From Synechococcus sp. (GTDB taxonomy: Bacteria; Cyanobacteriota; Cyanobacteriia; PCC-6307; Cyanobiaceae): a stretch of DNA of 64,000 bases. Every line of letters begins with the position of its first letter. Positions within the stretch are counted from its first letter, which is position 1. The position numbers were made by a program, and so were the translations under genes. The notes beneath the pieces were generated by a model that saw only the letters and a list, made by a program, of their open reading frames with translations, made no database searches and was not told the origin of the DNA. The DNA lies in NCBI GenBank assembly GCA_047284725.1, contig JBJBEO010000001.1, positions 512,001 to 576,000 on the forward strand, read 5' to 3'. Shown here piece after piece: positions 1 through 64,000 of this stretch.

Positions 1-1363
1 CACCGTCCTGGCCCACGCCATGGTGAAGGCTGGTCTCCGCAATGTGGCTGCTGGTGCCAACGCCATCACCCTCAAGAAAGGCATCGATAAGGCCTCGGAT
101 TTCCTGGTCGGCAAGATCAAGGAGAATGCCAAGCCGATCGCTGACAGCAACGCCATCGCTCAGGTGGGCACCATCTCCGCCGGTAATGACGACGAAGTCG
201 GCAAGATGATTGCCGATGCCATGGACAAGGTTGGCAAGGAAGGTGTGATTTCCCTCGAAGAGGGCAAGTCCATGGAGACCGAGCTGGAGGTCACTGAAGG
301 CATGCGCTTCGATAAGGGCTACATCTCCCCTTATTTCGCCACCGACACCGAGCGGATGGAGGCTGTCCTCGATGAGCCCTACATCCTGCTCACCGACAAG
401 AAGATCGGCCTGGTGCAGGACCTGGTCCCCGTACTCGAGCAGATTGCTCGCACCGGCAAGCCCTTGCTGATCATTGCCGAGGACATTGAAAAGGAAGCTC
501 TCGCCACTCTGGTGGTGAATCGTCTGCGTGGTGTTCTCAACGTGGCTGCCGTCAAGGCTCCTGGCTTCGGCGATCGACGCAAGGCCATGCTCGAAGACAT
601 GGCTGTGCTCACCAACGGTCAACTGATCACCGAAGACGCTGGCCTCAAGCTGGAAAACACCAAGCTGGAGATGCTGGGCACGGCCCGTCGCGTCACGATC
701 AACAAGGACACCACCACCATCGTTGCTGAAGGCAACGAGACTGCGGTTGAGGCTCGTTGTGAGCAGATCAAGAAGCAGATGGATGAAACCGATTCCACCT
801 ACGACAAGGAGAAGCTCCAGGAGCGCCTTGCCAAGCTCTCCGGTGGTGTGGCCGTGGTGAAGGTGGGCGCAGCCACCGAAACCGAGATGAAGGACAAGAA
901 GCTTCGCCTCGAGGATGCCATCAATGCCACCAAGGCGGCTGTTGAAGAAGGCATCGTTCCCGGCGGCGGAACCACGCTGGCTCACCTCGCGCCTGCCCTC
1001 GAGGAATGGGCCGCGGGCAATCTCAGCGGTGAGGAGCTCATCGGCGCCAACATCGTTGCTGCGGCGTTGACCGCTCCTCTGATGCGTATCGCCGAGAATG
1101 CAGGCGTGAACGGCGCAGTTGTGGCGGAAAACGTGAAGGCCAAGGCCTTCAGTGAGGGCTACAACGCTGCCAATGGCGAGTACGTCGACATGCTGGATGC
1201 CGGCATCGTGGATCCCGCCAAGGTGACCCGTTCCGGTCTTCAGAATGCTGCTTCAATCGCCGGCATGGTGCTCACCACCGAATGCATCGTGGCTGATCTT
1301 CCAGAGAAGAAGGATGCTGCTCCTGCTGGTGGTGGCATGGGTGGTGGTGACTTCGACTACTGA
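1..1363 (+). CDS. groEL: Chaperonin GroEL (5' truncated by window edge)
   Basis: Motifs [24 protein letters not shown] and C-terminal [10 protein letters not shown]. Confidence 0.98.
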
Positions 1364-1385
1364 TCGAGGCACTGTCCCTGACCTC

Positions 1386-1412
1386 AGCCCCCGCGCAAGC
1401 GGGGGCTTTTTT
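1386..1412 (+). terminator. Rho-independent terminator after groEL
   Basis: AGCCCCCGC-GCAA-GCGGGGGCT followed by a T run. Confidence 0.9.
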
Positions 1413-1562
1413 CATGGTTGTTTTGCAAACGAGCGTTTCCCTCACAAGGTCAACGCTTGAACCTGACGCTTGCTGTGATTGTTGGCACGCGGTGTCAGCA
1501 GATCGTTGATGCGTTGACGTGCAATCTGCCCCTTCGGTGACGAAACCCCATTCGCGATGGGA

Positions 1563-1793
1563 TCAGTTCAACCAGCCGGCGCTGAGAATCACCGCCAGGC
1601 TGAGAAAGATCGCCAGGCACGTCCAGGTGATGCGATTGAGAGTCGCCTCTGCGCTGCTGGCGCTCGTGAACATGGAGCTGCCGCTGGCGGCCAATCCCCC
1701 CATGCCGTCGCCCTTGGGGCTGTGGAGCAGCACAAGAAGGATCAGCAGTACGCCACTTCCGATCCAGGTCCAGGAAAGAACGGTGATGAGCAT
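1563..1793 (-). CDS. secG: Preprotein translocase subunit SecG
   Basis: 76 aa, two TM segments, LLHSPKGDGMGG and AEATLNRITW. Confidence 0.95.
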   Translation of the reverse strand: MLITVLSWTWIGSGVLLILLVLLHSPKGDGMGGLAASGSSMFTSASSAEATLNRITWTCLAIFLSLAVILSAGWLN

Positions 1794-1814
1794 CGATGCA
1801 AGAACAGGGTGGGA

Positions 1815-3434
1815 TCAGACTGGCTGAGGAAGCCTGGCGCTGCGGGGCGACGCTGCTTCAATCGGTTCAATCAGGCTGGATCCTGACATGGCTTCGGGTT
1901 TGGGCAGGTCAAGCAGTTGCAACAGAGTGGGGGCGATATCGGCGAGGCCACCATCGTTGCGCAGGCGAATGGCATTACCCAAGCCGGCAACCTTGCGCTT
2001 TTCGCCTTCCACCAAAATCACGGGAACAGGATTGGTGGTGTGGGCTGTCCAGGCCTGCCCATTCGGCCCCTGCATCAGCTCCGCATTGCCATGGTCTGCG
2101 GTGATCAGCAGCGTGCCGCCCATCCTGCCCACAGCGTCAAGTAAACGTCCGATGCAATGGTCAACAGTCTGGATTGCTTCAGTGGCTGCACTCATCACGC
2201 CGGTGTGCCCCACCATGTCTGGATTGGCGTAGTTGATCACCACCAGGGAGTACTGACCTCGTTCGATCGCGGCGATGCAGCTGTCGGTGAGAGCATCAGC
2301 TGACATTGCGGGAGCTTCGTCATAGGTGGCCACCCGAGGGGAAGGCACAAGGTGGCGGTCTTCCCCTTCGAGGGGTTGCTCGATGCCCCCATTGAGGAAG
2401 TAGGTGACGTGGGGGTACTTCTCGGTTTCAGCGGTACGGTACTGCTTCAGACCGTGATCGGAGACCACCTGTCCCAGCAAGTGATCCAGTGACTCTGGGG
2501 GAAAGGCGACCGTGACGGGAAGCCCTGCTTCGTATTGGGTGAAGGTGACCACTTCAAGCTTGGGCTGGTGAGGGCGTTGAAAGCCATCGAAGCTGTCAAC
2601 GGTGATGGCTTGCACCAGCTGACGCGCCCGATCAGGGCGGAAATTGAACATCACCAAGCCATCGCCATCGTTGAAAACGGCATCGGTCAATCGCACCGGC
2701 TCTAGGAACTCATCGGTAACGCCTGCGTCGTAGCTGGCACGCAGTGCGGCTTGTGAATCCAGCCCACACAAGGGCATGGAGGGATCAGTGAGCAAGGTGT
2801 AGGCCTTGAAGGTGCGCTCCCAGCGGTGGTCGCGATCCATTGCCCAGTAACGGCCACACAGGCTGGCGATCTCTCCAACACCACAGCTTTCGATGGCTGC
2901 CTGGACTTGTCGGAGGTAGCCAGGTGCACTGTCCGTTGGGGTATCGCGTCCATCGGTGATGGCGTGGATGGCAATCCGGGGAATGCCCCTGTCTGCAGCC
3001 CAGCGCAAAAGCCCGCACAGGTGGTCGATGTGGCTGTGCACACCGCCGTCTGAGCAAAGCCCGAGCAGGTGGAGGGTTCCTCGATTGCGAATCAGTGACT
3101 GGCCCAGGTCGGTCAGTGCTTGGACGTTGTTCAGCTCGTTGTTGCGAACGGTTTCGGAGATGCGCACCAGTTCCTGGCGGATGATCCGACCGGCCCCAAT
3201 GGTGAGGTGACCCACCTCGGAATTCCCCATTTGCTCGTCTGGAAGGCCAACATGGGCCCCACTAGCCTCGATCAGGCTGTGGGGATAGGCATGCCAGAGG
3301 GCATCCATCACCGGGGTCTTTGCGGTGCGAATGGCGTTGTGGCTGTCCTGGTCGCGGTGACCCCACCCATCGAGGATGGCAAGAACGACTGGGGCAACGG
3401 CTTGAGTGCGAACTCTGCCCATATCACTACTCAT
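1815..3434 (-). CDS. gpmI: 2,3-bisphosphoglycerate-independent phosphoglycerate mutase (start uncertain)
   Basis: [41 protein letters not shown]. Confidence 0.97.
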
Positions 3435-3584
3435 CAACGCACAAACTCCTGAGCTATCAGTTCTTAAGAGCTTCTCCATATTTAAGGTACCTCCAAGCCC
3501 TCCGATCGGGGAGCTCTGTTCCTGGGGCCGTCAGCTTTCGCTCACGTCATCGCCAATACACTGAACGGCCTCAGCAACCCAGCC

Positions 3585-4136
3585 ATGGCTGACTCTGCAG
3601 GATCTGAAAGGGTTGAACTTCTGTCTGCTCAGGATCTGAACCGGACCCTCCAGCGGTTGTCCACCCAGGTGCTGGAGTCCGTTGATCGCAGTGAGGATCT
3701 GCTCCTGCTTGGCATCCCTACCCGTGGGGTGCAGTTGGCACGCGTGCTGGCCCGGCAGCTTGAGGCTCTGACCGATCATCCGATCGCCCAGGGAAGCCTT
3801 GATCCCACCTTTCATCGGGATGATCTGGATCGTGTGGGGACGCGCATGGTGCAAGCCACAGACCTGCCGATCAGCGTCGAGGGGCGCGACGTGCTGCTGG
3901 TTGACGATGTGATCTTCACGGGACGCACCATTCGCGCGGCTTTGGAGGCCATTCAAGCCTGGGGCCGTCCACGGAGGGTGATGCTGCTTGCGATGGTCGA
4001 CCGTGGCCATCGTGAACTACCGATCCAGCCTGACTTTTGCGGCAGAAACGTTCCCACGCGCAGAAGCGAGACCATCGAACTGCGCCTCAAGGATCTTGAT
4101 GGTGAAGAGGGCGTTTATCTCCGTCGCGACGCTTGA
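3585..4136 (+). CDS. pyrR: Pyrimidine regulatory protein / uracil phosphoribosyltransferase PyrR
   Basis: LLVDDVIFTGRTIRAA and DRGHRELPIQPD. Confidence 0.95.
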   Translation: MADSAGSERVELLSAQDLNRTLQRLSTQVLESVDRSEDLLLLGIPTRGVQLARVLARQLEALTDHPIAQGSLDPTFHRDDLDRVGTRMVQATDLPISVEGRDVLLVDDVIFTGRTIRAALEAIQAWGRPRRVMLLAMVDRGHRELPIQPDFCGRNVPTRRSETIELRLKDLDGEEGVYLRRDA

Positions 4137-4158
4137 TGCCCTCGCAAGAGGGGTGGCC

Positions 4159-4380
4159 TCAGTTCGTGGCGTTCAGCTCATCGCTGCGGAAATGGGCTTT
4201 GTAGCGTCCAAACGCCACAATCACGGGCAGGGTCGGGCTGATGGGCTTGCCTTTCCAGTCGTTGAGCACAGTCACCACTTCACCGTTGCTGCCCTGCATG
4301 TCAAAGGCTTCGCCCCGATGCTCCGGATGGTTGAACACCACAACGTTGGCCGACACCACCACTTTGTCTCCGGGTTGCAT
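4159..4380 (-). CDS. ftrV: Ferredoxin-thioredoxin reductase variable chain
   Basis: MQPGDKVVV..VFNHPEHRGEAFDMQG..WKGKPISPTLP..KAHFRSDEL; start re-called to the ATG at 4380. Confidence 0.85.
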   Translation of the reverse strand: MQPGDKVVVSANVVVFNHPEHRGEAFDMQGSNGEVVTVLNDWKGKPISPTLPVIVAFGRYKAHFRSDELNATN

Positions 4381-4432
4381 GAGCCACTGCATTGCTGGCG
4401 GCAATTGTGTCATGCGTGCAGGGGACGTCGTC

Positions 4433-5275
4433 CTAGAGGCGGCGACACAAACTCTCGGGACCTTCTTCCTCAACCTGTCCACCCACGTCTTCGCATCCGC
4501 GCACAAAGGCTTGCCAGGGTTCCATTCCTTCAGCAAGGCGTTGTTGAACGGCTTTGTTGAGGGCGGCCTGGGGGACTGCTCGGGCAGGGAGAGAGCCATG
4601 ACTGTGATGTTCCTCAGAGTCTCTGAGGGCATCAATCGCCATTTCGATCGTGTTCCTGAGTGACGTCGCCTTGCTTTGCCACCAGGGGTGGTCCATTCGA
4701 TTGAGCACCGCCAAGGCTTCCCACCAGCGCTTCTGTTTCACCAAGTCGGCGAGGCGCTGGTGATCGAGCTGATTCCGATTCCAGGTTTCCCTGAGGCTGT
4801 CACTCAGGCGTTCCCCTCGCTGACGGATGCTTCTCTCAACGGGTTCAAGCACCAGAAGGGCTGCTTTGAGATCTCCCTCCTTGAACAGACTGAGAGCCTG
4901 ATTCTCCAGCTGATCACGCCAGTGGTTCAGGCGCCGGAGATCGTCTTGCTGCTCATCCGCTGATCCGATGCCGGCATTGACAAGTTGCTCCTGGAGCCGA
5001 AGAGCGTCGGCATGACGCTGGTTCTGCCAAGCCTCCAGGGCGGCACGTCTGCGGCAGATGGCTTGCTCTTCGGGTATGTGCCGACCGAGCCATCGCAGGG
5101 CTGCGAGCTGCTGGCCGTAGGACAGGCAGGCTGCGTGGTCACCGTCGCGCACGGCCGTGGCCAGTCGTTCCGGCAGTTGGCGTTCCCACCAGTAAGCCAA
5201 GCCGCAAAGCATCGCCACACCACCAAGGGTGATGCTCAACCAGTAGCGGGGTAGCGAGTGGCGACGCAGCGCCAA
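4433..5275 (-). CDS. Conserved hypothetical membrane-anchored helical protein
   Basis: 280 aa ORF with an N-terminal TM segment, co-oriented with neighbours. Confidence 0.75.
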   Translation of the reverse strand: MALRRHSLPRYWLSITLGGVAMLCGLAYWWERQLPERLATAVRDGDHAACLSYGQQLAALRWLGRHIPEEQAICRRRAALEAWQNQRHADALRLQEQLVNAGIGSADEQQDDLRRLNHWRDQLENQALSLFKEGDLKAALLVLEPVERSIRQRGERLSDSLRETWNRNQLDHQRLADLVKQKRWWEALAVLNRMDHPWWQSKATSLRNTIEMAIDALRDSEEHHSHGSLPARAVPQAALNKAVQQRLAEGMEPWQAFVRGCEDVGGQVEEEGPESLCRRL

Positions 5276-5375
5276 TGTGGTTTGAAAACAACAACGACTT
5301 CTTTCTATGGACGTGTCAGCGTCTTCTCACGCTGTTGTGGACGGACCTTGCACCGCCCCGCCGTGGTCGCTTTCG

Positions 5376-7043
5376 CTAGCGGACACGACCCAAGCGGCTG
5401 CTGTTGATCGCCTCGCCAGTGCGGAGGTCTTCTCCCTCCATCACCAGTTCGGCGTCTTCATCCAAACGGAAACGCAGTTTCAGGCAGTCCTCGCCTGGGC
5501 TGCCTGCAGGGGACAGAGGTACGCGGATGCATTGGGTGTCGAGCTGTCTGACCTGTGCTGAGGCGGCAGTGTCCCGCAGGGTGGGAAGTCCGTTCACAAA
5601 CACGACCTCGTGATGGCTGCGGTTGTCGGGTTCGCCCAGCACCAGATCGATCCCCCGTTGATCGTTTTCTGCCGCGGCCAGCACAAGGGTGAGGGGGGTG
5701 TCTGACGGCCAGGGCTGCCCAGCGATGAACAGAGGATGCCAGTGATGGTTTGATGTGCGGCGGTCCCAGCAGCGCAAGGCGATGCCACGCTGCAGGACAT
5801 CGCGCACGCGCACTCCTGGGGTGAGGCTCAGTGCGCCAGCCGCAACGGCTTCAACCGGAGGGGCCTCCAGCAGAGGGACGTTTCCGATTCTTTGAAACAG
5901 CCAATCCCGCAACAGAAGCAGCTGGGCTCCACCTCCCACAGGCAACACGCCCTGCAGGTTGTCCAGCTGGCATCCATGCTGACGTGCGCCGGCAAGGGTT
6001 TGTTCCAACAGGTCATCCAGCGCCGTCAGCAGGCCTTGATCCACCAGAAGTCTTTCCAGATGTCGGCGATCGAGGCGTAATTCCTTGGCTGGACCATTGG
6101 TCGAGGGAACCAGCTCCATCAGGGCTGTGTCAGGAGCCAGCTCAGGGTCGTTGAGGCGGCATTTCAAGCGTTCTGCGGCATTCAGGGCCGCTGCAGATGG
6201 CTGTTGCTTCGACGTCTGGTCTTGGGATGCCCGTTGCTCGCCAGTGGTTGACGGGGAGGTTGGCAGCCATTGGTTCACAATCCAGTGGTCAAGATCGCGG
6301 CCGCCAAGAGTGAGCCCCGCTTTGCCCAGGACCCTGGCGTTGCGCAGGCTTTGTTGACTGTTCGCCAGGTTTCGTCCTCCGAAGCGGAGCAGCTGTGCCA
6401 GTGGGGCTGCACGCCCTTCGCCCCCCTCAAGAGCCACGATCGAAAGGTCGATCGTGCTGCCACCCATGTCAACCACCAGCAATTTGGAGCCCGGGCTCAG
6501 ACCGGCGCCAAGGGCGGCGGCTGTTGGCTCATCGACCAACGCCACTTCCTCAACGGGAAGTGCTTCGCAGGCCTGCAGGAGCCACTGCCGGTAGCCTCGG
6601 TAGTGATCAACCGGCGCGGTCAGCACCAGCCGTTCGATGCTGATCTCCTGGGGTAGACGTTGCCAGATCTGCAATAACAACGTTTCTGCGGCAGCTTCAG
6701 CGCTGAGGCTTTGTCGGAGGGGTGTCCCCCCCGAGGGAGCGCCGATCAGGCGTTTGAAATCCCGAAGCAACTGAGGCGCATCACTATCTGCAAGGCCAGC
6801 ATCGAGCACCTGGCGGCCCACCAGAGGGTTGGGATCTGTGCTGCTTTGACTCCAGAGCAGGCTGGGGATTTGGCCTGGCTGTCGACAAATCGACTCGAGG
6901 TTCAGCAGTTCAGGTTGTTTCGCCTCTCTGGCTTGAAAGGCCACAACCGTTGTGGTGCTGCCCAGGTCAATGGCCAGCGTTCCGGGTGTGCCCTCTGAAA
7001 TCTGAAGGTTTTGTTCGTCCGTCGGGACCTGATCCAACGCCAT
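5376..7043 (-). CDS. Hsp70/DnaK-like family protein
   Basis: AIDLGSTTT, DEPTAAAL, VDMGGSTIDLS, LGGRDLD, VGGGAQ. Confidence 0.9.
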   Translation of the reverse strand: MALDQVPTDEQNLQISEGTPGTLAIDLGSTTTVVAFQAREAKQPELLNLESICRQPGQIPSLLWSQSSTDPNPLVGRQVLDAGLADSDAPQLLRDFKRLIGAPSGGTPLRQSLSAEAAAETLLLQIWQRLPQEISIERLVLTAPVDHYRGYRQWLLQACEALPVEEVALVDEPTAAALGAGLSPGSKLLVVDMGGSTIDLSIVALEGGEGRAAPLAQLLRFGGRNLANSQQSLRNARVLGKAGLTLGGRDLDHWIVNQWLPTSPSTTGEQRASQDQTSKQQPSAAALNAAERLKCRLNDPELAPDTALMELVPSTNGPAKELRLDRRHLERLLVDQGLLTALDDLLEQTLAGARQHGCQLDNLQGVLPVGGGAQLLLLRDWLFQRIGNVPLLEAPPVEAVAAGALSLTPGVRVRDVLQRGIALRCWDRRTSNHHWHPLFIAGQPWPSDTPLTLVLAAAENDQRGIDLVLGEPDNRSHHEVVFVNGLPTLRDTAASAQVRQLDTQCIRVPLSPAGSPGEDCLKLRFRLDEDAELVMEGEDLRTGEAINSSRLGRVR

Positions 7044-7081
7044 GGGCAGGTTGGAGGAACGATGAGGTTAGGGGAATTGAA

Positions 7082-7366
7082 ATGGATCGCCTGCAGCGCT
7101 TGGTGTGGTCCTATTACCGGGAAGAGCCCCATCTCCAGGCTTGTTTAGAGCCCCTGCTCGATTGCCGACTGTCCCGCAGCTGGGGCAGCATCCGGATCGA
7201 GTGCCTCCATGCTGGTCATCTTGAGGAGATCAGTGGGCTCCTAACCCTTGTGCGCCATCCCTTGGTGGCGATGGGGATGGGACGCCAGATTGTCCTGAGG
7301 GTCCCCGGGCGTCTTCAGCGCACCTATCCGATGCATGTGCCATTCACCAGCGACATGCTCACTTAA
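7082..7366 (+). CDS. Conserved hypothetical protein
   Basis: MDRLQRLVWSYYREE... ORF upstream of rpoZ. Confidence 0.7.
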   Translation: MDRLQRLVWSYYREEPHLQACLEPLLDCRLSRSWGSIRIECLHAGHLEEISGLLTLVRHPLVAMGMGRQIVLRVPGRLQRTYPMHVPFTSDMLT

Positions 7367-7392
7367 GATTCTGATCTTCTGCTAGGAAACGC

Positions 7393-7620
7393 GTGATCGG
7401 TGTGGGCACGGATTCCCAAGACTTGGCCAAGCGTGGCGAAAGTCTGATTCGTCACTCCAGCAACAGATACCTCACAACGGTTCGTATCGCTTTCCGAGCC
7501 AAGCAGCGTCGCTTTGACGATTTCGATGGCCTTCTGGAGGAATCGAGCGTGAAACCAGTACAGCGCGCCATCATCGAGCTCAGCGATGAGCAAGACCAGC
7601 CAGATCTGCTGCCTGGATGA
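7393..7620 (+). CDS. rpoZ: RNA polymerase omega subunit (cyanobacterial type)
   Basis: [19 protein letters not shown]...[13 protein letters not shown]. Confidence 0.9.
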
Positions 7621-8003
7621 TCCAGCAGGAAGGGCCTGGTTGGCGCCTGGCCCTCGACCCCAGTCGCTCAGAGTTCTCCACCCTGATCGGTGGAGATGGA
7701 TGGGCGTTTGAGCTGACCGAGAGAGAGTGGAAGGGTCTGGTGGCCCTGCTCTCGGAGTTGCTAACGCAGCACCAGAGCCTGCACAACCAGCTCATGGCGG
7801 AGGAAGCGATTGAGCTTGAGATGGAGCGGCAGGGCTGGTGGGGATGTCTGACAGGTGATCGCCGGAGTTGGGGACTGCATGTTGTCCTTCAAGGCTCCTC
7901 GGGCTGCCGGGGTGCGGAGGGATATTGGCCTGCACCAGCCGCACAAGCGTTTGCATCAGCGATGAGAACGGCTTGCGATTGCCCCCTTGATAAGCAGGGC
8001 TGA
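7617..8003 (+). CDS. DUF1818-like conserved cyanobacterial protein
   Basis: [32 protein letters not shown]. Confidence 0.8.
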
Positions 8004-8044
8004 TCAAAAGCTGCTTATTGATTTTCCCCTGGCGGCCTTGGGGG

Positions 8045-8276
8045 TCTTGCACAGGTTTTCCACAAGGCCTGGGTCTGGATCGCTCTTGGTGGCTGTTTCT
8101 GTGGAAAAGATCGGGTCGGGAGTGGCGGCTCGTGACGCTTCAGCCTCTGCTTGGTAAGGGTGTGTGGAATCTGCATTCGCTGTGTTGGAAGGGCTTCAGC
8201 ACTGAAGTCTTGGATGGAGACTGTTGGGATCGGGGCTTCTGCGTCTTGCTTGACGTTCGTTGCTGGGTGTGGAGAA
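8045..8276. promoter_or_regulatory. Cluster of DnaA-box-like 9-mers
   Basis: TTTTCCACA 8056-8064, TGTGGAAAA 8100-8108, near matches at 8045, 8163 and 8268. Confidence 0.55.
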
Positions 8277-8302
8277 CTAGTAGGCATTGAGGGGATTTAG
8301 TC

Positions 8303-8611
8303 ATGCAGGGTGTGCAATCCGCCGAGCAAGTCGAGCTGTGTGCTTCTGTGCTTTCCGGTCATGCGTCGCAACAGGAAACGGTCTCTGAGGTTGGTGCCGA
8401 CGCGGTGGTGAGCTTCCATGCCGAACTTCCCGAGTCCCTTCAGCAGGCGATGACCGCGTTCATCGAGCGCTATCCGAACTGGGATCAGTACCGGCTGGTT
8501 CAGGCTGCATTGGCGGGATTTCTTGTGCAGAACGGGATCGAGTCCCGTGAGATCACCCGTCTTTACGTCGGCAACATGTTTCGCCGTCAGTCTCTGCTTC
8601 AGGGCGTCTGA
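8303..8611 (+). CDS. DUF2811-like conserved protein
   Basis: AELPESLQQAMTAFIERYPNWDQYRLVQAALAGFLVQNG. Confidence 0.85.
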   Translation: MQGVQSAEQVELCASVLSGHASQQETVSEVGADAVVSFHAELPESLQQAMTAFIERYPNWDQYRLVQAALAGFLVQNGIESREITRLYVGNMFRRQSLLQGV

Positions 8612-9297
8612 GTCCTGCAACTGGCCATCAAGACCATGCCGCTGAGAGGGAGGCTGAGCAACAGCCCAAGGCAGGCTCCCATCAGGCCGAGAAGGTTGAG
8701 CCCGACCAGTAGCCCAGCGAGGGCAAGTACTTTGACGAGGTTGTGTCTTGTCAAGCTGCGGCTGTGCTGCATGGCAGCGAGTGGTTGATGGCCGTGATGG
8801 ATCATCAAAGGCAAGGCCAGGAGTTGGCTCAACGCCCAGGTCAGCAAGATGCCGCTGCCGATGGTGGCGCTGAGGGCGGCCAAGACCCCACTGTGTTTGA
8901 TCAGCAGATTGAAGACGCCGCGAATCGTGGTGGCTCCTCCCAGGAGAATCATGGTCTCCATGACCACCAGCGCCAGTGATTGGCGCAGTATCCAGGGCAA
9001 TGGCCTTTCTGCTTTCAGCGGTGTATCCGCGGCGGTTCCTGAGAGGAGGTTGTCAGCCAGGCGCAGCAAGGCCAGAAGAGGTAGGAGTGGCGTCGCAAAC
9101 GACAGCAGCCAAAGTGCATCGCCGCCATGACGCATCCATGGGTTGGTGCTTGCCTGTAATTCCGCGGCGAGCAGGCCGAGACCTGTTGCACTCGAGAGGG
9201 CCACGGCAGTGAGACCAATACAGCGCCATGGTCCTCTGCAGAACCCCATCCAGGCGAGTGGAAGAATGGAGCTGAGGCGAAGGCGTTCCGCAGCCAT
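8599..9297 (-). CDS. Hypothetical integral membrane protein
   Basis: 232 aa with several hydrophobic segments. Confidence 0.75.
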   Translation of the reverse strand: MAAERLRLSSILPLAWMGFCRGPWRCIGLTAVALSSATGLGLLAAELQASTNPWMRHGGDALWLLSFATPLLPLLALLRLADNLLSGTAADTPLKAERPLPWILRQSLALVVMETMILLGGATTIRGVFNLLIKHSGVLAALSATIGSGILLTWALSQLLALPLMIHHGHQPLAAMQHSRSLTRHNLVKVLALAGLLVGLNLLGLMGACLGLLLSLPLSGMVLMASCRTQTP

Positions 9298-9309
9298 GAA
9301 GAGCCTGGT

Positions 9310-9780
9310 TTACTGAAAGGATCCGAGGCGTTCGAGCAGGTCGGCAGCAATGGACTGGCTCACGGGCAGGATGGACAACCTGTTGCCGCGGCGTACGACG
9401 GTCAAGTCTTCGGGGCTGTACGACTGCCTGAGGTCATCCAGCGTGAGCATCTTCGGGTATCTACCGAGGTAGCGAAGGCGTACACAATCCCAGCGTGGAG
9501 ACTCCTTTTTCGACGCGGCATCGTGATATTTGGAGCTTGGGTCGAACTGACTTGGGTCGACGACGCCAAGTTCGCAGACTTCCATCAGCCCAACGATTCC
9601 TGGTGGTTTGCAATTGGAGTGATAGAAAAATGCACGGTCTCCAATGGCCATGGTGCGCATGAAATTGCGCGCCTGATAATTGCGGATTCCATCCCAGAGT
9701 GTGGTTGTCTCTTGTCTGAGATGTTCGATTCCATATACATCTGGCTCGCTTTTCATGAGCCAGTAGTTGGGGGAATCCAT
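9310..9780 (-). CDS. EVE domain protein
   Basis: YWLMKSEP, WDGIRNYQARNFMR, FFYHSNC, RLSILPV. Confidence 0.93.
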   Translation of the reverse strand: MDSPNYWLMKSEPDVYGIEHLRQETTTLWDGIRNYQARNFMRTMAIGDRAFFYHSNCKPPGIVGLMEVCELGVVDPSQFDPSSKYHDAASKKESPRWDCVRLRYLGRYPKMLTLDDLRQSYSPEDLTVVRRGNRLSILPVSQSIAADLLERLGSFQ

Positions 9781-9887
9781 CCTGTTAAATCGCTACGGTT
9801 TCACTTTGAGCCAATGAAATCTAACCCTCGATTCTCCTGAAAGCCGTGGCAAGTCGCATCGATTGCATCAATGCTTCTTGGACGCCT

Positions 9888-11282
9888 TCAGCATCCATCA
9901 ATGCGCGGATGCGTCTGCGCTGCTTTGACCAGGCTTCGAAAATGTTCGCCTCGGGCTTCAAAATCGGAGTACTGATCAAAACTGGCGCAAGCGGGTGACA
10001 GCAGCAAGCAGGCTGCATTTTGCTCGACTCCGATCCGACAGGCGATGTCAAGTGCTTTGTTCAGGTCGTCGGTGACCTGCAGCTTGCCGGTGTAGCCCGA
10101 GGCGCAGATCAGGCCATGGAGCTCCTCGGCGCCATGGCCGAAAAGAACCACACCGCAGGCGCGTTCCCGCAGAAGTTGCAGCCATTCAGTGGCGTCGCCC
10201 TGTTTGGTGGTCCCGCCGGCCAGCACGACGACGGGGGCATCCACTGCGCGCAATCCAACGGCTGCCGCGTCGTAGTTCGTCGCTTTGCTGTCGTTGAACA
10301 CAGCCATCTCCTGCAGGAGTCCCAGTGGCTCCAAGCGATGGGGAACCCCGGAGAAGCTGCGCAGTCCGGCCTCGATGGCGCTTGCGGTCAATCCGGCCTT
10401 CCGGGCGGCGGCAGTGACCAACAGCATGTTCTGGCGGTTGTGATTGCCCGGCAATGCCAAGGCATCTGCTCGGAATAGGCGTTCTCCTTCCGCGCAGACC
10501 CAATCATCAGCATCAATCCACAGGGCACAGGGCACGGGAGGGTTGGCATCTGTACTCACCCAGTTGGCATCTGGCCACGCGCTGTGGTGATCACGCAGAT
10601 CCGGATCGTCAGCATTGAGCACTGCATGGGTGGAGCGCAGCAGCAAGCTCGCTTTGATGGCGCGATAGGCATCCAGAGAGCCATGCCGCTCGAGATGGTC
10701 GGGCGTGAGTGTGGTCCAGATGCCGATGTGTGGAGCAACCTGCTCTGCGGCTTCGATCTGATAACTGCTCATTTCCATCACCACCCAGTCGGGCTGCTTC
10801 TGGGTTGGTGGTTGGCATTGCAGTGCCAGTTCGGCGGCGGAATGGCCCACATTTCCAGCCATCGGTGCCTTCAGTCCTGCATGACTGAGCACGTGATGCA
10901 ACAGATGGGTCACCGTGGTTTTGCCATTGGTGCCGGTGATTCCGATCCAGGGGACGTGGCCAAGTGCGTTCCAGGCAACGGTCATCTCTCCGCAGACAGC
11001 AATGCCTCGACTGCGCAGACCTTGCATCACCGGATGATCCCACGCGATTCCAGGGCTCAGCACCACCTGATCGAGAGGCGCGCCCCAGGTCAGAAAAGGA
11101 TCGGGCACGAGGGAGCATCCCAGTCGCACATCAATGCCCTGCTGCCTCAGGTCTGCTGCGATTCTCTGCTGATGGTCCGCTTCTTGTGACTCAAGAACCG
11201 TGACGTGGTGACCTTGAGACTGGAGCAATCGTGCTGCTCCTATTCCGGATCGTCCAAGGCCGACAACCGCACTGGAAGTCAT
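9888..11282 (-). CDS. murD: UDP-N-acetylmuramoyl-L-alanine--D-glutamate ligase
   Basis: GLGRSG, ITGTNGKTT, NDSKATN, LLSPACASFDQY. Confidence 0.97.
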   Translation of the reverse strand: MTSSAVVGLGRSGIGAARLLQSQGHHVTVLESQEADHQQRIAADLRQQGIDVRLGCSLVPDPFLTWGAPLDQVVLSPGIAWDHPVMQGLRSRGIAVCGEMTVAWNALGHVPWIGITGTNGKTTVTHLLHHVLSHAGLKAPMAGNVGHSAAELALQCQPPTQKQPDWVVMEMSSYQIEAAEQVAPHIGIWTTLTPDHLERHGSLDAYRAIKASLLLRSTHAVLNADDPDLRDHHSAWPDANWVSTDANPPVPCALWIDADDWVCAEGERLFRADALALPGNHNRQNMLLVTAAARKAGLTASAIEAGLRSFSGVPHRLEPLGLLQEMAVFNDSKATNYDAAAVGLRAVDAPVVVLAGGTTKQGDATEWLQLLRERACGVVLFGHGAEELHGLICASGYTGKLQVTDDLNKALDIACRIGVEQNAACLLLSPACASFDQYSDFEARGEHFRSLVKAAQTHPRIDGC

Positions 11283-11306
11283 AAACTGCAGTCCCTGGAA
11301 GGGAAA

Positions 11307-11378
11307 TGGGCGATACTGGATTTGAACCAGTGACTCCTACAATGTCAATGTAGTGCTCTACCCCTGAGCTAATCGCCC
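11307..11378 (-). tRNA. trnV: tRNA-Val(GAC)
   Basis: Reverse complement GGGCGATTAGCTCAGGGGTAGAGC-CTACA-TTGACAT-TGTAG...GGTTCAAATCC-AGTATCGCCCA folds as a cloverleaf with anticodon GAC. Confidence 0.96.
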
Positions 11379-11473
11379 GTTGATTCACTTTGGTGTGAAC
11401 ACGGTGTCGGCTTTCCGACGAGAAGAGAATGTAGCAGCCGGTCCTGCTCCGCTCGCTTCTTTTCTTCCCTTGC

Positions 11474-12265
11474 TCAGCGTCGTTCCATGCGCACTCTCCA
11501 GCGATCCCGTTTGGTGCGTTCCAGAGCCAATACTTCCAGGCTGCCCCGATCCTGAAGCTGCAGTCGATCGCCCACCGTGAGGTCCTTGCTGGCTTGGCGT
11601 ACGGCCTTCCAGTTCAGGCGCAGCCGACCATGGCGGATTTGTTGCACCACCTTCGCCCGAGACAAGCCGAATCCTGCTGAAGCAATGGCATCGAGCCGGC
11701 ATGACGCCTCCACGCTGGTGAGTTGTTTCGGGTTGCGTGTGGCTGGCAGCTGCAGTTGATCCAACGCCTTCTGTTCGATCTGAATCTCCACATCACGGAC
11801 CTGGCCTGTCTGCGCATGCAGATGGTGTGCGGCTTCGGGTGTGCAGAGCGCCTGCGCGCCCCGGTCACCCCGGATCCAGATGTCACCGATGTCGCCGTTC
11901 AGCACCCCCAGCGCGATGAGGGCGGTGCGGATGTCCTCAGGCTCCACGGGGTCAAACAGGAAATTACCTTCCACATCGACTCCCACCACGGGCACGGTCT
12001 CCGGTGGCTTGGTCTCCATGCCGTCATCGCTACGGCTGATCCAGAGGCGTTGCCGTTCCGCGCCGGCGCGCCCCCCTGCGCCGTGCAGGGTCAGTTCGGT
12101 GAGGCTGCCCAGGCGCACCACTGCCTCTTCCATCAGTGGAGCCGACAGAAAAGGCGACCACGATGGCTGCCAGGTGCGCAGCACGGCGTCGGCGAGGTCG
12201 AGCAATGGTCTGAACTCTTCCGGATCGCTGCATCCAGTCAGGAGCTCCTCGCGCGGCAGCATCAC
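11474..12265 (-). CDS. S4-domain RNA-binding protein (YlmH-like / photosystem II S4 domain protein)
   Basis: EASCRLDAIASAGFGLSR S4 motif; GNFLFDP. Confidence 0.88.
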   Translation of the reverse strand: MMLPREELLTGCSDPEEFRPLLDLADAVLRTWQPSWSPFLSAPLMEEAVVRLGSLTELTLHGAGGRAGAERQRLWISRSDDGMETKPPETVPVVGVDVEGNFLFDPVEPEDIRTALIALGVLNGDIGDIWIRGDRGAQALCTPEAAHHLHAQTGQVRDVEIQIEQKALDQLQLPATRNPKQLTSVEASCRLDAIASAGFGLSRAKVVQQIRHGRLRLNWKAVRQASKDLTVGDRLQLQDRGSLEVLALERTKRDRWRVRMERR

Positions 12266-12777
12266 AGGTCGTTGAGGCGAACCACCTGAATCGGTCTTGC
12301 ACTCTGCAGCAGTTGCCAGGGGGGCTCAATCCCGCTTGGGGTCTCCAGGAGTAGAAGCCAGCGGTTCTCCTCATTTCGGTTTCGCAGGATGCGGACCCCG
12401 TCTTCATTGTCGGAGGGCACGCTCGCGGCCGCGGCATAGCTCCCCATCAAGCCGGCTCCCATCCCTAACAGTCCACCAATCACCGGTTGGCCCCAGGGGC
12501 CCAGGCCCGAAAAGGTCTCCAGGTTGGTGATTTGCGTGAAGGTGAGGCCCGCCATGAAACCGAAGGGGAGCAGCCAGCCCGCCATCGATTTCTGACGCTG
12601 CTCGCGAGCCATGCGGGGATTGAGAAGGTCGACGGAGTCGAGGGGAACTCCCGCATCTCCCCCTGCGGCTGGTGTCACCAGAACACAACGCTGCAGGGGC
12701 ACCCCGTTGGCTTTCAGCTTTTGCTCCAGCGAGGCTGCAGCGGTCTGGTCTTTCAGCACCAGCACGCAGGCGGGCAT
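12262..12777 (-). CDS. Conserved hypothetical membrane protein
   Basis: 171 aa with two Gly-rich TM segments; overlaps the next gene by 4 nt. Confidence 0.75.
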   Translation of the reverse strand: MPACVLVLKDQTAAASLEQKLKANGVPLQRCVLVTPAAGGDAGVPLDSVDLLNPRMAREQRQKSMAGWLLPFGFMAGLTFTQITNLETFSGLGPWGQPVIGGLLGMGAGLMGSYAAAASVPSDNEDGVRILRNRNEENRWLLLLETPSGIEPPWQLLQSARPIQVVRLNDL

Positions 12778-12858
12778 GGGCGATTCCGTGGTGATGGAAG
12801 TCGTTGATTCTGGCCTGCGGGCCTGTCTTTACAGTGGTCCACGGCTGTCTTTCGCCGG

Positions 12859-14448
12859 TTGATGACAAAAGTTCTGGTTTCCGATCCCATTGATCAGGCC
12901 GGCATTGACATCCTGAGCCAGGTAGCTCAGGTCGATCAGCGCACGGGACTCAGCCCTGCGGAGTTGAAAGGAATCATCGGTGAGTACGACGCTCTGATGA
13001 TTCGTTCAGGTACGCAGGTCACTGCTGATGTGATCGAGGCGGCCGGAAGGCTGCGGATCGTCGGTCGAGCCGGTGTCGGCGTCGACAACGTGGATGTGCC
13101 GGCGGCCACGCAGCGCGGTGTGCTGGTCGTCAATTCACCGGAGGGCAACACCATCGCTGCGGCCGAGCACGCCCTCGCTTTGTTGCTCTCCTTGTCGCGC
13201 CACGTGCCGCAGGCCCACGCTTCGATGCGTCAGGGAGCATGGGACCGCAAGAAATACGTCGGAAACGAGCTCTACAAAAAGGTTCTTGGTGTTGTCGGTC
13301 TCGGCAAGATCGGCTCCCATGTGGCCAAGGTGGCCAAGGCGATGGGGATGGACGTCATCGCTTACGACCCGTTTATCTCCACAGAACGGGCCCAGCAGAT
13401 GCAGGTGCGTCTCACGCAGCTCGCTGACCTGTTCAGTGCTGCTGACTACATCACCCTCCACATTCCCCGCACGCCTGACACTGAAAACCTTGTGAACGCA
13501 GCGTTGCTGCGCACGATGAAGCCCACGGCGCGCCTGGTGAACTGCGCTCGCGGCGGCATCATCGACGAATCAGCGCTGGCTGAGGCGGTGGAGAACGGCG
13601 TGATCGCCGGAGCAGGTCTCGATGTGTTTGCCACGGAACCGCTGTCGGCCGATTCGCCGCTGCGCGCTGTGGAGCGCGGCTTGGTGCTGACTCCCCACCT
13701 CGGTGCCTCCACCGAGGAGGCTCAGGAAAATGTGGCCATCGATGTGGCGGAACAGATCCGTGATGTCCTGCTTGGTCTTCCGGCCCGCAGCGCGGTGAAC
13801 ATTCCAGGCCTCAGTGCCGAAATCATGGAGCGGCTCAAGCCCCATCTCCAGTTGGCTGAAACCCTTGGCTTGTTGGTCAGTCAGCTCGCCGACGGTCAGG
13901 TGGAAGAGCTGGAGGTGCGTTTACAGGGTGAATTCTCTGAACATCCCTCGCAGCCCCTTGTGGTGGCCGCACTGAAAGGACTGCTCTCCAATGCCCTGGG
14001 CGAGCGCATCAATTATGTCAACGCTTCTCTGGAGGCGAAGGCCCGCGGTATCCACGTTCTGGAGGTCAAAGACGACGCCACGCGGGATTTTGCAGGCGGT
14101 TCGCTGCGGCTCACCACCCGGGGAGCTCAGGGGGGACACAGTGTCACGGGTGCCGTGTTCGCCGATGGCGAATTGCGCGTGACCACGATTGATGAATTCC
14201 CTGTGAATGTGCCCCCCAGCCGGCACATGCTGTTCACCCGACACCGCGATATGCCAGGGATCATCGGCCACCTCGGGTCCGTGCTTGGTGAGCACAACGT
14301 CAACATCGCTTCAATGCAGGTGGGCCGTCGCATCGTCCGCGGTGATGCCGTGATGGTGCTCAGCATCGACGATCCAATCCCACCCAGCCTGCTGGCCACG
14401 ATCAGCTCCATTGACGGCATTCAGGAGGCCCATCCGGTCACCCTCTGA
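12859..14448 (+). CDS. serA: D-3-phosphoglycerate dehydrogenase
   Basis: GRAGVGVDN, GLGKIG, TPHLGAST and a C-terminal ACT domain. Confidence 0.97.
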   Translation: MMTKVLVSDPIDQAGIDILSQVAQVDQRTGLSPAELKGIIGEYDALMIRSGTQVTADVIEAAGRLRIVGRAGVGVDNVDVPAATQRGVLVVNSPEGNTIAAAEHALALLLSLSRHVPQAHASMRQGAWDRKKYVGNELYKKVLGVVGLGKIGSHVAKVAKAMGMDVIAYDPFISTERAQQMQVRLTQLADLFSAADYITLHIPRTPDTENLVNAALLRTMKPTARLVNCARGGIIDESALAEAVENGVIAGAGLDVFATEPLSADSPLRAVERGLVLTPHLGASTEEAQENVAIDVAEQIRDVLLGLPARSAVNIPGLSAEIMERLKPHLQLAETLGLLVSQLADGQVEELEVRLQGEFSEHPSQPLVVAALKGLLSNALGERINYVNASLEAKARGIHVLEVKDDATRDFAGGSLRLTTRGAQGGHSVTGAVFADGELRVTTIDEFPVNVPPSRHMLFTRHRDMPGIIGHLGSVLGEHNVNIASMQVGRRIVRGDAVMVLSIDDPIPPSLLATISSIDGIQEAHPVTL

Positions 14449-14476
14449 ATCTCTGATGGTTCCCTCGTCTCTGCCA

Positions 14477-15391
14477 ATGACGTCAACATCGTTGCGTTGG
14501 TGGCGCCTGTCGCTCCCCCTCCAGCCCGAGCTGGAGGAGTCGTTGCTGTGGAAGCTCGAGAGCCTGGGATTGCATCGTCTGGCGGTGCAGCATGCGCCGG
14601 AAACGCCTCATCAGCGGGTCTTGCTGGCGTGGTTGCCCGCTCCTGAATGGCCCGATGATCAGCGACAGGGGCTGATCGACAGTCTCAGGCCACTGGCAGA
14701 CACCTTTGGACTGTCGTTCCCTCAGCCTGAGTGGTTCGAGTTGGATGACGAAGACTGGAGCCTCACCTGGAAGCAGCACTGGCAGCCCGACCCTGTCGGT
14801 GATCGGCTCCTGATCCTTCCGGCCTGGCTGGATGTGCCACCTGAGCATGCTGATCGTTTGGTGCTGCGGATGGACCCCGGCAGTGCCTTTGGTACCGGCA
14901 GCCATCCGACAACGCGCCTCTGTCTGCAGGCGTTGGAGGCCCAGCCGCCGCTTGGGCTTCAGGTGGCAGATCTCGGCTGCGGCAGTGGTGTGCTTGGTCT
15001 TGCTGCTCTCGCCCTGGGTGCGGAGCGTGTCCTCGCCGCTGATGTTGATTCCCTGGCTGAGCGAGCCACCCGAGAGAATGCCGCACTCAACCACCATCCT
15101 GAGAGGCGCCTGGCGGTGCGACAGGGATCGGTTGAGGTCCTGGTGGAGATGCAGGGCAGTACGCCGTCGCAGCTCTTGCTCTGCAACATTCTGGCGCCGG
15201 TGATTGAGGCTTTGGCGCCTCAGTTCAAGGATCTGCTGGCACCAGGTGGGCGGGGGTTGCTCAGTGGTTTGCTGGTGGAACAGGCGCCTCGACTCACCAC
15301 CGTGCTGGAGGGTCTGGGTTGGTCGGTGACGGCTCTTGGGTCGCAGGGACGCTGGGGATTACTGGAGATTCAACACCCGAAAGCCGCATAA
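14477..15391 (+). CDS. prmA: Ribosomal protein L11 methyltransferase
   Basis: [25 protein letters not shown]. Confidence 0.93.
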
Positions 15392-15531
15392 GTTGCGCTT
15401 ATCAGTGCCTAGGGTTTGATTGGCCTTGTCTGGAAAGCCTGTCCGAAAGAGGTGCGATTGCCTCAGTCCGATGTAGAAGGGACCAGTCCTGCAAGCCTGT
15501 TCATTCAGGTCGCTGCACACTCCATCCATCC

Positions 15532-15831
15532 ATGGCTTCCTACAAGGTCACTCTGGTCGCTGAAAGCGAAGGTCTGAACAAGACCATCGAAGTGCCCGAC
15601 GATCAGTACATCCTCGACGCCGCTGAAGAGCAGGGCATCGACCTCCCCTATTCCTGCCGCGCCGGCGCCTGCTCCACCTGTGCAGGCAAGATCACGGCAG
15701 GTACCGTCGACCAGTCCGACCAGAGCTTCCTGGACGACGACCAGATCGAGGCCGGTTTCGTTCTGACCTGCGTCGCTTACCCCACCTCCGACTGCACCAT
15801 CAAGACCCACGCTGAAGAAGAGCTCTATTGA
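15532..15831 (+). CDS. petF: [2Fe-2S] ferredoxin
   Basis: [27 protein letters not shown]. Confidence 0.98.
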
Positions 15832-15894
15832 GCTTGATCCCTTGGATCTCATTGACCGGACGTCACCGTTGTCGTTTCGACGGACTGTCCATTC

Positions 15895-15917
15895 GCCACC
15901 CCTAGGGGTGGCTTTTT
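15895..15917 (+). terminator. Terminator after petF
   Basis: GCCACCCC-TA-GGGGTGGC followed by TTTTT. Confidence 0.8.
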
Positions 15918-15943
15918 GCTGTCATCGTGCTGACTGGTTCTGA

Positions 15944-16351
15944 GTGCTCATGCCTGCAGCGTCAGCGGCCACGAGGCCCGAAGCCGGTGCTCTCTTGGAG
16001 CACGGCAGTGTGCACACCAGTCCGGGGGGCCAGTACAGCTTTCGGGTGATCGGACCCTGTTGCCGGTTGTTTGATCGCGAAGAGCTGCCTTGGCCTTGCT
16101 GTCGTTTGGTTTGGCGCAGCAAGGAGCCCAGCTGGCGCCGTGTCGGGCGTCGATTCGTCCCTGATCTGGCTGCCCGTCGCTGCCCCTCCTATGCCGTGGA
16201 GTTGCTGCAGCCAGGTTCAAGGCCAACCACCACTGTGCTCACGCTTTTTTCCCTTCGCTTCACTCCCGTCCTGCAGGAGTGGTGGTACAGCCGTCACCCT
16301 CGGTCCATGCAACAGGTCATTCCGTCCTCCTCCATCCAGCAAGAGGGTTAA
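15944..16351 (+). CDS. Conserved hypothetical protein
   Basis: Cys/Trp-rich ORF (VIGPCCRLFDREELPWPCCRL). Confidence 0.7.
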   Translation: MLMPAASAATRPEAGALLEHGSVHTSPGGQYSFRVIGPCCRLFDREELPWPCCRLVWRSKEPSWRRVGRRFVPDLAARRCPSYAVELLQPGSRPTTTVLTLFSLRFTPVLQEWWYSRHPRSMQQVIPSSSIQQEG

Positions 16352-16373
16352 AACGCAGGAAGCAATCACGCAC

Positions 16374-16403
16374 AAAAAAACCGCCTTTTCAGGCGGCTTC
16401 TTT
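16374..16403. terminator. Likely bidirectional terminator between convergent genes
   Basis: A-run, CCGCC-ttttca-GGCGG stem, then T-rich tail. Confidence 0.7.
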
Positions 16404-16468
16404 GTGTTCACCTCCTTGTGTTGAAACTCGGTGAGGCGTGAACCCTGTGCGTGAAGCCAGAGAGGCGA

Positions 16469-16981
16469 TCAGAAGTAAATCTTGCCGCCGCCCCACTCCT
16501 TGCCCAGCACCTTCGGTGCCACAAGGATGTATCCGGACATCAGGCGAAGATCCTCATCGGTGAGGTCACGCATGGCGGGGTAGAGATCGCGACTGCGCAT
16601 GCTGGGGTGCAAATCAGCAATGCTGTATTCACCGTCGTAGGAGGTGGGGTCCTTCAGGTAGTCGACGAGGCCTTCAACGCTGTTGCGGGAGGGGGTGGCC
16701 AAGGCCAGAGTCTCTGGATCGAGGCCCACGTTGTGGTTGGTCTTGGTGATGCCACCGGCATGGCAGGTGCCGCAACTGGTGTTGAACACCTTGCGCCCCG
16801 TTTTGATTTCCTGTTCGGTGAAGGTCACCTCAGCGCCACTGGCATCGGCAGGCACGGTGAGGGTCTCGGCATCCCATTGAGCCGCCAGCGCGGGGGAGCT
16901 GAACACGAGAGCGACCAGCACGGGCAGCACAAAAAGCACCCGGCCCAGGGACCGTCGCAATGCAAGAAGGGGAGAGGCCAT
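16469..16981 (-). CDS. psbV: Cytochrome c-550
   Basis: Signal peptide, CGTCH heme motif, KDPTSYDG, WGGGKIYF. Confidence 0.97.
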   Translation of the reverse strand: MASPLLALRRSLGRVLFVLPVLVALVFSSPALAAQWDAETLTVPADASGAEVTFTEQEIKTGRKVFNTSCGTCHAGGITKTNHNVGLDPETLALATPSRNSVEGLVDYLKDPTSYDGEYSIADLHPSMRSRDLYPAMRDLTDEDLRLMSGYILVAPKVLGKEWGGGKIYF

Positions 16982-17112
16982 GAAGGACACCAAAATCTGA
17001 CGGAGACACCGCTCCAAGCTCTTGTATCACGGGCCATGGGCCCCTTGGTGCAGTTCCAGGGGCGTGCTCATGAACTGTTGCAGCAGTTGGTGGGCAGGCC
17101 GACCGGGTCTGC

Positions 17113-18060
17113 TCAGGTCGAAGGCTTGATGTCGAGGCTCAGAAAGTCCTTGGCCAGAAGGGTGTTGGGGAAGATGGCCTGAGCTTCTGTCAGGAGATCG
17201 GTGGGGGTCACCGCGTTGCCAGGGGCGTAGCGCGGGCTCAGATGGGTGAGGGCCAGCTGTTTGACACCGGCTTCCGCAGCGGTCTGGGCTGCCATGGTGC
17301 TGGTGGAGTGCTGACGCTGGAACGCCATCTCGGCTTCAGCGTGGGAAAACGTGGATTCATGGATGAGCAGGTCGGCGCCGCGGGCCAGCTCCACCGCTGC
17401 TTCGCAAAACACCGTGTCTGTGCAATACACGACGCTCACTCCGGGGCGATCCGGTCCACAGAGCTTCCGGCCATCGATGCATCGACCGTCGTCGAGGGTG
17501 ACCATGCGTCCTTGTTTGAGTTCGGCGTAGATCGGTCCTGGAGGAATCCCCAGAGCACGTGCTTGCTCGATGTCGAAGCGTCCAGCCCGGGGCTTTTGTT
17601 CAATCCGGTAGGCGTAGGCGGGCACACGATGGGTGAGGGGCGTGGCCCGCACCATGATGTCGTCGTCTTCGAACACCAGATGTCCGCGTTCAGCGGCGTC
17701 CTTCACCCGATGCACCTCCAGGGGATAGCCGATCCGGGTTGAGCTCGTGCGCAGCACCCCCTGGAGGAATGCCTCGAGCGGATCCGGGCCGTAGAGATCC
17801 ACTCCACAGCTTGTGCCTGCCAGTCCCAGGCTGGCCAGCAACCCGGGAAGGCCGAACACGTGGTCCCCGTGCATGTGCGTGATGAACACCCGCCTCAGTT
17901 GCGACAAGCGCAGGTCGCTGCGGAGGAATTGGTGCTGAGTGCCTTCGCCGCAATCAAACAGCCACAGTTCAGAGCGCTGAGGTAATCGCAGCGCGACGGA
18001 TGAAACATTGCGGGCCCGGGTTGGAACACCGGAACTGGTACCGAGGAAAGTGACCTGCAC
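17113..18060 (-). CDS. rnz: Ribonuclease Z
   Basis: [34 protein letters not shown] start at 18060. Confidence 0.95.
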
Positions 18061-18093
18061 GGTCTGAAGCGGGCATGCATCAAATTTGCCACG

Positions 18094-19512
18094 TTGCGCC
18101 CTGGTTCTCTCTCTCCGGGGGGGGCACACTGGGCTGCCCAACGCACGGTCGGCGTGGTCAGGTCCTCCTCTTTCCTGCAGTTCGTTCCGGCTGTTGTGCT
18201 GACTCTCCAGCCGACATGGATGGCCCCAGCGGTTGCGGTTGTCCATCCAACGGTTGCCATGCGACAGCCGCAGATGCGCGTGCTGCTGGCGGAGGTCGAT
18301 GTGCTCCGGCTGCGCGCCGATGGAGCCACGCCCTTGGTGCTGCATGGCCTTGGGCGGGGAGCGGTGCAGCTTTCACGTCTGCACGTGCGCCGGCAGGGGC
18401 GCGCTTGGTGGCTGGATTCCCCGCAGTTGGGTCAGCGACGGCTGCCTGCTGGCGGGACGCTTGTGGTGCAAACCGATGATCCCCGTGGCATCTGGCTGGG
18501 GCCTCGGCGTTACGGCGGTGCGCTGCATCTGGCGTTGCGGGATGGCCGCCTCCAGGTGGTGAACCATCTGGAGATTGAGACGTATCTCGCCAGCGTGGTG
18601 GGCAGTGAAATGCCCCAGGCCTGGCCCATCGCAGCCCTGCAGGCTCAGGCCGTGGCCGCCCGCACCTATGCCTTGCGCCAGCGCGGTCGAACGGGCGGAT
18701 TTGATGTCAAGTCCACCGTGTCCAGCCAGGTCTACCGCGGCTTGGAGTCGGCCACGCCCCGCACCGAGGAGGCGGTGAAGAGCACCCGTTCGCTGGTGAT
18801 GGTGCATGGAGGTCGACTGATCAATGCGGTCTTCCACAGCAGTTCCGGTGGCGCCACTGAACCGAGTGGTGAAGTGTGGCGTCACCAACTTCCTTATCTG
18901 GTGAGTGTGCGCGACCACGATCAGAGCAGTCCGGTGCACCGCTGGGAGCAGCATTTCGATGCCGCCCAGTTGCGCACGGCGTTTCTGGAAACCGGTGGGT
19001 TGCAGAAACTGGAGGTTCTTCGCACCAGCTCCACCGGCCGTTTGCGGTCGGTGCGTGCCCAGGGGCCACGGGGCACCCTGGTGATCAGTGGCCGGGAGTT
19101 ACGCCAACGCCTTGGCTTGAAGAGCACGAAGGTGCGCTTCAACTGGATCACCGGCACGCTGGACGAACCAGGCGGGAGCTGGCGCGATTCGGCCAGTGGC
19201 ATCCCCCGTGCAAACCGAGCTCCACTGTCATCCTTCCGGCCGCAGCCTTCAACGGCCTGGGCGCCGCTGGTTCCCCCCCCTCCCCCGCCTGCTGGCAGCC
19301 GTCCTGGCACGGTGCTGACGGTGCAGGGCCAGGGGTTTGGTCATGGCGTGGGCATGAGTCAGTGGGGCGCGAGGGGGCTGGCGGAGCAGGGGGCTGATTT
19401 CCGGCAGATCCTTCAGCATTACTACCGCGGGATCACCATTCGTCCCTTCCGGCCGTCCGATGACCCGGCCATGGCATGGAGCCCCCCAGTTAGGCCAGCC
19501 TGGAGGCGTTGA
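18094..19512 (+). CDS. SpoIID/LytB domain lytic transglycosylase-like protein
   Basis: [36 protein letters not shown]. Confidence 0.92.
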
Positions 19513-19524
19513 TGCTGCTGGGCG

Positions 19525-20319
19525 GTGGTGGTGCTGAACCTGCCAGACACAGTTGCTCTCGTGCAGCAGTCCGATCCGGATCGCCTCATCGAAACAGTGG
19601 TCGATCATTGGGAGGTTGGTCTGCGCGGCCGCCTGGCTGATCCATCACCTCGGCCGCTGGGTCTGGCGACCGGTCGCACCATGGAACCGTTCTATGCCGC
19701 CTTGGTGCGGCGCTTGCGGCATTGGGGCCCGGCCGATTTGAAGCTCCTGCGTCAGGGCTGGCTCAGTTTCAATCTGGATGAGTATGTGGGTCTGCCTGCT
19801 CGCCATGGCGCCAGCTTCAGGGCCTACATGGATGAGCGGCTGGGTGAGCCTCTTGGTCTGACCTCTGCGCAGCTGTGCCTGCCCGATGGAGCCGCTGCGG
19901 ACCCGGTTCAGGAAGCACGGCGCTACGGGCAGCAGCTGCGCCAGGCGGGCGGGATCGGAGTGCAGTTGCTGGGGCTCGGCAGCAATGGACATGTGGGATT
20001 CAACGAGCCCCCCTGCAGCGCTGATGCCCCTTGTCGTTGCCTTGATCTCTCGCCGGCGACGCGTGATCAAAACGCTGAGGCCTTCGGTGGTGACCCTGCG
20101 CTGGTGCCCCGCCAGGCCATCACCCTGGGCATGGCTGAAATCCTTGCAGCGCAGGAGGTGCATCTGATCGTCACGGGAGCGGAGAAGGCGGAGATTCTGC
20201 AGCGGCTGTTGACCAGCGGTTGCGACCCGGCCCTGCCGGCGAGCTGGTTGCTCCGTCATCCGCGCGTGCGGCTCTGGGTGGATGATGCGGCCCTTGGGCT
20301 TGTTGTGGCAGCGCATTGA
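19525..20319 (+). CDS. nagB: Glucosamine-6-phosphate deaminase
   Basis: LGLATGRT, FNLDEYVG, LGLGSNGHVGFNEP. Confidence 0.92.
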   Translation: MVVLNLPDTVALVQQSDPDRLIETVVDHWEVGLRGRLADPSPRPLGLATGRTMEPFYAALVRRLRHWGPADLKLLRQGWLSFNLDEYVGLPARHGASFRAYMDERLGEPLGLTSAQLCLPDGAAADPVQEARRYGQQLRQAGGIGVQLLGLGSNGHVGFNEPPCSADAPCRCLDLSPATRDQNAEAFGGDPALVPRQAITLGMAEILAAQEVHLIVTGAEKAEILQRLLTSGCDPALPASWLLRHPRVRLWVDDAALGLVVAAH

Positions 20320-23300
20320 CCGATTGGCGCTTCTGGGTGGATCGCGGCGGCACCTTCACGGATCTGGTGGGATTGGCGCCGGATGGTCGTTTGATGGTGC
20401 GCAAGGTGCTGTCGGAGCAGCCTGGGTGCGAGGGGGATCCGGCGGTGCGGGCGATGGCCGACCTCTTGGCTGCCGAGGGGGCTGAGGGTCTGGCCTCGAT
20501 CGCTGAACTGCGACTGGGCACCACCGTGGCCACGAATGCCTTGCTGGAAGGTGTCGGTGATCGTGTGTTGCTGCTGACCAACACCGGTTTGGCCGATCTG
20601 CTGCGGATCGGTGATCAGCACCGGCGTGATCTGTTTGCGCTCGAACTGACACCGCCGCCCTTCCTGGCTGCGGCGGTGGAGGAGGTGCAGGGGCGGGTTG
20701 ATGCTGATGGTGCTGAAGTCGTCCCTTTGCAGCTCGATCAGGCGCTGGAGGGGCGGTTGCGTCAGCACCAGCGCCAGGGGTTGCGCAGCTGTGCGATCGC
20801 CCTGCTTCATGCCTGGCGCTATCCGGAGCATGAACGCCAGCTCGAGAGCTTTGTGCGCGGGCTGGGCTTCACCACGGTGGTGAGCTCCCATCGGGTCTGT
20901 CCGCTGCCCCGTCTGGTGCCACGGGGGCAAACCACCCTCGTGGAGGCTGCGGTGGCCCGCCCGTTGTTTGGCTATCTCGATCAGGTGCAGGCCGCTCTGG
21001 GCGGTCATGCCCGCTTGCGCGTGATGACCTCCAGCGGTGCCTTGCAATCGTCGGCGTGCCTGCAGGCCAAGGACACGATTCTGTCCGGTCCGGCCGGAGG
21101 AATGGTGGGTGCTGTCGCGGTGGCCCGTCGTGCCGGTCTGGTGGAGTTGCCCCTGGTGGGCTTCGATATGGGTGGCACCAGCACGGATGTGTTTTGTTTG
21201 CCGGCTGGGGCGGCTGACCGGATCTGGGAACGTTGCCCTGAAACGGACGTCGCAGGCCTGCAGTTGTTGGCGCCGCGGTTGCCGATTCACACCGTCGCTG
21301 CTGGTGGAGGTTCGATCATCGACCGCGATGGCGACCGGCTCACGGTTGGTCCTCGCTCGGCTGGTGCGGTGCCCGGCCCGGCCTGTTACCGCCGTGGCGG
21401 TCCTCTGACGGTCACCGATGCCAACCTGCTGCTGGGCCGTCTCCAGGTGCAGGGGTTCCCAGCGGTGTTTGGTCCTGCTGGGGATCAGCGTCCTGATCGG
21501 GAGGTGGTCCAGCAGCGGTTTGCTGCTCTGGCGGACGCGCTGGGGCGTTCAGTGGAGCAGCTCGCGGAAGGGGCCCTTGACCTTGCCGTTGAAACGATGG
21601 CGGCGGCCATCGAGCAGGTGTCGCTCTGCCGCGGCCATGACATCCGTGGTGGCGTGTTGGTGGCCTATGGCGGTGCAGCGGGTCAGTTGGCCTGCCGGGT
21701 GGCCGGCTGCTTGGGGTTGTCTCAAGTGCTGTTGCATCCGCTGGCGGGAGTGCTGTCGGCGTACGGCATGGGCCAGGCGCGCCAGCGCCAGTGGCGTCAG
21801 ATTGCGGTGCGACAACCTCTGACTCAGGCGTTCTGTTCTGGTTTGGAACAGCAGTGGCAAACGGCCCTTGGCGAAGCGGAGCAGCAGTTGCTGGCCGAGG
21901 GGGATGGGCATGGCGATGGGCTCGACTATCACGTGGCTCTGGAGTTGCGTGATCCCCAGGCTGAGCAGGGGTTGATGGTGACGCTGCCCCTCGGCGACGA
22001 AGACGGCGGTGTGACCTGTCCTGACCTGGCGGCGCTGGAGCAGGCGTTTGCGCATCTGCACCAGCAGCGTTTTGGGTTTTTGCCCGAGCGACGGGAGCCG
22101 CTGGTGGTGGAGCGGCTGGAGGTGGAGGTGTTGGCTCCCCCGTTGCTAGACGCAGCCGAGGGGGGGCGGCGTGAGTCGCTGGTGGATCAGGGCCAGGCCC
22201 CGCAGCACCCCGAGGAGGCCACGATGCATTGCCCTGGCCGCGGCTGGTGTTCCGTGCCGCTGTGGAAACGCGAGCTGTTGCAGGTGAACCAGGTGCTGGT
22301 GGGGCCAGCGCTGATTCTTGAAAGCACCGGTTGCATCGTGCTCGACCCAGGCTGGCAGGCCCGTTGCGTAGAAGGCGGAGATCTGGTGCTCAGCGATCAG
22401 CGAGACAGCACCTCCTCAGGGAGGGAGTCGGCCGAAGCAGCAGATGCGGCTGAGGTCGATCCGGTGGACCTCAGCCTCTTCCATCACCGCTTCATGGTGA
22501 TCGCGGAACGGATGGGAGAACGATTGCGACAGACCAGTCGCTCCGTGAACATTCGCGAGCGGTTGGATTTTTCCTGTGCGCTGTTCGATAGCGGCGGTGC
22601 GCTGGTGGCCAACGCTCCCCATATCCCTGTTCATCTCGGGTCGATGGGGGAGGCGGTGGTGGACCTGCTCAATCAGGTGAAGGCGGGTGCCCTGCCTGCG
22701 CTGGCTGATGGTGACGTGGTGATCAGCAATGACCCTTTCCACGGCGGCACGCATCTCCCCGACATCACGGCGATGACCCCAGTGTTCGCGGGACGTGAGC
22801 ATCCGCAATTCTTCGTGGCGTGCCGCGGTCACCATGCCGACGTGGGCGGTCTCACCCCAGGTTCGATGCCGCCGTTCAGTCAGCGGATCGACGACGAAGG
22901 CCTGCGTCTGCGGCACTGGTCGCTGGTGCGGCATGGGCAGTTCGATGGCGCCGCCTGGGATCGACGCCTGGCGTTGGAGACTCCCACGCCCCGTTGTCCG
23001 GAGGTGTTGCTGGCGGATCTGCAGGCCCAGGCAGCGGCCAATCGCCTGGGGGTGGAGTTGCTGGAGGCATTGGTGGCGCGTGAGGGCTTGGCACGGGTCA
23101 GCGATTACATGCGTTATGTGCAGGATCACGCCGCTGCCGCTGTGGAGGCGCTGCTGGAGCAGGTGTCGGACCAGCAGTTTGCAGTGGAGCTCGATAACGG
23201 GGCGGAGCTGAGGTTGACTCTGCGGGTGGACCAGAAGAAGCGCCGAGCGCACTTTGATTTCACGGGCAGTTCCCCTCAGGGCGACCACAATTTTCATGCC

Positions 23301-24032
23301 CCTCTGGCGGTGACAAAAGCGGCGGTTCTCTATGTGATGCGCTGCCTGGTGAAGGAGCCGATTCCGCTCAATGCCGGTTGTTTCCGGCCACTCACCCTCA
23401 CGGTGCCACCGGGGTCTGTTCTCAATCCTCAGGCCCCTGCGGCGGTGGTGGCCGGCAACGTGGAAACGTCTCAGGCTCTCTGCAACCTGCTGTTTGCCGC
23501 CATGGGGGTGATGGCGGCGGCCCAGGGCACGATGAACAATCTCAGCTTCGGGACGCCTCGGTTTCAGTACTACGAGACGATCGCCGGGGGGAGTGGGGCA
23601 GGAGAAGGCTTTGCCGGCGCTTGCGGCCTGCAGTGCCATATGACCAACTCCCGCCTCACGGACCCTGAGATCCTTGAACAGCGCTTCCCCGTGCGCCTTG
23701 AGCGGTTTGCCCGTCGAAGGGGCAGTGGTGGTCTGGGGCGTTGGCCGGGGGGCGACGGGCTCGAGCGCCAGTTCCGTTGTCTCGAGCCGATGACCGTGGC
23801 GTTGCTCTCAGGCAGCCGGCGTGTGGCGCCTTTCGGACTTGCCGGTGGTGGAGACGGCTGCTGCGGCATCAACCAACTGGAGCGGGCCGATGGGTCCTTA
23901 GAAGACTTGCCCGGTTGCGTGCAGTTGGACCTGCAGGCCGGAGAGGCTCTGATCATCGCCACCCCTGGGGGTGGCGGTTGGGGAGATCCCGCTGCGCTGA
24001 GTTGCCGACACGGCAATTTGAACAAGCTGTGA
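20316..24032 (+). CDS. Fused hydantoinase A/B, 5-oxoprolinase family protein
   Basis: DRGGTFTD, DMGGTSTD, SVNIRERLDFSCA, HIPVHLGSM, TPGGGGWG. Confidence 0.93.
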   Translation: MTDWRFWVDRGGTFTDLVGLAPDGRLMVRKVLSEQPGCEGDPAVRAMADLLAAEGAEGLASIAELRLGTTVATNALLEGVGDRVLLLTNTGLADLLRIGDQHRRDLFALELTPPPFLAAAVEEVQGRVDADGAEVVPLQLDQALEGRLRQHQRQGLRSCAIALLHAWRYPEHERQLESFVRGLGFTTVVSSHRVCPLPRLVPRGQTTLVEAAVARPLFGYLDQVQAALGGHARLRVMTSSGALQSSACLQAKDTILSGPAGGMVGAVAVARRAGLVELPLVGFDMGGTSTDVFCLPAGAADRIWERCPETDVAGLQLLAPRLPIHTVAAGGGSIIDRDGDRLTVGPRSAGAVPGPACYRRGGPLTVTDANLLLGRLQVQGFPAVFGPAGDQRPDREVVQQRFAALADALGRSVEQLAEGALDLAVETMAAAIEQVSLCRGHDIRGGVLVAYGGAAGQLACRVAGCLGLSQVLLHPLAGVLSAYGMGQARQRQWRQIAVRQPLTQAFCSGLEQQWQTALGEAEQQLLAEGDGHGDGLDYHVALELRDPQAEQGLMVTLPLGDEDGGVTCPDLAALEQAFAHLHQQRFGFLPERREPLVVERLEVEVLAPPLLDAAEGGRRESLVDQGQAPQHPEEATMHCPGRGWCSVPLWKRELLQVNQVLVGPALILESTGCIVLDPGWQARCVEGGDLVLSDQRDSTSSGRESAEAADAAEVDPVDLSLFHHRFMVIAERMGERLRQTSRSVNIRERLDFSCALFDSGGALVANAPHIPVHLGSMGEAVVDLLNQVKAGALPALADGDVVISNDPFHGGTHLPDITAMTPVFAGREHPQFFVACRGHHADVGGLTPGSMPPFSQRIDDEGLRLRHWSLVRHGQFDGAAWDRRLALETPTPRCPEVLLADLQAQAAANRLGVELLEALVAREGLARVSDYMRYVQDHAAAAVEALLEQVSDQQFAVELDNGAELRLTLRVDQKKRRAHFDFTGSSPQGDHNFHAPLAVTKAAVLYVMRCLVKEPIPLNAGCFRPLTLTVPPGSVLNPQAPAAVVAGNVETSQALCNLLFAAMGVMAAAQGTMNNLSFGTPRFQYYETIAGGSGAGEGFAGACGLQCHMTNSRLTDPEILEQRFPVRLERFARRRGSGGLGRWPGGDGLERQFRCLEPMTVALLSGSRRVAPFGLAGGGDGCCGINQLERADGSLEDLPGCVQLDLQAGEALIIATPGGGGWGDPAALSCRHGNLNKL

Positions 24033-24066
24033 AGACACGGGATCCGGGGGCGTGGCCGTCAGAAGA

Positions 24067-24438
24067 ATGAAATCAATGCTTCATTTCTCCGTGCTTCTGG
24101 GGTTCGTCTTCGTGGGTTCCCATGTGCTTGCCCAGGAGGGGAGAAAGGTCAGCTGGAATTGCTACGGGGAGCTCGGTCCGTCCCAAGAAGGACAGCTTCT
24201 GCATCTCAGAGGCGCGACAGGGCCAGGTGCAGACAAGGTTGAGGTGCGTCCTCGCTTCAATCAGAAGGACGTGATCTTGATCTTGACGGCCACTGAGCCG
24301 CCTGCAGCAGACGGGACTGGTGTTCGTCGTCTGTACACCGATCCTTCAGGAAACCGTTGGCGTTACAGGTATGCCAATGGGAGGGCAAGTTGGTGGATGA
24401 TCGAAACGCGTTCGAATCTCCACTGCACGCCTGCTTGA
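24067..24438 (+). CDS. Hypothetical secreted protein
   Basis: Signal-peptide-like N-terminus ending VLA-QE. Confidence 0.6.
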   Translation: MKSMLHFSVLLGFVFVGSHVLAQEGRKVSWNCYGELGPSQEGQLLHLRGATGPGADKVEVRPRFNQKDVILILTATEPPAADGTGVRRLYTDPSGNRWRYRYANGRASWWMIETRSNLHCTPA

Positions 24439-24499
24439 GTCTGTGCCGAGTGGAAAACCATCTTGCTGGCCCAGATTGACTGAACTGCAAGCGCCTGCC

Positions 24500-24624
24500 T
24501 CTGGACCGATCAATATCCGAACACCGCCTCGAAACCGTCGAGCAGACCACAGCAGGTGCTTGCTGCAGGGCGTACCATTTTTGACCATGCAAACGAGATC
24601 GGCCCTGCCCTGAACGAAGACTGA
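24500..24624 (+). pseudogene. Degenerate copy of small ORF 'A'
   Basis: QQVLAAGRTIFDHANEIGPALNED* aligns with KQVLASVSTVLDHSEAIGLINNQD* at 38.35-38.43 kb. Confidence 0.5.
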
Positions 24625-24629
24625 ACGCC

Positions 24630-25001
24630 ATGACACGCACCACACTCACCGCAGCAACCATGGCCTTGAGTGTTCTCGTTGCCCCTGCCCTTGCGGACGA
24701 TTCGAGAGTTAAAAGTATTGAGTTCGGCAATGTCTGGTTCACCGATCCCATGCTGTCGTTGAATTACGCACAATCCCAGGATGATCCTGCTGAATTTGCA
24801 CTCGCAGTAACGACCCCAGATCCAGTCAAATCCAAAAACGGACTTGACCAGTCAACAGCAGTTTTGGTCAACTGCAAGTCAGGAAAGTATTCCGCTTCTT
24901 TTGGATATCATCCAGAAAAAAGCTTCGAAGACGACGCTGAGCTAATCGCCATCAAATTCTGCAATATTCACAAAAAATCGTTTTCACATTCCCTCTGGTA
25001 A
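24630..25001 (+). CDS. Hypothetical secreted protein with MxRTTLTA leader
   Basis: Signal peptide ending ALA-DD; mature part is lower GC. Confidence 0.7.
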   Translation: MTRTTLTAATMALSVLVAPALADDSRVKSIEFGNVWFTDPMLSLNYAQSQDDPAEFALAVTTPDPVKSKNGLDQSTAVLVNCKSGKYSASFGYHPEKSFEDDAELIAIKFCNIHKKSFSHSLW

Positions 25002-25071
25002 CCCTCCTCAACAGCAAAGGAACCAGCGGACTCCCGCCGCCACAGACCAGCTCACGAGTCAACATCACCCC

Positions 25072-25437
25072 ATGATCCGCACCACACTCACCGCCATCGT
25101 CTCCACGGCTGCCCTGATGGCCGTCAGCGAGCCCATGGACCCACCCGTGGCCCACGCCGACACCGTGAAGGATGCGTTGTGTGTACTCCAACGATTGCCA
25201 CCCACCAATCTTCCTGATGGAGCTGTCGCCGCCCTGCTCCCCCCCGAGGAGTTCCGCTGTGACTTCACCCAACTGCGGGGCAACGTCTACATCGACAGCC
25301 AGCGCTGGGCCTTCGAGTTCCCCGATGCCGAGCGAGGAAAGACCTACAAGCGCCAGAACACAGTCGATTTCAAACGCTTCAGCCGTGAGGGGCACTACAC
25401 GCTGACCGTGTTCGAGTCAGGCGAGAAGCCGAACTAG
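25072..25437 (+). CDS. Secreted protein family 'B', copy 1 (slightly truncated)
   Basis: Paralogue of 38437-38787; TAG replaces the GAG(E) codon before PGGF. Confidence 0.7.
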   Translation: MIRTTLTAIVSTAALMAVSEPMDPPVAHADTVKDALCVLQRLPPTNLPDGAVAALLPPEEFRCDFTQLRGNVYIDSQRWAFEFPDAERGKTYKRQNTVDFKRFSREGHYTLTVFESGEKPN

Positions 25438-25634
25438 CCTGGCGGGTTCTGACCAGCACCCGACCCATAGGCTGAGCAGCATCAGACCATCAGGTGTAGG
25501 CGCCGCCTCACAGCACTGCTTACAGCCTTTTCGCTGATATGGAGGCGCCTCAACAAAGACTCTCCCAAGGCGTATCTACGTGATGGCGAATGGTCAGGCT
25601 CGACTGAATTGGCCACTAGAAACCACCACCAGCC

Positions 25635-25718
25635 ACTCCACTTCCCCCTCCAGTTGATCCAGCTCTGACACCACCCTCAGGCACAACTGTTCAACGCAGA
25701 CCACGCCCAGCGATGGCA
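25635..25718. repeat. Scaffold block Ra, copy 1
   Basis: Near-identical to 36736-36819. Confidence 0.85.
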
Positions 25719-25842
25719 AAACATTGATCAAATGGTCAGAGCCGTCGGCGGGTCTGCGCCCTGAGGGCGGGTTTGGCCAGCTGTGAATTGGTTGTTAACG
25801 CCGACGGCGGGAAGCATGGGAAGGCGTTCGGAAGAGGGACTC

Positions 25843-25926
25843 CTAATTGATGGCTGGTGACAAGAGCCAGTAGAAGAAACTGGTCATTGCAACGGAGGCG
25901 GCAAGAGTTGCGCTCGTGAACGTCAT
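25843..25926 (-). CDS. 27-aa hydrophobic peptide
   Basis: MTFTSATLAASVAMTSFFYWLLSPAIN preceded by an AAAGGAGG Shine-Dalgarno. Confidence 0.55.
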   Translation of the reverse strand: MTFTSATLAASVAMTSFFYWLLSPAIN

Positions 25927-26315
25927 TGGGATGCCTCCTTTTTGGGTGTCATCTTGAGCGCCATGAGTGAAGAGGCTGCTATTGCTGAAATCACTAGGAT
26001 TAGTTCCATGTGTGGATGACAGGGGTCGTTTTCGTGTTAATCGGGCCAGGCGCCTCATGAATGCATCGGAAGCTACAAATTGATCACGCTAGGGGTTTGT
26101 GCTGATTTGATTGTGGTGTATTCAATACAATTTAGAAAAGGTATTGATTGAGTCTTTTTGAGGCTCGCCCTGTTTGGGATGGTCACTCCATATTCGATTT
26201 TTGGTCATGGGCTTAATCCTGGGTCTTGTCTTGGTCGTTGCGGGGCTTTCCTTGCAAGCGTTTGAGGTGGATGATGATGAAGATTTCCTCTAGCGAGCAA
26301 AAAGTGTTCGCAACA

Positions 26316-26488
26316 TGCAGGGATCACTCGTGAGCTAATGGGGGAATCGACAGTGCCGCACTCTGCACTAGTCGGCCACCACAGCATTCACAACCAATGC
26401 CCAACGCTGATTGCCGCTGAGGAGATGGATGCGTATCCACCTCCTCGAACACCTCTCCGACTTAATTGAAGATCTGGAGGGCGACTAA
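26316..26488 (+). pseudogene. Scaffold block Rb, copy 1, with an internally deleted copy of the 51-aa acidic ORF
   Basis: Aligns with 37191-37404; the segment between ATG-CCC-AAC-G and TGATTGCCGCTGAGGAG is missing. Confidence 0.7.
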
Positions 26489-26663
26489 CGGAACAGAAAA
26501 GGCATTCCGTAAGTTCAAGCAAGTAGGGAGCACCTCAGGCAGTCACATCTGAACCAGAGGCGTGGTGGCGTGAATGCTGGTTAGGAGAAGCGGGTGAGGG
26601 GACCCGCGGTCATCTCCCATGGCGTTGCAGTGGTGCTCGTGCCGGCTAAATCATCGCAGAAAA

Positions 26664-26676
26664 GAGAATCATTCTC
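26664..26676. promoter_or_regulatory. Fur-box-like palindrome
   Basis: GAGAAT-C-ATTCTC perfect 6-1-6 inverted repeat. Confidence 0.4.
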
Positions 26677-26778
26677 GCTGGGTCTTAATGCCTAATGACT
26701 GTTCAGGGATTCACGAGTCGGCACTTGGCCCACGACAATTGAGGAGAAGGCAGTGGTGCCTTTAATGCGTCACGCATC

Positions 26779-26816
26779 AGAGGGGGATGGCTGAGGGGCT
26801 GTCCCTCTTTTTTTTT
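26779..26816 (+). terminator. Rho-independent terminator with no sizeable upstream ORF
   Basis: GGGATGGC-TGAGG-GCTGTCCC stem followed by a T run. Confidence 0.7.
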
Positions 26817-27053
26817 GATGTCTGATAGGCGAAACGGGAAGGTCGACACGAGGCGATCCGTGATGCTGCAAGCTGCGTCGCGAGCGCCTGGTCCGGGCGG
26901 GGTGAGCGATGGGCCACGATTGCCACCCGTCTGGGCTGCTCACCATCAACTGCACGGAGGTGGGCCATGGCCTGACTCTCAGCTGATCCTCTTCAACGCT
27001 GGCCGCAGCAGTAAAAACAGGTTGTCTAATGAGGTCAGTCCATACTTGAAACC

Positions 27054-27248
27054 TTGCGGCCAATACTGACTCAACCTGACCCAACGACCAGGATTGTGTT
27101 GATCGTTCTGCTCCTGATGCAGCTCCCTTCACAGGCTCTTCAAGCCACCTGTGTCATCGACTTCGCCGCAGCTGTTGACGAGTCCTTGCCCATGCAGAGA
27201 AGGCTTGCTCTTGGCGTGTCCTTCTGCAACGGAGGGAGGGGCCGCTGA
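27054..27248 (+). CDS. Small hypothetical protein
   Basis: 64 aa with a hydrophobic N-terminal half, ending FCNGGRGR. Confidence 0.45.
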   Translation: MRPILTQPDPTTRIVLIVLLLMQLPSQALQATCVIDFAAAVDESLPMQRRLALGVSFCNGGRGR

Positions 27249-27277
27249 TGCCCAGAGCAGCACAAGGACCAAGGCAG

Positions 27278-27470
27278 CTCAGCCGATCCCTTTCAACGCT
27301 GATCGCAGCAGCAACAACAGATCACCTGCAGCAATCTCCACCGGTGCATCCGGTGCCGCTCATGGCGATCTTTGCCCTGCCGAGACGTTGGCACGCGCCA
27401 AGCGAGTTCTTTTAGTCGTGAGCATCGTGCTCGATTATCCCGAGGCGATCGGCCTCAGGTCATCCAAGGC
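27278..27470 (+). repeat. 29-bp motif plus frameshifted small ORF 'A' (block Rc)
   Basis: Aligns with 38246-38430 and with the reverse complement of 33270-33454. Confidence 0.85.
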
Positions 27471-27502
27471 ACGATGGCAACCTCAAGCACGGCCACTCAG
27501 CC

Positions 27503-27780
27503 ATGAGTCCCGCCAAACCGTGCAAGTTCACCCCACGCCAGGAAGCGGCCTCGGTCGATACGCCCCCGATCGCCTCAGAGAACTGGCAGACGATCCCAAG
27601 CTGGCACGTCTTGGTGGCGACCAACCCCAGCGCCTCTGCTGAGCGGCTCCTGGAGCTCTCACGCAGTGAGGAGAGGCGGTGCGTAAAGCCTGCACCAGCC
27701 ATTCCTATACACCAGTGGAAGCGATCTGGGGCACGTGTTCGATCGCGCGGAGGACGAGGCCTCCTTCTCCCTTAGATAAT
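27503..27780 (+). pseudogene. Frameshifted leucine-rich-repeat-variant (HEAT-like) protein remnant
   Basis: Joining frames gives DRLRELADDPKLARL/VATNPSASAERLLELSRSEE/AVRKACTSHSYTPVEAI. Confidence 0.55.
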
Positions 27781-27819
27781 GAAGGTATCTGTGGTGGTGA
27801 TCCAGCGGGTGCGGAGGTG

Positions 27820-29676
27820 TCAGGCGACCACCAGCTGTCCTGCCCCATTGCCCCTGGCTTCAGCCATGGCCTGTTGGGCGCGATCCAGCAGGCTGTCGGC
27901 TGTATCGGCTCCTGGCACGAAGCAGCTCACGCCCACGCATGCACTGCTGAAAAGCTTGGTGTCGGTCTCTGGGTTCAAGAGGTAAACCTGCGAAATAGCA
28001 TTGCGCAAGCTGTCCGCCAAGCTGAACGCGTCTTGTGGCTGGCAGCCAATGACCAGCACCACAAAGCTGTCCTGGCCGGGACGGTACAAATGATCTGTGG
28101 TGCGCAGCCTCCTGAGAACCGCCTTGGCCAGCCCCTGCAGAAGGGCATCGCCGGCGCGGCGGCCATGGCTTTTGTTGAACGCGCCGAAGTTATCCACATC
28201 CAGACAGATGCAGGTCAGAGCCTCACCGCTGCGCTTGCAGCGCTCTACTTCCTCCTGTAGTCGCTCTTCCAGAGCTTGGGGGTTGCCGCAGCCCGTGAGG
28301 GGATCGCGGCGCAGCAGGTTTTGCAACTCGCGGCGGGAGCTGTGCAGTTTGCCGTTGGCCAGCCGCAGCCGTTCGCTCAGCTGATTGGCCTGCCGGCTGC
28401 GGTCGTTGATCTGCTCGGCCAACTGACGCAGTTCGATGACGCCCGAGAGATGCAGAGGTACTAGTTCATTGCGCTTGGCTTCCAGCGGTGCCACCGCCAG
28501 AGAGAACTCGCGCTTCACTAGGCGGCCCAGCCACAGGCTCAGCCAGGCTGCAAGCAATACCGTAATGAAAATCACTCCCAGAAGGTAGGAGCTTTGCTGT
28601 TGCATGCGGATGACCGTTGGCCCGGCCGGCTGCACGACCTGGACCAAACTGGTGGTCGTCTTGTCGACGGTGGTCGCCTCGTACTGGTGGCTGTAACTCC
28701 AGTAGCCATTGACCCATTTTTTTAGTGTCGGTTTCTGGCCACGGGGGATCAGAAGCGCCAGCTCCTTGTTGTTCACATGGGCGCGGCCGCTGTCTTGGAA
28801 GTCGGTCTCGAGGCGGTCGAACAGCGCTGGATCCGAGCTCTGTACCAGGCCATCGCTATCGATTCGTCGGAAAGCCAGCTGATCATTGAGACCCTGCAGT
28901 AGTTCGGAGCTGTTCGAGCCGGGGGCGCGGGCGATGGCCATACTCAGGGTCTTCAAACCATCGAGCGCGCCGTTCTCCACTGCGAGCCCGATCTGGTCAT
29001 TGGCGATCAGGCTTAACAGCAGGGTGGGCATGATGACAGCCATCATCACCACCACAGCGATCAACCCTCGCAGCGAAATGCCGGGGCCCTTGCCGCGCTC
29101 AATCAGCAACCAGCGGATCATCAGCACGGCGGTCATCGCCAGAACCGTGTTGAAAACTCCGTTGAAGCTCTGCTTCACCGCCACCACGGTCACATTGGCC
29201 AGGTCGATCTGCATCACCACGCCGTAGAACAGCAGCACCAACGGCGCGCCGATCAGCAGCCAGTAGACGATCGAGTAGGACACCACCCTTCCGTCGGTGT
29301 CGTTGCGGGCCGGTCCGTTCCAACGATGAAGGGCCAGCCACAGCCAGGCCAGTTCGGCGGTGAAGATCAGCACCGCCCATGGATGGCCCCAGAGTCGAAT
29401 CGTCTGAAGGGCGGCGAGTGTGGCCATTGGCACCGCCCACCAGGTGCGCCAGAGCAACAGCGCAATCAGGGCCGGCAGCGAGCCGAGAAGCACATGGATT
29501 CCGTAGAACAGGGGTACCGGCAGGGTGTTCAGCGCCACCCCCAGGCCGCTTAGCAGTGCCAGCCAGCTCAGGCGTTGCTGACGATCACGCAGAACAGCCG
29601 TGGCTTGCTCGGGATGGCCCGAGGCCAGCAACTGTTTGGGGTTCGGCGTTTGGTCGTGAGGCAGTGCTTCAGGCAT
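27820..29676 (-). CDS. Multi-TM sensor protein with a degenerate GGDEF domain
   Basis: DPLTGCGN, LDVDNF, HGRRAGD; RTTD-x5-GQDSF in place of GGDEF. Confidence 0.88.
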   Translation of the reverse strand: MPEALPHDQTPNPKQLLASGHPEQATAVLRDRQQRLSWLALLSGLGVALNTLPVPLFYGIHVLLGSLPALIALLLWRTWWAVPMATLAALQTIRLWGHPWAVLIFTAELAWLWLALHRWNGPARNDTDGRVVSYSIVYWLLIGAPLVLLFYGVVMQIDLANVTVVAVKQSFNGVFNTVLAMTAVLMIRWLLIERGKGPGISLRGLIAVVVMMAVIMPTLLLSLIANDQIGLAVENGALDGLKTLSMAIARAPGSNSSELLQGLNDQLAFRRIDSDGLVQSSDPALFDRLETDFQDSGRAHVNNKELALLIPRGQKPTLKKWVNGYWSYSHQYEATTVDKTTTSLVQVVQPAGPTVIRMQQQSSYLLGVIFITVLLAAWLSLWLGRLVKREFSLAVAPLEAKRNELVPLHLSGVIELRQLAEQINDRSRQANQLSERLRLANGKLHSSRRELQNLLRRDPLTGCGNPQALEERLQEEVERCKRSGEALTCICLDVDNFGAFNKSHGRRAGDALLQGLAKAVLRRLRTTDHLYRPGQDSFVVLVIGCQPQDAFSLADSLRNAISQVYLLNPETDTKLFSSACVGVSCFVPGADTADSLLDRAQQAMAEARGNGAGQLVVA

Positions 29677-29720
29677 CGCGAATCAGTGAGGGGGAGTCGC
29701 GCTCGGTGCACTCAGTGTGC

Positions 29721-29755
29721 TCTGGCTGTCTGGCTGTCTGGCGCTCTGGCGGTCT
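29721..29755. repeat. Four tandem 8-mers TCTGGCnn
   Basis: TCTGGCTG TCTGGCTG TCTGGCGC TCTGGCGG TCT. Confidence 0.7.
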
Positions 29756-30142
29756 ATTCCAGTCTGCTGAAAATCAATGCCTTTGCCATGCGGGGATAAT
29801 GCACGCAGACCCTCTGTTCGGGTTCCGGGCTAAGCAGATGGCGTTCCTCAATGTCGCCATGCCGCTGAGGATCGCCGCCTCTCTCCTGCGCCTGGCTATT
29901 GACAGTTGGCTTGCGGGGTGCAAGAAGGCACCAACAAGTCTGATACTGCCAAGCTCCGGCTGGCGAGGTACGAGTTTGTCTATCGGGCGGGCAGCGCGAC
30001 TTGCTTGCTCCCAATGGTCCAGATGAGCGCAACCTGGCGGCCATGCAGCGGGCGCAGGAGCAGCTCTGCCTGTTGACACCCGGCGATCCACTTCCCAGGG
30101 TGGGTGATAAGGCTGTCATCGCCACAACGGACTGAGGCCCAA

Positions 30143-31156
30143 ATGCCACATGCGTCTGAGCCATCCAGCAGCAATCAGGTTGTTTCCATAAGGCTGGTAA
30201 TCAGTTTTCTGGCTGTCCTGATCGGTGGCGCTTCAGGGCTGTTGTGGTTGCTCAGCCGCCAGAGCCAGGAGCTGGTGGTCGCGATTACCAGTTGGCCGGG
30301 CTACGAATACTTCTACTTAGCTGAACAGGAAGATCTGGGACGTCCTTTCGGGCTCGACCTCAAGATTCAGCAGTACACCTCGCTAGAGGATCAGCGGAAG
30401 GCCTTTGTCCGGGGAGAGATGCCGGCGATTGCTACAACCGTTCCCGAGGCGATCGCCATCTGCCAAGAGATGCCGGCCCGCTGTCCGCAGCTGGTACTGG
30501 TGCTCGATGAATCCAGTGGGGCCGACAGGATCGTTGCGCGCCGCGAGCTGGATGAACCGGTCCAGTTGCAGGGCCGCCGTATCGGACTTGAACGCTCGGT
30601 GCTGGGGAAGTTCCTGTTGGTGCGCAGCCAGGGAGACCGACCCACTGCCTTCGACCAGTTCCGACTGACGTACGACGGCCCTAAGGCCTTGGTGGATGGA
30701 CTGCAACGCGGTGATCTCGACGCAATCGTGAGCTATGCCCCGCACGACACACCTCTGCTCAAAGATCCCCGCTTCCGAGTGGTGTTCAGCAGCCGAGCAA
30801 TCCCCGGCGAGGTGGTGGATGTACTCGCAGTTGACCCAACCTATGCAAGCCGCCACCGCGAGAGGGTGAAGGCCCTTGTTCAAGTCTGGTGGGCGGCTCG
30901 CGCCTTCTCCCGTCGCTGGCCAGAGAAGTCGATCGCCACGATGGCCCAGCGCCAGCAGAGCACTCCAGAAGCCTTCCGACTCATGGAGGTGGACCTGAGC
31001 TACCCCGGCCCGGCGGATCAGCCTCGGCTTCTGGCCGCTGAAGGGCCGATCGCCAGATCGATGAAGACGATGGCCGCGTTGATGGAGGCCTCCGGTGCGA
31101 TCCCTGCCGGAGTGCCACTGCCACAGATCAGCACGGCCTATTTAGAGGCCCGGTGA
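30143..31156 (+). CDS. ABC-type substrate-binding protein (NMT1/SsuA-like), membrane anchored
   Basis: WPGYEYFYLA, LVLDESSGAD, SRAIPGEVVDVL. Confidence 0.85.
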   Translation: MPHASEPSSSNQVVSIRLVISFLAVLIGGASGLLWLLSRQSQELVVAITSWPGYEYFYLAEQEDLGRPFGLDLKIQQYTSLEDQRKAFVRGEMPAIATTVPEAIAICQEMPARCPQLVLVLDESSGADRIVARRELDEPVQLQGRRIGLERSVLGKFLLVRSQGDRPTAFDQFRLTYDGPKALVDGLQRGDLDAIVSYAPHDTPLLKDPRFRVVFSSRAIPGEVVDVLAVDPTYASRHRERVKALVQVWWAARAFSRRWPEKSIATMAQRQQSTPEAFRLMEVDLSYPGPADQPRLLAAEGPIARSMKTMAALMEASGAIPAGVPLPQISTAYLEAR

Positions 31157-32427
31157 TGAGCTATCTGCGCCAGTGGTTCGGGCGAGAAACACTGCTGCAT
31201 AGCCGTGTTCAGAAGAATCTGTGGATAGAGGTGGTGTTGGTGGCCACCGCAGCTTCGGCCCTGATGGCATTGGTTTCCGGTGCGGTTGTTCTCTACCAAG
31301 GGGTTAACCGCCTCCAGCGGCAGAGCAGTGATCTCCAGCGCCAGCTCAGCGATGGCTTCACCAGCTATCAGCCGCTCTACAACCTGCAACGTCAGCTGCA
31401 GCAAGCTTCTTCCTCCAGGGAGGCCCTGGGCGCCATGGTGTTCGACCGACGCGGTGTTGTCCTGGCTGCCTCCAACAACGCCCTGGTGGGCCTGACGCTG
31501 GAACAGGTATTGCAGCTTCCGGCCGAGCGCCGACTGAAGGCCCTGTTCCGCGACTGCCCCTCACTGTCCACACAGTTGGCCTGCCTCAGCCGCGAGACGC
31601 AAGTGTTCACCGGTCCGCTGCCAGTAATCGGCGGCGATGTGGCCCTGGCGATGCGCTCCTATCCCCTGTCGCTGGAAGATGGCCAGCGCTTTGGTGAGAG
31701 GGCGACTTTGATCACCGTCCGCGATTCACAGCCGGCCGCCCGCGAGGCGGTCTCCTACACGCTGATGGTGTTTCTAGCTGGATTGCTGCCACTGCTGATG
31801 GGCTGCGTCGGTCTGATGCTGCGCCTGCGCATTCACCTGATCCCCGAGCTGCTACGCCTGGCCCAGGTTGACGCCCTCTCCGGCGTGCTCAATCGCCGCG
31901 CCTTTCTGGAAACTGCCACCGATCTTCTGCAGAGGGCCCGCCAGATCAACATGTCAATCACTCTGGCGTTGATCGATATCGATTACTTCAAGAGGATCAA
32001 CGACAGCTACGGCCACGACGCCGGTGATCATGTGATCCGTCAGGTGTCCGACTTGCTCTCTCGCTTGGTACGCAGTGACGATCTGGTGGGACGCTTGGGC
32101 GGTGATGAGTTCGTTCTGCTGTTACAGATGCCGAACAAGACGGCAACCCAAAAGCTGGAGTGCATCCTTGAGCAGTTAGGGAGTACTGACGCAGAAGTGT
32201 GCGAAAGCAAGTCGGTCACCATCAGCATTTCTGTGGGAATGGCCAGCAGCAGCGGCCATGCCGCTTACGAGCTCAGCGCGCTCTTGAAAGCTGCCGACGC
32301 GGCTCTCTATGTGGCCAAGGACCGTGGCCGCTCCCAGGTGGTGAACCTAGAGATAGAACAGGAGCATTCCAAGGGGGGGCGTCGCAGACCCTTGCGTCAG
32401 AGCGATTGGGAAATCCGTGGAGCCTGA
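31153..32427 (+). CDS. Diguanylate cyclase with a two-TM periplasmic sensor
   Basis: DALSGVLNRR, DIDYFKRINDSYGHDAGD, RSDD-x5-GGDEF, ADAALYVAK. Confidence 0.93.
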   Translation: MMSYLRQWFGRETLLHSRVQKNLWIEVVLVATAASALMALVSGAVVLYQGVNRLQRQSSDLQRQLSDGFTSYQPLYNLQRQLQQASSSREALGAMVFDRRGVVLAASNNALVGLTLEQVLQLPAERRLKALFRDCPSLSTQLACLSRETQVFTGPLPVIGGDVALAMRSYPLSLEDGQRFGERATLITVRDSQPAAREAVSYTLMVFLAGLLPLLMGCVGLMLRLRIHLIPELLRLAQVDALSGVLNRRAFLETATDLLQRARQINMSITLALIDIDYFKRINDSYGHDAGDHVIRQVSDLLSRLVRSDDLVGRLGGDEFVLLLQMPNKTATQKLECILEQLGSTDAEVCESKSVTISISVGMASSSGHAAYELSALLKAADAALYVAKDRGRSQVVNLEIEQEHSKGGRRRPLRQSDWEIRGA

Positions 32428-32933
32428 GGAGACTCCCTTCCTTTAGTCGGCTACACAATCTCCCTGGCATTGCTGCCCTTAGTAGACCTCTTAGTGAGAC
32501 ACCTTTGTGAAGTCACTTGCTGCGATAGCTCAAGATGTGTTGCTTCTGAGCCGTCAAAAATTGATGCAACTGCCGTGAGGCTTATGCAATCACTTTCGAA
32601 GGCGGTGAAAGCAAAGCAGGTGGCATGCGACATAGCGTGTGCCCATCATCGAGTCTGCGCACATGGCAAAGACGCTCTTTTGTGAAGGCCCGTCGTCGAT
32701 GACGTGGCGGCATCGAATTTTGAAAACCCATGGCAGTACAGGCTGACCAGATTGTGAGAAGAACAAGGCGGGTCATCAATAGCCATCGTCCTCGCTGAAT
32801 TGACTATCGAATTGATTGCGCTGGATCCGCTACCCCTGCATGGGGACATCATGTGATCTCAAAGTGCCTCTTGATGCAGGCACGTTTCGGTTTGAAAGGG
32901 GTGCATTGCTCTCTTTCGTTTCGAGCCAAGCAC

Positions 32934-33207
32934 AGCTGCTGGCTACTGAGATACCTCGGTGAACATCGGACCCACCCGGTCTTGAGCATCGCCTGCCACG
33001 CCTCAATGGCGTTGTGCCTGAGCATCCGCCTCACGACAGGTTGCCCACCACCACGTAGCGGCCTGGTCTCCACCTCAACCCACTTGGCATGGGCTGAGGC
33101 CAACGCATTCCGGAAGCAGACCACCTTCTGCTCCTGTTCATTCAGCAGCCAACCTTCCCCATTTATCTGAGGGTGTGGTTCAGGGTGCTGGCTCTTGCGT
33201 TCGCACC
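32934..33207 (-). pseudogene. DUF1651-like copy (start lost, 3' frameshift)
   Basis: Inverted near-identical copy of 40170-40433. Confidence 0.7.
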
Positions 33208-33209
33208 GA

Positions 33210-33266
33210 TCAGAACCCGCCAGGCTCGTTCGGCTTCTCACCTGACTCGAACGTGGTGCGGAGCAT
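33210..33266 (-). pseudogene. Internally deleted copy of secreted protein 'B'
   Basis: MLRTT fused directly to FESGEKPNEPGGF*. Confidence 0.8.
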
Positions 33267-33269
33267 GGG

Positions 33270-33454
33270 TTTCAGTCTTGGTTGACGGTGAGGCCAATCG
33301 CCTAGAAATGATCGAGCACGGTGCTCACAGCTGCAAGCACCTGCTTGGCGCGTGCCAGCGTCTCGGCAGGGCCTTGGCCCCGGCTGATGCACCGGTTGAG
33401 ATTGCTGCGGGTGACCTGTTGCTGCTGCGATCAGCGTTGAAGGGGATTGGTTGA
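33270..33454 (-). repeat. 29-bp motif plus small ORF 'A' remnant (block Rc)
   Basis: QQVTRSNLNRCISRGQGPAETLARAKQVLAAVSTVLDHF*AIGL. Confidence 0.85.
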
Positions 33455-33461
33455 TTTCTGC

Positions 33462-33589
33462 GCAGGAGAGCACCAGCCCCCTTAGGCGAAGAGGCCGGTG
33501 CTCTGTGGGACCCCTCTATGCCCTCAAGGCCCCACAGGTGAATCAACTCCCGACTCATGAGGGATCGATACCCCTAAGTGGGGACATTG
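33462..33589 (-). ncRNA. Structured ~125-nt element, copy E2
   Basis: Four hairpins shared with 33883-34013 and 38114-38238. Confidence 0.55.
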
Positions 33590-33804
33590 ATCTGTATTGA
33601 GGGAGCCGTGTTGAGAGCCTGAGAAAGATCATCAAATTGATGGATTCGGCATGCATCTGATTTAGAAAACTCTGAATCAGATGCGCAAAGTCGCCTCACT
33701 AGTAAGTCCTTGTCGACATCTGAAAGAGAACCATCTGGAGACCATTTCAGGCAGGTCCTGCCGATGCAAGTGTCGTCTGTTGTTCCTTTAGAGATCAGGG
33801 TCAT
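33574..33804 (-). CDS. Small hypothetical protein between elements E3 and E2
   Basis: GGAGG RBS upstream of the ATG; CIGRTCLKWSPDGSLS. Confidence 0.7.
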   Translation of the reverse strand: MTLISKGTTDDTCIGRTCLKWSPDGSLSDVDKDLLVRRLCASDSEFSKSDACRIHQFDDLSQALNTAPSIQINVPT

Positions 33805-33882
33805 TTACACCTCCCTTGCCTTGTGTCCAACTTGGGACAGCGATCTCCATTGCAGATACCCCCTAACGAGGACGTTTGCTCC

Positions 33883-34013
33883 TGCATGAGAGCACCAGCC
33901 CCCGGAAGGGAGAGGGCAAGTGCTCCATGGGGCTCTCGTTCTCTCACCAAGAACCCAACAAAAGGACTCAACTCCTGATCCATGAGGGATCGATACCCCT
34001 TGGTGGGGACAAT
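33883..34013 (-). ncRNA. Structured ~125-nt element, copy E3
   Basis: Same stems as E1 and E2 with different loops. Confidence 0.55.
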
Positions 34014-34062
34014 GAGAGGGCTGAGGGTCAGGTCCTGGTTGACCGAGATTCTCCAGAGGCGC

Positions 34063-34093
34063 AAAAAAAAAACGCCCCTGGCTCACAGGGGCG
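34063..34093 (-). terminator. Rho-independent terminator
   Basis: CGCCCCTG-tgagc-CAGGGGCG followed by T10 on the minus strand. Confidence 0.85.
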
Positions 34094-34300
34094 CTTCAAT
34101 CGCTATTTGTCTGACGTGTTCAGTAGCCAAGACCGTCCAGGCTGTCGGTTCCGAACATGGTGACTTCACGTTCATCGTTGAAGGGGATTGGTTGAGGTCA
34201 GGGCATGGCCGTGATTTTTGATCTTTTGTGGTTGTCGGTCATGATCAGATCCTGCAGTGCTGGGCGGCCATGGCCTTAGTTCACAGGTGACAGACCTCGA

Positions 34301-35389
34301 TCAAGACATAGAGAAAGCAGAAGGGTCCGGAAGGACACGCCAAGCCTCTAACTCCATGGCAAATGCCGCATGGCGCTGAATCGCATCATCCATGAACAAA
34401 GCGACACGGATCGATGCAGCATCGCTTGAGGCAAAACCATGCATGGCGTCACCAGCCGTCATACACCGAAGAGCCGCCAACCTCCAGTCGCGCCAAGCAT
34501 CGTCAAGTCTGTAATGACAGATGCCGCGTTCAATCAGAACAGCATGCCAAGCCTGAACAAGATCCTCGTAACGCCCCTGCCTTTGCGCAACAGGCGTACT
34601 TCCTCCCACTAAAAAGGCCACATCAAGGGCGGCGAGTCCACGGGCAGCCCACGACCAGTCAAGGATGACCGACTTAGGCGCAGCAGCATCAGTATCGAAC
34701 AACAGATTATCCGCCCTGAGATCACCGTGAATCAGAGTCCATTGAGATTCAGATAGAGCTTTATTAATCGCATCACTTTGCTCAAGCACACAAGAATAGA
34801 GCTTGCAGACTTCCGAACCAAATCTCACCCCATACGTCGCGAAAAAATCCTCAACAATCTCTTGCTTGGGCGCCCCAAACCACAGACCGTGGTGGGGCAA
34901 CCAATCGTGGTCTACCAAAGCATCATCCATCCAAAATTCTGCATGAATTGCCGCCATATTCTTTACAGCAGACAGCGTTTGTTCGTAGGTCAGACCCACC
35001 ACTTGATCGCCAGCCTTCAGATCCGAAAGATCCTCCATCAACAACCAAGCGGGGGCCTCTCCACTGCTGGCGTACACGACAGGCTGGTAGCCCTTCAGCC
35101 GCGGCGTGCAATGTTGATAAACACCAACCTCACGCTGAAAAGCATTGTTCAAACGACTGAGTTCGTTGAACATTGGATCAGCTGTTTCACTCTTTAGGAT
35201 GAGTGTTGATGGGCACTCATTCGCAGACTCCGCTTCAAGACTGAGACGCCAAGCTGTTGACTGAAGACCGCGTCCATCGCCAAGACGATCGGCCTGCAAA
35301 GCCTTGACCCTGCAGCCAAGCGCATCACCAATCCATTCGGGCTCTGGCGCCCTCACAATCGAAGGATCGAAGATGCTGCCATCAACCAT
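34301..35389 (-). CDS. APH/choline/ecdysteroid-kinase-like phosphotransferase
   Basis: LLMEDL, Brenner motif HGDLRADN, ILDW. Confidence 0.85.
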   Translation of the reverse strand: MVDGSIFDPSIVRAPEPEWIGDALGCRVKALQADRLGDGRGLQSTAWRLSLEAESANECPSTLILKSETADPMFNELSRLNNAFQREVGVYQHCTPRLKGYQPVVYASSGEAPAWLLMEDLSDLKAGDQVVGLTYEQTLSAVKNMAAIHAEFWMDDALVDHDWLPHHGLWFGAPKQEIVEDFFATYGVRFGSEVCKLYSCVLEQSDAINKALSESQWTLIHGDLRADNLLFDTDAAAPKSVILDWSWAARGLAALDVAFLVGGSTPVAQRQGRYEDLVQAWHAVLIERGICHYRLDDAWRDWRLAALRCMTAGDAMHGFASSDAASIRVALFMDDAIQRHAAFAMELEAWRVLPDPSAFSMS

Positions 35390-35827
35390 TCACGGGCTCG
35401 TCAACTGGGATCAAGTTAGCCTCACCATCCAAGAGAAGCCGCCCGTCAGAACAGGGGTGATACAAGCACAACCAATCAACACAATTCACAGAGGTCCACA
35501 GAAGGTAGGCAGCTCAACTTGCGGGCCACTATGGTTCTGAACAGACTACGCATAACTTTCCAACGCCATGAATCCGTGAAAGCAACACGAAACTGCTAGG
35601 GATTGTCCGCAAACAATTGGCTGTCATTGCTGATTACAGGACAGGCAGAAGCTGGCATTAGTTACCAGCTTCTATCTGCAGTCGCTGCCAGTAACCGTCT
35701 GAACTAGGGCGGCATTCTTGCGCCTGGGTTGGGCGCCCGATGGCATCAAAGTAGTTGGCGCGGACTAACTCCCAGCGAGAAGCCATGTGGAGCTGGTCAG
35801 CGGTGCAGATGTATTAACGTCTTGCTA

Positions 35828-36055
35828 TCAGTCAACCTCCAGCCGACAGGCGGCAATGGCAATGGCAATGTTGATTAACTTGCACGCCTTGGACAGCTCA
35901 CGTTGAGCGGCAATCAGATTGCGTGCATTGGCTGCATTTAGCTCAGTGTTCTGCAAGATGTCTTCCAGGTCTGACAGTGCAGCTTCTGCCGTGGGGAGGA
36001 TTTTCTGAGAGAGCTGAATCGATAGCTCTCGGTAGTTAGCTGGGTGTCGTTTCAT
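35828..36055 (-). CDS. Small helical hypothetical protein
   Basis: MKRHPANYRELSIQ..., 75 aa, amphipathic. Confidence 0.55.
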   Translation of the reverse strand: MKRHPANYRELSIQLSQKILPTAEAALSDLEDILQNTELNAANARNLIAAQRELSKACKLINIAIAIAACRLEVD

Positions 36056-36090
36056 TGTTGGAACCCCGCCGAAGCGGGGCGTGATGGTGT

Positions 36091-36252
36091 TCAGGCGAGG
36101 CAATAACGGCGTGCAGTGGTCTGAGAGATGTGCAGGCGTTCAGCGATGACGCGATAGGTGTGGCCGCGTTTGCGCCAGCGGCGGGCTTTCAGCTGTGGGC
36201 TCTCTGTGAGCCAGAGCAGGAAGACGATCGGCAGCAACAGTGCAACTGGCAA
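36091..36252 (-). CDS. Small membrane-anchored helix-turn-helix protein (5' end probably disrupted; not in ORF track)
   Basis: VALLLPIVFLLWLTESPQLKARRWRKRGHTYRVIAERLHISQTTARRYCLA*. Confidence 0.6.
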   Translation of the reverse strand: MPVALLLPIVFLLWLTESPQLKARRWRKRGHTYRVIAERLHISQTTARRYCLA

Positions 36253-36306
36253 GCAGCATCACCAGCCGTCTTTTCAGTATCTGAATCGACAAGCGAACAA
36301 GACCTA

Positions 36307-36699
36307 GTGATCAAACGGCTGCTCTCCCTAATGGCAGTGCTGCTCGCCAGTTGCACTGCTGCTGCTGGACCGTACCCCGAGGTGCAGATCGCTCGTTGCT
36401 ACGACGGCGATACCTGCACCAGCACCACCGGAGAGAAGATCCGACTGGCCTGCATCGATACGCCAGAGCTCCAGGGGCGCAATGCTGATCCGATTCCAGC
36501 GAAAGCTGCACGGGACTATCTGCGTGGCTACCTGAAAGGGAAGACCATCACCATCCGCCGGATCGATACCGATCGCTATGGCCGCACCGTGGCGGAGCTG
36601 TTTGCTGATGGCGTGAACGTCCAGCAACAGTTGGTTGCGAGCGGACATGCAGAGATCTACCGCCGTTACGCAAAACCGTGCGAATGGGTCAATCACTGA
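36307..36699 (+). CDS. Thermonuclease (SNase-like), probable lipoprotein
   Basis: LLASC lipobox, YDGDT, IRLACIDTPE, DRYGRTVA. Confidence 0.9.
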   Translation: MIKRLLSLMAVLLASCTAAAGPYPEVQIARCYDGDTCTSTTGEKIRLACIDTPELQGRNADPIPAKAARDYLRGYLKGKTITIRRIDTDRYGRTVAELFADGVNVQQQLVASGHAEIYRRYAKPCEWVNH

Positions 36700-36735
36700 G
36701 TCGCAACAACATCACTGCTGTAGACCCCACCCGCG

Positions 36736-36819
36736 ACTCCACTGCCCCCTCCAGTTGATCCAGCTCTGACACGACCCGCAAGCACAACTGTTCAACGCAG
36801 AGCATCAGAAGCGATGGCA
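36736..36819. repeat. Scaffold block Ra, copy 2
   Basis: Near-identical to 25635-25718. Confidence 0.85.
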
Positions 36820-36838
36820 GACCATCAACCAGGTTCGG

Positions 36839-37051
36839 CTACTTGCGCCCAGCAATTGCGTCGGTTATGTCATCGATAATTTGACAAAAATTTGTGGAAG
36901 CAAAGGGGGGGAATTCGCAATTCCATGCCGATAAAGCAAAATAAGCCTCAGCCTTCTGTCGCTTATCAAGGTTTGCAGATGCTGGCGATGCCAAGCTGAT
37001 TGCCAACAAAGCAGCAGCTCCAACGCTAGTGAGCGCTTTAGAACGACGCAT
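36839..37051 (-). CDS. Small secreted protein
   Basis: Signal peptide ending ASA-NL; two Cys. Confidence 0.6.
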   Translation of the reverse strand: MRRSKALTSVGAAALLAISLASPASANLDKRQKAEAYFALSAWNCEFPPFASTNFCQIIDDITDAIAGRK

Positions 37052-37270
37052 GATGTGGCCCTTTAATACCTAGCCTTGTTTAGCTGAGTGTGCTCTTTCT
37101 CGGCAACGAGGTGTGTTTGGCTGTAGAAGACCTTCCCCCCTCTGGTTGCCTTTCTCAGTCGTATGCCATCGACTCTGGTGAGTGTGGCCACGCAGGGTTC
37201 ACCCGTGAGATAATGAGGTCATCGACAGGGCAGCCACAGGCGCCGGTCGATCACCACAGCATTCAATCCA

Positions 37271-37426
37271 ATGACCAACGCCGAACGCGCGGTGGTCCTC
37301 TACGAGCTCTACACGAAGCTCGATGAGTTGATCACCGCTGAGGAGATGGAAACCTTCCCATTCCTCGAACATCTTGCCGACCTCATTGAAGATCTGGAGG
37401 GGGAACCCCCGCCTTCGTCGTCTTAA
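37271..37426 (+). CDS. 51-aa acidic helical protein (block Rb; not in ORF track)
   Basis: MTNAERAVVLYELYTKLDELITAEEMETFPFLEHLADLIEDLEGEPPPSSS; decayed paralogue at 26397-26488. Confidence 0.6.
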   Translation: MTNAERAVVLYELYTKLDELITAEEMETFPFLEHLADLIEDLEGEPPPSSS

Positions 37427-37702
37427 TCAGCTTGTTGGGAACTCAACCTGATCAACAGGAAAGGTTGAATTTTGGCATTTTTCGACCCATTTAACCTTTC
37501 GAATAATATCGTCAGTGCCTCTAATAGGGAGAGGCCAGTCGGCTTTCGCTCTAGCCCAACAAGGTCTTTGACGATCAAATCTCCTCATATTGAGCTGCTC
37601 TTGCTGAATGACTGTCCAGCCCAGCCATACGGAAGGGGGGGCGATGACAATGGTCCAGGCAAAAATGACGAAATTCTTGGTGGTCTTATCCATGTAGCCC
37701 AC
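37427..37702 (-). CDS. Small single-TM hypothetical protein
   Basis: 91 aa, N-terminal TM segment, lower GC. Confidence 0.55.
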   Translation of the reverse strand: MGYMDKTTKNFVIFAWTIVIAPPSVWLGWTVIQQEQLNMRRFDRQRPCWARAKADWPLPIRGTDDIIRKVKWVEKCQNSTFPVDQVEFPTS

Positions 37703-37770
37703 TCTGCACCGGTCCTGATGCGAGTGACACCCTCGCCTTCAGCTCGTCGGGCTCATAACCCGAAGGTCGA

Positions 37771-38085
37771 TCAGGCGGCTTTGACAGCAATGGATCGCTC
37801 AACGGTCCACAGGGTGCGATTGCGCTGGCGGTGCTTGCCGAAGCGATACCCGAACGCCTCATCACCATCAGCGAAGCCATCGATGCCTTTGACCCCCAAG
37901 GCAGTCAGCTCATCAGTGGTGAGCACCAGGGCGTGATCAGCAGCGTCGGCAAGACCCTTCGCTCGCTTCAAGGGATCAGACGATGCGGCCTGCTGTTGCC
38001 CCATCACTGACGCCATCACAGACATCAGTGCAGCGGTGTCTGGCGGGACAATCCCGGACTGTTCAGGACCGTTTAAAAGCGTCAT
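37771..38085 (-). CDS. Hypothetical protein, possibly 5' truncated at a repeat
   Basis: 104 aa; the ATG abuts the 29-bp motif at 38086. Confidence 0.55.
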   Translation of the reverse strand: MTLLNGPEQSGIVPPDTAALMSVMASVMGQQQAASSDPLKRAKGLADAADHALVLTTDELTALGVKGIDGFADGDEAFGYRFGKHRQRNRTLWTVERSIAVKAA

Positions 38086-38113
38086 CTCAGCCGATCCCCT
38101 TCAGCGCTGATCG

Positions 38114-38238
38114 CAATGTCCCCACCTAGGGGTATCGATTCCTCATTGGTCGGGAGTTGAGTCCTTTTGTGGGGCTTTGACAGACGGAGCCCCATAGAGC
38201 ACTTGCCCTCATGAGCCCGGGGGCTGGTGCTCTCCTGC
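38114..38238 (+). ncRNA. Structured ~125-nt element, copy E1
   Basis: Four hairpins; bracketed by the 29-bp motif at 38086 and 38246. Confidence 0.55.
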
Positions 38239-38245
38239 GCAGAAA

Positions 38246-38431
38246 TCAGCCGATCCCCTTCAACGCTGATCGCAGAAGCAACAGCAGATCACCCGCAGCA
38301 ATCTCTACCGGTGCATCCGCCGGGGCTAAGGCCCTGCCGAGACGCTGGCACGCGCCAAACAGGTGCTTGCATCCGTGAGCACTGTGCTCGATCATTCCGA
38401 GGCGATTGGCCTCATCAACAACCAAGACTGA
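38246..38431 (+). repeat. 29-bp motif plus small ORF 'A' remnant (block Rc)
   Basis: QQITRSNLYRCIRRG*GPAETLARAKQVLASVSTVLDHSEAIGLINNQD*. Confidence 0.85.
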
Positions 38432-38436
38432 AACCC

Positions 38437-38787
38437 ATGCTCCGCACCACACTCACCGCCATCGCATCCACGGCTGCGCTGATCGCTGTCAGCGAACCGA
38501 TGGATCCACCAGTGGCCCAGGCCGACACCGTGAAGGATGCGCTCTGCGTCCTTTCCCGCCACGACGACTCCATCCCCAGGGAGGAGTTCCGCTGCGACTT
38601 CACCCAGACCATGGGCGGCGCTTATGTCGACAGCACGCGCTGGGCATTCATCTTTCCCCACTCCGAGCAGGACAAAACCTTCAGTCGGCAGAACACCGAA
38701 GATTTCATTCGCTGGACCCGTGAAGGTCAATACACACTGACCCTGTTCCAAAGCGGAGAGAAGCCAAACGAGCCCGGCGGGTTCTGA
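38437..38787 (+). CDS. Secreted protein family 'B', intact copy
   Basis: MLRTTLTAIASTAALIAV leader; paralogue at 25072. Confidence 0.75.
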   Translation: MLRTTLTAIASTAALIAVSEPMDPPVAQADTVKDALCVLSRHDDSIPREEFRCDFTQTMGGAYVDSTRWAFIFPHSEQDKTFSRQNTEDFIRWTREGQYTLTLFQSGEKPNEPGGF

Positions 38788-38852
38788 TCGGTTGGAACGT
38801 AAGAGCCAGCTCAGGTTCTGCAAATCACTGATCAAGGCTTCAATCAGACACT

Positions 38853-38881
38853 AAAAAAGCCCCGCCGAAGGGCAGGGCTTT
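38853..38881 (-). terminator. Terminator of the RTX-like gene (possibly bidirectional)
   Basis: A6-GCCC(C)GCC-gaag-GGCAGGGC-TTT. Confidence 0.7.
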
Positions 38882-38904
38882 GCGGGTCTTGATAAGGCAG
38901 CGCC

Positions 38905-40017
38905 TTACACAATTAGGAAGCCATTGACAACATCGTAGGTGTTGCCGAATTCGAGAGCAACTGCGCCCATTTCATTCACATCGTCATTTTGATCAATGGT
39001 GCCGCTAATGCCGCTAATCAGTTCAAAGTTACGGATAATCATACGGCCCCCCGAACCGTCGACGAGGTAGGGAGACCCTCCGTTTTGGCCATCGACATAG
39101 CTATAAGTACCATTACCGAGCACAATTTTGTCTTTAGTGCCTGCAACTTCTCCGTCTCTTACAAACCCGTCACCGTCGAATCTAATCCCGGAGCTAAAAC
39201 CATCTCCAATCAAGGTGTCGTTGTCTGCGCCAAGATAAATACGCCCGAACCCTTCGAAACCGCCAGTAAGTGCATCGACCGTATCATTGCCTGCGCCCGT
39301 AATAATAGTATTTCTAGAAAAAGTGAAGGAAATCCCGGCGTCGTCACTGGTGCTAACACCAGTAATTGAATCGTCGCCGCTACCGGTTCTGATAAATCCT
39401 CGGGTAAGGCTGATCCCAGTCGCCCCCTCTCCGTAAATTGAATTATTTCCGTCGCCCAATTGTATGTTTGAACGATCTAAATATACCCCGACAGCTCCAC
39501 CCGTTCCGTTAACCGAATCATTGCCATCTTCGGCTAGAAGGAGAAGGCCCGAACTTTCCAGATTAATTCCATGACTTCCACCTGTTCCATTGATTGAGTT
39601 ATTTCCATTGCCCATGTCTATTAGTGATAATTTTGCTGATACCCCATAGACTCCCCCTTCTCCATTAATCGTATCGTTGCCATTGCCAGTAGTAAGCGCG
39701 GACTCAATTAGGTATACACCATTGAGTTCACCAACACCAACAAATGTATCGCTTCTGTCGCCTGTAATCAGTCTAGATCTAACTAATAGGATGCCATCAT
39801 CTTCAAGCAGAACGTTTCCTTCGGAATCTTCTTCGCCATTGCCGACAATGGTTACTTTTTTGTTTAGCGACCCAGCCTGCCCTCCCCCAGTGACTGGATC
39901 AGTACTAGTTGTGTCCAATACTTGACCATCCAGCACCCAAGAGCTTGCTTTCAATGATGCACGGCTTTGAGGGGAAAGCTCTTGGAATGCTTTCAGAAGA
40001 TCAAAATGATCGGACAT
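38905..40017 (-). CDS. RTX-like Gly/Asn/Asp-rich calcium-binding repeat protein (start uncertain)
   Basis: Repeats TGNGNDTING, MGNGNNSING, DGNDSVNG, LGDGNNSIYG, TGSGDDSITG, TGAGNDTVDA; lower GC. Confidence 0.8.
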   Translation of the reverse strand: MSDHFDLLKAFQELSPQSRASLKASSWVLDGQVLDTTSTDPVTGGGQAGSLNKKVTIVGNGEEDSEGNVLLEDDGILLVRSRLITGDRSDTFVGVGELNGVYLIESALTTGNGNDTINGEGGVYGVSAKLSLIDMGNGNNSINGTGGSHGINLESSGLLLLAEDGNDSVNGTGGAVGVYLDRSNIQLGDGNNSIYGEGATGISLTRGFIRTGSGDDSITGVSTSDDAGISFTFSRNTIITGAGNDTVDALTGGFEGFGRIYLGADNDTLIGDGFSSGIRFDGDGFVRDGEVAGTKDKIVLGNGTYSYVDGQNGGSPYLVDGSGGRMIIRNFELISGISGTIDQNDDVNEMGAVALEFGNTYDVVNGFLIV

Positions 40018-40169
40018 TAAAAAACAGTAACTAGCTTCAAACTTCGTCGGCAGGCGCTTGGTTTGTCTTAAGTCCTCATGAGAATCGGGTGAGCGTATTT
40101 CTTGCGTTTCTATCTGACTCATTTCCAGATCGGTTACAAGACATGCGAGAGAGAGCAGTGTTCTGATCG

Positions 40170-40433
40170 ATGGAACGCAAAAGCCAGCACCCTGAGCCGC
40201 ACCCTCAGAAAAACGGGGAAGGCTGGCTGCTGAACGCACAGGAGCAGAAGGTGGTCTGCTTCCGGAATGCGTTGGCCTCAGCTCATGCCAAGTGGGTTGA
40301 GGTCGAAACCAGGCCGCTGCATGGTGGTGGGCGGCCCGTCGTGAGGCGGATGCTCAGGCATAACGCCATCGAGACATGGCAGACGATGCTCAAGACCGGG
40401 TGGGTCCGGTGTTCACCGAGGCATCTCAAGTAG
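40170..40433 (+). CDS. DUF1651-like picocyanobacterial protein
   Basis: GEGWLLN...RRMLRHNAIETWQTMLKTGWVRC. Confidence 0.7.
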   Translation: MERKSQHPEPHPQKNGEGWLLNAQEQKVVCFRNALASAHAKWVEVETRPLHGGGRPVVRRMLRHNAIETWQTMLKTGWVRCSPRHLK

Positions 40434-40446
40434 CCAGCAGCTACTT

Positions 40447-40854
40447 CTAAAAGCCGGACATGATCCTCAGCCTTGTGGCGATGAATTTCTTGGTCTGTTC
40501 CCTGGTGTCTTCGCTGCACCTGGCGGCTCGCATTGTGATTCCGTAGCCGAGCTTCGTAGGGACATTCAGCTCGATTCCGTTGCGGCCAAGGAATAAGCGA
40601 GTGGCGATAAAAGACATCCGCTTGTTGCCTTCTGCGAAGCCGTGGTTTTTGTTCATCGCCAGCATTAGATGGGCGGCCAAGACGAAGCGATCGTCTTCCT
40701 CGGCGTAAAACCAAAGCTGCTGCGGTGCGGCCAAAGCCTGCTCCAGCTTGTGGGTGTCGATACCGGGAATCCCTCCGTAAAGCTTCAACATCCGGGCGTG
40801 AGCCGGTTCAAGCCACTCCCGCTTCAACCAACTCGGCTCAACCGGCCGAGGCAT
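40447..40854 (-). CDS. Fic/Doc family toxin
   Basis: HGFAEGNKR motif; YGGIPGI..LEQALAAP. Confidence 0.9.
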   Translation of the reverse strand: MPRPVEPSWLKREWLEPAHARMLKLYGGIPGIDTHKLEQALAAPQQLWFYAEEDDRFVLAAHLMLAMNKNHGFAEGNKRMSFIATRLFLGRNGIELNVPTKLGYGITMRAARCSEDTREQTKKFIATRLRIMSGF

Positions 40855-41063
40855 CAGCTATCGGAAAGGAGCCGCATCAGCTCGTCGTTTTCCTCGAAAG
40901 TCCTCTCCAAGGCCCTGAGCATTCCGGCGTCACCGCAGACGTCAGAGTTGGCCTGGGGCAGATCAACGACAGAGCGTCGCTTCACATCAACGCGCCGGAC
41001 GAACTGCATCGACCGACCTTCAGGGCCGGGGTTGATACGGATTTTCCGCTTCTCCTTCTCCAT
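40854..41063 (-). CDS. Putative antitoxin of the Doc toxin
   Basis: 69 aa, TGATG coupling to the toxin start, C-terminal FEENDELMRLLS helix. Confidence 0.65.
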   Translation of the reverse strand: MEKEKRKIRINPGPEGRSMQFVRRVDVKRRSVVDLPQANSDVCGDAGMLRALERTFEENDELMRLLSDS

Positions 41064-41088
41064 GCCGTCGATTCTGGACTTGCCGGCT

Positions 41089-41241
41089 TCAGACCGCAAG
41101 CAGTTGGGCCAAGGCCAGGGCGTCGGCCACATCGAGGCAGACCTGGCCGTCCATCGGGTGGGCCTGGCTGAGGGCAGTGTGGAGGCGGCCGATCAGGGCC
41201 AGCCTGGGGTTGTCCTCCACAGCACTGGTGGCCTGATTCAC
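41089..41241 (-). CDS. Possible 50-aa hypothetical protein
   Basis: MNQATSAVEDNPRLALIGRLHTALSQAHPMDGQVCLDVADALALAQLLAV. Confidence 0.3.
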   Translation of the reverse strand: MNQATSAVEDNPRLALIGRLHTALSQAHPMDGQVCLDVADALALAQLLAV

Positions 41242-41859
41242 ACCCACCGCCGCCACCTACACCCTGGGCAGACCGGCGCTGGCTGCAGTACAGGCCAGAC
41301 GGCTGGAAATTCTTTGGAACCCTATTGCGTCTTGAAACTCAGAGATGGCGCATTTCTCTTATTGATCCACCTTGTTCCGGCTGACCCGGCCAGGGATCTC
41401 CTCTATATCCGACTGGCCCGAGAGCTGATCCGGTTGATCGCCGACCTGAAGAAGCTGAGTGGGTGAACTGGCTCATCCCTCATCCTGGGCCCGGGATGCC
41501 GTTGGCGATCCGCCGCCGGCGCCTGGCCTGATCACCATCCACCCGGCGGTGGCCACCACCCACCGTGTTGATCCGGGGCCACGGCCTCGCAGCCACCCTC
41601 CACCAGCTGCCGCCCTCGGGCCTGGGCCTCCTCCAGCGTGGCCTTCCCCTCCGGTGTGGCCAGATGCTTCCCCCACCATTCCGGCCCTCGCCCTCGCCGG
41701 CTGGCCAGTGCGTCCCGTCCCGATCACCCTGGCTTCTCTTCTGCCTCGGCTTCCGCTTCGCCGGCATCGCCCAGGGACGCACCTGCCCCCATGCTGCGCC
41801 CAATTCTGCGCCCCGGTGGTGCTTTTCAGATCAAGGCCGCGGCCGCCAGCCCAGTGCTG

Positions 41860-42633
41860 TCAGTCGATCTCTAGCCCCTCGGCCATCTCAAGATTGGCGC
41901 TGACGCCGCTCACGTCGTCGAGTTCGTCGAGCGCGTCGAGCAGCTTCAGGCATTGCCGCGTTGTTTCGACGTCATTGATCGTCACGTTGGTGAGCGGATG
42001 CCAGCAGTGCTCCCAGCTCTGCACGTCCCAACCCTTCACCCGAAGGCCGTTCTGCAGGCGTTCTAGGGCGTCAAATGGCCCATGCACCACGGCTGATCCC
42101 GCTTCGCTGAGGTCATAGCCGTCGGCATCGAGATCGAGAAGGGTTTCCAGCAGTTGGTCTTCGCTCAGTGCTCCCTTGGTCGCATCGGGAGTCGCAGCAG
42201 GGCGGATGCGCACTTCACTGCGGTGCTCAAACAGATAACTGACGCAACCGATCTCGCCGAGATTGCCTCCGTTCTTGCTGAATGCCAGCCGAACGTCGGC
42301 GGCGGTGCGATTGCGATTGTCGGTGAGGGCCTCAATCAGCACCGCGACTCCCCCCGCTGCGTAGCCCTCATACCGGATTCTTTCCAGCTGAAGGGCACCG
42401 TCGCTCCCCTGACCTGACCCTTTGGCGATGGCGCGATCAATGTTGGCGGCTGGAAGACCAGCGGCTTTGGCTTTGGCGATGGCGGTTCGCAGTTGAAAGT
42501 TGCCGGCTGGATCACCGCCACTGCGGGCTGCCACCGTGATCTCGCGGCCGATGCGGGTGAACACTGCACCGCGTTTGGCATCCACCAAGGCCTTGGTGCG
42601 TTTGATCTGGGCCCATTTGCTGTGGCCGGCCAT
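41860..42633 (-). CDS. yebC: YebC/PmpR family protein
   Basis: [31 protein letters not shown]. Confidence 0.96.
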
Positions 42634-42698
42634 CGAATCGCAACTACAGCTTTGCAGGAGAAGGGTAGTGGCTGGTCTGCAACCGCCTCAGCCACCGC

Positions 42699-43616
42699 TC
42701 AGCCATGGGCATTGAAGACCACCTTGGGTCGCAGGAGCTCGTCAGTTTCCATAATCCCGATCCCCAGCATCGGCCCGCTGGTCTGCAGCACCATCACCGT
42801 GTCTCCTTGGTTGGCAAGGCCCTCAGCCAGCTGCAGGCGTCGGCCACAGCGCCAGTCCTCGCGCTCCGCTTCAGTGGCCAGGTGATGGGTGAGGTGAGAC
42901 AACGCCTGCTCCGGGGGCAGGACCTCCGGCAACGCCTTCTGGTTGGCCTCTTGGTGGTCGGGCCAGTCCGGCAAGGGCACGGCTTGATCGATGGGGAAGC
43001 CAAGGGCCTGAATCCGCCGCAAACCGGCCAGACAGCCACCGCAACCAAGCCGTGCCCCCAGGTCACGGGCCAACGAGCGGATATAAGTGCCTGCCGAGCA
43101 GTGAACCTCCAGCTCGAGGCGCCCCGTTTCTGGGTTCCAGTCGAGTAGCTGAAGACGGTGGATGGTCACCGGCCTGGGCGGTAAATCCATGCTTTCGCCG
43201 CGTCGCACCCGTTCATGGGCCCGCATGCCGTCGACATGCACGGCCGAGACCTGAGGGGGTTGTTGAGCGATCGCTCCGCGAAAGGCGGCAAGCGCTTCGT
43301 CGAGCTGATTCGTCGTCAGTTTGGGCCACGACCTTGTGGTGAGGGGCTCCCCGTCGAGGTCGTCGGTGCTGGTGGTCTGTCCCAGTTGGATGCTGCCGCG
43401 ATAGGTCTTTTCACCAGGTAAGTAAGGCAGCAGGCGTGTGGCTGGGCCCAAGGCGATGGGAAGCACCCCGGTGACTGCCGGATCGAGGGTGCCACCGTGG
43501 CCGACACGTTTTAGGCCAAAACATCGCCTCAGGCGACTGACGCAGTTGTGGGAGGTGAGACCGGCGGGTTTATCAATCACCACGAAGCCGAAGGGACCCT
43601 CCACCGACGCATCCAT
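42699..43616 (-). CDS. truB: tRNA pseudouridine(55) synthase
   Basis: IDKPAGLTS, GHGGTLDP, CSAGTYIRSLARD. Confidence 0.96.
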   Translation of the reverse strand: MDASVEGPFGFVVIDKPAGLTSHNCVSRLRRCFGLKRVGHGGTLDPAVTGVLPIALGPATRLLPYLPGEKTYRGSIQLGQTTSTDDLDGEPLTTRSWPKLTTNQLDEALAAFRGAIAQQPPQVSAVHVDGMRAHERVRRGESMDLPPRPVTIHRLQLLDWNPETGRLELEVHCSAGTYIRSLARDLGARLGCGGCLAGLRRIQALGFPIDQAVPLPDWPDHQEANQKALPEVLPPEQALSHLTHHLATEAEREDWRCGRRLQLAEGLANQGDTVMVLQTSGPMLGIGIMETDELLRPKVVFNAHG

Positions 43617-43680
43617 CACGCTTCGACGACTGTGCCAGTTCAAGCTGCCCGGTAGGTTGGCCGACGACTCCAAGCACTCC

Positions 43681-44430
43681 ATGCAAGAGCTTCGATCCAC
43701 CAGCGTGGATGTGAATGCCTTCCTCCGGGATGGTTTGCGGGTGAAAGAGCACCTCAGCACCTACCTCGACCTTGCGTTGCAGGAGGTGGAACAGCGGCTG
43801 CACCGTGGTACCGAAGCGTTGGCAGCGCTTCACCCTGGCGCGTTTCAGGCCGATGACGCCACCGGGTTTTATGAAGAGACGGTGGGCACTGGTCACTTGC
43901 TGGAACTGGCGGCGTGGCATCTGAGCAGTGCCGACTACATCGCCGACACCTTGCGCCTGCAGCAGCAGTTCGCTTCAGGTCAGGTGCTCGACTTTGGTGG
44001 GGGCATCGGCACCCATGCCTTGTCGGCAGCGGCCTTGCAGAGCGTCGAGCACGTGTGGTTTGTCGACCTCAACCCTCACAATCGAGCCTTTGTTGCGCAG
44101 CGGGCAGCTGCGCTGGGTCTTGCTGGCAAGCTCTCGGTGCACCGGGATCTCGAAGGCTGCGCCGATCAACGGTTCGACACCGTGGTGTGCCTGGATGTGC
44201 TGGAGCATTTGCCGGATCCATCTGCTCAGCTCGAGCGTTTTCATGCCGCCATGGCCCCCGGCGCCACAGCCTTACTCAATTGGTATTTCTTTAAAGGTCA
44301 CCACGGCGAATATCCCTTCCACTTCGATGACCCTGTCCTCGTTGAAACGTTCTTTCGAACATTGCAGAGGTGTTTTCTGGAGGTCTTTCACCCCTTCCTG
44401 ATCACCACTCGCGCCTACCGGCCGGCCTGA
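43681..44430 (+). CDS. Class I SAM-dependent methyltransferase
   Basis: VLDFGGGIG, CLDVLEHL. Confidence 0.88.
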   Translation: MQELRSTSVDVNAFLRDGLRVKEHLSTYLDLALQEVEQRLHRGTEALAALHPGAFQADDATGFYEETVGTGHLLELAAWHLSSADYIADTLRLQQQFASGQVLDFGGGIGTHALSAAALQSVEHVWFVDLNPHNRAFVAQRAAALGLAGKLSVHRDLEGCADQRFDTVVCLDVLEHLPDPSAQLERFHAAMAPGATALLNWYFFKGHHGEYPFHFDDPVLVETFFRTLQRCFLEVFHPFLITTRAYRPA

Positions 44431-44439
44431 GGGCAAGAC

Positions 44440-44472
44440 AAAGCCCCCGCTCATCTCGTGAGCAGGGGCTTT
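44440..44472. terminator. Bidirectional terminator
   Basis: AAAGCCCC(C)GCTCA...TGAGCAGGGGCTTT. Confidence 0.75.
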
Positions 44473-44496
44473 GTTGGAGAAGCGACGAAAATGCCT

Positions 44497-44763
44497 TCAG
44501 CCGGCGGTGGCGACGCTGATGCGCTTGCGGTTGCGAAGGCCACGCTTGATGGTCTCGAACGTGACGACCCCGTCGATGAGGGCGAACAGGGTGTCGTCTT
44601 TGCCCTGGCCGACGTTCTGGCCTGGCAGCACGGCGGTGCCACGCTGACGAATCAGGATAGAGCCGGCAGTGACGGTCTCGCCGCCATAGGCCTTCACGCC
44701 GAGGCGCTTGGAATTGGAATCGCGACCGTTGCGTGTGGAGCCTGTGCCTTTTTTATGTGCCAT
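44497..44763 (-). CDS. rpmA: 50S ribosomal protein L27
   Basis: [24 protein letters not shown]. Confidence 0.98.
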
Positions 44764-44803
44764 GAGAAAGCGGGGAAAGTGAAGGTCTGTGCTGTGGAGA
44801 GGG

Positions 44804-45154
44804 TCAGCTGATGGACTTGCCGCCAACTTTGATGGACTGAACCATCACACGAGTCAGTTCCTGACGATGACCGTTCTTGCGGCGGGTTTTCTTCTTGGGG
44901 CGCATTTTGTACACGATCACCTTGGGGCCGCGGCGGTGATCCATCACCTTCAGCTCAACGGTGGCATTGTTGACGTAGGGCTGGCCGAGGGTGGTGCCTG
45001 AACCGTCCTTGACGAGAAGAACGTTGTCGAGCGTTACGGTCTCATCGACGCCGGCCTGCAGACGGTCGAGGTCGTAATAGCGGTTGGGCTGGAGCCAGAA
45101 CTGCTGGCCCGACGCCTCGACAATTGCGTAGCTATCGGTGCTGGGATCTGCCAT
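44804..45154 (-). CDS. rplU: 50S ribosomal protein L21
   Basis: [19 protein letters not shown]. Confidence 0.97.
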
Positions 45155-45324
45155 GGAAATGGGGCGACGCGACCAGGCTCGAGGCAATCGAATGGTCGGA
45201 CCGTATCGATCCCCAGCCGATCGCTTCGATTCGGCCTGAACCGCAATCGAAAGACAAACAAAGATCCTCGCCTTTCGGTTTCCCTTTCGTCAAGATCAAG
45301 TCAGAGGCATTTCCCGCCCAGTCG

Positions 45325-46221
45325 ATGAGTGGACCGGCCCTTGACATCGCTTTGTTGCTGAAGACGCCGAATCTCGTCGATGCCTGTTGCTCCTGGTTGC
45401 CGAGGAACCGCTACACGACTGTTGATCTTGGGTTGACGGCTGGGTTGCATGACCTGTTGACGGTGTTGGAGGAGCAGCGGGAGGCCGTGGATGCGGTGGT
45501 GATCGAGCAGTCGTTGCTTGGTCCTGATCTCAAGCAGTCGCTGATGGAGAAGGGGCTTCTGTTCCCTGCCGTCGTGGTGGGCGAGGTGATGGGCCGCGTT
45601 GATTACCACCCTGAGGAGGTGCATCTGCCTGTCGATCAGCTGGAACAGCTGGGCTACAACGTCGATGCTGCGATTTCCCGCTTTCTTCGTCATGGCCAGA
45701 AGGAAGAGAGCCAAGGGGAGGGGCAAGCCCTGGATGTGGAGGGCGGAAAGGCTGTCGAGGGAAGTCCCTGGCGCATGGCCAGTCGCTTGCAGGAGCGTCT
45801 CGGCTATCTCGGTGTCTTTTACAAGCGGGATCCTTCCCGCTTTCTCAGCAACCTGCCTTCAGAAGAGCAGCAGGAGTTGCTCAAGTCGCTGCAGCGCACC
45901 TATCGCGATCTTCTGCTGAGTTACTTCCGGGATCCGGCTGCGGCCAACCAGGCATTGGAGAGCTTCGTGAACACGGCATTTTTTGGTGATTTGCCGATCA
46001 CGCGTGCTGTTGAAATTCACATGAACCTGATTGACGATTTTTGGAAGAAGCTCAGACTTGAAGGGCACAAGAACGACTTTCTACAGGACTATCGCTTGGC
46101 GTTGCTTGATGTGATGGCCCATCTCTGTGAGATGTACCGCCGCTCGATACCGACCGAGGCACAGCTCGACCCTGCCCCAAGTGCCACCGCCACTGTCACC
46201 GATTTGGAGGTGTCCTCATGA
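45325..46221 (+). CDS. kaiA: Circadian clock protein KaiA
   Basis: [36 protein letters not shown]. Confidence 0.96.
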
Positions 46222-46577
46222 GCCCACGCAAGACTTACATCCTCAAGCTTTATGTGGCGGGAAACACACCCAACTCCATGCGAGCACTCAAGACCCTGCG
46301 CAACATTCTTGAAACGGAGTTTCAGGGTGTTTACGCGCTGAAGGTGATTGATGTATTGAAGAATCCTCAGCTGGCAGAGGAAGACAAGATTCTTGCCACT
46401 CCAACGTTGTCGAAGATTTTGCCTCCCCCTGTGCGACGAATCATTGGCGACCTTTCGGATCGGGAGAGGGTCTTGATTGGCCTTGATCTGCTTTATGACG
46501 AACTTGCTGATGGTTCCCTCAGTTCGTCGTTGATGGATACGTTGGAAGATGCTGACCAGGCGGCCACAGAACCTTAA
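46218..46577 (+). CDS. kaiB: Circadian clock protein KaiB
   Basis: [22 protein letters not shown]. Confidence 0.98.
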
Positions 46578-46643
46578 GCAGAGCGCGTGTCTTGCGTTCG
46601 TTTGCTCCTTCTGTATCTAGCGTTGTAGTAATCCCCTCCAGCT

Positions 46644-48182
46644 ATGAAGTTCTCAGGTTCGACTGGCTCACCTCAGATGCAGGTCCAGAAGCTCCCAACG
46701 GGGATTGAGGGCTTCGATGATGTCTGTCAAGGGGGCTTGCCGATTGGTCGAAGTACCCTGATTAGTGGGACGTCGGGTACGGGGAAAACAGTTTTTTCTT
46801 TGCATTTCCTTCATAACGGAATTTCTCACTTTGATGAGCCCGGGATCTTTGTCACGTTTGAAGAGTCACCGCTCGATATTCTGCGCAATGCCGCCAGCTT
46901 TGGCTGGAATCTTCAGGAGATGGTCGAGCAGGATAAGCTGTTTATCCTTGATGCATCGCCTGATCCTGATGGTCAGGACGTGGCAGGAAGTTTTGATCTT
47001 TCCGGTCTGATTGAGCGGATCCATTACGCGATACGTAAGTACAAGGCAAAGCGGGTGGCGATCGATTCGATTACAGCTGTTTTTCAGCAATACGATGCTG
47101 TGTTCGTTGTGCGGCGCGAGATCTTTCGCTTGATTGCGCGATTGAAGGAGATTGGTGTTACCACGGTGATGACGACTGAGCGCATTGATGAATATGGTCC
47201 GATCGCTCGTTATGGTGTTGAAGAATTTGTGTCAGATAATGTAGTGATTCTACGCAACGTGCTTGAGGGCGAGCGCCGCCGCCGCACGGTGGAAATTCTC
47301 AAATTGCGTGGAACCACTCACATGAAGGGCGAGTTCCCCTTCACGATGGGTGCCCATGGGATCAGTATCTTCCCCTTGGGAGCCATGCGGCTCACACAGC
47401 GTTCGTCAAACGTTCGTATCAGCTCCGGGGTGCCACGACTCGATGAGATGTGTGGCGGCGGGTTCTTCAAGGATTCGATCATCCTTGCCACGGGTGCAAC
47501 TGGTACTGGCAAGACCTTGCTGGTGTCGAAATTCATTGAAGATGCGTGCCGTAACAAAGAGCGAGCTATCCTTTTTGCCTATGAAGAATCCCGCGCTCAG
47601 TTGCTGAGAAATGCCACTAGTTCGGGGATTGATTTCGAACAGATGGAGCAAGATGGTTTGCTCAAGATCATCTGTGCCTATCCAGAGTCGACAGGTCTTG
47701 AAGATCACCTTCAGATCATCAAAACGGAGATCAGTCAGTTCAAGCCTTCCAGGATGGCGATCGACTCACTGTCTGCTCTGGCCCGTGGCGTCAGCCATAA
47801 CGCCTTCCGCCAGTTTGTGATTGGCGTTACTGGTTACGCCAAACAGGAAGAGATTGCAGGCTTCTTTACTAATACGTCTGAAGAGTTCATGGGTAGTCAT
47901 TCCATTACTGACTCTCATATCTCTACAATCACTGATACTATTCTGCTGCTGCAATATGTGGAAATTCACGGTGAAATGGCCCGTGCTCTGAACGTGTTCA
48001 AGATGCGTGGCTCCTGGCATGACAAGGGCATTCGTGAATTCGTGATCACAGGTAATGGTCCGGAGATCAAAGACTCCTTCTCCAACTTTGAGCGAATCAT
48101 CAGTGGTGTCCCCCATCGCGTCACCACTGATGAGCGCAGTGAGCTTGCACGCATTGTGCGCGGGGTCAAACCCGACGACTAA
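46644..48182 (+). CDS. kaiC: Circadian clock protein KaiC
   Basis: Two Walker A motifs (GTSGTGKT, GATGTGKT) and DSHISTITD phosphosites. Confidence 0.98.
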   Translation: MKFSGSTGSPQMQVQKLPTGIEGFDDVCQGGLPIGRSTLISGTSGTGKTVFSLHFLHNGISHFDEPGIFVTFEESPLDILRNAASFGWNLQEMVEQDKLFILDASPDPDGQDVAGSFDLSGLIERIHYAIRKYKAKRVAIDSITAVFQQYDAVFVVRREIFRLIARLKEIGVTTVMTTERIDEYGPIARYGVEEFVSDNVVILRNVLEGERRRRTVEILKLRGTTHMKGEFPFTMGAHGISIFPLGAMRLTQRSSNVRISSGVPRLDEMCGGGFFKDSIILATGATGTGKTLLVSKFIEDACRNKERAILFAYEESRAQLLRNATSSGIDFEQMEQDGLLKIICAYPESTGLEDHLQIIKTEISQFKPSRMAIDSLSALARGVSHNAFRQFVIGVTGYAKQEEIAGFFTNTSEEFMGSHSITDSHISTITDTILLLQYVEIHGEMARALNVFKMRGSWHDKGIREFVITGNGPEIKDSFSNFERIISGVPHRVTTDERSELARIVRGVKPDD

Positions 48183-48216
48183 CGGCAGACATGGCCTTTC
48201 TTGTGAGTGACCAGAA

Positions 48217-50274
48217 TCAGGCGATGAGGTTGCTCTCCAGCTCGATCTGTTGCTGACGGTTCTGACGTTCTGACTGCAATTCCAGTTCGTCTTGGTCGGC
48301 CGCGGCCAGGGGCAGATCGAACCAGAAGGTCGTCCCCACGTCAGGCTCGCTCACCATGCGGATCCTTGATCCATGCTTTTCAACGATGCCGCGCACGATC
48401 GAAAGGCCCAAGCCGGTACCGACTTCCGTGTGCACGGTGTTCTCCACGCGATAAAAACGCTCGAAAATACGTTGCTGATCGGCATCGCCGATCCCGCAGC
48501 CGGTGTCTGCGACTTCCACCCGTAAACGTGGTAATGGAGACACCAATTCGCAGAAGGGCGCTTCGCCTTCATCAGCATGAGTTTTTACCGGACTGTCCAT
48601 GCTGCAGACGTCTGGCCAGGTGTAAGCCTTCAAGCGCAGGCTGCCCCCTGGACGACTGAATTTGAGCGCGTTGCCCACCAGATTGTCGAGCACCTGCAAA
48701 AGTAGATCCCAGTTGCCGAGCACATCGGGTAATTCTGTTTCTGCATCGAGCACAAGGCTCACATTTTTATCGCTCGCATTGAGTTGATAACTGCGTAATG
48801 TCTGCTCCATGGCAGGGCGCAGTTCGATCGCGCTGAACTGCACCTTGCGCTCCGCTTCCAGTCGAGACAGGTCGAGCACATCGTTGACCAACCTGGTAAG
48901 GCGGTCGGTTTCGTCGTTGGCAACACCAAGAAACTCCTGCTTCTCCTTATCGGTGAGCTGATCCCCCATGTCGTACAGGGTTTCCACGTAGCTCTTGATG
49001 TTGAACAGCGGTGTACGCAACTCGTGCGACACGTTGCTGATGAATCGACTCTGGGCAGCGTTCAGCTCGACTTCACGGGTGAGGTCCTGGATGGTGACTG
49101 CAATGCCTTTGAGGCTTTCGCCACTGGCATCCCTCACGGCTTGCAGAACCACGCGGAGGGTGCGGGGCGGCTCACCAATGCTCCGGCGCAGTTCGTTGCT
49201 ATCGCTGAGGTTGTTGAGCACTGCATCCAGCGGATTATGCAATTCCACCGCCAAGAGCTCGGGGAGTTCGCCGAGGAACTCCTGGCCTTCAAGTCGGCGA
49301 CCCTCCCATCGAAACAGCCGGCGCGCTGTGGGGTTGGCCAGCACGATTTGGCCTTGTTCATCGAGCAGAACAGCGCCGTCGGCCATGGTGGCGATCAGCG
49401 AGGCCTGCTTCACCTGAGCTGCGGTGAGCTCTTCAATATTGGCGGCGTCGTAGGCCTGGAGCTGGGAGGCCATGGCGTTGAAGCCGTCGAGCAGTTCGCC
49501 CAGTTCACCGCCGACCGGAAGGCCGATGCGGGTCTGGAAGTCGCCAGTGGCAATTCTCCTCACTCCTCGGAGGAGTTCCTTGACCGGTCTGGTGATGGTG
49601 AGAGCGTTGAACACGGCTCCAAGGATCACCAGCACCCAGATGGAGATGAACACAGCAACGGTGACCTCACGGGTGAGAGCGGCGCTGGCCAGCCCTGTTT
49701 CGCTGGGGTTCACGCCCAGGGCGAGGACTCCGAGGTAACGACCATTGCGCACCAGGGGAACGAAAACATCCGTCACCTTTCCCTGGGGTGTGAGGTGTTG
49801 CCGCACCAGGGGGTTCTGCGGCCGAGTCCGCAGTTCATCGGGCAGCTCCAGGCGACGGCTCAGGCGTAAGTCTTCGCTGCCTCCAGTGGCCGCTCCGCTG
49901 ATGGGAATGCCGAGATAAACGACTCCTTCGGGATCAGCGAAGAAGATGTAGCGAAGGCTGGTGCTGGAGCGCCAGAATTTTTCGGCGACATTGGCCAGCT
50001 CCCTGTCTTGTCCCTGGTCGACCAGTTCGGTCACGTTGCCGGCCAGGAGCAAACCGAGGTCGCGGGCATAGCGCGTGTCGTTCATCACCGCGTCGCGCTG
50101 AATGCCGTTCAGAGCGAAAAAAGTGATGCCCGTCATCATCAGGCTCACCACGAGGGTGGCGATGGCCAGCAGCTTGGTCTGGAGGCTGAATTCCGCCCAC
50201 CACAGCCCGAACCGTTTCCACCAGCTGATGGAAACGGATTCAGTGTCTGTCTCAACTGGGGTGCTGGTGACCAT
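48217..50274 (-). CDS. nblS: Sensor histidine kinase NblS/Hik33 (HAMP-PAS-HisKA-HATPase)
   Basis: FSLQTKLLA, NVSHELRTPL, GTGLGLSIV. Confidence 0.92.
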   Translation of the reverse strand: MVTSTPVETDTESVSISWWKRFGLWWAEFSLQTKLLAIATLVVSLMMTGITFFALNGIQRDAVMNDTRYARDLGLLLAGNVTELVDQGQDRELANVAEKFWRSSTSLRYIFFADPEGVVYLGIPISGAATGGSEDLRLSRRLELPDELRTRPQNPLVRQHLTPQGKVTDVFVPLVRNGRYLGVLALGVNPSETGLASAALTREVTVAVFISIWVLVILGAVFNALTITRPVKELLRGVRRIATGDFQTRIGLPVGGELGELLDGFNAMASQLQAYDAANIEELTAAQVKQASLIATMADGAVLLDEQGQIVLANPTARRLFRWEGRRLEGQEFLGELPELLAVELHNPLDAVLNNLSDSNELRRSIGEPPRTLRVVLQAVRDASGESLKGIAVTIQDLTREVELNAAQSRFISNVSHELRTPLFNIKSYVETLYDMGDQLTDKEKQEFLGVANDETDRLTRLVNDVLDLSRLEAERKVQFSAIELRPAMEQTLRSYQLNASDKNVSLVLDAETELPDVLGNWDLLLQVLDNLVGNALKFSRPGGSLRLKAYTWPDVCSMDSPVKTHADEGEAPFCELVSPLPRLRVEVADTGCGIGDADQQRIFERFYRVENTVHTEVGTGLGLSIVRGIVEKHGSRIRMVSEPDVGTTFWFDLPLAAADQDELELQSERQNRQQQIELESNLIA

Positions 50275-50299
50275 CGCGCCTGGCAGTGAGATGGTGAGC

Positions 50300-51625
50300 C
50301 TAGGCCCGTCGAACCTGGTGACCGATGTCGCGCCGGTAGTGCATGCCGTCGAAGTGAACCTCGGACAGAGCGTCGTAGGCAGCGGCGAAGGCCTGATCAA
50401 AATCGCTGCCTTGGGCGGTCATCGTCAGCACGCGCCCCCCTGACGTCATCAGCTGGTTCTGCTCATCCCGGCGGGTACCGGCATGGAAGAGCTGCTGATG
50501 GCTGCTCTCAGGAAGGTTCACGCTGATCCGATCGCCTTTGCGCGGCGCTTCGGGGTAGCCGGCCGCCGCGGCCACCACGCAGACACTGCAATCGGGCCGG
50601 ATGCTGAGGGTGGGAGCCAGGTCAAGCCGTCCGAGGGCACAGGCTTGCAGCACCTGCGCCAATTCGGCTCCCATCAGGGGCATGAGGGTTTGGCACTCCG
50701 GATCCCCAAAGCGGCAATTGAATTCGATCACCTGAGGTCCACTGTCGGTGAGCATCAGACCGGCATAGATCACCCCGCGATAGTTGATGCCTCGGGCTCT
50801 CAGCGCCGACACCGTTGGTTCCAGCACCAGGCGGCGCACGGTCGCCAGCCCTTCAGCATCAAGAAGAGGGGCTGGTGCATAGGCCCCCATGCCGCCGGTG
50901 TTCGGTCCCTGATCGCCATCGAGCAGACGTTTGTGATCCTGGGCCGGCGGAAGCACTACCATCCGTTCGCCATCACAAAGAGCGAAGACCGATACCTCCG
51001 GGCCCTGCAGGCATTCCTCCAGCACCACCTTGTCGCCGGCACTGCCAAAGCGCCCCCCAAAAGCCTCTTCAATGGCTGCTGCTGTGGTCTCCACGCTGGT
51101 GGCGACAGTGACGCCTTTGCCGGCAGCCAGCCCATCGGCTTTCACCACCAGTGCTCGTTGCAACTGCTTCAGCAGATTCAACCCTTCTTCGGCGGAGCTG
51201 ATGGACCAGTGGCCAGCGGTGGGGATGGCCGCTTCGTCCATCAGCTGCTTGGCCCAGGCTTTGCTCGCTTCAAGCTGCGCACCATCGGCTCCGGGACCAA
51301 ACACCGCCAGTCCCGCGGCCCTCAGCTCATCAGCCAGACCTTTGGCCAACGGAGCCTCTGGCCCGATCACCACAAGGTCAATACCTTCGTTGCGGCAGTG
51401 ATTCAGCAGTCCTTCATGGTCGGTCTCTGCCAGGGGCAGGCGGCAATACCCACCCTCGCTGGATGAATCGGGGACCCCGCCGTTCCCAGGACTGACCCAG
51501 ACGGCTTCAATCCCGGGGCAGCGACTCAAGGCCCAGCCGAGGGCATGCTCACGCCCACCACTGCCAACGATGAGGAGTTTTTTCAGGGGGGGCAGGGTCT
51601 GAAGACCGGACGCAGAGTTGGCCAT
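50300..51625 (-). CDS. purD: Phosphoribosylamine--glycine ligase
   Basis: GSGGREHAL, KADGLAAGKGV, GPNTGGMG, EFNCRFGDPE. Confidence 0.97.
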   Translation of the reverse strand: MANSASGLQTLPPLKKLLIVGSGGREHALGWALSRCPGIEAVWVSPGNGGVPDSSSEGGYCRLPLAETDHEGLLNHCRNEGIDLVVIGPEAPLAKGLADELRAAGLAVFGPGADGAQLEASKAWAKQLMDEAAIPTAGHWSISSAEEGLNLLKQLQRALVVKADGLAAGKGVTVATSVETTAAAIEEAFGGRFGSAGDKVVLEECLQGPEVSVFALCDGERMVVLPPAQDHKRLLDGDQGPNTGGMGAYAPAPLLDAEGLATVRRLVLEPTVSALRARGINYRGVIYAGLMLTDSGPQVIEFNCRFGDPECQTLMPLMGAELAQVLQACALGRLDLAPTLSIRPDCSVCVVAAAAGYPEAPRKGDRISVNLPESSHQQLFHAGTRRDEQNQLMTSGGRVLTMTAQGSDFDQAFAAAYDALSEVHFDGMHYRRDIGHQVRRA

Positions 51626-51723
51626 GACAGCGGAACGGGCGGGGCAGGGCCCTTAGGTTTGAGCGGATCTCCTGGCGGACTTGCCGGGAGGATCTGTGTC
51701 CATCTTTGTTGAACGGCTGCCCC

Positions 51724-52713
51724 ATGGGGATTTCCTCGCTCTCCATTTCTCTGCTGCTCGCCGCCGTGCCCGTCCCTTTGGCTGGAGAGCGCACTGTTGC
51801 CGCAGCCCCGATGGACGCTGAGGTGTTCCAACAGGTGCTGTTGGAGGGTGAGGTGGTGCAACTGGGCGAGGCCTGCCGCGATGCGGCGCGATTCGGCCTC
51901 AATGACCGGCTGAAGCAGCTGCGCGACAGGTTGATGGTGGTGGCGCCATCGCCCCAGCCCTTTGCTGTGGTGATGGGCAATACGCGGGCTTTGCTGGCCT
52001 GCAAAGCGCCTGGCAGTGCTCGCAGGGTGCTCAGTCGCTATACCCCTGGTGCGGGGCCTAGACGTCAGCAGTGGCTGTTGCTGTCGTGGCGGACTGCTGC
52101 CGCTGCCCGTGACCATGAAGCGGCCATCCTGGCGTTGCGCCGCTTGGCGGCTGGCGACCTTGCGCGGCTTGACGCGGTGCAGTTGACGCTGGGTGACGAT
52201 GCCAGTGGCATGCCGGTAAGCCGTTCGGCTCTTGATCAACTGGCCGAGCATGAAGTGGCTCTGAACCGCCTTGACCGAGCCGCTGCTGTCGCACTCTCCG
52301 GTCGCGCCTCGGGCGTGCAAGGGGCACGTCGCCTGGCCCAGGCGGCGCGTTGGTTGGAGGCTCTGGGACAGAACGATGCCAGCAACCTGTTGGAAACAGC
52401 TCTTGATCAGGCGGCCTTGGCCCAGGCCTGGTCGCTGGCGGAGGAGCTGCTCACCATCCAGCTGCGCATGGAACGCAAGGCTGGAGGTGACGGGGCCAGA
52501 CCCCGCCAACGACTTGAACGTCTGGCCAGTCGTGTGGATGATCGCTACACCCTCTGGCAGCTGTTGCAGGACGACCCCGAGTCACCCGAAACAGAAGCCC
52601 GTCGTCGTGTGCTTGAGCAGCAGCTGCGCTCCCCGCGACCGGCAGCGGCAAGCACCCTGGGAGAATCGGAACAGGAGGAGCCCGTCGGCTCCGATTCGCC
52701 TGCAACTCCATGA
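51724..52713 (+). CDS. Conserved hypothetical exported helical protein
   Basis: Signal-like N-terminus; overlaps the purC start. Confidence 0.7.
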
Positions 52714-53462
52714 CCATGTCTCCCGGCCCCCTTCTCTATGAGGGAAAGGCCAAGCGTGTGTATGCAACCGATCAAGACGACCGGGTGCTGGTGGAATACA
52801 AGAACGACGCCACCGCGTTCAATGCTCTGAAAAAAGAGCAGATTCCTGACAAGGGTCGCTTGAATTGTCAAATCTCGGCCAGGCTGTTCGAAGTGCTCGA
52901 TCAGGCCGGGATCCCCACCCATTACCTCGGCCTGGTGGATGAGACCTGGATGGCCGTGGAGAGCGTGAAGGTGATTCCGCTGGAAGTGGTGTTGCGCAAT
53001 GTCGCCACGGGCTCTCTGTGCAAGCAGGCTCCGATTGAGAAGGGAACCTGCCTCGACCCTGCCCTGCTTGACCTCTATTACAAGGATGATGCCTTGGGGG
53101 ATCCGCTGCTCACGGAAGCGCGTTTGGAGTTACTGCAGTTGGTGACTGCGGATCAGCGTCAGGCGATTGAGGCGCTTGCCCGGAGCGTCAATGCCGTGCT
53201 GGTGCCGTTTTTTTATGCATTGGATCTGCAGCTGGTGGATTTCAAGTTGGAGCTGGGTTTCAATCAAAAGGGTGCGTTGGTGGTGGCTGATGAGATCAGT
53301 CCTGACACCTGCAGGCTCTGGGATCAGAGGGTCAGCGACCCGAACGACCGCATTCTTGATAAAGATCGCTTCCGTCAGGATCTCGGTGGTGTGATCGAGG
53401 CCTACGGGGAGGTCTGCAAACGGGTCCAAGGGGCCTGCCCGAACCCCCGCAACTACAGGTAA
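52710..53462 (+). CDS. purC: SAICAR synthetase
   Basis: [33 protein letters not shown]. Confidence 0.97.
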
Positions 53463-53504
53463 GGTCTCGGGAACTTCGAGGCCTCAGGGCCGGTTGCCCC
53501 CTCC

Positions 53505-55814
53505 ATGGTCAATCTCTCCTCAAGCCTGAGCAACAACGTCTTTTACAAGGGGGCATTGGGTCTTGCTTTGTCATTGCCCCTGCTGACGGCACTGCCGGCA
53601 CGGGCTCAGACGGAAGCGATCACCGAAACAGACACCGAGTCGTTGACGGTTGACGTGCTTGAGCAACCCACGGGCGATGGCGAAGTGGCTGACGAGGTTG
53701 AGGTCGAGGCGACCGAGGTCGACAGTGTTGAGGTTGACGTTGAATCCACTCCTGCGGCTCAGCCGATTCCGGTGGAGCAGCCCCTGGTTGAGCAGGTGCC
53801 CGAGCAGCCTCGTGTGTTGATCAGCGAGGTGGTGATCGAGGGTCTCCTCAGTCATCCGGAGAAAGAGCGTCTTGAGTTGGCTGCCTATGACGCCATGGCC
53901 GTACGACCGGGCAGCCGTGTCACCCGTGATGAACTCAAGGGTGACCTGGATGCGATTTATGCGACGGGATGGTTCTCCGATGTGCGCATCGAGCCGATCA
54001 ATGGCCCACTGGGCGTCCAGCTTGTGGTGCAAGTCGTCCCTAATCCTGTTCTCACCAAAGTTGAGTTAGCACCAGAGGACTCCATTCTTCCTGATACGGT
54101 CATTGCTGACACGTTCAGCTCTGATTACGGCCGCACCCTCAACCTCAATGAGTTGCAGCTGCGGATGAAGCAGTTGCAAACCTGGTACAGCAAGGAGGGA
54201 TATTCTCTGGCCCGGGTGTCCGGTCCCAGCCGTGTTGGCCCCGATGGTGTTGTGGTCCTCAAGGTGGTGATCGGCACCGTTTCCGATGTTGAGGTGAAGT
54301 TCCTCAATAAAGACGGTGAGTCCACCAATGACAAAGGTGAGCTGATCAAGGGTAAAACCAAGCCCTGGGTGGTGACGCGAGAAATTTCGATTCAGCCTGG
54401 AGAGCCCTTCAATCGAACTCAGCTTGAGGAGGATCTCAAGCGTTTGTATTCCACCTCTCTCTTCAGTGATGTGAAGGTGACCCTGAAGCCGGTGGCCGGC
54501 GAGCCTGGTCAGGTGATCATTGTGCTTGGCATTGTCGAGCAGTCGACGGGTTCCCTCTCCGGTGGTCTCGGCTACAGCCAGAGCCAAGGTGTGTTTGGCC
54601 AAGTGCAATTGGCCGATAGCAATATGTTCGGTCGTGCCTGGAATTTTGCTCTCAATCTCACCTACGGCCAATATGGTGCGCTCGCGAACTTCACATTCAC
54701 CGACCCGTGGATCAAAGGTGACAGCCACCGTACCTCGTTCCGTACATCACTCTTCCTGAGTCGTGAAGTTCCTCAGGTTTTTCAGTCTCAGAACAATGGC
54801 AACATCCTGACGTTGAGGGACTATGCCGACAACGGTGGCCAATACGCCTATTCGATTGACAATCCCCCAAGCCGTTTCAACGAAGATCGGTTTAAGAATG
54901 TCGATCAGGCTGATAAAGACTTCCCTGATACCAGTTGGTTTGAATACGAGGGCGATTCTGTTGCCCTTCAGCGTGTGGGAGGCACGATCATTTTTGCCCG
55001 TCCGCTCAATGGTGGTGACCCCTACAAGGTTGCTCCCTGGAGCGCACTGGTTGGCTTGAATATTCAGAGTGTGCGTCCTATTAATTTTGCTGGGGACACG
55101 AGGCAATATGCATTGCCGAACAGAAATATTGACGACGATCGCATTGAAAATGACGACATTATCTGCATTGCCTTTAATTGCGCGACTGAGAATAATCTTG
55201 TTGGCCTTCGCATGGCGGCTACATACAGTAATATTAATGATCCAAGGAATCCGACCTCGGGTAATTTCTTTAGTTTTGGTACTGAGCAATTTGTTAGTGT
55301 GGGCGAAAATTCTCCCACGTTCAACAAAGTTCGAGCCAGTTATACCCATTTCATTCCGGTGAATTGGTTGAAGCTTGCGAAGGGATGTCGTCCGAAGGAA
55401 GGAGAGAAAGCCAATTGCCCGCAAACGCTGGCGTTCCAGTTCAAGGCCGGCACCGTTCTGGGGCAATTGCCCCCCTATGAAGCGTTCTGTATGGGAGGTT
55501 CGAATTCCGTGCGTGGTTGGGCTGACTGCGATCTGGCCGTCGGACGAAGCTTCGGTGAGGCAACGATTGAATATCGCTTCCCGATTATCAGCATTTTCTC
55601 GGGCGAACTGTTTGCAGACGCGGGTACTGACTTCGGCAGTCAGTCGAATGTTCCAGGCAAGCCTGGACAATTGCTTGAAAAGCCCGGCTCCGGTTTCTCT
55701 GTGGGCGCTGGTGTGATCGTCACGACCCCTGTGGGTCCCCTGCGTTTGGAGATGGCCAGTCAGGATTTCACCGGAGACTGGCGTTTCAACCTTGGTGTTG
55801 GCTGGAAGTTCTGA
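53505..55814 (+). CDS. bamA: Omp85/BamA outer-membrane assembly factor
   Basis: POTRA domains, GGSNSVRGW, C-terminal FNLGVGWKF. Confidence 0.93.
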   Translation: MVNLSSSLSNNVFYKGALGLALSLPLLTALPARAQTEAITETDTESLTVDVLEQPTGDGEVADEVEVEATEVDSVEVDVESTPAAQPIPVEQPLVEQVPEQPRVLISEVVIEGLLSHPEKERLELAAYDAMAVRPGSRVTRDELKGDLDAIYATGWFSDVRIEPINGPLGVQLVVQVVPNPVLTKVELAPEDSILPDTVIADTFSSDYGRTLNLNELQLRMKQLQTWYSKEGYSLARVSGPSRVGPDGVVVLKVVIGTVSDVEVKFLNKDGESTNDKGELIKGKTKPWVVTREISIQPGEPFNRTQLEEDLKRLYSTSLFSDVKVTLKPVAGEPGQVIIVLGIVEQSTGSLSGGLGYSQSQGVFGQVQLADSNMFGRAWNFALNLTYGQYGALANFTFTDPWIKGDSHRTSFRTSLFLSREVPQVFQSQNNGNILTLRDYADNGGQYAYSIDNPPSRFNEDRFKNVDQADKDFPDTSWFEYEGDSVALQRVGGTIIFARPLNGGDPYKVAPWSALVGLNIQSVRPINFAGDTRQYALPNRNIDDDRIENDDIICIAFNCATENNLVGLRMAATYSNINDPRNPTSGNFFSFGTEQFVSVGENSPTFNKVRASYTHFIPVNWLKLAKGCRPKEGEKANCPQTLAFQFKAGTVLGQLPPYEAFCMGGSNSVRGWADCDLAVGRSFGEATIEYRFPIISIFSGELFADAGTDFGSQSNVPGKPGQLLEKPGSGFSVGAGVIVTTPVGPLRLEMASQDFTGDWRFNLGVGWKF

Positions 55815-56671
55815 TGGTCACCTGGCCGACTGATTACAACGGGGCCTGGACCCTGGCGGGTCCCGTCAGCCGTGCTGGTGTCGGTTTGCACAGCGGCGAT
55901 TCGGTGTCGGTGACGTTGCTTCCCAGTGAGAAGCCGGGATTTTTTGTGTCGTGGCATGACACTCCGCAACGCGCACCGGTGCGGTTGGCTCCCTCCCAGG
56001 TGCGCGATAGCCAGCTCTGCACCACGCTTGACCTGGGTGACAGGCATCTGTCGACTGTCGAGCATCTTCTGGCAGCCCTCGCCGGCACCGGAATCACCCA
56101 TGCCGAACTGCGTATGCGTGGCGGCGAGGTTCCCTTGCTCGATGGGTCGGCCCTTGATTGGGTCGATGCGATTGCTGAAGCCGGTCTGGCTCCTGCCGCA
56201 ACAGCTCCCCCGCCGCGGCCGAACCTCCAGCATGCCGTCATGAAGCATCGCGGTGCAAGCGTGATCACCGCTGTTCCTGCCGAAGCGTTCAGTGTGGTGG
56301 GGGTGATTGATTTCCCTCAGTCAGCCATCGGGCGTCAGCAGGTTGCTCTCACGGTCACTCCAGAGGTGTTCGTGCGTGAGATCGCTCCCGCGCGCACCTT
56401 CGGATTCCGCGACCAGGTGGAGCAACTCCGATCCGCCGGGTTGATTCAGGGTGGAGCCTTGGACAATGCTTTGGTCTGTGATGGCGATCACTGGCTCAAT
56501 CCTCCGCTGAGGTTCGATGATGAACCAGTGCGCCATAAGCTCTTGGACCTGATCGGGGATCTGGCTCTTGTCGGCTTCCCTTGTGCGCAGGTGCTGGTTT
56601 ATCGGGGTTCCCATGGCCTGCACACTGATCTCGCCGCTTCCCTTGCGGCCACCACTCTCCCCTCCAGCTGA
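55814..56671 (+). CDS. lpxC: UDP-3-O-acyl-GlcNAc deacetylase
   Basis: [35 protein letters not shown]. Confidence 0.96.
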
Positions 56672-56678
56672 AGTTCCC

Positions 56679-57140
56679 TTGTCTCAGGTCTCTCCTGCTC
56701 CCAACGAACCGCTGCTCAACAGTGAACAGATCATGGGGCTCCTTCCCCATCGTTACCCGTTTGCTCTTGTTGACCGGGTCCTCGAGCATGAGCCTGGGGT
56801 GCGAGCGGTGGCCATCAAGAACATCACCTTGAATGAACCACAATTCCAGGGACATTTCCCTGAGCGCCCTCTCATGCCGGGTGTGCTGATCGTCGAGGCG
56901 ATGGCGCAGGTAGGAGGACTGATCGTGAAGCAGATGCCTGACCTCCCGAACGGACTCTTCGTGTTTGCTGGCATCGATGGTGTGCGCTTTCGCCGCCCCG
57001 TGGTGCCAGGGGATCAGCTGCGGATCAGTTGTGAGCTCGTCAGCCTCAAGCGTCGGCGCTTCGGGAAGGTGAAAGCCGAAGCCACCGTGGATGGCCAGTT
57101 GGTGTGTTCCGGCGACCTGATGTTCTCGATGATGGACTGA
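56679..57140 (+). CDS. fabZ: 3-hydroxyacyl-ACP dehydratase
   Basis: [30 protein letters not shown]. Confidence 0.96.
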
Positions 57141-57145
57141 GGGCC

Positions 57146-57991
57146 ATGACCGAGAACGCAGCTCCAGCGATCACCAACGACCAAGGCGCCCAGATCCACC
57201 CTCTCGCCTGTGTGGATCCCAAAGCTGAATTGGCTGACGGTGTGGTGATCAGCCCCGGCGCCGTGGTGGGCCCTGACGTGCGCATCGGCGCCGGTACCTG
57301 GATTGGCCCCCACGTGGTGCTGGATGGACGGCTCACGATTGGCCGTCACAATCGCGTCTTCCCCGGTGCTTGCCTCGGGCAAGAACCTCAAGACCTCAAG
57401 TACAAAGGTGCTCCCACTGAAGTGGTTATCGGTGATCACAACACCATTCGCGAATGCGTGACCATCAACCGCGGTACAGAGGAGGGAGAGATCACTCGCA
57501 TCGGCGATCGGAATCTGTTGATGGCCTATTGCCACCTGGGTCATTTCTGCCAGCTCGGCAATGACATCGTGATGTCCAACGCGATTCAAGTGGCTGGTCA
57601 TGTGGTGATCGAAGACCGTGCGGTGATCGGAGGCTGTCTGGGTATTCATCAGTTCGTTCATATCGGCTGTATGGCGATGGTCGGCGGCATGACCAGGGTC
57701 GATCGCGATGTCCCTCCTTACTGCCTGGTGGAAGGCCACCCCGGCCGTGTGCGCGGTCTCAATCGGGTTGGATTGCGTCGCAGCGGTATGGCGGACCGCC
57801 ATGAGGGCCGCGAACTGAAGCAGCTCCAGGAGATCTGGTCCTTGCTCTATCGCTCAGACCACGTGATGGCGGATGCCCTGCATCTGGCCCGTCAGCAGAC
57901 CTTGCTGCCGTGTGCGGATCACCTCTGCCAGTTTCTGGAGGGTTCCATCAGCAAGGGACGCAGAGGCCCCATGCCTGCTGGCGGCCGCTGA
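57146..57991 (+). CDS. lpxA: UDP-GlcNAc O-acyltransferase
   Basis: Hexapeptide repeats, [27 protein letters not shown]. Confidence 0.96.
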
Positions 57992-59169
57992 TGGTGCGTG
58001 TCCTGATCAGCACCGGAGAGGTGTCTGGCGATCTGCAGGGTGGGCTTCTGGTGGAAGCGCTGTACCGTCAAGCGGCTCTCCGGGGCCTATCGCTTGAGGT
58101 GATGGCCCTGGGGGGGCAGCGCATGCAGGCAGCGGGGGCTGAATTATTGGCCGATACGGCCCCCATGGGGGCCATTGGTCTATGGGAGGCTCTGCCACTC
58201 GTGCTGCCAACGCTGAAACTGCAGGCCCAGGTGAACAGGGTTCTGAATCAGCGCCCCCCCGATGCGGTGGTGCTGATCGATTACATGGGCGCCAATGTGC
58301 GTTTGGGCAAGCGTCTACGCAGAGATTTGCCTCAGGTGCCGATCACTTATTACATCGCTCCGCAGGAATGGGCCTGGCGAATGAATGATGGGGGCACCAG
58401 CAGTCTGCTGGCGTTCACCGATCGCATTCTGGCGATCTTTCCTGACGAGGCCTCCTTCTACGCCGCCCATGGGGCTGCAGTCACCTGGGTGGGGCATCCT
58501 CTGCTGGATCTGGCCTCCCGTCGCCCTGACCGCCATGGGGCCTGCCGCCAGCTGGGGCTTGATCCTGATGGTCGTCTGCTGCTGCTGTTGCCAGCATCAC
58601 GGCCCCAGGAGTTGCGCTATCTGATGCCTGTGCTCGCCAAGGTGGCTGCTGCACTGCAAGCGAGAGATCCTTCCCTGTCGGTCATCGTGCCAGCCGGACT
58701 CCAGCGCTTTGAGCAGCCCCTGGCGGATGCGCTGGTGGAGGCTGGTGTGCGCGGCAGGGTGATCGCGGCGGATGAGGCTGATGCACTTAAACCGGCCTTG
58801 TTCGCTGCAGCGGATCTGGCGTTGGGCAAATCGGGCACCGTCAATCTCGAATTGGCGCTCCAGGGGGTTCCGCAGGTGGTGGGTTATCGGGTCAGTCGCC
58901 TGACCGCTTGGGTGGCGAAGAATCTGTTGCGCTTTCGGGTGGATCACATTTCGCCTGTGAATCTGCTGCTGAAAGAGCGGTTGGTCCCCGAACTGCTGCA
59001 GGATGACTTCACCATGGAAGGCTTCCTGAAGCAGGCAGTGCCGTTGCTGGAGAACAGTCAGGAGCGTGATCAGATGCTGGAGGGCTACAGGCGCCTCCGC
59101 GAGACCCTGGGGACTCCTGGCGTCACCGACCGTGCCGCTGTGGCCATTCTCGATTCAATCTCTCCATGA
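57991..59169 (+). CDS. lpxB: Lipid-A-disaccharide synthase
   Basis: [29 protein letters not shown]. Confidence 0.95.
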
Positions 59170-59810
59170 TGTTGATGCTCATACGCGCCTTGCGTGGCCT
59201 GATCACGGTTCTGTTGCTGGTCGGTTTGTTCGGACCGGTTCCCGCAGCTCGGGCCGGTGCCACGCAGGAAGCGGTCCTGGCAGGAGGTTGCTTCTGGTGC
59301 CTTGAGCACGATCTTGAGACCTTGAAAGGGGTGTTGTCGGCGGAAAGCGGCTACAGCGGAGGACATGTCGACCGCCCGACGTATCGACAGGTGAGTGGTG
59401 AGACAACCGGGCATCAAGAGGCGGTACGAGTCCGCTTTGATTCAGGGGTGATCAGTTATGCCACGTTGTTGCGCAGCTACTGGCGCAACGTCGATCCTCT
59501 GGATGGCGGTGGCCAGTTCTGTGATCGAGGTGATTCCTATCGCCCCGTGATTTTCACCGCTGATGCGTCTCAGCAGCAGACGGCCAAGGCCAGTGCAACG
59601 GCAGCGGCCCGGGAGCTCGGCGTGTCGCTTGAACGCATCAGGGTGGAGATCCGCGAAGCGGCTCGATTCTGGCCCGCTGAGGGTTACCACCAGAATTACG
59701 CAGACCGCAACCCGATTCAGTACAACTACTACCGCTGGGCCTGTGGTCGAGATAAGCGCTTGGATGCTGTCTGGAGCTCAGCGGCCCGGAGCGGCGATTC
59801 TTGGAAGTGA
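59166..59810 (+). CDS. msrA: Peptide methionine sulfoxide reductase A (exported)
   Basis: [22 protein letters not shown]. Confidence 0.94.
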
Positions 59811-59975
59811 GAGCTCTTGGATCTGGAGTTCGACCAGGGATTGCAAATATGAGGAAAATCTGAAGAGGTTCTTGTTCTTTTTCTTGCCGATTTCTCAGTG
59901 AAGGTACGGGTTTTCCCTACTTCGCTGCATCGCAGGTGTTGGTTACCATTTCGTGGTGATTCGTGGGAGAGATGT

Positions 59976-60188
59976 ATGTATCTGCTGACCATCAAAGACG
60001 GGCTGGTGACGCGTCATGTTGGTCCCTACCCTTCGCCGAAGCAGGCATCTGATGATCTCGAGCGTGTCTTGACTTCCTGCTCGGATCGGGCGCGCTGGCA
60101 GATTCATGCACTCGAATGTCCGGGCGATGTTCCTTTCGGTCAGGTCGCGGGTGATGAAGAACGTTCAATGGCTGCGATTGCATCCTGA
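59976..60188 (+). CDS. Conserved hypothetical protein
   Basis: MYLLTIKDGLVTRHVGPY...RARWQIHALE. Confidence 0.65.
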   Translation: MYLLTIKDGLVTRHVGPYPSPKQASDDLERVLTSCSDRARWQIHALECPGDVPFGQVAGDEERSMAAIAS

Positions 60189-60207
60189 GCCAGGCTTAGG
60201 TCAGCCC

Positions 60208-60456
60208 TCACTTGCGCTGTTGCGGATTTGAACGGGTCGGAAAGCCCCGAAGCAGTCCACTTTCAATCATCAGGCCGACGCCTGCATTGATCAACACGAG
60301 GCTGAGCACGCCGTACCACCACCAGGGGCCGATGTCGCTCCCGGCGAGTTGAAGGGTCCGACGGCTGACGGCTTCCCCAAACATGCAAAAGCCAGCTGGG
60401 AGAAGAAGGATGCCCAGCTGGGCTTTCACAAACCAGCGCAAGGGGCTGGATGCCAT
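60208..60456 (-). CDS. Small two-TM membrane protein
   Basis: 82 aa with two hydrophobic segments. Confidence 0.7.
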   Translation of the reverse strand: MASSPLRWFVKAQLGILLLPAGFCMFGEAVSRRTLQLAGSDIGPWWWYGVLSLVLINAGVGLMIESGLLRGFPTRSNPQQRK

Positions 60457-60483
60457 AAGGGCTTGCTCCGTTGTGGGTGGAAT

Positions 60484-62013
<1,530 letters not shown>

Positions 62014-62136
62014 TGATGCTAAGGATCCAGCCGACGGGGAGCTGCTGTTGATGCCTCGGTCGCGTGACGTCCAGGGTGCTCAGGGGCACTCTCGTCGTGG
62101 TGCGTCGCGCGCTGTGATGCTTGGCGTGGGCGTTGT

Positions 62137-62733
62137 TCAGTCAGCGTTGAACGGAGTGGCCCATCCTTCCCTGGTTTCCTTGTTGAAGGGAGGCCGCCAG
62201 GTTTGGATCAGGTGCTGCTCCAGTTGGCGTCGAGCCCTCGTGGCTTGGGGGACATCACCCCAGAAGCGGATGCTGGGCTGGCTGTTAAGCCCGGCGCTGC
62301 TGAGGGCTTCGCCGTAGGCCGCCAGGTAGGTCTTGCAGTCGTGGTCACCTTTCCAGCGGCGGTCTGCCGCCAGGGTTTCGCCCACATACAGCAAAATCGG
62401 GTTTGGTAGGTGATCGGGCCTGTCCATCACCAGGTAGATCGCGGCCCCTTGATGGGGGCTTTGGGGCCAGCGCCAGAAGCTGAGGGGAAGGGGCTGTAAA
62501 CGCAGTGGCTGCAGGTCGCTGAAGAGGGGTGTGGTTGGGGCGAACAGTTGGGCTTGGGCAGCCTTGGCTGGCTTCCCAGCAAACAGAGGCTCTTGATACT
62601 GATGAATCCGGCTCTGCCAAGTGCGCAGCAGGTCAGGGCTCAGGCTGAGCTGTTCATCCAGCTGTGATGGGTGGTGCTCATCGCTGGGTTCGAACCGAGC
62701 GAACAGATTCCCCTGACGCGCTGATGCAGCCAT
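62137..62733 (-). CDS. GIY-YIG-like conserved cyanobacterial protein
   Basis: AIYLVMD..LLYVGET..RRWKGDHDCK..PPFNKE. Confidence 0.8.
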   Translation of the reverse strand: MAASARQGNLFARFEPSDEHHPSQLDEQLSLSPDLLRTWQSRIHQYQEPLFAGKPAKAAQAQLFAPTTPLFSDLQPLRLQPLPLSFWRWPQSPHQGAAIYLVMDRPDHLPNPILLYVGETLAADRRWKGDHDCKTYLAAYGEALSSAGLNSQPSIRFWGDVPQATRARRQLEQHLIQTWRPPFNKETREGWATPFNAD

Positions 62734-62734
62734 C

Positions 62735-63316
62735 TCAGGGGTGCGGCGGCAGGCTGGGACTTGGGCGCCGCTCACCAAAGCGCACTTTGCCGAACAGCTG
62801 CTCGACGGCTTCGGGGGGAAGGCAGAGGCGTTCCTGCAGATCCGCAAGGTTGTCGAAGGCCCTGCGGTTGCGTTCCTGGAGCAGTCGAGACAGCCTCGGC
62901 TCCGGCCAGAGAAGCGTTTGTTCGAGTTCCAGGCGGGATGCTGCATTCAGCTCCAGAGGGCTGGGCTCCGGCAGTGGTGAAGCGTCGCCATGCCAGTGGA
63001 ACACCAGGTGGGGCCTCCATTGCTCCGCCTGAAGGGAGGGAAGTTCGAGCAGCTGGAACAGGTCGTCGGCCTGGCTGAACTGCACGCCTGCGCGCTGCAG
63101 ACGCAACAGCACATCCACCATGGCTTCACTGCATCCGGGAAGTTGCATCCATTGCTCTGCCGTGGCGCGGTTGACGTCGAGACTCCATCGCGGGGCGGCA
63201 GGAGGAGGAGCGGAAGGCCGAGGCGATGGAGCCTGAATCTTGACGTCGTTCGGCAGCTCACCGACGGCCTGGAGCACTTTCCTGGCCAGTGGATCCAACC
63301 AGTGACCGGGGGCCAT
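62735..63316 (-). CDS. ComEA-like helix-hairpin-helix DNA-binding protein
   Basis: LDVNRATAEQWMQLPG, LELNAAS. Confidence 0.8.
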   Translation of the reverse strand: MAPGHWLDPLARKVLQAVGELPNDVKIQAPSPRPSAPPPAAPRWSLDVNRATAEQWMQLPGCSEAMVDVLLRLQRAGVQFSQADDLFQLLELPSLQAEQWRPHLVFHWHGDASPLPEPSPLELNAASRLELEQTLLWPEPRLSRLLQERNRRAFDNLADLQERLCLPPEAVEQLFGKVRFGERRPSPSLPPHP

Positions 63317-63388
63317 CAGGATCGATGTAAATGAGCTGACCTTAACGACTGCAGTAGCGGATGGCTTTGCCCTGAGGCTTGCGCTGCC

Positions 63389-64000
63389 TCAGCGGCTCCA
63401 GGGGGGTGCGCTGCTCGGCAGCTCCACAAGCCCCTGCTCAAAGGCTGCGACGACGGCTTGGGTCCTGTCATTCACGTTCAACTTGCGCAACAAGCTGCTC
63501 ACGTGGCTTTTCACCGTGTCGGTGGACACCGTGAGGGCATCGGCGATGTCGTGATTGGTCATGCCTTTGCAAAGGCCTCGCAGCACATCCTCTTCGCGAA
63601 GGCTGAGGGGGGCGAGAGGACCGGTTTCAACGGTGCCGGGACGTCTGAGGCGACCGTGGCTGAGCACGCCGCTCGCCACGTGATCGAGGTAGGTGCCATC
63701 GGTCTCGATGGCGTTCAGCGCGGCGAGCACCGTACCGCTGCCTGTGAGTTCAGCGGCACAGATGCCATCACACCCACTTGCAACGGCATCAAGGATGGTG
63801 CGCACTAGGGGCCTGCGCACCACTAGCAGAGTCTTGAGATCAGGGAGGTGCTGTCGCGCCTGACGCAGCAGGCCGGTCGCGCTGCCTTGTTCGAGCCGAT
63901 CCGTGCAGATCAGAAGACCTGGTCGCCCCTGGTGGATGTGATGGAGCAGTTCTTGTTCTGTGGTGGCAGCGCCCACCAGTGGTCCCAGTCCCTCCAGCCA
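63389..64000 (-). CDS. NarL/LuxR-family response regulator (5' end beyond window)
   Basis: LSLREEDVLRGLCKGMTNHDIA..TVKSHVSSLLRKL..DRTQA. Confidence 0.9.
   Translation of the reverse strand, partial: WLEGLGPLVGAATTEQELLHHIHQGRPGLLICTDRLEQGSATGLLRQARQHLPDLKTLLVVRRPLVRTILDAVASGCDGICAAELTGSGTVLAALNAIETDGTYLDHVASGVLSHGRLRRPGTVETGPLAPLSLREEDVLRGLCKGMTNHDIADALTVSTDTVKSHVSSLLRKLNVNDRTQAVVAAFEQGLVELPSSAPPWSR

Follow-up and report, generated by a model that had tools for sequence, protein, structure and literature searches.

Small genes and repeated elements alternate in integron arrays, with variable content between the repeats. Prochlorosin precursor genes of marine cyanobacteria form a multigene family whose 5′ part is conserved and whose body varies. 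The part of the published account used here places DUF1651 and toxin-antitoxin genes among the island genes of marine cyanobacteria and reports that the DUF1651 genes respond to phage infection (PMC5490813). Tycheposons, as characterized in the consulted part of the preprint, are cargo-carrying integrative elements of Prochlorococcus islands that have a tyrosine or large serine recombinase, integrate at tRNA genes and leave partial tRNA copies (bioRxiv 10.1101/2020.12.28.424599). The locus considered here lies in a 64-kb stretch of DNA, all of which was analysed (the window), and an earlier note had interpreted it as a repeated scaffold of conserved spacers between which small genes are exchanged. 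We consider it probable that at 24.0-41.1 kb a marine Synechococcus-type picocyanobacterium has a flexible (hypervariable) genomic island in which old segmental duplications, direct and inverted, were followed by deletions, insertions and pseudogenisation, with no new cassette-exchange system.

Island GC content is 0.47-0.60 compared to 0.65-0.67 in the flanks, which carry core genes on both sides (oxoprolinase, YebC, TruB, KaiABC). A native cluster of GGDEF, binding-protein and GGDEF genes interrupts the island at 27.8-32.4 kb. The sole ARAGORN call sits within a GGDEF gene. Island content includes two DUF1651 genes and, at the island edge, a 135-aa Doc-family toxin preceded by a partner ORF of 92 aa (40447..41132, minus strand; Pfam Fic; TIGR01550; PHROG Doc-like toxin, E 4.6e-18). 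A Pfam scan of 30 + 48 ORFs across the 64 kb detected no recombinase, integrase or transposase family, as the earlier note had held for recombinases, and Rfam detected neither whole nor partial tRNAs within the island.

All off-diagonal blastn matches of the window to itself (17/17) fall within 24551-40442 and agree with a repeat search by find_repeats. Both searches bear out the claim that blocks Ra, Rb and Rc each occur twice in identical order, with coordinates within ~10 nt of those first proposed and 76-93% identity. The pairs are Ra (25626-25724 and 36727-36825, 86%), Rb in a first part (26314-26410 and 37189-37284, 76%) and a second part (26408-26484 and 37329-37404, 81%), and Rc (27279-27457 and 38246-38414, 82%, with sub-blocks at 93% and 83%). 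A third, partial module is inverted at 32.9-33.6 kb and includes a further Rc copy (27279-27468 against 33454-33277, 79%). The DNA between blocks is unrelated, as had been claimed: intervals Ra-Rb and Rb-Rc have no residual similarity between copies on either strand (local-alignment z of -0.6, 1.5, 0.2 and 0.1 against 200 shuffles). Block homology edges are sharp. The exact matches that copy 1 and copy 2 share reach only 17-28 nt, and nothing therefore points to a recent exchange. No site motif common to all blocks was found; the 7-mer CTGATCG is not enriched (0.73 per kb in the island, 0.65 outside), and Ra, Rc, E1 and E2 match no Rfam family. The small ORFs named earlier between the blocks (27, 70, 64, 91 and 104 aa) all exist; most of the copy-1 "cargo" ORFs score as non-coding by codon usage, for which the wrong-frame mean is -0.21.

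Two of the supposed spacers are small genes. Ra is a coding minus-strand ORF, of 45 aa in Ra1 (25594..25731; codon score 0.29) and of 38 aa with a different C-terminus in Ra2 (36689..36805; 0.18). Both candidate protein relatives (2/2) hold up, at 98% and 73%. The ORF is open in all four versions, the core remaining open in the relatives though upstream frames differ, and its 18-codon core has three synonymous and zero non-synonymous changes. Both relatives also keep the right-hand flank of Ra1 (25732-25817) at 93-94%, which indicates that this context was inherited, not swapped. The Ra1-Rb1 interval holds the 27-aa ORF inside a 71-aa ORF (25843-26058, minus strand), and the Ra2-Rb2 interval holds a 70-aa ORF (36839..37051, minus strand; codon score -0.08) with a signal-peptide-like N-terminus and no Pfam or other family match. 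Rb encodes a conserved acidic protein of 46-51 aa, apparently behind its own promoter. Rb2 (37189..37426, plus strand) comprises a -10-like promoter (37185-37214), a leader and a 51-aa gene (37271-37426; codon score 0.52). Among 1.84 billion representatives, 26 proteins match at E <= 1e-3, 22 of which are 45-73 aa long with a clear common consensus. Rb1 (26314..26484, plus strand, as aligned to Rb2) is a pseudogene copy with its upstream region that has lost the start ATG and carries a 40-nt deletion and a 1-nt insertion.

The Rb1-Rc1 interval contains a strong terminator-like hairpin with a T run (26779..26810, plus strand), as had been noted, and the 64-aa ORF (27054-27248, plus strand). A Fur-like box was also proposed there, for which a search with the canonical 19-nt box gave 0 matches at <=3 mismatches; all that remains of it is a 13-nt palindrome at 26664-26676. 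In the second copy the corresponding interval holds two minus-strand ORFs, one of 91 aa with a hydrophobic N-terminal stretch (37427..37702; codon score -0.03) and one of 104 aa (37771..38085; codon score 0.26), whose first Atlas match (0.91) is a cyanobacterial hypothetical cluster. The start of the latter is preceded by the reverse complement of E2, which supplies the Shine-Dalgarno-like GAAGGGGA.

Rc differs from Ra and Rb in that it is non-coding, with a putative leader or promoter role ahead of secreted B-family genes. Each copy consists of an E2 motif followed by a leader body: Rc1 (27279..27468, plus strand) has no B gene behind it, Rc2 (38246..38425, plus strand) begins with the right-hand repeat of an E2 pair, and Rc3 (33277..33454, minus strand) is the inverted copy. 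A diverged Rc-like leader tail together with shared first codons precedes ORF A′ (24551..24652, plus strand); it is 70% identical to 33345-33253 (over 24551-24643) and 85% to 38420-38459. A 28-nt repeat, D9, is present three times. Reading frames are not conserved between Rc copies, the sense ORFs score -0.26 to -0.31, and no relative of the antisense ORF turned up among 5.8 billion proteins. The "ORF A" that was proposed within Rc of the 38-kb module does not have a conserved frame, and it is unrelated to the 123-aa ORF at 24630.

E2 (27-29 nt) occurs six times in the window compared to 0 expected by chance; a profile search recovers the same six only (next match E 0.22), and the exact 27-nt motif has 0 matches in 185,579 species genomes. 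It lacks conserved inverted-repeat arms. A second E2 lies upstream of all three Rc copies, with different intervening DNA each time. The distal copy at 26979..27020 (plus strand, 42 nt, 83% to the start of Rc1) and the E2 at 27279 bracket a 273-nt stretch, and the distal copy of the inverted module (34169..34195, minus strand) is followed by a terminator at 34097-34069. The left repeat at 38087..38115 (plus strand) and the E2 of Rc2 are 29 nt long, 28/29 identical, and flank E1 copy 2 (38116..38245, plus strand), which folds strongly on the plus strand (z -3.9); an E1 alifold consensus has 40 pairs, three with compensatory changes. E1 copies 3 (33462..33590) and 4 (33884..34017), both on the minus strand, enclose a 76-aa ORF of uncertain coding status (33574..33804, minus strand; codon score -0.19).

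ORF B (38437..38787, plus strand) encodes a 116-aa protein, predicted to be secreted and all-beta, with 55 relatives. Its model has pLDDT 79, above 90 in the mature part, and no PDB fold match at E <= 0.001. ORF B′ (25072..25437, plus strand; 121 aa) is a secreted paralogue of the "insert / N-type" allele with 66-67% amino acid identity to B (dS 0.72, dN 0.22; 72% over 25069-25452 and 38434-38787), and similarity begins only 3 nt ahead of the ATG. It ends at what is left of the B-stop/DUF1651-start junction, shortened by an 18-nt deletion (25438..25452, plus strand; tblastn E 0.006), beyond which homology stops. ORF A′ (24630..25001, plus strand; 123 aa) has a signal-peptide-like N-terminus and no Pfam, NCBIfam or PHROG family. 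A′, B′ and B have their first 8-9 codons in common, and A′ and B also share the upstream leader; their mature parts are unrelated. Two variable segments occur in all four combinations among 32 B-family sequences (9, 5, 13 and 5), which indicates recombination in this gene family. Relatives of B lie in three different contexts at 3/3 loci, one of them between a terminase and an integrase-like gene, and none of the three has any of the window's blocks, so that neither these loci nor the E2 search revealed a block beyond this lineage. In another Synechococcus (locus L002), a homologue of the Staphylococcal-nuclease-like gene (36130..36699, plus strand; Pfam SNase, E 1.3e-12) precedes a B homologue by 19 nt; in the window the two genes are 1.74 kb apart with Ra2 to Rc2 in between. 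Directly 3′ of the nuclease gene, a candidate remnant of the first B codons (36696..36726, plus strand) is suggestive only: 20/32 nt match the L002 B start, a level reached by 14/127,938 window positions, and a fraction of 0.0105 of 2000 shuffles reach its local-alignment score; comparison with the region upstream of B′ is not significant (0.08).

The inverted module described in the earlier note is present (38114-38450 against 33589-33253, 86%), with its B gene cut by an internal deletion to 15 codons (33210..33256, minus strand) and the 444-aa ORF segment missing. Its DUF1651 gene (32849..33241, minus strand; PF07864, E 1.4e-9) pairs with an 87-aa gene at 40170..40433 (plus strand; PF07864, E 1.7e-10), the match covering 40160-40442 and 33216-32934 at 91%. 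The two have dS 0.34, dN 0.047 and dN/dS 0.14, and this dS, compared to 0.72 for B and B′, indicates that duplication ages differ. The missing segment is a 1349-nt low-GC insert (GC 0.47; 38811..40159, minus strand). It is flanked by direct repeats, the left one of 30 nt (38781..38810, plus strand), made of the B stop and first 6 DUF1651 codons, and the right one of 29 nt (40160..40188, plus strand), identical in 26/30 aligned columns. The 444-aa ORF probably starts at 40122, which gives 405 aa, has a terminator at 38881-38856 and matches RTX repeats weakly (E 0.09). The right end of the insert (40114-40149) is a 36-nt, 69% remnant of the B 3′ end (z 6.8).

Under the duplication reading, the "scaffold" would be the remainder of old duplications of an array of small genes. 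The 24.5-27.5 kb and 36.7-38.8 kb copies would stem from a direct duplication with approximately the content B - Ra - Rb - Rc, and those at 33.6-32.9 kb and 38.1-40.4 kb from a later, inverted one that comprised E1 - E2 - Rc - B - DUF1651. Each copy's inter-block DNA would then have been reshaped on its own through deletions, insertions and decay. Probable instances are Rb1 turning into a pseudogene, the deletion inside B, the disappearance of B and DUF1651 genes, the arrival of the 1349-nt foreign insert and E1 spreading. This proposed order of events is based on one outgroup locus, L002, and the inserts may have entered by recombination at short homologies. We propose that the blocks are still recognisable because they are functional, or were so until recently. 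Pseudogene Rb1 is still 76-81% identical to Rb2 and the neighbouring intervals are unalignable, so DNA was truly replaced and decay alone is insufficient. Two features count against duplication and decay: breakpoints cluster at both ends of the B gene, and the repeat-bounded inserts (29-30-nt direct repeats) and paired E2s, a cassette-like detail, are more regular than a random-indel model predicts.

A rival is homology-anchored gene exchange, in which the conserved blocks, E2, E1 and the B ends in particular, would serve as short homologies where the host recombines DNA of other strains, inserting it or exchanging it for resident DNA, a process that does not require a dedicated recombinase. 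It would account for the sharp homology boundaries, the four inserts with direct repeats of block sequence (E1, the 273-nt stretch, the 76-aa ORF and the 1349-nt segment), the four B-segment combinations and the three contexts of B relatives. We nevertheless regard it as a rather unlikely account of the island. Stretches of 17-28 nt are at or below the length for efficient RecA-dependent recombination, and in-window copies match exactly over no more than that; blocks that differ by 7-25% are not homogenised, the Ra1 flank is conserved in both relatives, the copy-1 "cargo" is apparently non-coding, and E2, the sole block searched in the species genomes, has no exact match there. The idea of recombination anchors is partly supported: the mosaic structure, the sharp edges, the window's lack of a recombinase and the repeat-bounded inserts hold, but Ra and Rb are small genes and not spacers. 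A site-specific cassette system, with E2 as attachment site duplicated at each insertion of E1 or small genes and a recombinase encoded elsewhere, is very improbable. The excess of E2 copies, their pairing around variable DNA upstream of every Rc copy and their near identity around E1 are what it would predict. However, the E2 cases are not independent, since recent duplication links two of the three Rc modules; the window's lack of a recombinase, the absence of conserved E2 arms and of E2 from all species representatives also speak against it, and the other repeat-flanked insert uses unrelated sequence, the shared CTGATCG not being enriched. Mis-joined or collapsed repeats, the misassembly that the earlier note had allowed for, are hardly credible as the source of the repeated order. 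No evidence for them was found; copies that differ by 7-30% with many indels would not be confused by an assembler, junctions lie inside readable gene remnants, and the Ra1 neighbourhood recurs in two independent database sequences.

Compared to integrons, the locus has the alternation of genes and repeats and the variable content, but lacks IntI and attC-type imperfect palindromes, carries genes on both strands, and two of its three "repeats" are themselves genes. Like prochlorosin precursors, A′, B′ and B share a start, with unrelated mature parts in A′ and B and mosaic B alleles; here, however, what they have in common is a secretion signal and untranslated leader instead of a modification leader peptide, and no modifying enzyme is near the A′/B genes. 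E1 (~125 nt, three copies) and Rc (~180 nt, three to four copies) resemble MITE/REP-like elements in being non-coding and in more than one flanking context, and E1 folds well on one strand; in contrast to such elements, terminal inverted repeats are only 9-10 nt and in only two of three Rc copies, there is no target-site duplication, and within the 64 kb both are confined to the island. Within what the consulted part of the preprint describes, Tycheposons are alike in variable island cargo, short direct repeats at insertions and scattered older remnants, but the window has no recombinase, the island has no tRNA or fragment, and its repeats are pieces of local genes or E2. The flexible islands of Prochlorococcus and marine Synechococcus show no essential difference; the particular Ra, Rc, E1 and E2 repeats match no Rfam family, and the E2 motif did not turn up in other species. 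They share with this locus core-gene flanks and lower GC, a density of small lineage-specific genes, DUF1651, a toxin-antitoxin pair and a foreign low-GC insert.

At this locus, small-gene modules have been duplicated to give a real and clearly resolved mosaic, set in a flexible genomic island of ordinary type. The island belongs to a picocyanobacterium and is bounded by core cyanobacterial genes (oxoprolinase up to 24032; YebC, TruB and KaiABC from 41.9 kb), with GC contents of 0.47–0.60 inside compared to 0.65–0.67 in the flanks. GC is 0.61–0.62 over a GGDEF/binding-protein/GGDEF cluster at 27.8–32.4 kb, where codon usage is native. The region contains two DUF1651 genes (PF07864), an EcKL-type kinase, a staphylococcal-nuclease-like gene, and a Doc toxin with a partner ORF. 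Both DUF1651 genes exceed the Pfam gathering score (38.6 and 41.6 bits; cut-off 22), and such genes are described in PMC5490813 as phage-responsive island genes in marine Synechococcus and Prochlorococcus. The closest of the recovered loci are from Synechococcus genomes. The Doc-family toxin and its 92-aa upstream partner lie at the island edge (40447–41132, minus strand); the partner matches no antitoxin family, and the toxin gives weak PADLOC matches to candidate defence proteins (PDC-S23, E 9e-6). An 86-nt tRNA-Gly reported by ARAGORN at 28284–28369 (minus strand), inside a 618-aa GGDEF ORF, is probably false: it has no Rfam support and the ORF has native codon usage. The earlier note had seen no recombinase in the window, and a Pfam scan of 30 + 48 window ORFs agrees, finding none from an integrase, recombinase or transposase family.

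Self-comparison of the window by blastn gives 17 off-diagonal matches, all inside 24551–40442, and a separate repeat search agrees. Three repeat blocks form direct pairs: Ra at 25626–25724 and 36727–36825 (86% identity), Rb at 26314–26484 and 37189–37404 (76–81%), and Rc at 27279–27457 and 38246–38414 (82%). Their order is identical in both direct copies, which are 10.9–11.1 kb apart. A third module is inverted, with 33589–33253 matching 38114–38450 at 86% identity and its DUF1651 part, 33216–32934, matching 40160–40442 at 91%. The Ra–Rb and Rb–Rc intervals have no residual similarity between the direct copies on either strand (z −0.6 to 1.5, 200 shuffles). Self-blastn and shuffle scores thus confirm what the earlier note had described, namely the same three blocks twice in the same order with unrelated DNA between them, and the inverted third module is equally real. 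Misassembly is no concern because the copies differ by 7–30% with many indels.

The blocks had been proposed to be conserved spacers, a description that fails because Ra and Rb are coding and Rc is a probable leader. Rb is a gene. Its second copy, Rb2, has a −10-like promoter (37185–37214) and a 51-aa ORF with 26 matches at E <= 1e-3 among 1.84 billion representatives, 22 of which are 45–73 aa long and share a clear consensus. The family corresponds to no Pfam family, and a PDB profile search returned nothing below E 0.07. Loss of the ATG, a 40-nt deletion and a 1-nt insertion make Rb1 a pseudogene. The minus-strand ORF of Ra has an 18-codon core with three synonymous and no non-synonymous differences between copies, and this core stays open in two related database proteins (98% and 73% identical) despite their differing upstream frames. 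The 98% relative is present on at least three database contigs, including one of 2.57 Mb. Codon scores of the Ra copies are gene-like (0.29 and 0.18; true frames 0.30 ± 0.14, wrong frames −0.21 ± 0.29), on a measure that is weak for foreign genes and gives about 0 for bona fide DUF1651 genes. Both relatives of Ra1 also carry the window sequence to its right (25732–25817, 93–94%), so that part of the ‘cargo’ interval was inherited with Ra. The Fur-like box and terminator reported earlier in this copy stand in part: a strong terminator is present at 26779–26810, but a canonical Fur box was dropped because its sequence is unmatched. The feature was probably the perfect 13-nt palindrome GAGAATCATTCTC at 26664–26676, upstream of the terminator.

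Rc is non-coding. Its frames are disrupted differently from copy to copy, its sense ORFs have codon scores of −0.26 to −0.31, and a search of 5.8 billion proteins finds no relative of its antisense ORF, so a protein gene on either strand was rejected. Rc lies directly before ORF B, a secreted-protein gene, in two modules, and a diverged Rc tail precedes A′, a 123-aa ORF at 24630–25001. Each Rc starts with E2, a 27-nt motif with six copies in the window compared to none expected; a profile search of the window recovers the same six and nothing more. A second E2 lies upstream of every Rc (3/3), and what separates the two differs: 273 nt in one module, the repeat element E1 in another, and terminator–E1–ORF–E1 in the remaining one. 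E1 is about 125 nt long and has three copies; that at 38116–38245 is flanked by two E2 copies with 28/29 identical positions, and a 76-aa ORF sits between two E1 copies. E1 has good folding on the B-sense strand, where its z-scores are −3.9, −3.2 and −2.3; those on the opposite strand are −1.35, −0.16 and −2.67. No Rfam family matches E1, E2, Rc or Ra at gathering score; at E <= 1 the only match is a ctRNA model (E 0.27) on a terminator at 34061–34098. Pairing of the Rc ends has no compensatory support (0 of 51 pairs by alifold). A MITE reading of Rc was discarded, with terminal inverted matches of 9–10 nt numbering 0, 1 and 1 in the three copies, and no duplicated flank was found at Rc or E1. 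A core, CTGATCG, shared by E2 and a 30-nt repeat downstream of B was also discarded because it is not enriched in the island.

ORF B (38437–38787, 116 aa) and its paralogue B′ (25072–25437, 121 aa) are predicted secreted all-beta proteins with 55 relatives, mostly metagenomic. No PDB entry matches the modelled B fold (pLDDT 79) at E <= 0.001, and the highest TM, 0.5, is to PH-like beta sandwiches. All four combinations of two variable segments are represented in 32 sequences of the family (9, 5, 13 and 5), so the family recombines. Searches of Pfam, NCBIfam, PHROGs and PADLOC assigned none of A′, B, Ra, Rb and the 64-, 70-, 76-, 91- and 104-aa ORFs to a family. A′ shares with B only the leader tail and the first 8–9 codons, and the inverted module retains only 15 codons of B. 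The 38-kb module contains a 1349-nt segment (47% GC) with a 444-aa ORF and its terminator. It is flanked by 30-nt direct repeats (38781–38810 and 40160–40188), each comprising the B stop codon plus the initial DUF1651 codons. A 36-nt remnant of the B 3′ end (69%, z 6.8) lies at the right side of the segment. The same B/DUF1651 junction is single and uninterrupted in the inverted module; behind B′ it has an 18-nt deletion beyond which homology ends, and no DUF1651 or B remnant was found behind Rc1. The protein encoded by the segment (405–444 aa; 38905–40122, minus strand, 47% GC) has many G-x-G-N-D-type repeats and a weak RTX-repeat match (E 0.09); its sequence suggests a repeat protein of foreign origin, inserted between B and DUF1651. 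The first 14–30 nt of B-type genes, a CAC-rich signal-peptide start, occur at 24630–24652, 25072–25094, 33243–33256, 36696–36726 and 38437–38459, and in at least three independent rearrangements homology or a deletion ends at this start. A further breakpoint spot is the junction of B stop and DUF1651 start.

An exact IUPAC search for E2 found no locus in 185,579 species represented by one genome each, and a B-family search of the same genomes gave 73 pattern matches but only three confirmed loci (L001–L003), all from other species and each with B in a different context. None of the three contains Ra, Rb, Rc, E1 or E2; a blastn search of these loci with the window gives six matches, restricted to the B gene, and an E2 profile finds nothing there (best E 0.16). 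In L002, from a Synechococcus MAG, a nuclease homologue (65% aa) ends 19 nt upstream of the B homologue, whereas in the window the two genes are separated by the whole Ra2–Rc2 stretch. The L002 genes form an operon-like pair followed by an ecotin-like secreted protein on the other strand (L002:9523–10940), and the nuclease and B proteins may cooperate. In the window, the 30 nt following the nuclease stop resemble the B start in 20/32 nt, a level reached at 14 of 127,938 positions, with an alignment score reached by 0.0105 of shuffles; this sequence resemblance is suggestive only. Homology of the same stretch with that before B′ was rejected as not significant (0.08). In Synechococcus sp. MIT S9507 (L001:2578–13982), the B-family gene (9971–10321) adjoins a nickel superoxide dismutase gene. 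The surrounding DNA has 45–50% GC, with a terminase-large-subunit gene (PHROG E 8.7e-37) on one side of the B-family gene and on the other an integrase-like ORF (PHROG E 1.4e-5; only E 0.064 in Pfam), and the element looks like a prophage or satellite with B as cargo. The third locus encodes a 41% B relative on a contig of 64% GC labelled Microcystis elabens FACHB-917. Because this GC content seems high for Microcystis, the contig may stem from an accompanying picocyanobacterium. Against a phage collection, 32800–40500 gives only a weak 115-nt, 71% match to Synechococcus phage S-CBS3 (E 1e-4), which covers the nuclease-gene start (36090–36204) and, on the phage side, a hypothetical protein/DNA methylase region. 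The DNA at 24000–27850 has no match in that collection, nor do the B, DUF1651 and Rb proteins by tblastn.

The simplest account of the mosaic would be that two segments were duplicated at different times and their copies then remodelled independently; dS is 0.34 for the DUF1651 pair and 0.72 for B/B′. On this account, the blocks have survived as genes or leaders. Decay by itself does not explain the rest: the Rb1 pseudogene is still 76–81% identical to its counterpart, so neutral intervals of equal age should still align, and since intervals of that age are unalignable, DNA has been replaced. The blocks may have been used as anchors in this replacement, as the flanking of inserts by repeats and the clustering of breakpoints at both B ends suggest, but exact matches between copies reach only 17–28 nt, the blocks have no common site, the window has no recombinase, the copy-1 ‘cargo’ looks non-coding by codon score, and the Ra1 flank is conserved. 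It is improbable, though conceivable, that a recombinase-poor cassette mechanism operates in picocyanobacterial islands and inserts DNA at E2 (27–29 nt), E1 and both B-gene ends. Small segments would then enter beside a short conserved sequence and duplicate it, each B-type module would gather private upstream and downstream inserts, and the enzymatic step would be carried out in trans or by the host recombination machinery. Such a mechanism is consistent with the E2–X–E2 arrangement before 3/3 Rc copies, the 30-nt repeat around the 1349-nt foreign gene and the E1–ORF–E1 arrangement.

Most strain-specific genes of marine picocyanobacteria, including phage-responsive ones, reside in flexible islands, and how DNA enters these islands without plasmids, prophages or obvious recombinases is understood only in part. 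As a mosaic of duplicated modules, the locus is a well-resolved example of island build-up, with pseudogenes, a foreign gene between 30-nt repeats and a clustering of breakpoints at both ends of a single secreted-protein gene. From it come three uncharacterised small-protein families (B, Rb and Ra) and two non-coding repeats (E1 and Rc/E2), all traceable in population data. If the repeat-flanked inserts are polymorphic between strains, the locus could be a handle on recombinase-independent gene gain; if they are not, it is an ordinary decaying duplication.

Integron cassettes each end in an attC-like imperfect palindromic site and are co-oriented behind one promoter. Here, Ra and Rb are coding, the E2 arms are not conserved as a palindrome, inverted matches in Rc span only 9–10 nt, inter-block ORFs lie on both strands, and the adjacent IntI-type tyrosine recombinase of integrons is absent from the 30 + 48 ORFs scanned against Pfam. 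Tycheposons (bioRxiv 10.1101/2020.12.28.424599) integrate beside a tRNA gene, leave partial tRNA repeats and have an inward-facing tyrosine or large serine recombinase. The only Rfam tRNA in the window is at 11307–11378, outside the island, and the Pfam scan of window ORFs contains no such recombinase. Neither Rc nor E1 has the terminal inverted repeats and target-site duplication of MITEs. With recombinase, attC or tRNA sites and cassette orientation all tested and lacking, an integron-like or tycheposon-like system is not supported. The likeness that holds is to flexible picocyanobacterial islands, with which the region shares core-gene flanks and a deviating base composition.

Follow-up and report, generated by a model that had tools for sequence, protein, structure and literature searches.

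A multi-copy four-hairpin element in a marine Synechococcus genome: a candidate RNA module related to the leader of a small cysteine-rich protein gene

Members of the Yfr2 family are short structured transcripts of ~60-130 nt that occur in several copies per genome at non-conserved loci and only in this cyanobacterial group (PMC6778093). As far as that account describes such RNAs, the ~125-base element reported here resembles the Yfr2 family, Yfr1 and Yfr10 in being short, structured, multi-copy at non-conserved loci and restricted to the group. It differs from them in being known from sequence alone, in matching no Rfam model and in its far narrower distribution, its head motif being present in 2 of the 401 genomes of the family (7 and 2 times; reversed control, 0). 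The loop of its second hairpin, P2, shares only UCCUCA with what we take to be the Yfr1/Yfr10 motif, and even this is absent from four of the seven copies; membership of the Yfr RNAs is unsupported, no Rfam cyanobacterial RNA model giving a match.

The BOX elements of pneumococci, the ERIC sequences of enterobacteria and REP/BIME repeats are ~100-150 nt long, modular and orientation-dependent, form strong RNA folds, lie after genes and between convergent genes, and vary in copy number between species. The element resembles them in all these respects: size, modular build, strong RNA fold, orientation dependence, location and variable copy number. Unlike BOX, ERIC and REP, however, it has only 7-8 copies, lacks terminal inverted repeats and carries a sequence-specific head common to the leader of one gene family, and its relatives have intrinsic terminators. 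The attC sites of chromosomal integrons, such as the Vibrio cholerae repeats, are species-specific, roughly 125 nt long and fold strand-specifically. Here, too, ~125-nt repeats with a strand-specific fold flank small ORFs of one orientation (element-ORF-element at 33462-34013), and a Fic/DOC toxin-type gene in the element's island recalls the attC cassette setting. In contrast to attC, the element lacks R''/R' core sites, forms four independent hairpins rather than one long imperfect end-closing hairpin, is few in copies and has no integron integrase or attI, and its G-U-rich stems and terminators point to RNA. Type III toxin-antitoxin loci comprise ToxI repeats (about 36 nt), a terminator and toxN. 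In relatives of the element, tandem RNA repeats followed by terminators likewise precede a same-strand protein gene, but the units are 125-180 nt long rather than about 36 nt and, unlike toxN, the linked gene encodes a protein of 56-76 aa with four Cys and no match to a known family, in which no sign of endoribonuclease function was found.

Copies of the element and their fold

The earlier note had placed three copies in the window (the whole 64,000-nt stretch that was analysed), and all three were recovered at exactly those positions (listed here together with a solitary hairpin):

38114..38238, + strand: element copy A, hairpins P1-P4 (RNA fold -59.1 kcal/mol, z -3.52; 140.7 bits, model R1)
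33462..33589, - strand: element copy G (132 bits; 79% identity to copy A)
33883..34013, - strand: element copy D, upstream of a 76-aa ORF on the same strand (126.4 bits; 83% identity to copy A)
32828..32849, - strand: P1 hairpin standing alone (ATGTCCCCATGCAGGGGTAGCG), directly next to the stop codon of a DUF1651 gene (repeat family D4)

The 2.58-Mb marine cyanobacterial genome as a whole holds seven full or near-full copies and one divergent copy. BLAST with copy A against its own genome returned the seven (97-131 nt long and 78-100% identical), a partial match of 43 nt and a 14-mer match due to chance. When the seven were used to build a covariance model, this recovered the same seven at 84-141 bits and, at 42 bits, the eighth, which is divergent but full-length (genome 1948364-1948515); copy E is truncated. 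The motif GTCCCC-N5-GGGGTRT-N12-32-GAGTTGA occurs seven times in this genome, and the backwards-read pattern not at all. Neither the copies nor their relatives matched an Rfam family, and no description of the element was found in the literature search, which agrees with the earlier view that it belongs to no named family. A hint at c-di-GMP as ligand is unsupported: its sole basis is two GGDEF genes left of the island, and no riboswitch model matches.

The 5′ head of the element consists of P1 (GUCCCC-N5-GGGGUAU), which carries a conserved bulge and a G-U pair and is followed by GUAU, and of P2 with a GGAGUUGA box; the 3′ part is made up of two variable hairpins, P3 and P4. Conserved pairing comprises 39 pairs in four helices across the seven copies, with standard pairs in 94.6% of 258 pair cells as against 42.5-57.4% when partners are slid by 1-3 columns. 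The four stems thus stand as they were first described, except that P2 needs one correction: columns 29-44 form a C-A mismatch where y is C (four of seven copies), and we read the local hairpin CGATyC/GrrTCG as an alternative that competes with P2. The loops of P3 and P4 vary in sequence and length among copies, as had been noticed. There is no pairing between the two ends of the element, and its four hairpins are separate structures. After P4, the copies of this genome have only a pyrimidine-rich CUCCUGCG tail, and the terminator scan found no U-run after P4 and no terminator flag there; P2 plus GTCCTTTTGT in copy A was flagged as terminator-like.

The fold is specific to the strand on which the stems had been named. 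The seven copies contain 57 G-U/U-G cells versus 6 A-C/C-A cells, which bears out the claim that G-U compatibility is confined to one strand, and eight relatives contain 28 G-U and 0 A-C cells. Fold z-scores were -3.07 to -3.74 on the named strand versus -0.42 to -1.49 on the opposite strand, with minimum free energies of -58 to -66 versus -42 to -54 kcal/mol. The significant covariation that had been proposed as a test is absent among the seven in-genome copies: two pairs change on both sides, as they do in 108 of 500 shuffles, and the covariation score was reached by 29 of 500. Given that several of them are recent segmental duplicates (C and D, F and G), these seven copies are not independent.

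Relatives in other species and the small four-cysteine gene

Distant relatives of the element were identified in two other species of the genus and at 8 of 29 metagenome loci. They have P1 and the GGAGUUGA box in common and retain a middle hairpin with compensatory changes. At their ends stand same-strand intrinsic terminators, the canonical terminator being formed by P4 or by an additional hairpin. Contig 58 of genome G061 carries three tandem units, the first of which terminates in GCATCGGC...GCCGATGCTTTTTT, while the units of G019 and the metagenomes terminate in CCCTGGAG...CTCCAGGGTTTTTCTTTT. Across eight relative units, with the structure taken from RNAalifold on the same alignment later used for the pair counts, pairing in P1, P3 and the terminator reaches 98.3%, both partners change in four P3 pairs (matched by 3 of 500 shuffles) and the covariation score was reached by none of 500 shuffles. 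Covariation support for the predicted structure comes from these more distant relatives, not from the seven in-genome copies. The G-U excess and the relatives' same-strand intrinsic terminators favour folded single-stranded RNA over duplex DNA. The element looks narrowly distributed, lineage-restricted and patchy among species: BLAST found it in none of 40 other genomes, and nothing was found in phage and viral collections.

The earlier claim that every copy is followed by a small ORF of like orientation holds for copy D, which lies upstream of a conserved 76-aa ORF, but not for copies A and G, where the 3′ end of a convergent ORF comes first and the same-strand gene follows ~200 nt further on. 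Two features define the locus next to copy D:

33574..33804, - strand: small protein gene, 76 aa, four Cys, between copies D and G, with a strong Shine-Dalgarno sequence (AGGGAGG)
33858..33873, - strand: P1-like hairpin (GTCCTC-GTTA-GGGGGT, then ATC) at the head of the 5′ leader that belongs to the 76-aa ORF, with the start codon ~55 nt further on

Homologues of the 76-aa ORF, 56-76 aa in length, occur in 9 of 46 genomes of the genus, and searches of Pfam and NCBIfam gave no family match for the protein. The start of the small four-Cys ORF is preceded, at a distance of 55-65 nt, by P1 and GTAT in G000 (two loci), G061, G019, G016, G044 and metagenome contig L053, and elements adjoin the small ORF on one strand in G000 (two loci), G061, G019, L053, L058/L068 and L071. 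The P1 loop of copy G contains the TAG stop codon of the upstream 76-aa ORF. Pairing of P4 and the tail with the ribosome-binding region of the small ORF was no better than with 600 control start regions.

An RNA module would be transcribed, and the searches for promoters and transcripts count against this. In the relatives' tandem arrays, P1 abuts the U-tract of the preceding terminator, which leaves no room for an ordinary promoter, and a promoter scan found no sigma-70-type promoter near the window copies. In one RNA run (a metatranscriptome; 0.06 of sampled words), only a low-depth contig of a relative's element was detected, and contigs cannot show strand or ends.

Flanks of the copies and the convergent gene family

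Several copies adjoin the 3′ ends, or "tails", of a convergent gene family, whose stop codon lies within 8-9 nt after copies A, B, F and G. The relevant features in the window are:

38087..38115, + strand: 29-nt direct repeat present on either side of copy A, left copy (repeat family D2, 97% to 38246-38274)
38246..38452, - strand: convergent ORF remnant, conserved C-terminus ...DAPVEIAAGDLLLLLRSALKGIG before the stop, ending 8 nt from copy A
33173..33454, + strand: paralogous remnant of a convergent ORF, with its end 8 nt from copy G (repeats I2 and I3, 91-95% to the arm beside copy A)
34018..34097, - strand: intrinsic terminator of the upstream unit (34069-34097) and conserved spacer (GCGCCTCTGGAGAATCTC...CCTCAG) before copy D
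27286..27350, + strand: further tail copy, from a 3′ end of this gene family, without an adjacent element (genome 539286-539350)

The 29-nt direct repeat duplicates the 3′ end of the convergent ORF: the first 29 nt (+ strand) of the remnant at 38246..38452 are the right repeat of copy A, and the left repeat matches the reference tail at 26 of 29 positions, a value reached by none of 500 shuffles. Only copy A has a left flank with significant similarity to the tail; the similarity is marginally significant for H (p 0.006) and not significant for B, D, F and G. The terminator and spacer on the left of copy D also precede copies B and C and one element-free paralogous site, T1 (genome about 422478), where this flank is joined directly to the tail. 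Equivalent sites hold nothing (T1), one element (B) or element-ORF-element (C-F, D-G). As signs of insertion at the DNA level, the direct repeat of copy A and the element-free site count against reading the element as an RNA module.

Copies A and G are 79% alike in their interior versus 91-95% in their flanks, and this greater divergence of the interior suggests exchange between copies. Given that A, G and F share duplicated flanks, one old insertion followed by segmental duplication suffices for them. The unit and ORF of one relative sit after a core transporter gene whose neighbours differ in 11 orthologous loci. No tyrosine recombinase was found within the window, the nearest to any copy being a fragment 2.4 kb from copy B, and the only DDE (rve) match is a fragment adjoining copy F. 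Of the identities that the earlier note had offered (cis-regulatory RNA, sRNA, or an attC- or REP-like DNA site), a folded RNA is favoured and attC is unsupported: RYYYAAC/GTTRRRY core sites are missing from 6 of 6 copies, the ends are unpaired and no integrase lies nearby. A MITE is likewise unsupported (no terminal inverted repeats in 6 of 6 copies, ends unpaired).

Weighing the explanations

To our mind there is about an even chance that the element is a lineage-restricted structured RNA module, related to the leader of a small gene and multiplied by duplication or recombination in genomic islands. The P1 head that the element has in common with the leader of the small four-Cys gene points to a leader-related small RNA or untranslated-region module. 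Such a module would be read from the strand named in the earlier note, and P1 may be a recognition handle, a binding site common to the element and the small four-Cys mRNA; a regulatory role might then be that of, for example, a co-regulated sRNA or of a decoy that draws off the P1-binding partner. Its spread within low-GC islands would have involved segmental duplication as well as recombination where genes of the convergent family have their 3′ end.

It is rather unlikely that the element is instead a non-autonomous mobile or recombinational DNA element marking cassette boundaries (attC-, MITE- or small-integrative-module-like), whose hairpins would arise in single-stranded DNA or be sites for a recombinase and which would insert, alone or with a small ORF as cargo, at the 3′ end of a target gene family. 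The target-derived direct repeats around copy A, the empty site T1, the varying content of equivalent sites, the exchange suggested by copies A and G and the changing neighbours of the transporter gene fit this explanation, as do in-genome copies that are 78-87% alike yet have no BLAST match in other genomes. The copies nevertheless lack terminal inverted repeats and attC core motifs and form separate hairpins with unpaired ends, recombinase and DDE genes are represented by fragments, and viral collections hold nothing similar. Moreover, flank-tail similarity is confined largely to copy A, a single old insertion with segmental duplication explains A, G and F, and both the large excess of G-U pairs and the terminators speak for RNA. 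It is also unlikely that the element is a BOX-, ERIC- or REP-like structured intergenic repeat, selfish or nearly neutral, which would be co-transcribed with its neighbours and would at most stabilise 3′ ends, terminate weakly or insulate convergent genes from each other. P1 does begin 0-3 nt past same-strand stop codons (DUF1651 at 32849, the 76-aa ORF at copy G, and the L031 and L053 genes), copies lie between convergent genes, P3 and P4 are exchangeable within a modular build, copy A has its terminator-like P2, and the species distribution is patchy. By contrast, a P1 head conserved across species and in the leader of one gene is not expected of a neutral repeat, the 7-8 copies per genome are few and lie only in islands, and the relatives bring full terminators with them.

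A cis-regulatory leader, riboswitch- or attenuator-like, controlling the gene immediately downstream on the same strand is decidedly unlikely, even though no terminator separates copies D and C from the 76-aa ORF directly downstream of them and the terminator-bearing units of relatives precede an ORF, as in attenuation. What closely follows copies A, B, F and G is a convergent stop codon, not a same-strand start; copy E is truncated, a separate leader of the ORF, headed by P1, lies downstream of the element, no riboswitch family matches, and the proposed ligand traces only to the neighbouring GGDEF genes. It is highly improbable that a protein-coding frame, intact or decayed, on either strand explains the conservation, a possibility that the earlier note had raised. 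One opposite-strand frame is stop-free in four of six full copies and one same-strand frame is open through four closely related relatives, but in 2 of 8 units the latter closes after no more than 31-43 nt from P1, and no start codon in it comes with a ribosome-binding site. In all six frames of P1-P2, 2-5 synonymous versus 8-12 non-synonymous codon differences were counted, with no synonymous excess in any and the highest synonymous count, 5, set against 8-9, whereas the adjacent tail, read in the convergent ORF frame as a positive control, gave 14 versus 2. Indel lengths do not follow multiples of three, and a single 1-nt indel separates the nearly identical copies F and G. The P3 indels are +4 and +6. 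Overall, the element looks like a new small-RNA or leader module tied to the gene for a tiny cysteine-rich protein.

Copies and fold of the element

The three stretches named in the earlier note proved real and homologous when their sequences were read and compared, and the source genome, a single contig of 2,581,549 bases, holds others. BLAST of copy A against this genome returned seven copies of 97-131 nt at 78-100% identity, together with a 43-nt partial match and one chance 14-mer. A covariance model (R1), built on an alignment of the seven copies (A2), recovered all of them from the genome at 84-141 bits and added a divergent eighth copy, H. Copies C and D are recent duplicates of one another, as are F and G. 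Copy E ends prematurely inside P4, the last of the four hairpins, and the P4 of copy H is rebuilt from different letters.

Table. Copies of the element in the source genome
Copy A: window 38114-38238, plus strand; found by BLAST and model R1
Copy D: window 33883-34013, minus strand; found by BLAST and model R1
Copy G: window 33462-33589, minus strand; found by BLAST and model R1
Copies B, C, E and F: genome at about 379.7, 782.65, 789.9 and 783.1 kb, respectively; outside the window
Copy H: genome 1948364-1948515; divergent, full-length, eighth copy; 42 bits with model R1

The four stems proposed for the element, encoded as 39 pairs on alignment A2, hold: standard pairs fill 94.6% of 258 cells, compared with 42.5-57.4% after a shift of the 3' partners by 1-3 columns. 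As described, the P3 and P4 loops vary in sequence and length while their stems remain paired. P2 was borne out in part, in that the stem is kept but the pair at columns 29-44 is a C-A mismatch in four of the seven copies; it also has a competing alternative short hairpin. The earlier note had further argued that the base changes are G-U compatible on one strand only. We counted 57 G-U/U-G cells versus 6 A-C/C-A cells, in agreement with this claim, so that the complementary strand would bear many mismatches. Fold energies were -58 to -66 kcal/mol on the named strand and -42 to -54 on the opposite strand, and z-scores from dinucleotide shuffles were -3.5, -3.7 and -3.1 versus -1.2, -0.4 and -1.5. 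Covariation was not significant in the seven in-genome copies alone: two pairs changed on both sides, a number equalled in 108 of 500 shuffles, and the covariation score was equalled in 29 of 500. Only copy A has a helix that closes the element by pairing of its 5' flank with the 3' tail, and this was discarded as a general feature.

We also considered whether a reading frame accounts for the conservation. In the indel-free P1-P2 segment, none of the six frames had an excess of synonymous changes (2-5 synonymous versus 8-12 non-synonymous); F and G differ by a single-base indel, and P3 carries indels of +4 and +6. As a positive control for the codon test we used the 69 aligned bases immediately 3' of copies A, B, F and G, which gave 14 synonymous versus 2 non-synonymous changes in one opposite-strand frame with a stop at its end (...DAPVEIAAGDLLLLRSALKGIG, stop). 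Protein-coding readings of the element were ruled out on both strands, and we regard a coding frame as an extremely improbable source of its conservation.

Setting in the genomic island

The copies in the window lie at 32-41 kb, where G+C content is 0.47-0.57 as against 0.61-0.66 alongside. This stretch contains island-type genes (two DUF1651 genes, an EcKL/APH-like kinase, a staphylococcal-nuclease homologue and a Fic/DOC gene) and many small ORFs without known family. The earlier note stated that each copy precedes a small ORF on its own strand. This is so for copy D, which precedes an ORF of 76 aa (33574-33804, minus strand), but not for copies A and G, which have the stop codon of a convergent ORF 8-9 nt away. 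The TAG stop of the 76-aa ORF falls in the P1 loop of copy G, and the same element-ORF-element unit recurs at genome 782.6-783.2 kb with copies C and F.

Copies A, B, F and G are each followed at once by a tail, which is the 3' end of a gene belonging to a convergent family, its stop codon 8-9 nt from the element end. There are six tail copies in the genome, four adjoining elements and two (T1 and T2) standing without one. The C-terminus of the family is strongly conserved (...APDAPVEIAAGDLLLLLRSALKGIG/D, stop). The intact 198-aa member matched no known family, and among 45 other genomes of the genus only one (G003) has homologues of it.

Table. Tail sites and the inverted duplication
Genome 422478-423071 (L081:2976-3572), minus strand: T1, intact 198-aa member of the tail family, with a hydrophobic segment
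Window 27286-27350: T2, tail with no element beside it
Window 38246-38452 (minus strand) and 33173-33454 (plus strand): short remnants of the tail gene
Window 32947-33481 versus 38219-40428: inverted segmental duplication, arms 82-95% alike, with copies G and A one per arm

Several other features of the surroundings were recorded. On the inverted duplication are DUF1651 genes, a tail ORF and the gene of a signal-peptide protein, intact at 38437-38787 but with an internal deletion in the left arm; the right arm has an extra gene of 444 aa (38905-40239, minus strand). Upstream of copy D, at 34100-34245 (minus strand), lies the remnant of an 84-aa gene that is intact at L081:2629-2883; its last ~25 codons are retained (...PFNDEREVTMFGTDSLDGLGY, stop), and a preceding short ORF is joined to them in frame via a TGA. 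A solitary P1 adjoins a DUF1651 stop codon at 32828-32849. About 45 nt past it come a GAGGA ribosome-binding site and a cysteine-containing 46-aa ORF, so that the whole stretch (32700-32849, minus strand) is possibly a further small gene headed by P1. At its right edge the island has a 135-aa Fic/DOC-domain ORF preceded by a 92-aa ORF without known family (40447-41132, minus strand), arranged like a toxin-antitoxin pair. Just left of the low-G+C island are two GGDEF (diguanylate cyclase) genes at 27820-29676 (minus strand) and 31153-32427 (plus strand), the sole basis of an earlier hint at c-di-GMP. Outside the window, at genome 783474-783578, a fragment of an IS3-type integrase core (rve) adjoins copy F and cuts the convergent tail gene; the genome has no other rve match.

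Relatives and the small four-cysteine protein

By sequence, the element is restricted to one species: BLAST of copy A found no match at E <= 0.001 in 40 other genomes (24 of the genus and 16 of other families). A search of 46 genomes of the genus with model R1 returned matches at E <= 0.1 in five genomes, the source genome among them. The matches in G060 and G047 covered P3-P4 only, in very G+C-rich DNA, and that in G046 covered P2 only; all three were set aside as doubtful. On contig 58 of G061, three tandem units on a single strand scored 38.0, 23.6 and 14.7 bits (filters off), the first terminating in a textbook intrinsic terminator, with a homologue of the 76-aa ORF downstream on the same strand; these units are convincing relatives. 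Searching with the ORF led to a further genome, G019, which has an array of units around the ORF (locus L031).

In the source genome, the conserved 5' head of the element consists of P1 and of P2 with its GGAGUUGA box. In G019 and in metagenomes, a unit is made up of P1 (GTCCCC-N5-GGGGTAT), the box GGAGTTGA, a hairpin in the middle and either a single intrinsic terminator or a pair of them (CCCTGGAG...CTCCAGGGTTTTTCTTTT), abutting the next P1 directly. Of 401 genomes of the family, from 64 genera, 2 have the combined head motif, the source genome seven times and G019 twice; a reversed control gave 0. A strict core pattern of the source genome's type had 0 matches in the metagenome scan; a looser pattern matched 29 loci on metagenome contigs, of which 8 were judged real relatives and 21 chance matches in unrelated, mostly coding DNA. 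The phage records and viral contigs searched gave no match. In eight type II units, with a structure derived by RNAalifold from the same alignment, P1, middle hairpin and terminator are 98.3% paired, four middle-hairpin pairs are changed on both sides (matched in 3 of 500 shuffles), and the covariation score was matched in 0 of 500. G-U pairs in these units outnumber A-C cells 28 to 0. Metagenome contig piece L052, which scores 19.9 bits with model R1, has a tandem array of another kind, with GAGTCCCCATCGTGGGGGG-type hairpins, and is at most a possible relative. When the insertion boundaries of the relative on metagenome contig L053 were compared with 11 orthologous transporter loci, the downstream DNA was unrelated in all, so that no empty site could be aligned.

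The 76-aa ORF has a strong Shine-Dalgarno sequence and belongs to a small protein family with homologues in 9 of the 46 genus genomes.

Table. The small four-cysteine (4-Cys) protein family
Family: 56-76 aa, 4 Cys; signature C-x-G-x-T-C-x-K-W...DGSLS...RLC...C; 13 invariant columns in 12 sequences
Homologues also at sequence pieces L028, L029, L031, L032, L033, L037, L038, L039, L041, L053 and L068

Neither Pfam nor NCBIfam has a family for this protein, a search of 5.8 billion proteins returned three clusters, none of them named, and the Atlas returned unnamed clusters only. AlphaFold gave a weak model of it, a beta-hairpin and a helix with a mean pLDDT of 65.5, and Foldseek with this model found nothing in the PDB at E <= 0.001. 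A Nif11-like small gene lies right behind the 4-Cys ORF in G019 and related metagenome contigs (L031 at ~1300-1490, minus strand; L058; L068); in L031 its frame seems to shift midway.

The small ORF start is preceded, at a distance of about 55-65 nt, by a P1-like hairpin with GTAT behind it. This hairpin occurs at both loci of the source genome, in G061, G019, G016 and G044, and on metagenome contig L053; it is degenerate in G023 and at a second G061 locus, and absent at L029 and L030. The leader variants GTCCTC/GGGGGT and GACCCT/GGGGGT keep their pairing via U-G, on the named strand only. With a P1 head in both the element and the ORF leader, the two thus have a 5' module in common. We rejected the idea that the C/U-rich P4 loop and the CUCCUG tail act as an anti-Shine-Dalgarno sequence on the small ORF's ribosome-binding site, since in duplex energy 43-90% of 600 control start regions were at least as good.

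A gene for a trans-acting sRNA has its own promoter and a Rho-independent terminator around a short non-coding transcript. Intrinsic terminators are present in the relatives; in the source genome P4 is followed by no U-tract, and no consensus promoter was found near the element. In the tandem arrays of relatives, a terminator and the P1 after it stand too close together for a normal promoter to fit between them, so units may be produced through read-through with processing, or P1 may have a DNA-level role. The sole RNA run identified, a metatranscriptome (run X1; 0.06 of sampled words), yielded a depth-4.6 contig of a relative's element; its contigs carry no strand or end information and gave no evidence of transcription. 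Aligned to positions 32800-38900 of the window, this contig has a 5' half like that of A (38114-38178) joined to a 3' half like that of D (from 33902), which suggests that relatives bear elements with other combinations of the variable hairpins.

Known families and the reading of the element

The earlier note recognised no named family, and Rfam matched neither the copies nor their relatives. Rfam 15 found only a tRNA at 11307-11378 in the whole window. At E up to 10, seven matches turned up in positions 32500-39500; all were weak, none scoring above 23.7 bits or reaching its threshold, and only sR55 (38068-38131; 16.8 bits versus a threshold of 35) touches an element; relatives L031, L022, L053, L058 and L017 gave nothing relevant. 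At the title and abstract level, the literature searched on marine picocyanobacterial islands, on ncRNAs and repeats, and on tycheposons describes no such element.

An attC site has an inverse core RYYYAAC and a core GTTRRRY at its ends and forms one imperfect hairpin with R''-R' and L''-L' pairing, and attC arrays sit beside an integron integrase (a tyrosine recombinase) and attI. The attC-like site suggested earlier was not upheld: neither motif lies within 45 nt of either end, on either strand, in six of six copies. The predicted and conserved fold of the element has four separate hairpins, with end-to-end complementarity not above shuffles, and PF00589 matches fall at ~320, 364, 382 (fragment), 1157-1159 and 1672 kb, with none in 512-576 kb. 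MITEs are marked by terminal inverted repeats and a short target-site duplication at each copy. Here, the alignment score of the 5' end with the reverse-complemented 3' end was reached in 7-98% of shuffles (six of six copies); copy A is flanked by a 29-nt direct repeat, and flank similarity was not significant at B, D, F and G. By the tests run, the element is neither an attC site nor a MITE, nor does it belong with the Yfr1/Yfr2-type RNAs. The published account of Yfr1/Yfr10 describes a conserved single-stranded Yfr1 motif within which UCCU is needed for target binding (PMC6778093). Rfam gave no Yfr1/Yfr10 match, and the P2 loop region has UCCU only in copies A, B and E, with CCCU in C, D, F and G.

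We hold it unlikely that the copies represent a cassette or mobile element acting at the DNA level. That account would fit the direct repeat around copy A (38087-38115 and 38246-38274, 97%), which is the convergent gene's 3' end, and also site T1, where the left flank of copies B, C and D (terminator and GCGCCTCTGGAGAATCTC...CCTTCAG) is joined straight to the tail, so that equivalent sites show nothing, one element, or element-ORF-element. However, the element is without terminal inverted repeats or attC core motifs, no integrase or transposase adjoins the window copies, the tail-like repeat left of B, D, F and G is not significant, and the G003 homologues of the convergent gene have a stop codon with no element behind it. 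One old insertion followed by segmental duplication could explain the duplicated flanks common to A, F and G. A decayed tail repeat left of every copy, significant only for A and marginal for H, was dropped as a general rule. We judge it quite unlikely that the element is a BOX/ERIC-like structured repeat without a specific role, and very unlikely that it is a cis-regulatory leader. Riboswitches and leaders have a constant 5' UTR position and an expression platform; the position here is not constant, as four of the seven copies (A, B, F and G) end 8-9 nt before the convergent ORF's stop and only C and D precede the small ORF.

The original observation is thus confirmed and extended. Our best reading, to which we give about an even chance of being right, is that these are structured, strand-specific RNA modules forming a new family with a narrow distribution. 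Such a module would share its 5' head with the leader of the small 4-Cys protein gene, have variable hairpins in its middle and a terminator or terminator remnant at its 3' end, and would have multiplied within genomic islands. A long shot is an undescribed RNA-protein cassette system of P1-headed modules and the 4-Cys protein, in which P1 would be recognised in the leader and tandem terminator-ended units would act as decoys, giving autoregulation by titration or a toxin-antitoxin-like balance, with moves between island sites by recombination at the P1-side boundary. The recogniser of the GUCCCC-N5-GGGGUAU hairpin would then be the 4-Cys protein or another factor.

Protein regulators are few in marine picocyanobacteria, which depend to a large extent on small RNAs. 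Most strain-specific functions reside in their flexible islands, but the control and shuffling of the genes there are poorly understood; to our knowledge, these organisms are mostly without classical mobile elements. The element has a narrow range, two to four species within a single genus plus a few contigs from marine metagenomes, so its wider impact is moderate. If transcribed, the modules would form a new class of RNA borne on islands, its head motif clearly defined. Being found also in the leader of a conserved small cysteine-rich protein, this motif would make P1 and the 4-Cys protein a testable pair. If the element is a cassette boundary at the DNA level, it would offer a route for moving small genes in picocyanobacteria.

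What the first reader, a model, noticed from the sequence alone, without database searches (positions are those of the whole stretch)
38781..40188. RTX-like gene sits between ~30-bp direct repeats, with the matching empty site in the same window
Seen: GTTCTGATCGGTTGGAACGTAAGAGCCAGC (38781-38810) and GTTCTGATCGA-TGGAACGCAAAAGCCAGC (40160-40188) bracket a ~1.35-kb lower-GC segment holding the RTX-like gene and its terminator. The inverted paralogous module has a single copy (33187-33216, GTTCTGATCGGTGCGAACGCAAGAGCCAGC) joining gene B directly to DUF1651. At 25447 the same site is internally deleted. Inference: insertion of a circular cassette by crossover in this site, possibly excisable.
Basis: partly seen in the sequence, partly recalled or inferred. 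Interest (0 to 1): 0.7.

Follow-up and report, generated by a model that had tools for sequence, protein, structure and literature searches.

The report
Old insertion scar in cyanobacterial island
A low-GC gene for a beta-helix protein lies between two copies of the short junction that normally joins two small island genes, but it looks like an old, fixed recombination scar, not a mobile cassette.

Summary
The 30-mer at 38781-38810 recurs as a 29-mer at 40160-40188. It occurs once, inverted, at 33187-33216, where the two flanks are contiguous. The 30-mer is the operon junction: the last 7 nt of geneB with its stop, a 4-nt spacer, then the start and 6 codons of a DUF1651 gene.

The repeat is longer than reported. 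The 46 nt left of the right copy are a decayed geneB 3' end (26/46 in register; null maximum 24 in 5000). The block between the repeats (about 38811-40113) is compositionally foreign (GC3 0.41 against 0.70-0.76). It is homologous nearly end to end to a broken paralogous block elsewhere in the genome that has no such repeats.

Nothing supports an att site or current mobility:
- there are only five copies, all in this genome;
- there is no recombinase, hairpin or terminal inverted repeat;
- no second cargo has both junctions;
- both junctions are conserved in a sister strain and in metagenome contigs.

Best reading: an old recombination scar in a family of tandem, mosaic island modules. A Campbell-type crossover is not excluded. 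Interest is low to moderate.

The parts
38114..38436 (+). Repeated upstream element (UCE) in front of geneB; copies in modules B, C, D, E and at 782-790 kb of the genome
   Evidence: 82-93% identity between copies
38437..38787 (+). geneB_A, 116 aa with a signal-peptide-like N-terminus (read by eye); no Pfam or NCBIfam family; its stop TGA lies inside the left repeat
   Evidence: paralogs; 88% nt to a gene of G016
38781..38810 (+). Left 30-mer: last 7 nt of geneB (GTTCTGA), a 4-nt spacer, and a vestigial start plus 6 codons of a DUF1651 gene
38811..38852 (+). 42-nt block. It also follows the 30-mer of paralog E (95%) and is present in diverged form beside the RTX paralog D
38856..38881 (-). Terminator-like hairpin (11 pairs, then a T-run) of the RTX-like gene
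38905..40017 (-). RTX-like gene, 370 aa with G-x-G-N-D repeats; predicted right-handed beta-solenoid; GC3 0.41
   Evidence: (PF00353 14.3 bits, below the cut-off of 23)
40018..40113 (-). Upstream region of the RTX-like gene; homology to block D runs to about 40097-40112
40114..40159 (+). Decayed remnant of the last 46 nt of a geneB
   Evidence: 26/46, 25/44, 27/44 in register; null maximum 24 of 5000; -46..-11, 1 of 200 shuffles as good
40160..40188 (+). Right 29-mer: vestigial geneB stop, spacer, and the working ATG plus 6 codons of DUF1651_A
40170..40433 (+). DUF1651_A gene (87 aa)
   Evidence: PF07864, 41.6 bits, cut-off 22
32947..33266 (-). Module B: geneB remnant, a single 30-mer (33187-33216) and DUF1651_B. 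This is the uninterrupted junction
25446..25470 (+). Module C junction: end of geneB_C, the site with about 18 nt missing, about 9 nt of DUF1651, then unrelated DNA

Best explanation
The 30-mer is not an attachment site. It is the operon junction of a two-gene island module: geneB stop, 4 nt, then the DUF1651 start. In module A a 1.3-kb compositionally foreign block lies between two things. On its left is an intact geneB that keeps only the first 19 nt of a DUF1651 gene. On its right is an intact DUF1651 gene that keeps only a decayed ~46-nt tail and the stop of a geneB. The block holds the 42-nt piece, a terminator, a beta-solenoid 'RTX-like' gene and its upstream region.

Most likely, one old recombination event in a tandem pair of geneB-DUF1651 modules replaced everything from codon 7 of the first DUF1651 to position -46 of the second geneB with this block. 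The modules belong to a family that keeps recombining, so that modules B, C, E and F are all chimeras or truncations. The arrangement has since been inherited vertically and is not mobile now.

Shown: the anatomy, the vestiges on both sides, the foreign composition, the mosaic of paralogs, and the conservation of both junctions in other samples.
Inferred: that two tandem modules were involved, that there was a single replacement step, and the age of the event.
For: (1) The site equals the gene junction. Part of it codes the DUF1651 N-terminus, which tblastn matches from residue 4 in other species.
(2) A decayed geneB tail lies left of the right copy. Nothing between the copies other than the RTX block is unaccounted for: homology to D covers about 38817 to 40097-40112.
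(3) Tandem and mosaic organisation of the family:
- two geneB-like ORFs stand in tandem at 24630-25437;
- contigs in 4 of 4 runs join 40442 back to 37320;
- the blocks shared by A and E stand in a different order;
- B combines an A-like 5' part and DUF1651 with an E/C-like geneB tail.
(4) The two copies differ at 4 of 30 positions, like paralogous modules (A-B 91%, A-F 89%).
(5) There is no recombinase in the window. Of 6 PF00589 matches in the genome, none lies in the window (genome 512-576 kb; the nearest are at 382 kb and 364 kb). There are 0 PF00239 matches. There is no hairpin (z 0.1-1.4) and no terminal inverted repeat among the 25 longest of 29 pairs.
(6) The paralogous block D has no flanking repeat.
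(7) The left junction is bridged by a contig of run X1 (3 differences and 1 gap in 268 nt). The right junction is bridged by contigs of X3 and X8 (7-10% different).
Against: There is no remnant of the first DUF1651 body or of a second upstream element, so the replacement would have been clean. Both breakpoints left both genes intact, which needs selection or luck. B and F show that a single module with one junction exists, which is also what a single insertion that duplicated its target predicts. Diagnostic sites in the 46-nt remnant do not say whether it derives from geneB_A itself or from another copy (read by eye: 4 sites against 3). No orthologous locus of a close relative could be fetched, so the polarity and age of the event rest on paralogs only.
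Confidence: 0.5

Rival explanations
1. Campbell-type insertion. A circular DNA carried the RTX block plus a copy of the junction (about 76 nt: geneB tail, stop, DUF1651 start). It recombined once with a single chromosomal geneB-DUF1651 module by host homologous recombination, with the crossover in the best-matching 30 nt. This duplicated the junction on both sides.
For: Direct repeats of the junction lie exactly at the edges of a block that is one homology unit with D. Uninterrupted paralogous junctions B and F exist. The block is compositionally foreign. The asymmetry of the repeats fits a crossover between a diverged incoming copy and the resident one: the tail is poorly matched (26/46) and the 30-mer well matched.
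Against: The circle must already have carried the left-type junction (DUF1651 vestige joined to the 42 nt), so an earlier illegitimate event is needed anyway. The longest perfect match between the copies is 10 nt today. No circle joint or empty joint is among the listed joints of 4 runs, though 12 joints were not shown and contigs drop rare forms. D has no junction copy.
Confidence: 0.25
2. A dedicated site-specific cassette system. The 30-mer, with the conserved 42-nt and about 45-nt cassette ends, is an att-like site used by a recombinase acting in trans. Cassettes are still excisable, and E and F are half-sites of other cassettes.
For: The left junction plus 42 nt occurs twice (A, E), and in E it is followed by different, AT-rich, phage-like DNA. 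Breakpoints cluster in the first ~30 nt of DUF1651 in A/E and C.
Against: F is a decayed full geneB plus DUF1651, that is an empty module and not a cassette end. E has no right junction, and none of the 7 DUF1651 matches in the genome lies near it. There are only 5 copies, all in this genome. None of the 151 loci from the three public collections holds the site. There is no structure, inverted symmetry or nearby recombinase. The arrangement is fixed across diverged samples.
Confidence: 0.05
3. A one-step illegitimate insertion that duplicated about 76 bp of target, for example repair of a widely staggered break or template switching during repair. Both vestiges then decayed neutrally.
For: It needs a single event. 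The duplication edges coincide with the block edges. Synonymous divergence among DUF1651 copies is large enough for the remnants to be this decayed (my rough estimate: 23-28 nt differences against 7-8 aa differences).
Against: I know of no bacterial mechanism that regularly gives about 76-bp target duplications (recalled knowledge, not searched). The left vestige (16/19) is better kept than the right tail (26/46). The paralog D has no duplication.
Confidence: 0.08

Closest known systems
Campbell-type (single-crossover) integration and duplication-insertion scars made by general recombination
   Same: An inserted block is flanked by direct repeats of the segment shared with the target, and the element carries no recombinase.
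   Different: The homology is short and diverged (30 nt at 87% plus 46 nt at 57%). No circular form was seen. A replacement inside a tandem module pair explains the same picture.
Integron gene cassettes (IntI, attI, attC)
   Same: A single promoter-poor gene unit of about 1.3 kb is bounded by a recurring short sequence.
   Different: There is no integrase, no folded attC-like imperfect palindrome and no array. The site is coding and junction sequence of the neighbouring genes.
Tycheposons and other integrative elements of picocyanobacterial genomic islands (bioRxiv 10.1101/2020.12.28.424599; abstract and introduction read)
   Same: Cargo is gained inside a hypervariable island of a marine picocyanobacterium-like genome.
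   Different: According to the abstract, those elements excise and integrate at seven tRNA genes. Here there is no tRNA at the site and no sign of mobility.
Calcium-binding beta-helix and RTX-type repeat proteins, such as the Ca2+-dependent beta-helical antifreeze protein 3p4g and serralysin or CyaA RTX domains
   Same: G-x-G-N-D repeats and a predicted right-handed beta-solenoid. VIA Z 20.1, rmsd 2.7 over 241 residues to 3p4g; Z 11.6 to a CyaA RTX fragment.
   Different: The Pfam RTX repeat scores below its cut-off (14.3 against 23 bits). Foldseek gave no match at E<=0.001. The equally good matches to adhesin beta-helices (EtpA Z 21.5) show a common fold, not a function.
DUF1651 host-response genes of marine Synechococcus and Prochlorococcus (PMC5490813; passages read)
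   Same: The right-hand gene is a DUF1651 member and the second gene of a small operon in an island, as for SYNW1658 in that paper.
   Different: That paper does not describe junction duplications or insertions next to these genes in the passages I read.

Membership tests
Integron gene cassette | Integron integrase (tyrosine recombinase) next to the array | tested here: not met
   No recombinase family among 39 ORFs of 12.8-50.4 kb. None of the 6 PF00589 matches in the genome lies in the window.
Integron gene cassette | attC: an imperfect inverted repeat that folds as a single strand (the core consensus GTTRRRY is recalled) | tested here: not met
   DNA folds of both junctions and of the B site on both strands give z 0.1 to 1.4 against shuffles. 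The site starts GTTCTGA.
Integron gene cassette | An array of several cassettes, each ending in an attC | tested here: not met
   Five copies in the genome at four separate loci; only A has two.
Integrase-borne island element (prophage, ICE, tycheposon type) | The element encodes its own recombinase | tested here: not met
   The only long ORF between the repeats is the beta-solenoid gene, which has no Pfam family at E<=0.01.
Integrase-borne island element (prophage, ICE, tycheposon type) | Integration into a tRNA or tmRNA gene, with the att repeat being its 3' part | tested here: not met
   Rfam and ARAGORN find no tRNA at 38-41 kb. The repeat is the geneB/DUF1651 junction.
Insertion sequence / transposon / MITE | Terminal inverted repeats and a short target duplication; a transposase if autonomous | tested here: not met
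   No inverted pair joins the two ends among the 25 longest of 29 pairs. The duplication is 30-76 nt. There is no transposase. The paralogous block D has no flanking repeat.
Campbell-type homologous integration | Direct repeats of the shared segment flank the insert, with hybrid copies | tested here: met
   The feature is equally produced by two tandem modules.
Campbell-type homologous integration | A circular intermediate or an empty allele at the same locus | tested here: inconclusive
   No such joint is among those listed for 4 runs. These were contigs only and 12 joints were not shown.
RTX repeat protein (PF00353) | Nonapeptide repeats above the Pfam gathering score | tested here: not met
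   E 0.04, 14.3 bits against a cut-off of 23. NCBIfam and PDB sequence searches found nothing.
RTX repeat protein (PF00353) | Beta-roll or beta-helix fold with Ca2+-binding turns | tested here: inconclusive
   The model is a beta-solenoid (pLDDT 78.7). Z 20.1 to 3p4g and 11.6 to a CyaA RTX fragment, but Z 21.5 to the adhesin EtpA. Calcium binding is not testable here.
DUF1651 (PF07864) | Match above the gathering score | tested here: met
   41.6 bits (A) and 38.6 bits (B) against a cut-off of 22.

The most novel reading that the evidence does not exclude
The geneB/DUF1651 junction, about 76 nt, may serve as a reusable homology anchor. Through it, circularised or vesicle- or phage-delivered DNA would be swapped in and out of island modules by the host's general recombination, without any dedicated recombinase. 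In this reading A (RTX block) and E (AT-rich, terminase-linked DNA behind the same 72 nt) are two fillings of the same kind of site, and B and F are its empty states.
Probability: 0.1. Interest if true: 0.6.

Novelty: new member of a known kind. Interest (0 to 1): 0.25.

Why it matters
How flexible genes enter the hypervariable islands of marine picocyanobacteria is still only partly understood. tRNA-targeting elements explain part of it (abstract of bioRxiv 10.1101/2020.12.28.424599). This locus is a clean, small example of a foreign-composition gene placed between two native, phage-responsive island genes with no element-borne recombinase. The junction vestiges on both sides record how it got there. 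As it stands it is an ordinary recombination scar. It would matter more if population data showed the junction being reused for different cargo.

Tried and rejected
- Public collection scans. I used a 22-24-nt degenerate core of the site. It was too loose: 96 + 53 + 2 loci, all from unrelated organisms. None of the 151 had geneB, DUF1651 or the RTX-like protein by tblastn.
- Orthologous locus in relatives. The nearest species representatives are only about 73% identical in YebC-TruB. The geneB loci of G016 and G017 share only geneB with the window, so no true orthologous empty site could be examined.
- Reads. Only contigs were available. No joint skipping 38811-40159 and no circle joint is among those listed (12 joints and 700 pieces were not shown). 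Parts without cover are not evidence either way.
- Local alignments for a decayed DUF1651 body after the left 30-mer, and for geneB in the 340 nt of locus D, were no better than shuffles. A harsh-scoring local alignment of the right flank against geneB was borderline. The in-register test was the informative one.
- Genome-wide self-BLAST for other repeat-flanked low-GC inserts gave 49 pairs but did not recover the A pair itself, so it is too insensitive to count. Its best candidate (384466/385550) is two DUF1651 3' fragments.
- Phage origin: no match for the protein or the DNA in 50,697 phage records.
- The 3-mismatch hit in G031 has no module genes nearby and is taken as chance.
- The search of earlier findings returned nothing.
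- I considered imperfect terminal inverted repeats (11/15, by eye). My rough estimate is about 0.1 such match expected by chance, and one search did not find them, so I rejected them.
Full report
**Setting.** The window is positions 512,001-576,000 of a single-contig 2.58-Mb genome with 59.4% GC. It carries kaiABC at 45-48 kb. It also carries DUF1651 genes, a family that a paper describes as limited to marine cyanobacteria among bacteria (PMC5490813, passages read). I therefore treat it as a marine picocyanobacterium-like genome. The finding lies in a 17-kb variable stretch (about 24-41 kb). This stretch sits between an oxoprolinase gene (20316-24032) and yebC/truB (41860-43760). It holds small ORFs without families, two GGDEF genes, a kinase-like gene, an SNase-like gene and a Fic/DOC gene, and no recombinase.

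The 30-mer is at 38781-38810. A 29-nt copy is at 40160-40188, with one base missing and three substitutions. One inverted copy is at 33187-33216. None of 100 shuffles gave two matches. The 1349 bp between the copies have GC 0.44-0.51, against 0.57-0.62 outside. Module B (32947-33481, reverse strand) is colinear with 38219-38810 plus 40160-40442 at 82-95% identity and has one copy of the site. In B, geneB is only a stump: its first ~14 nt are joined to its last ~40-50 nt.

**What the 30-mer is.** Its first 7 nt (GTTCTGA) are the last codons and stop of geneB (38437-38787; 116 aa; signal-peptide-like N-terminus by eye; no family). Then come 4 nt of spacer, then the start codon and six codons of a DUF1651 gene (40170-40433; PF07864 at 41.6 bits). 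So the left copy ends geneB and carries a dead DUF1651 start. The right copy carries a dead geneB stop and starts the live DUF1651. The contiguous arrangement must therefore be the older one.

In four other species, geneB homologs (72-88% nt) are followed by unrelated DNA right after the stop. DUF1651 homologs there match from residue 4 or 11 on.

**The repeat is longer than 30 nt.** I compared the 46 nt upstream of each copy in register.
- The right flank (40114-40159) matches the geneB_A tail at 26/46, the geneB_E tail at 25/44 and the F flank at 27/44.
- For 5000 random genome 46-mers (best of five shifts) the mean is 14.8 and the maximum 24.
- Further left (-47 to -118) identity is at the random level (15-21 of 72).

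The right copy is thus preceded by a decayed geneB tail, and the degenerate direct repeat is about 76 nt.

At locus F (genome 794.8-795.1 kb) the region -198 to -101 upstream of the site aligns colinearly with geneB positions 145-241 of 344. The score is 25-26 against a null maximum of 18, with 0 of 200 shuffles as good. F is therefore a decayed geneB joined through a single site to DUF1651. It is a second uninterrupted junction besides B.

**The block between the repeats.** It holds:
- a 42-nt piece (38811-38852);
- a strong terminator-like hairpin (38856-38881, minus strand);
- a 370-aa ORF (38905-40017, minus strand);
- about 100 nt upstream of that ORF.

The protein has G-x-G-N-D repeats. 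The Pfam RTX repeat scores below its cut-off (14.3 against 23 bits). NCBIfam and PDB sequence searches gave nothing. An AlphaFold model from 16 sequences (pLDDT 78.7, pTM 0.81) is a right-handed beta-solenoid. Foldseek found nothing at E<=0.001. VIA-align gave Z 21.5 to the adhesin EtpA, Z 20.1 (rmsd 2.7, 241 residues) to a Ca2+-dependent beta-helical antifreeze protein, and Z 11.6 to a CyaA RTX fragment. 'RTX-like beta-helix' is a fair description of the fold but not a family assignment.

GC3 is 0.41. It is 0.76 for geneB and DUF1651, and 0.70-0.73 for three core genes. The two paralogs elsewhere in the genome have GC3 0.36-0.42.

Homologs are rare. In the genus, 2 of 46 genomes match at E<=1e-10, namely this genome and one weak hit. 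In the large protein collection there are 25 hits. Two of them (89% and 73% identical) come from one other genome with a 2,574,287-bp contig. There is no match in phage records.

**Paralogous loci show a mosaic.** Only five copies of the site exist in the genome: A-left, A-right, B, E and F.
- **Locus E** (425.1 kb) has a geneB paralog (84-86%), the site and the same 42 nt (95%). It then continues with unrelated AT-rich DNA and, 3 kb on, a terminase-like ORF. None of the 7 DUF1651 matches in the genome is near it.
- **Locus D** (377.9-379.8 kb) has the upstream element, 340 nt of unrelated DNA, and then homology to the A block from about 38817 to about 40097-40112 at ~72%. This includes a broken RTX paralog. 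D has no copy of the site and no flanking direct repeat.
- **Locus C** (25.4 kb) has geneB, the site with about 18 nt missing, about 9 nt of DUF1651, and then unrelated DNA.

The blocks that A shares with E stand in a different order. B joins an A-like 5' part and DUF1651 (91.2% to A) to an E/C-like geneB tail. Two geneB-like ORFs stand in tandem at 24630-25437. The family is therefore organised in tandem, and its members are chimeras and truncations.

**Tests of an attachment-site reading.**
- The site with up to 3 mismatches occurs in 2 of 46 genomes of the genus. One is this genome. The other is a 3-mismatch hit with no module genes nearby.
- A looser core found 151 loci in the metagenome, genome and viral collections. 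None had the module genes.
- Neither junction folds better than shuffles.
- There are no terminal inverted repeats.
- None of the six tyrosine-recombinase matches lies in the window, and there is no serine recombinase.
- The two copies share at most 10 identical bases in a row.

**Population evidence (contigs of four runs from four studies).**
- A contig of X1 bridges the left junction (38578-38846; 3 differences and 1 gap).
- Contigs of X3 (39975-40211) and X8 (40069-40252) bridge the right junction with 7-10% differences.
- X1 covers the whole block. The 3' half of the gene is about 10% different, while 40331-41500 has 2 differences.
- No joint that skips the block and no circle joint is among those listed. 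These are contigs, and 12 joints were not shown.
- All four runs hold a contig that joins 40442 back to 37320. This fits another order of the same modules, or a tandem array, elsewhere.

The filled arrangement is therefore shared by diverged relatives. That points to an old, inherited state.

**Mechanism.** Two things are shown. A foreign-composition block sits exactly between the two halves of a duplicated gene junction, and each half carries a vestige of the other gene. How the duplication arose is inferred. I favour (0.5) one old replacement inside a tandem pair of modules. This needs one illegitimate event, fits the tandem and mosaic family, fits the decayed second geneB tail, and fits the paralog-level divergence of the two copies.

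A Campbell-type crossover of a circle carrying the junction (0.25) gives the same picture and explains the sharp rise of identity at the 30-mer. However, it needs a donor that already had the left junction. A long target duplication in one step (0.08) and a dedicated cassette system (0.05) are less likely. Whatever the origin, recombination between two 87%-identical 30-mers would be rare, so 'excisable' is unsupported.

**Comparison and novelty.** The locus works like a Campbell or duplication-insertion scar. It fails the tested defining features of integron cassettes, integrase-borne island elements and transposons. It is a new example of a known kind of event in a picocyanobacterial island. 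The most novel reading that remains open is that the junction is a reusable homology anchor for cargo exchange (probability about 0.1).

Noticed in passing
window 38114-38436; also 33253-33589, 33884-34017, 26978-27457; genome 379600-379803, 422475-422548, 782650-783277, 789877-789973: A composite repeated element of about 300 nt stands upstream of geneB-type genes, with at least 8 full or partial copies at 82-93% identity. It includes a strong hairpin (38187-38238). There is no Rfam family at gathering score. It could be a shared promoter/5'-UTR module, a small RNA or a MITE-like repeat.
   Followed up: partly
genome 425182-429600 (L184:7183-11600): Directly after the geneB_E-30mer-42nt block comes about 3 kb of GC 0.47-0.52 DNA with family-less ORFs, and then an ORF with a weak phage terminase large-subunit match (PF04466, E 8.7e-6). 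This may be a phage-derived remnant inserted there.
   Followed up: partly
window 38437-38787 against G016:C1:2217527-2217880: geneB is 88% identical in DNA (93% in protein) to a gene of another species. That species' yebC matches at only about 74%, over part of the gene, and its flanks are unrelated. This suggests recent horizontal transfer of the ORF alone.
   Followed up: partly
window 40442 -> 37320 (joint in runs X1, X3, X5, X8): Contigs in all four runs join the end of the DUF1651 unit back to the middle of the 37174-37404 block. The A/B homology also ends at 40442. This fits a recurrent module boundary or a tandem array in other strains.
   Followed up: no
window 38825-39813 (run X1): In the sister-strain run the 3' half of the RTX-like gene is about 10% different, its 5' part about 2%, and the flanks 0.2-1.5%. 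Two variant contigs cover 39334-39591. This indicates mosaic or fast evolution of the repeat gene.
   Followed up: no
window 38791 and 38800 (run X1): Two of the four differences in the 268-nt X1 contig fall inside the left 30-mer (one base missing; T>C). Both make it more like the right copy. This could be gene conversion between the copies, or changes that arose in this genome.
   Followed up: no
genome 378087-379077 (L185:6057-7093): The RTX paralog at locus D is broken: it has one in-frame TAA and a frameshift near the C-terminus. A third, intact paralog lies at genome 1822324-1823277 with unrelated flanks.
   Followed up: partly
window 40447-40854 (-) and 40854-41132 (-): A Fic/DOC-family gene (PF02661, E 1.1e-12) has a 92-aa ORF directly upstream. 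The pair may be a toxin-antitoxin system. It abuts the DUF1651 gene.
   Followed up: no
window 28284-28369 (-): ARAGORN calls an 86-nt tRNA-Gly inside a GGDEF-domain ORF. Rfam does not confirm it at gathering score, so it is probably a false call.
   Followed up: partly
genome 384466-384494 and 385550-385578: A 29-nt direct repeat (93%) around 1055 bp of lower-GC DNA. Both copies are 3' fragments of DUF1651-like genes on the minus strand, next to a distant geneB-like gene (384092-384433).
   Followed up: partly
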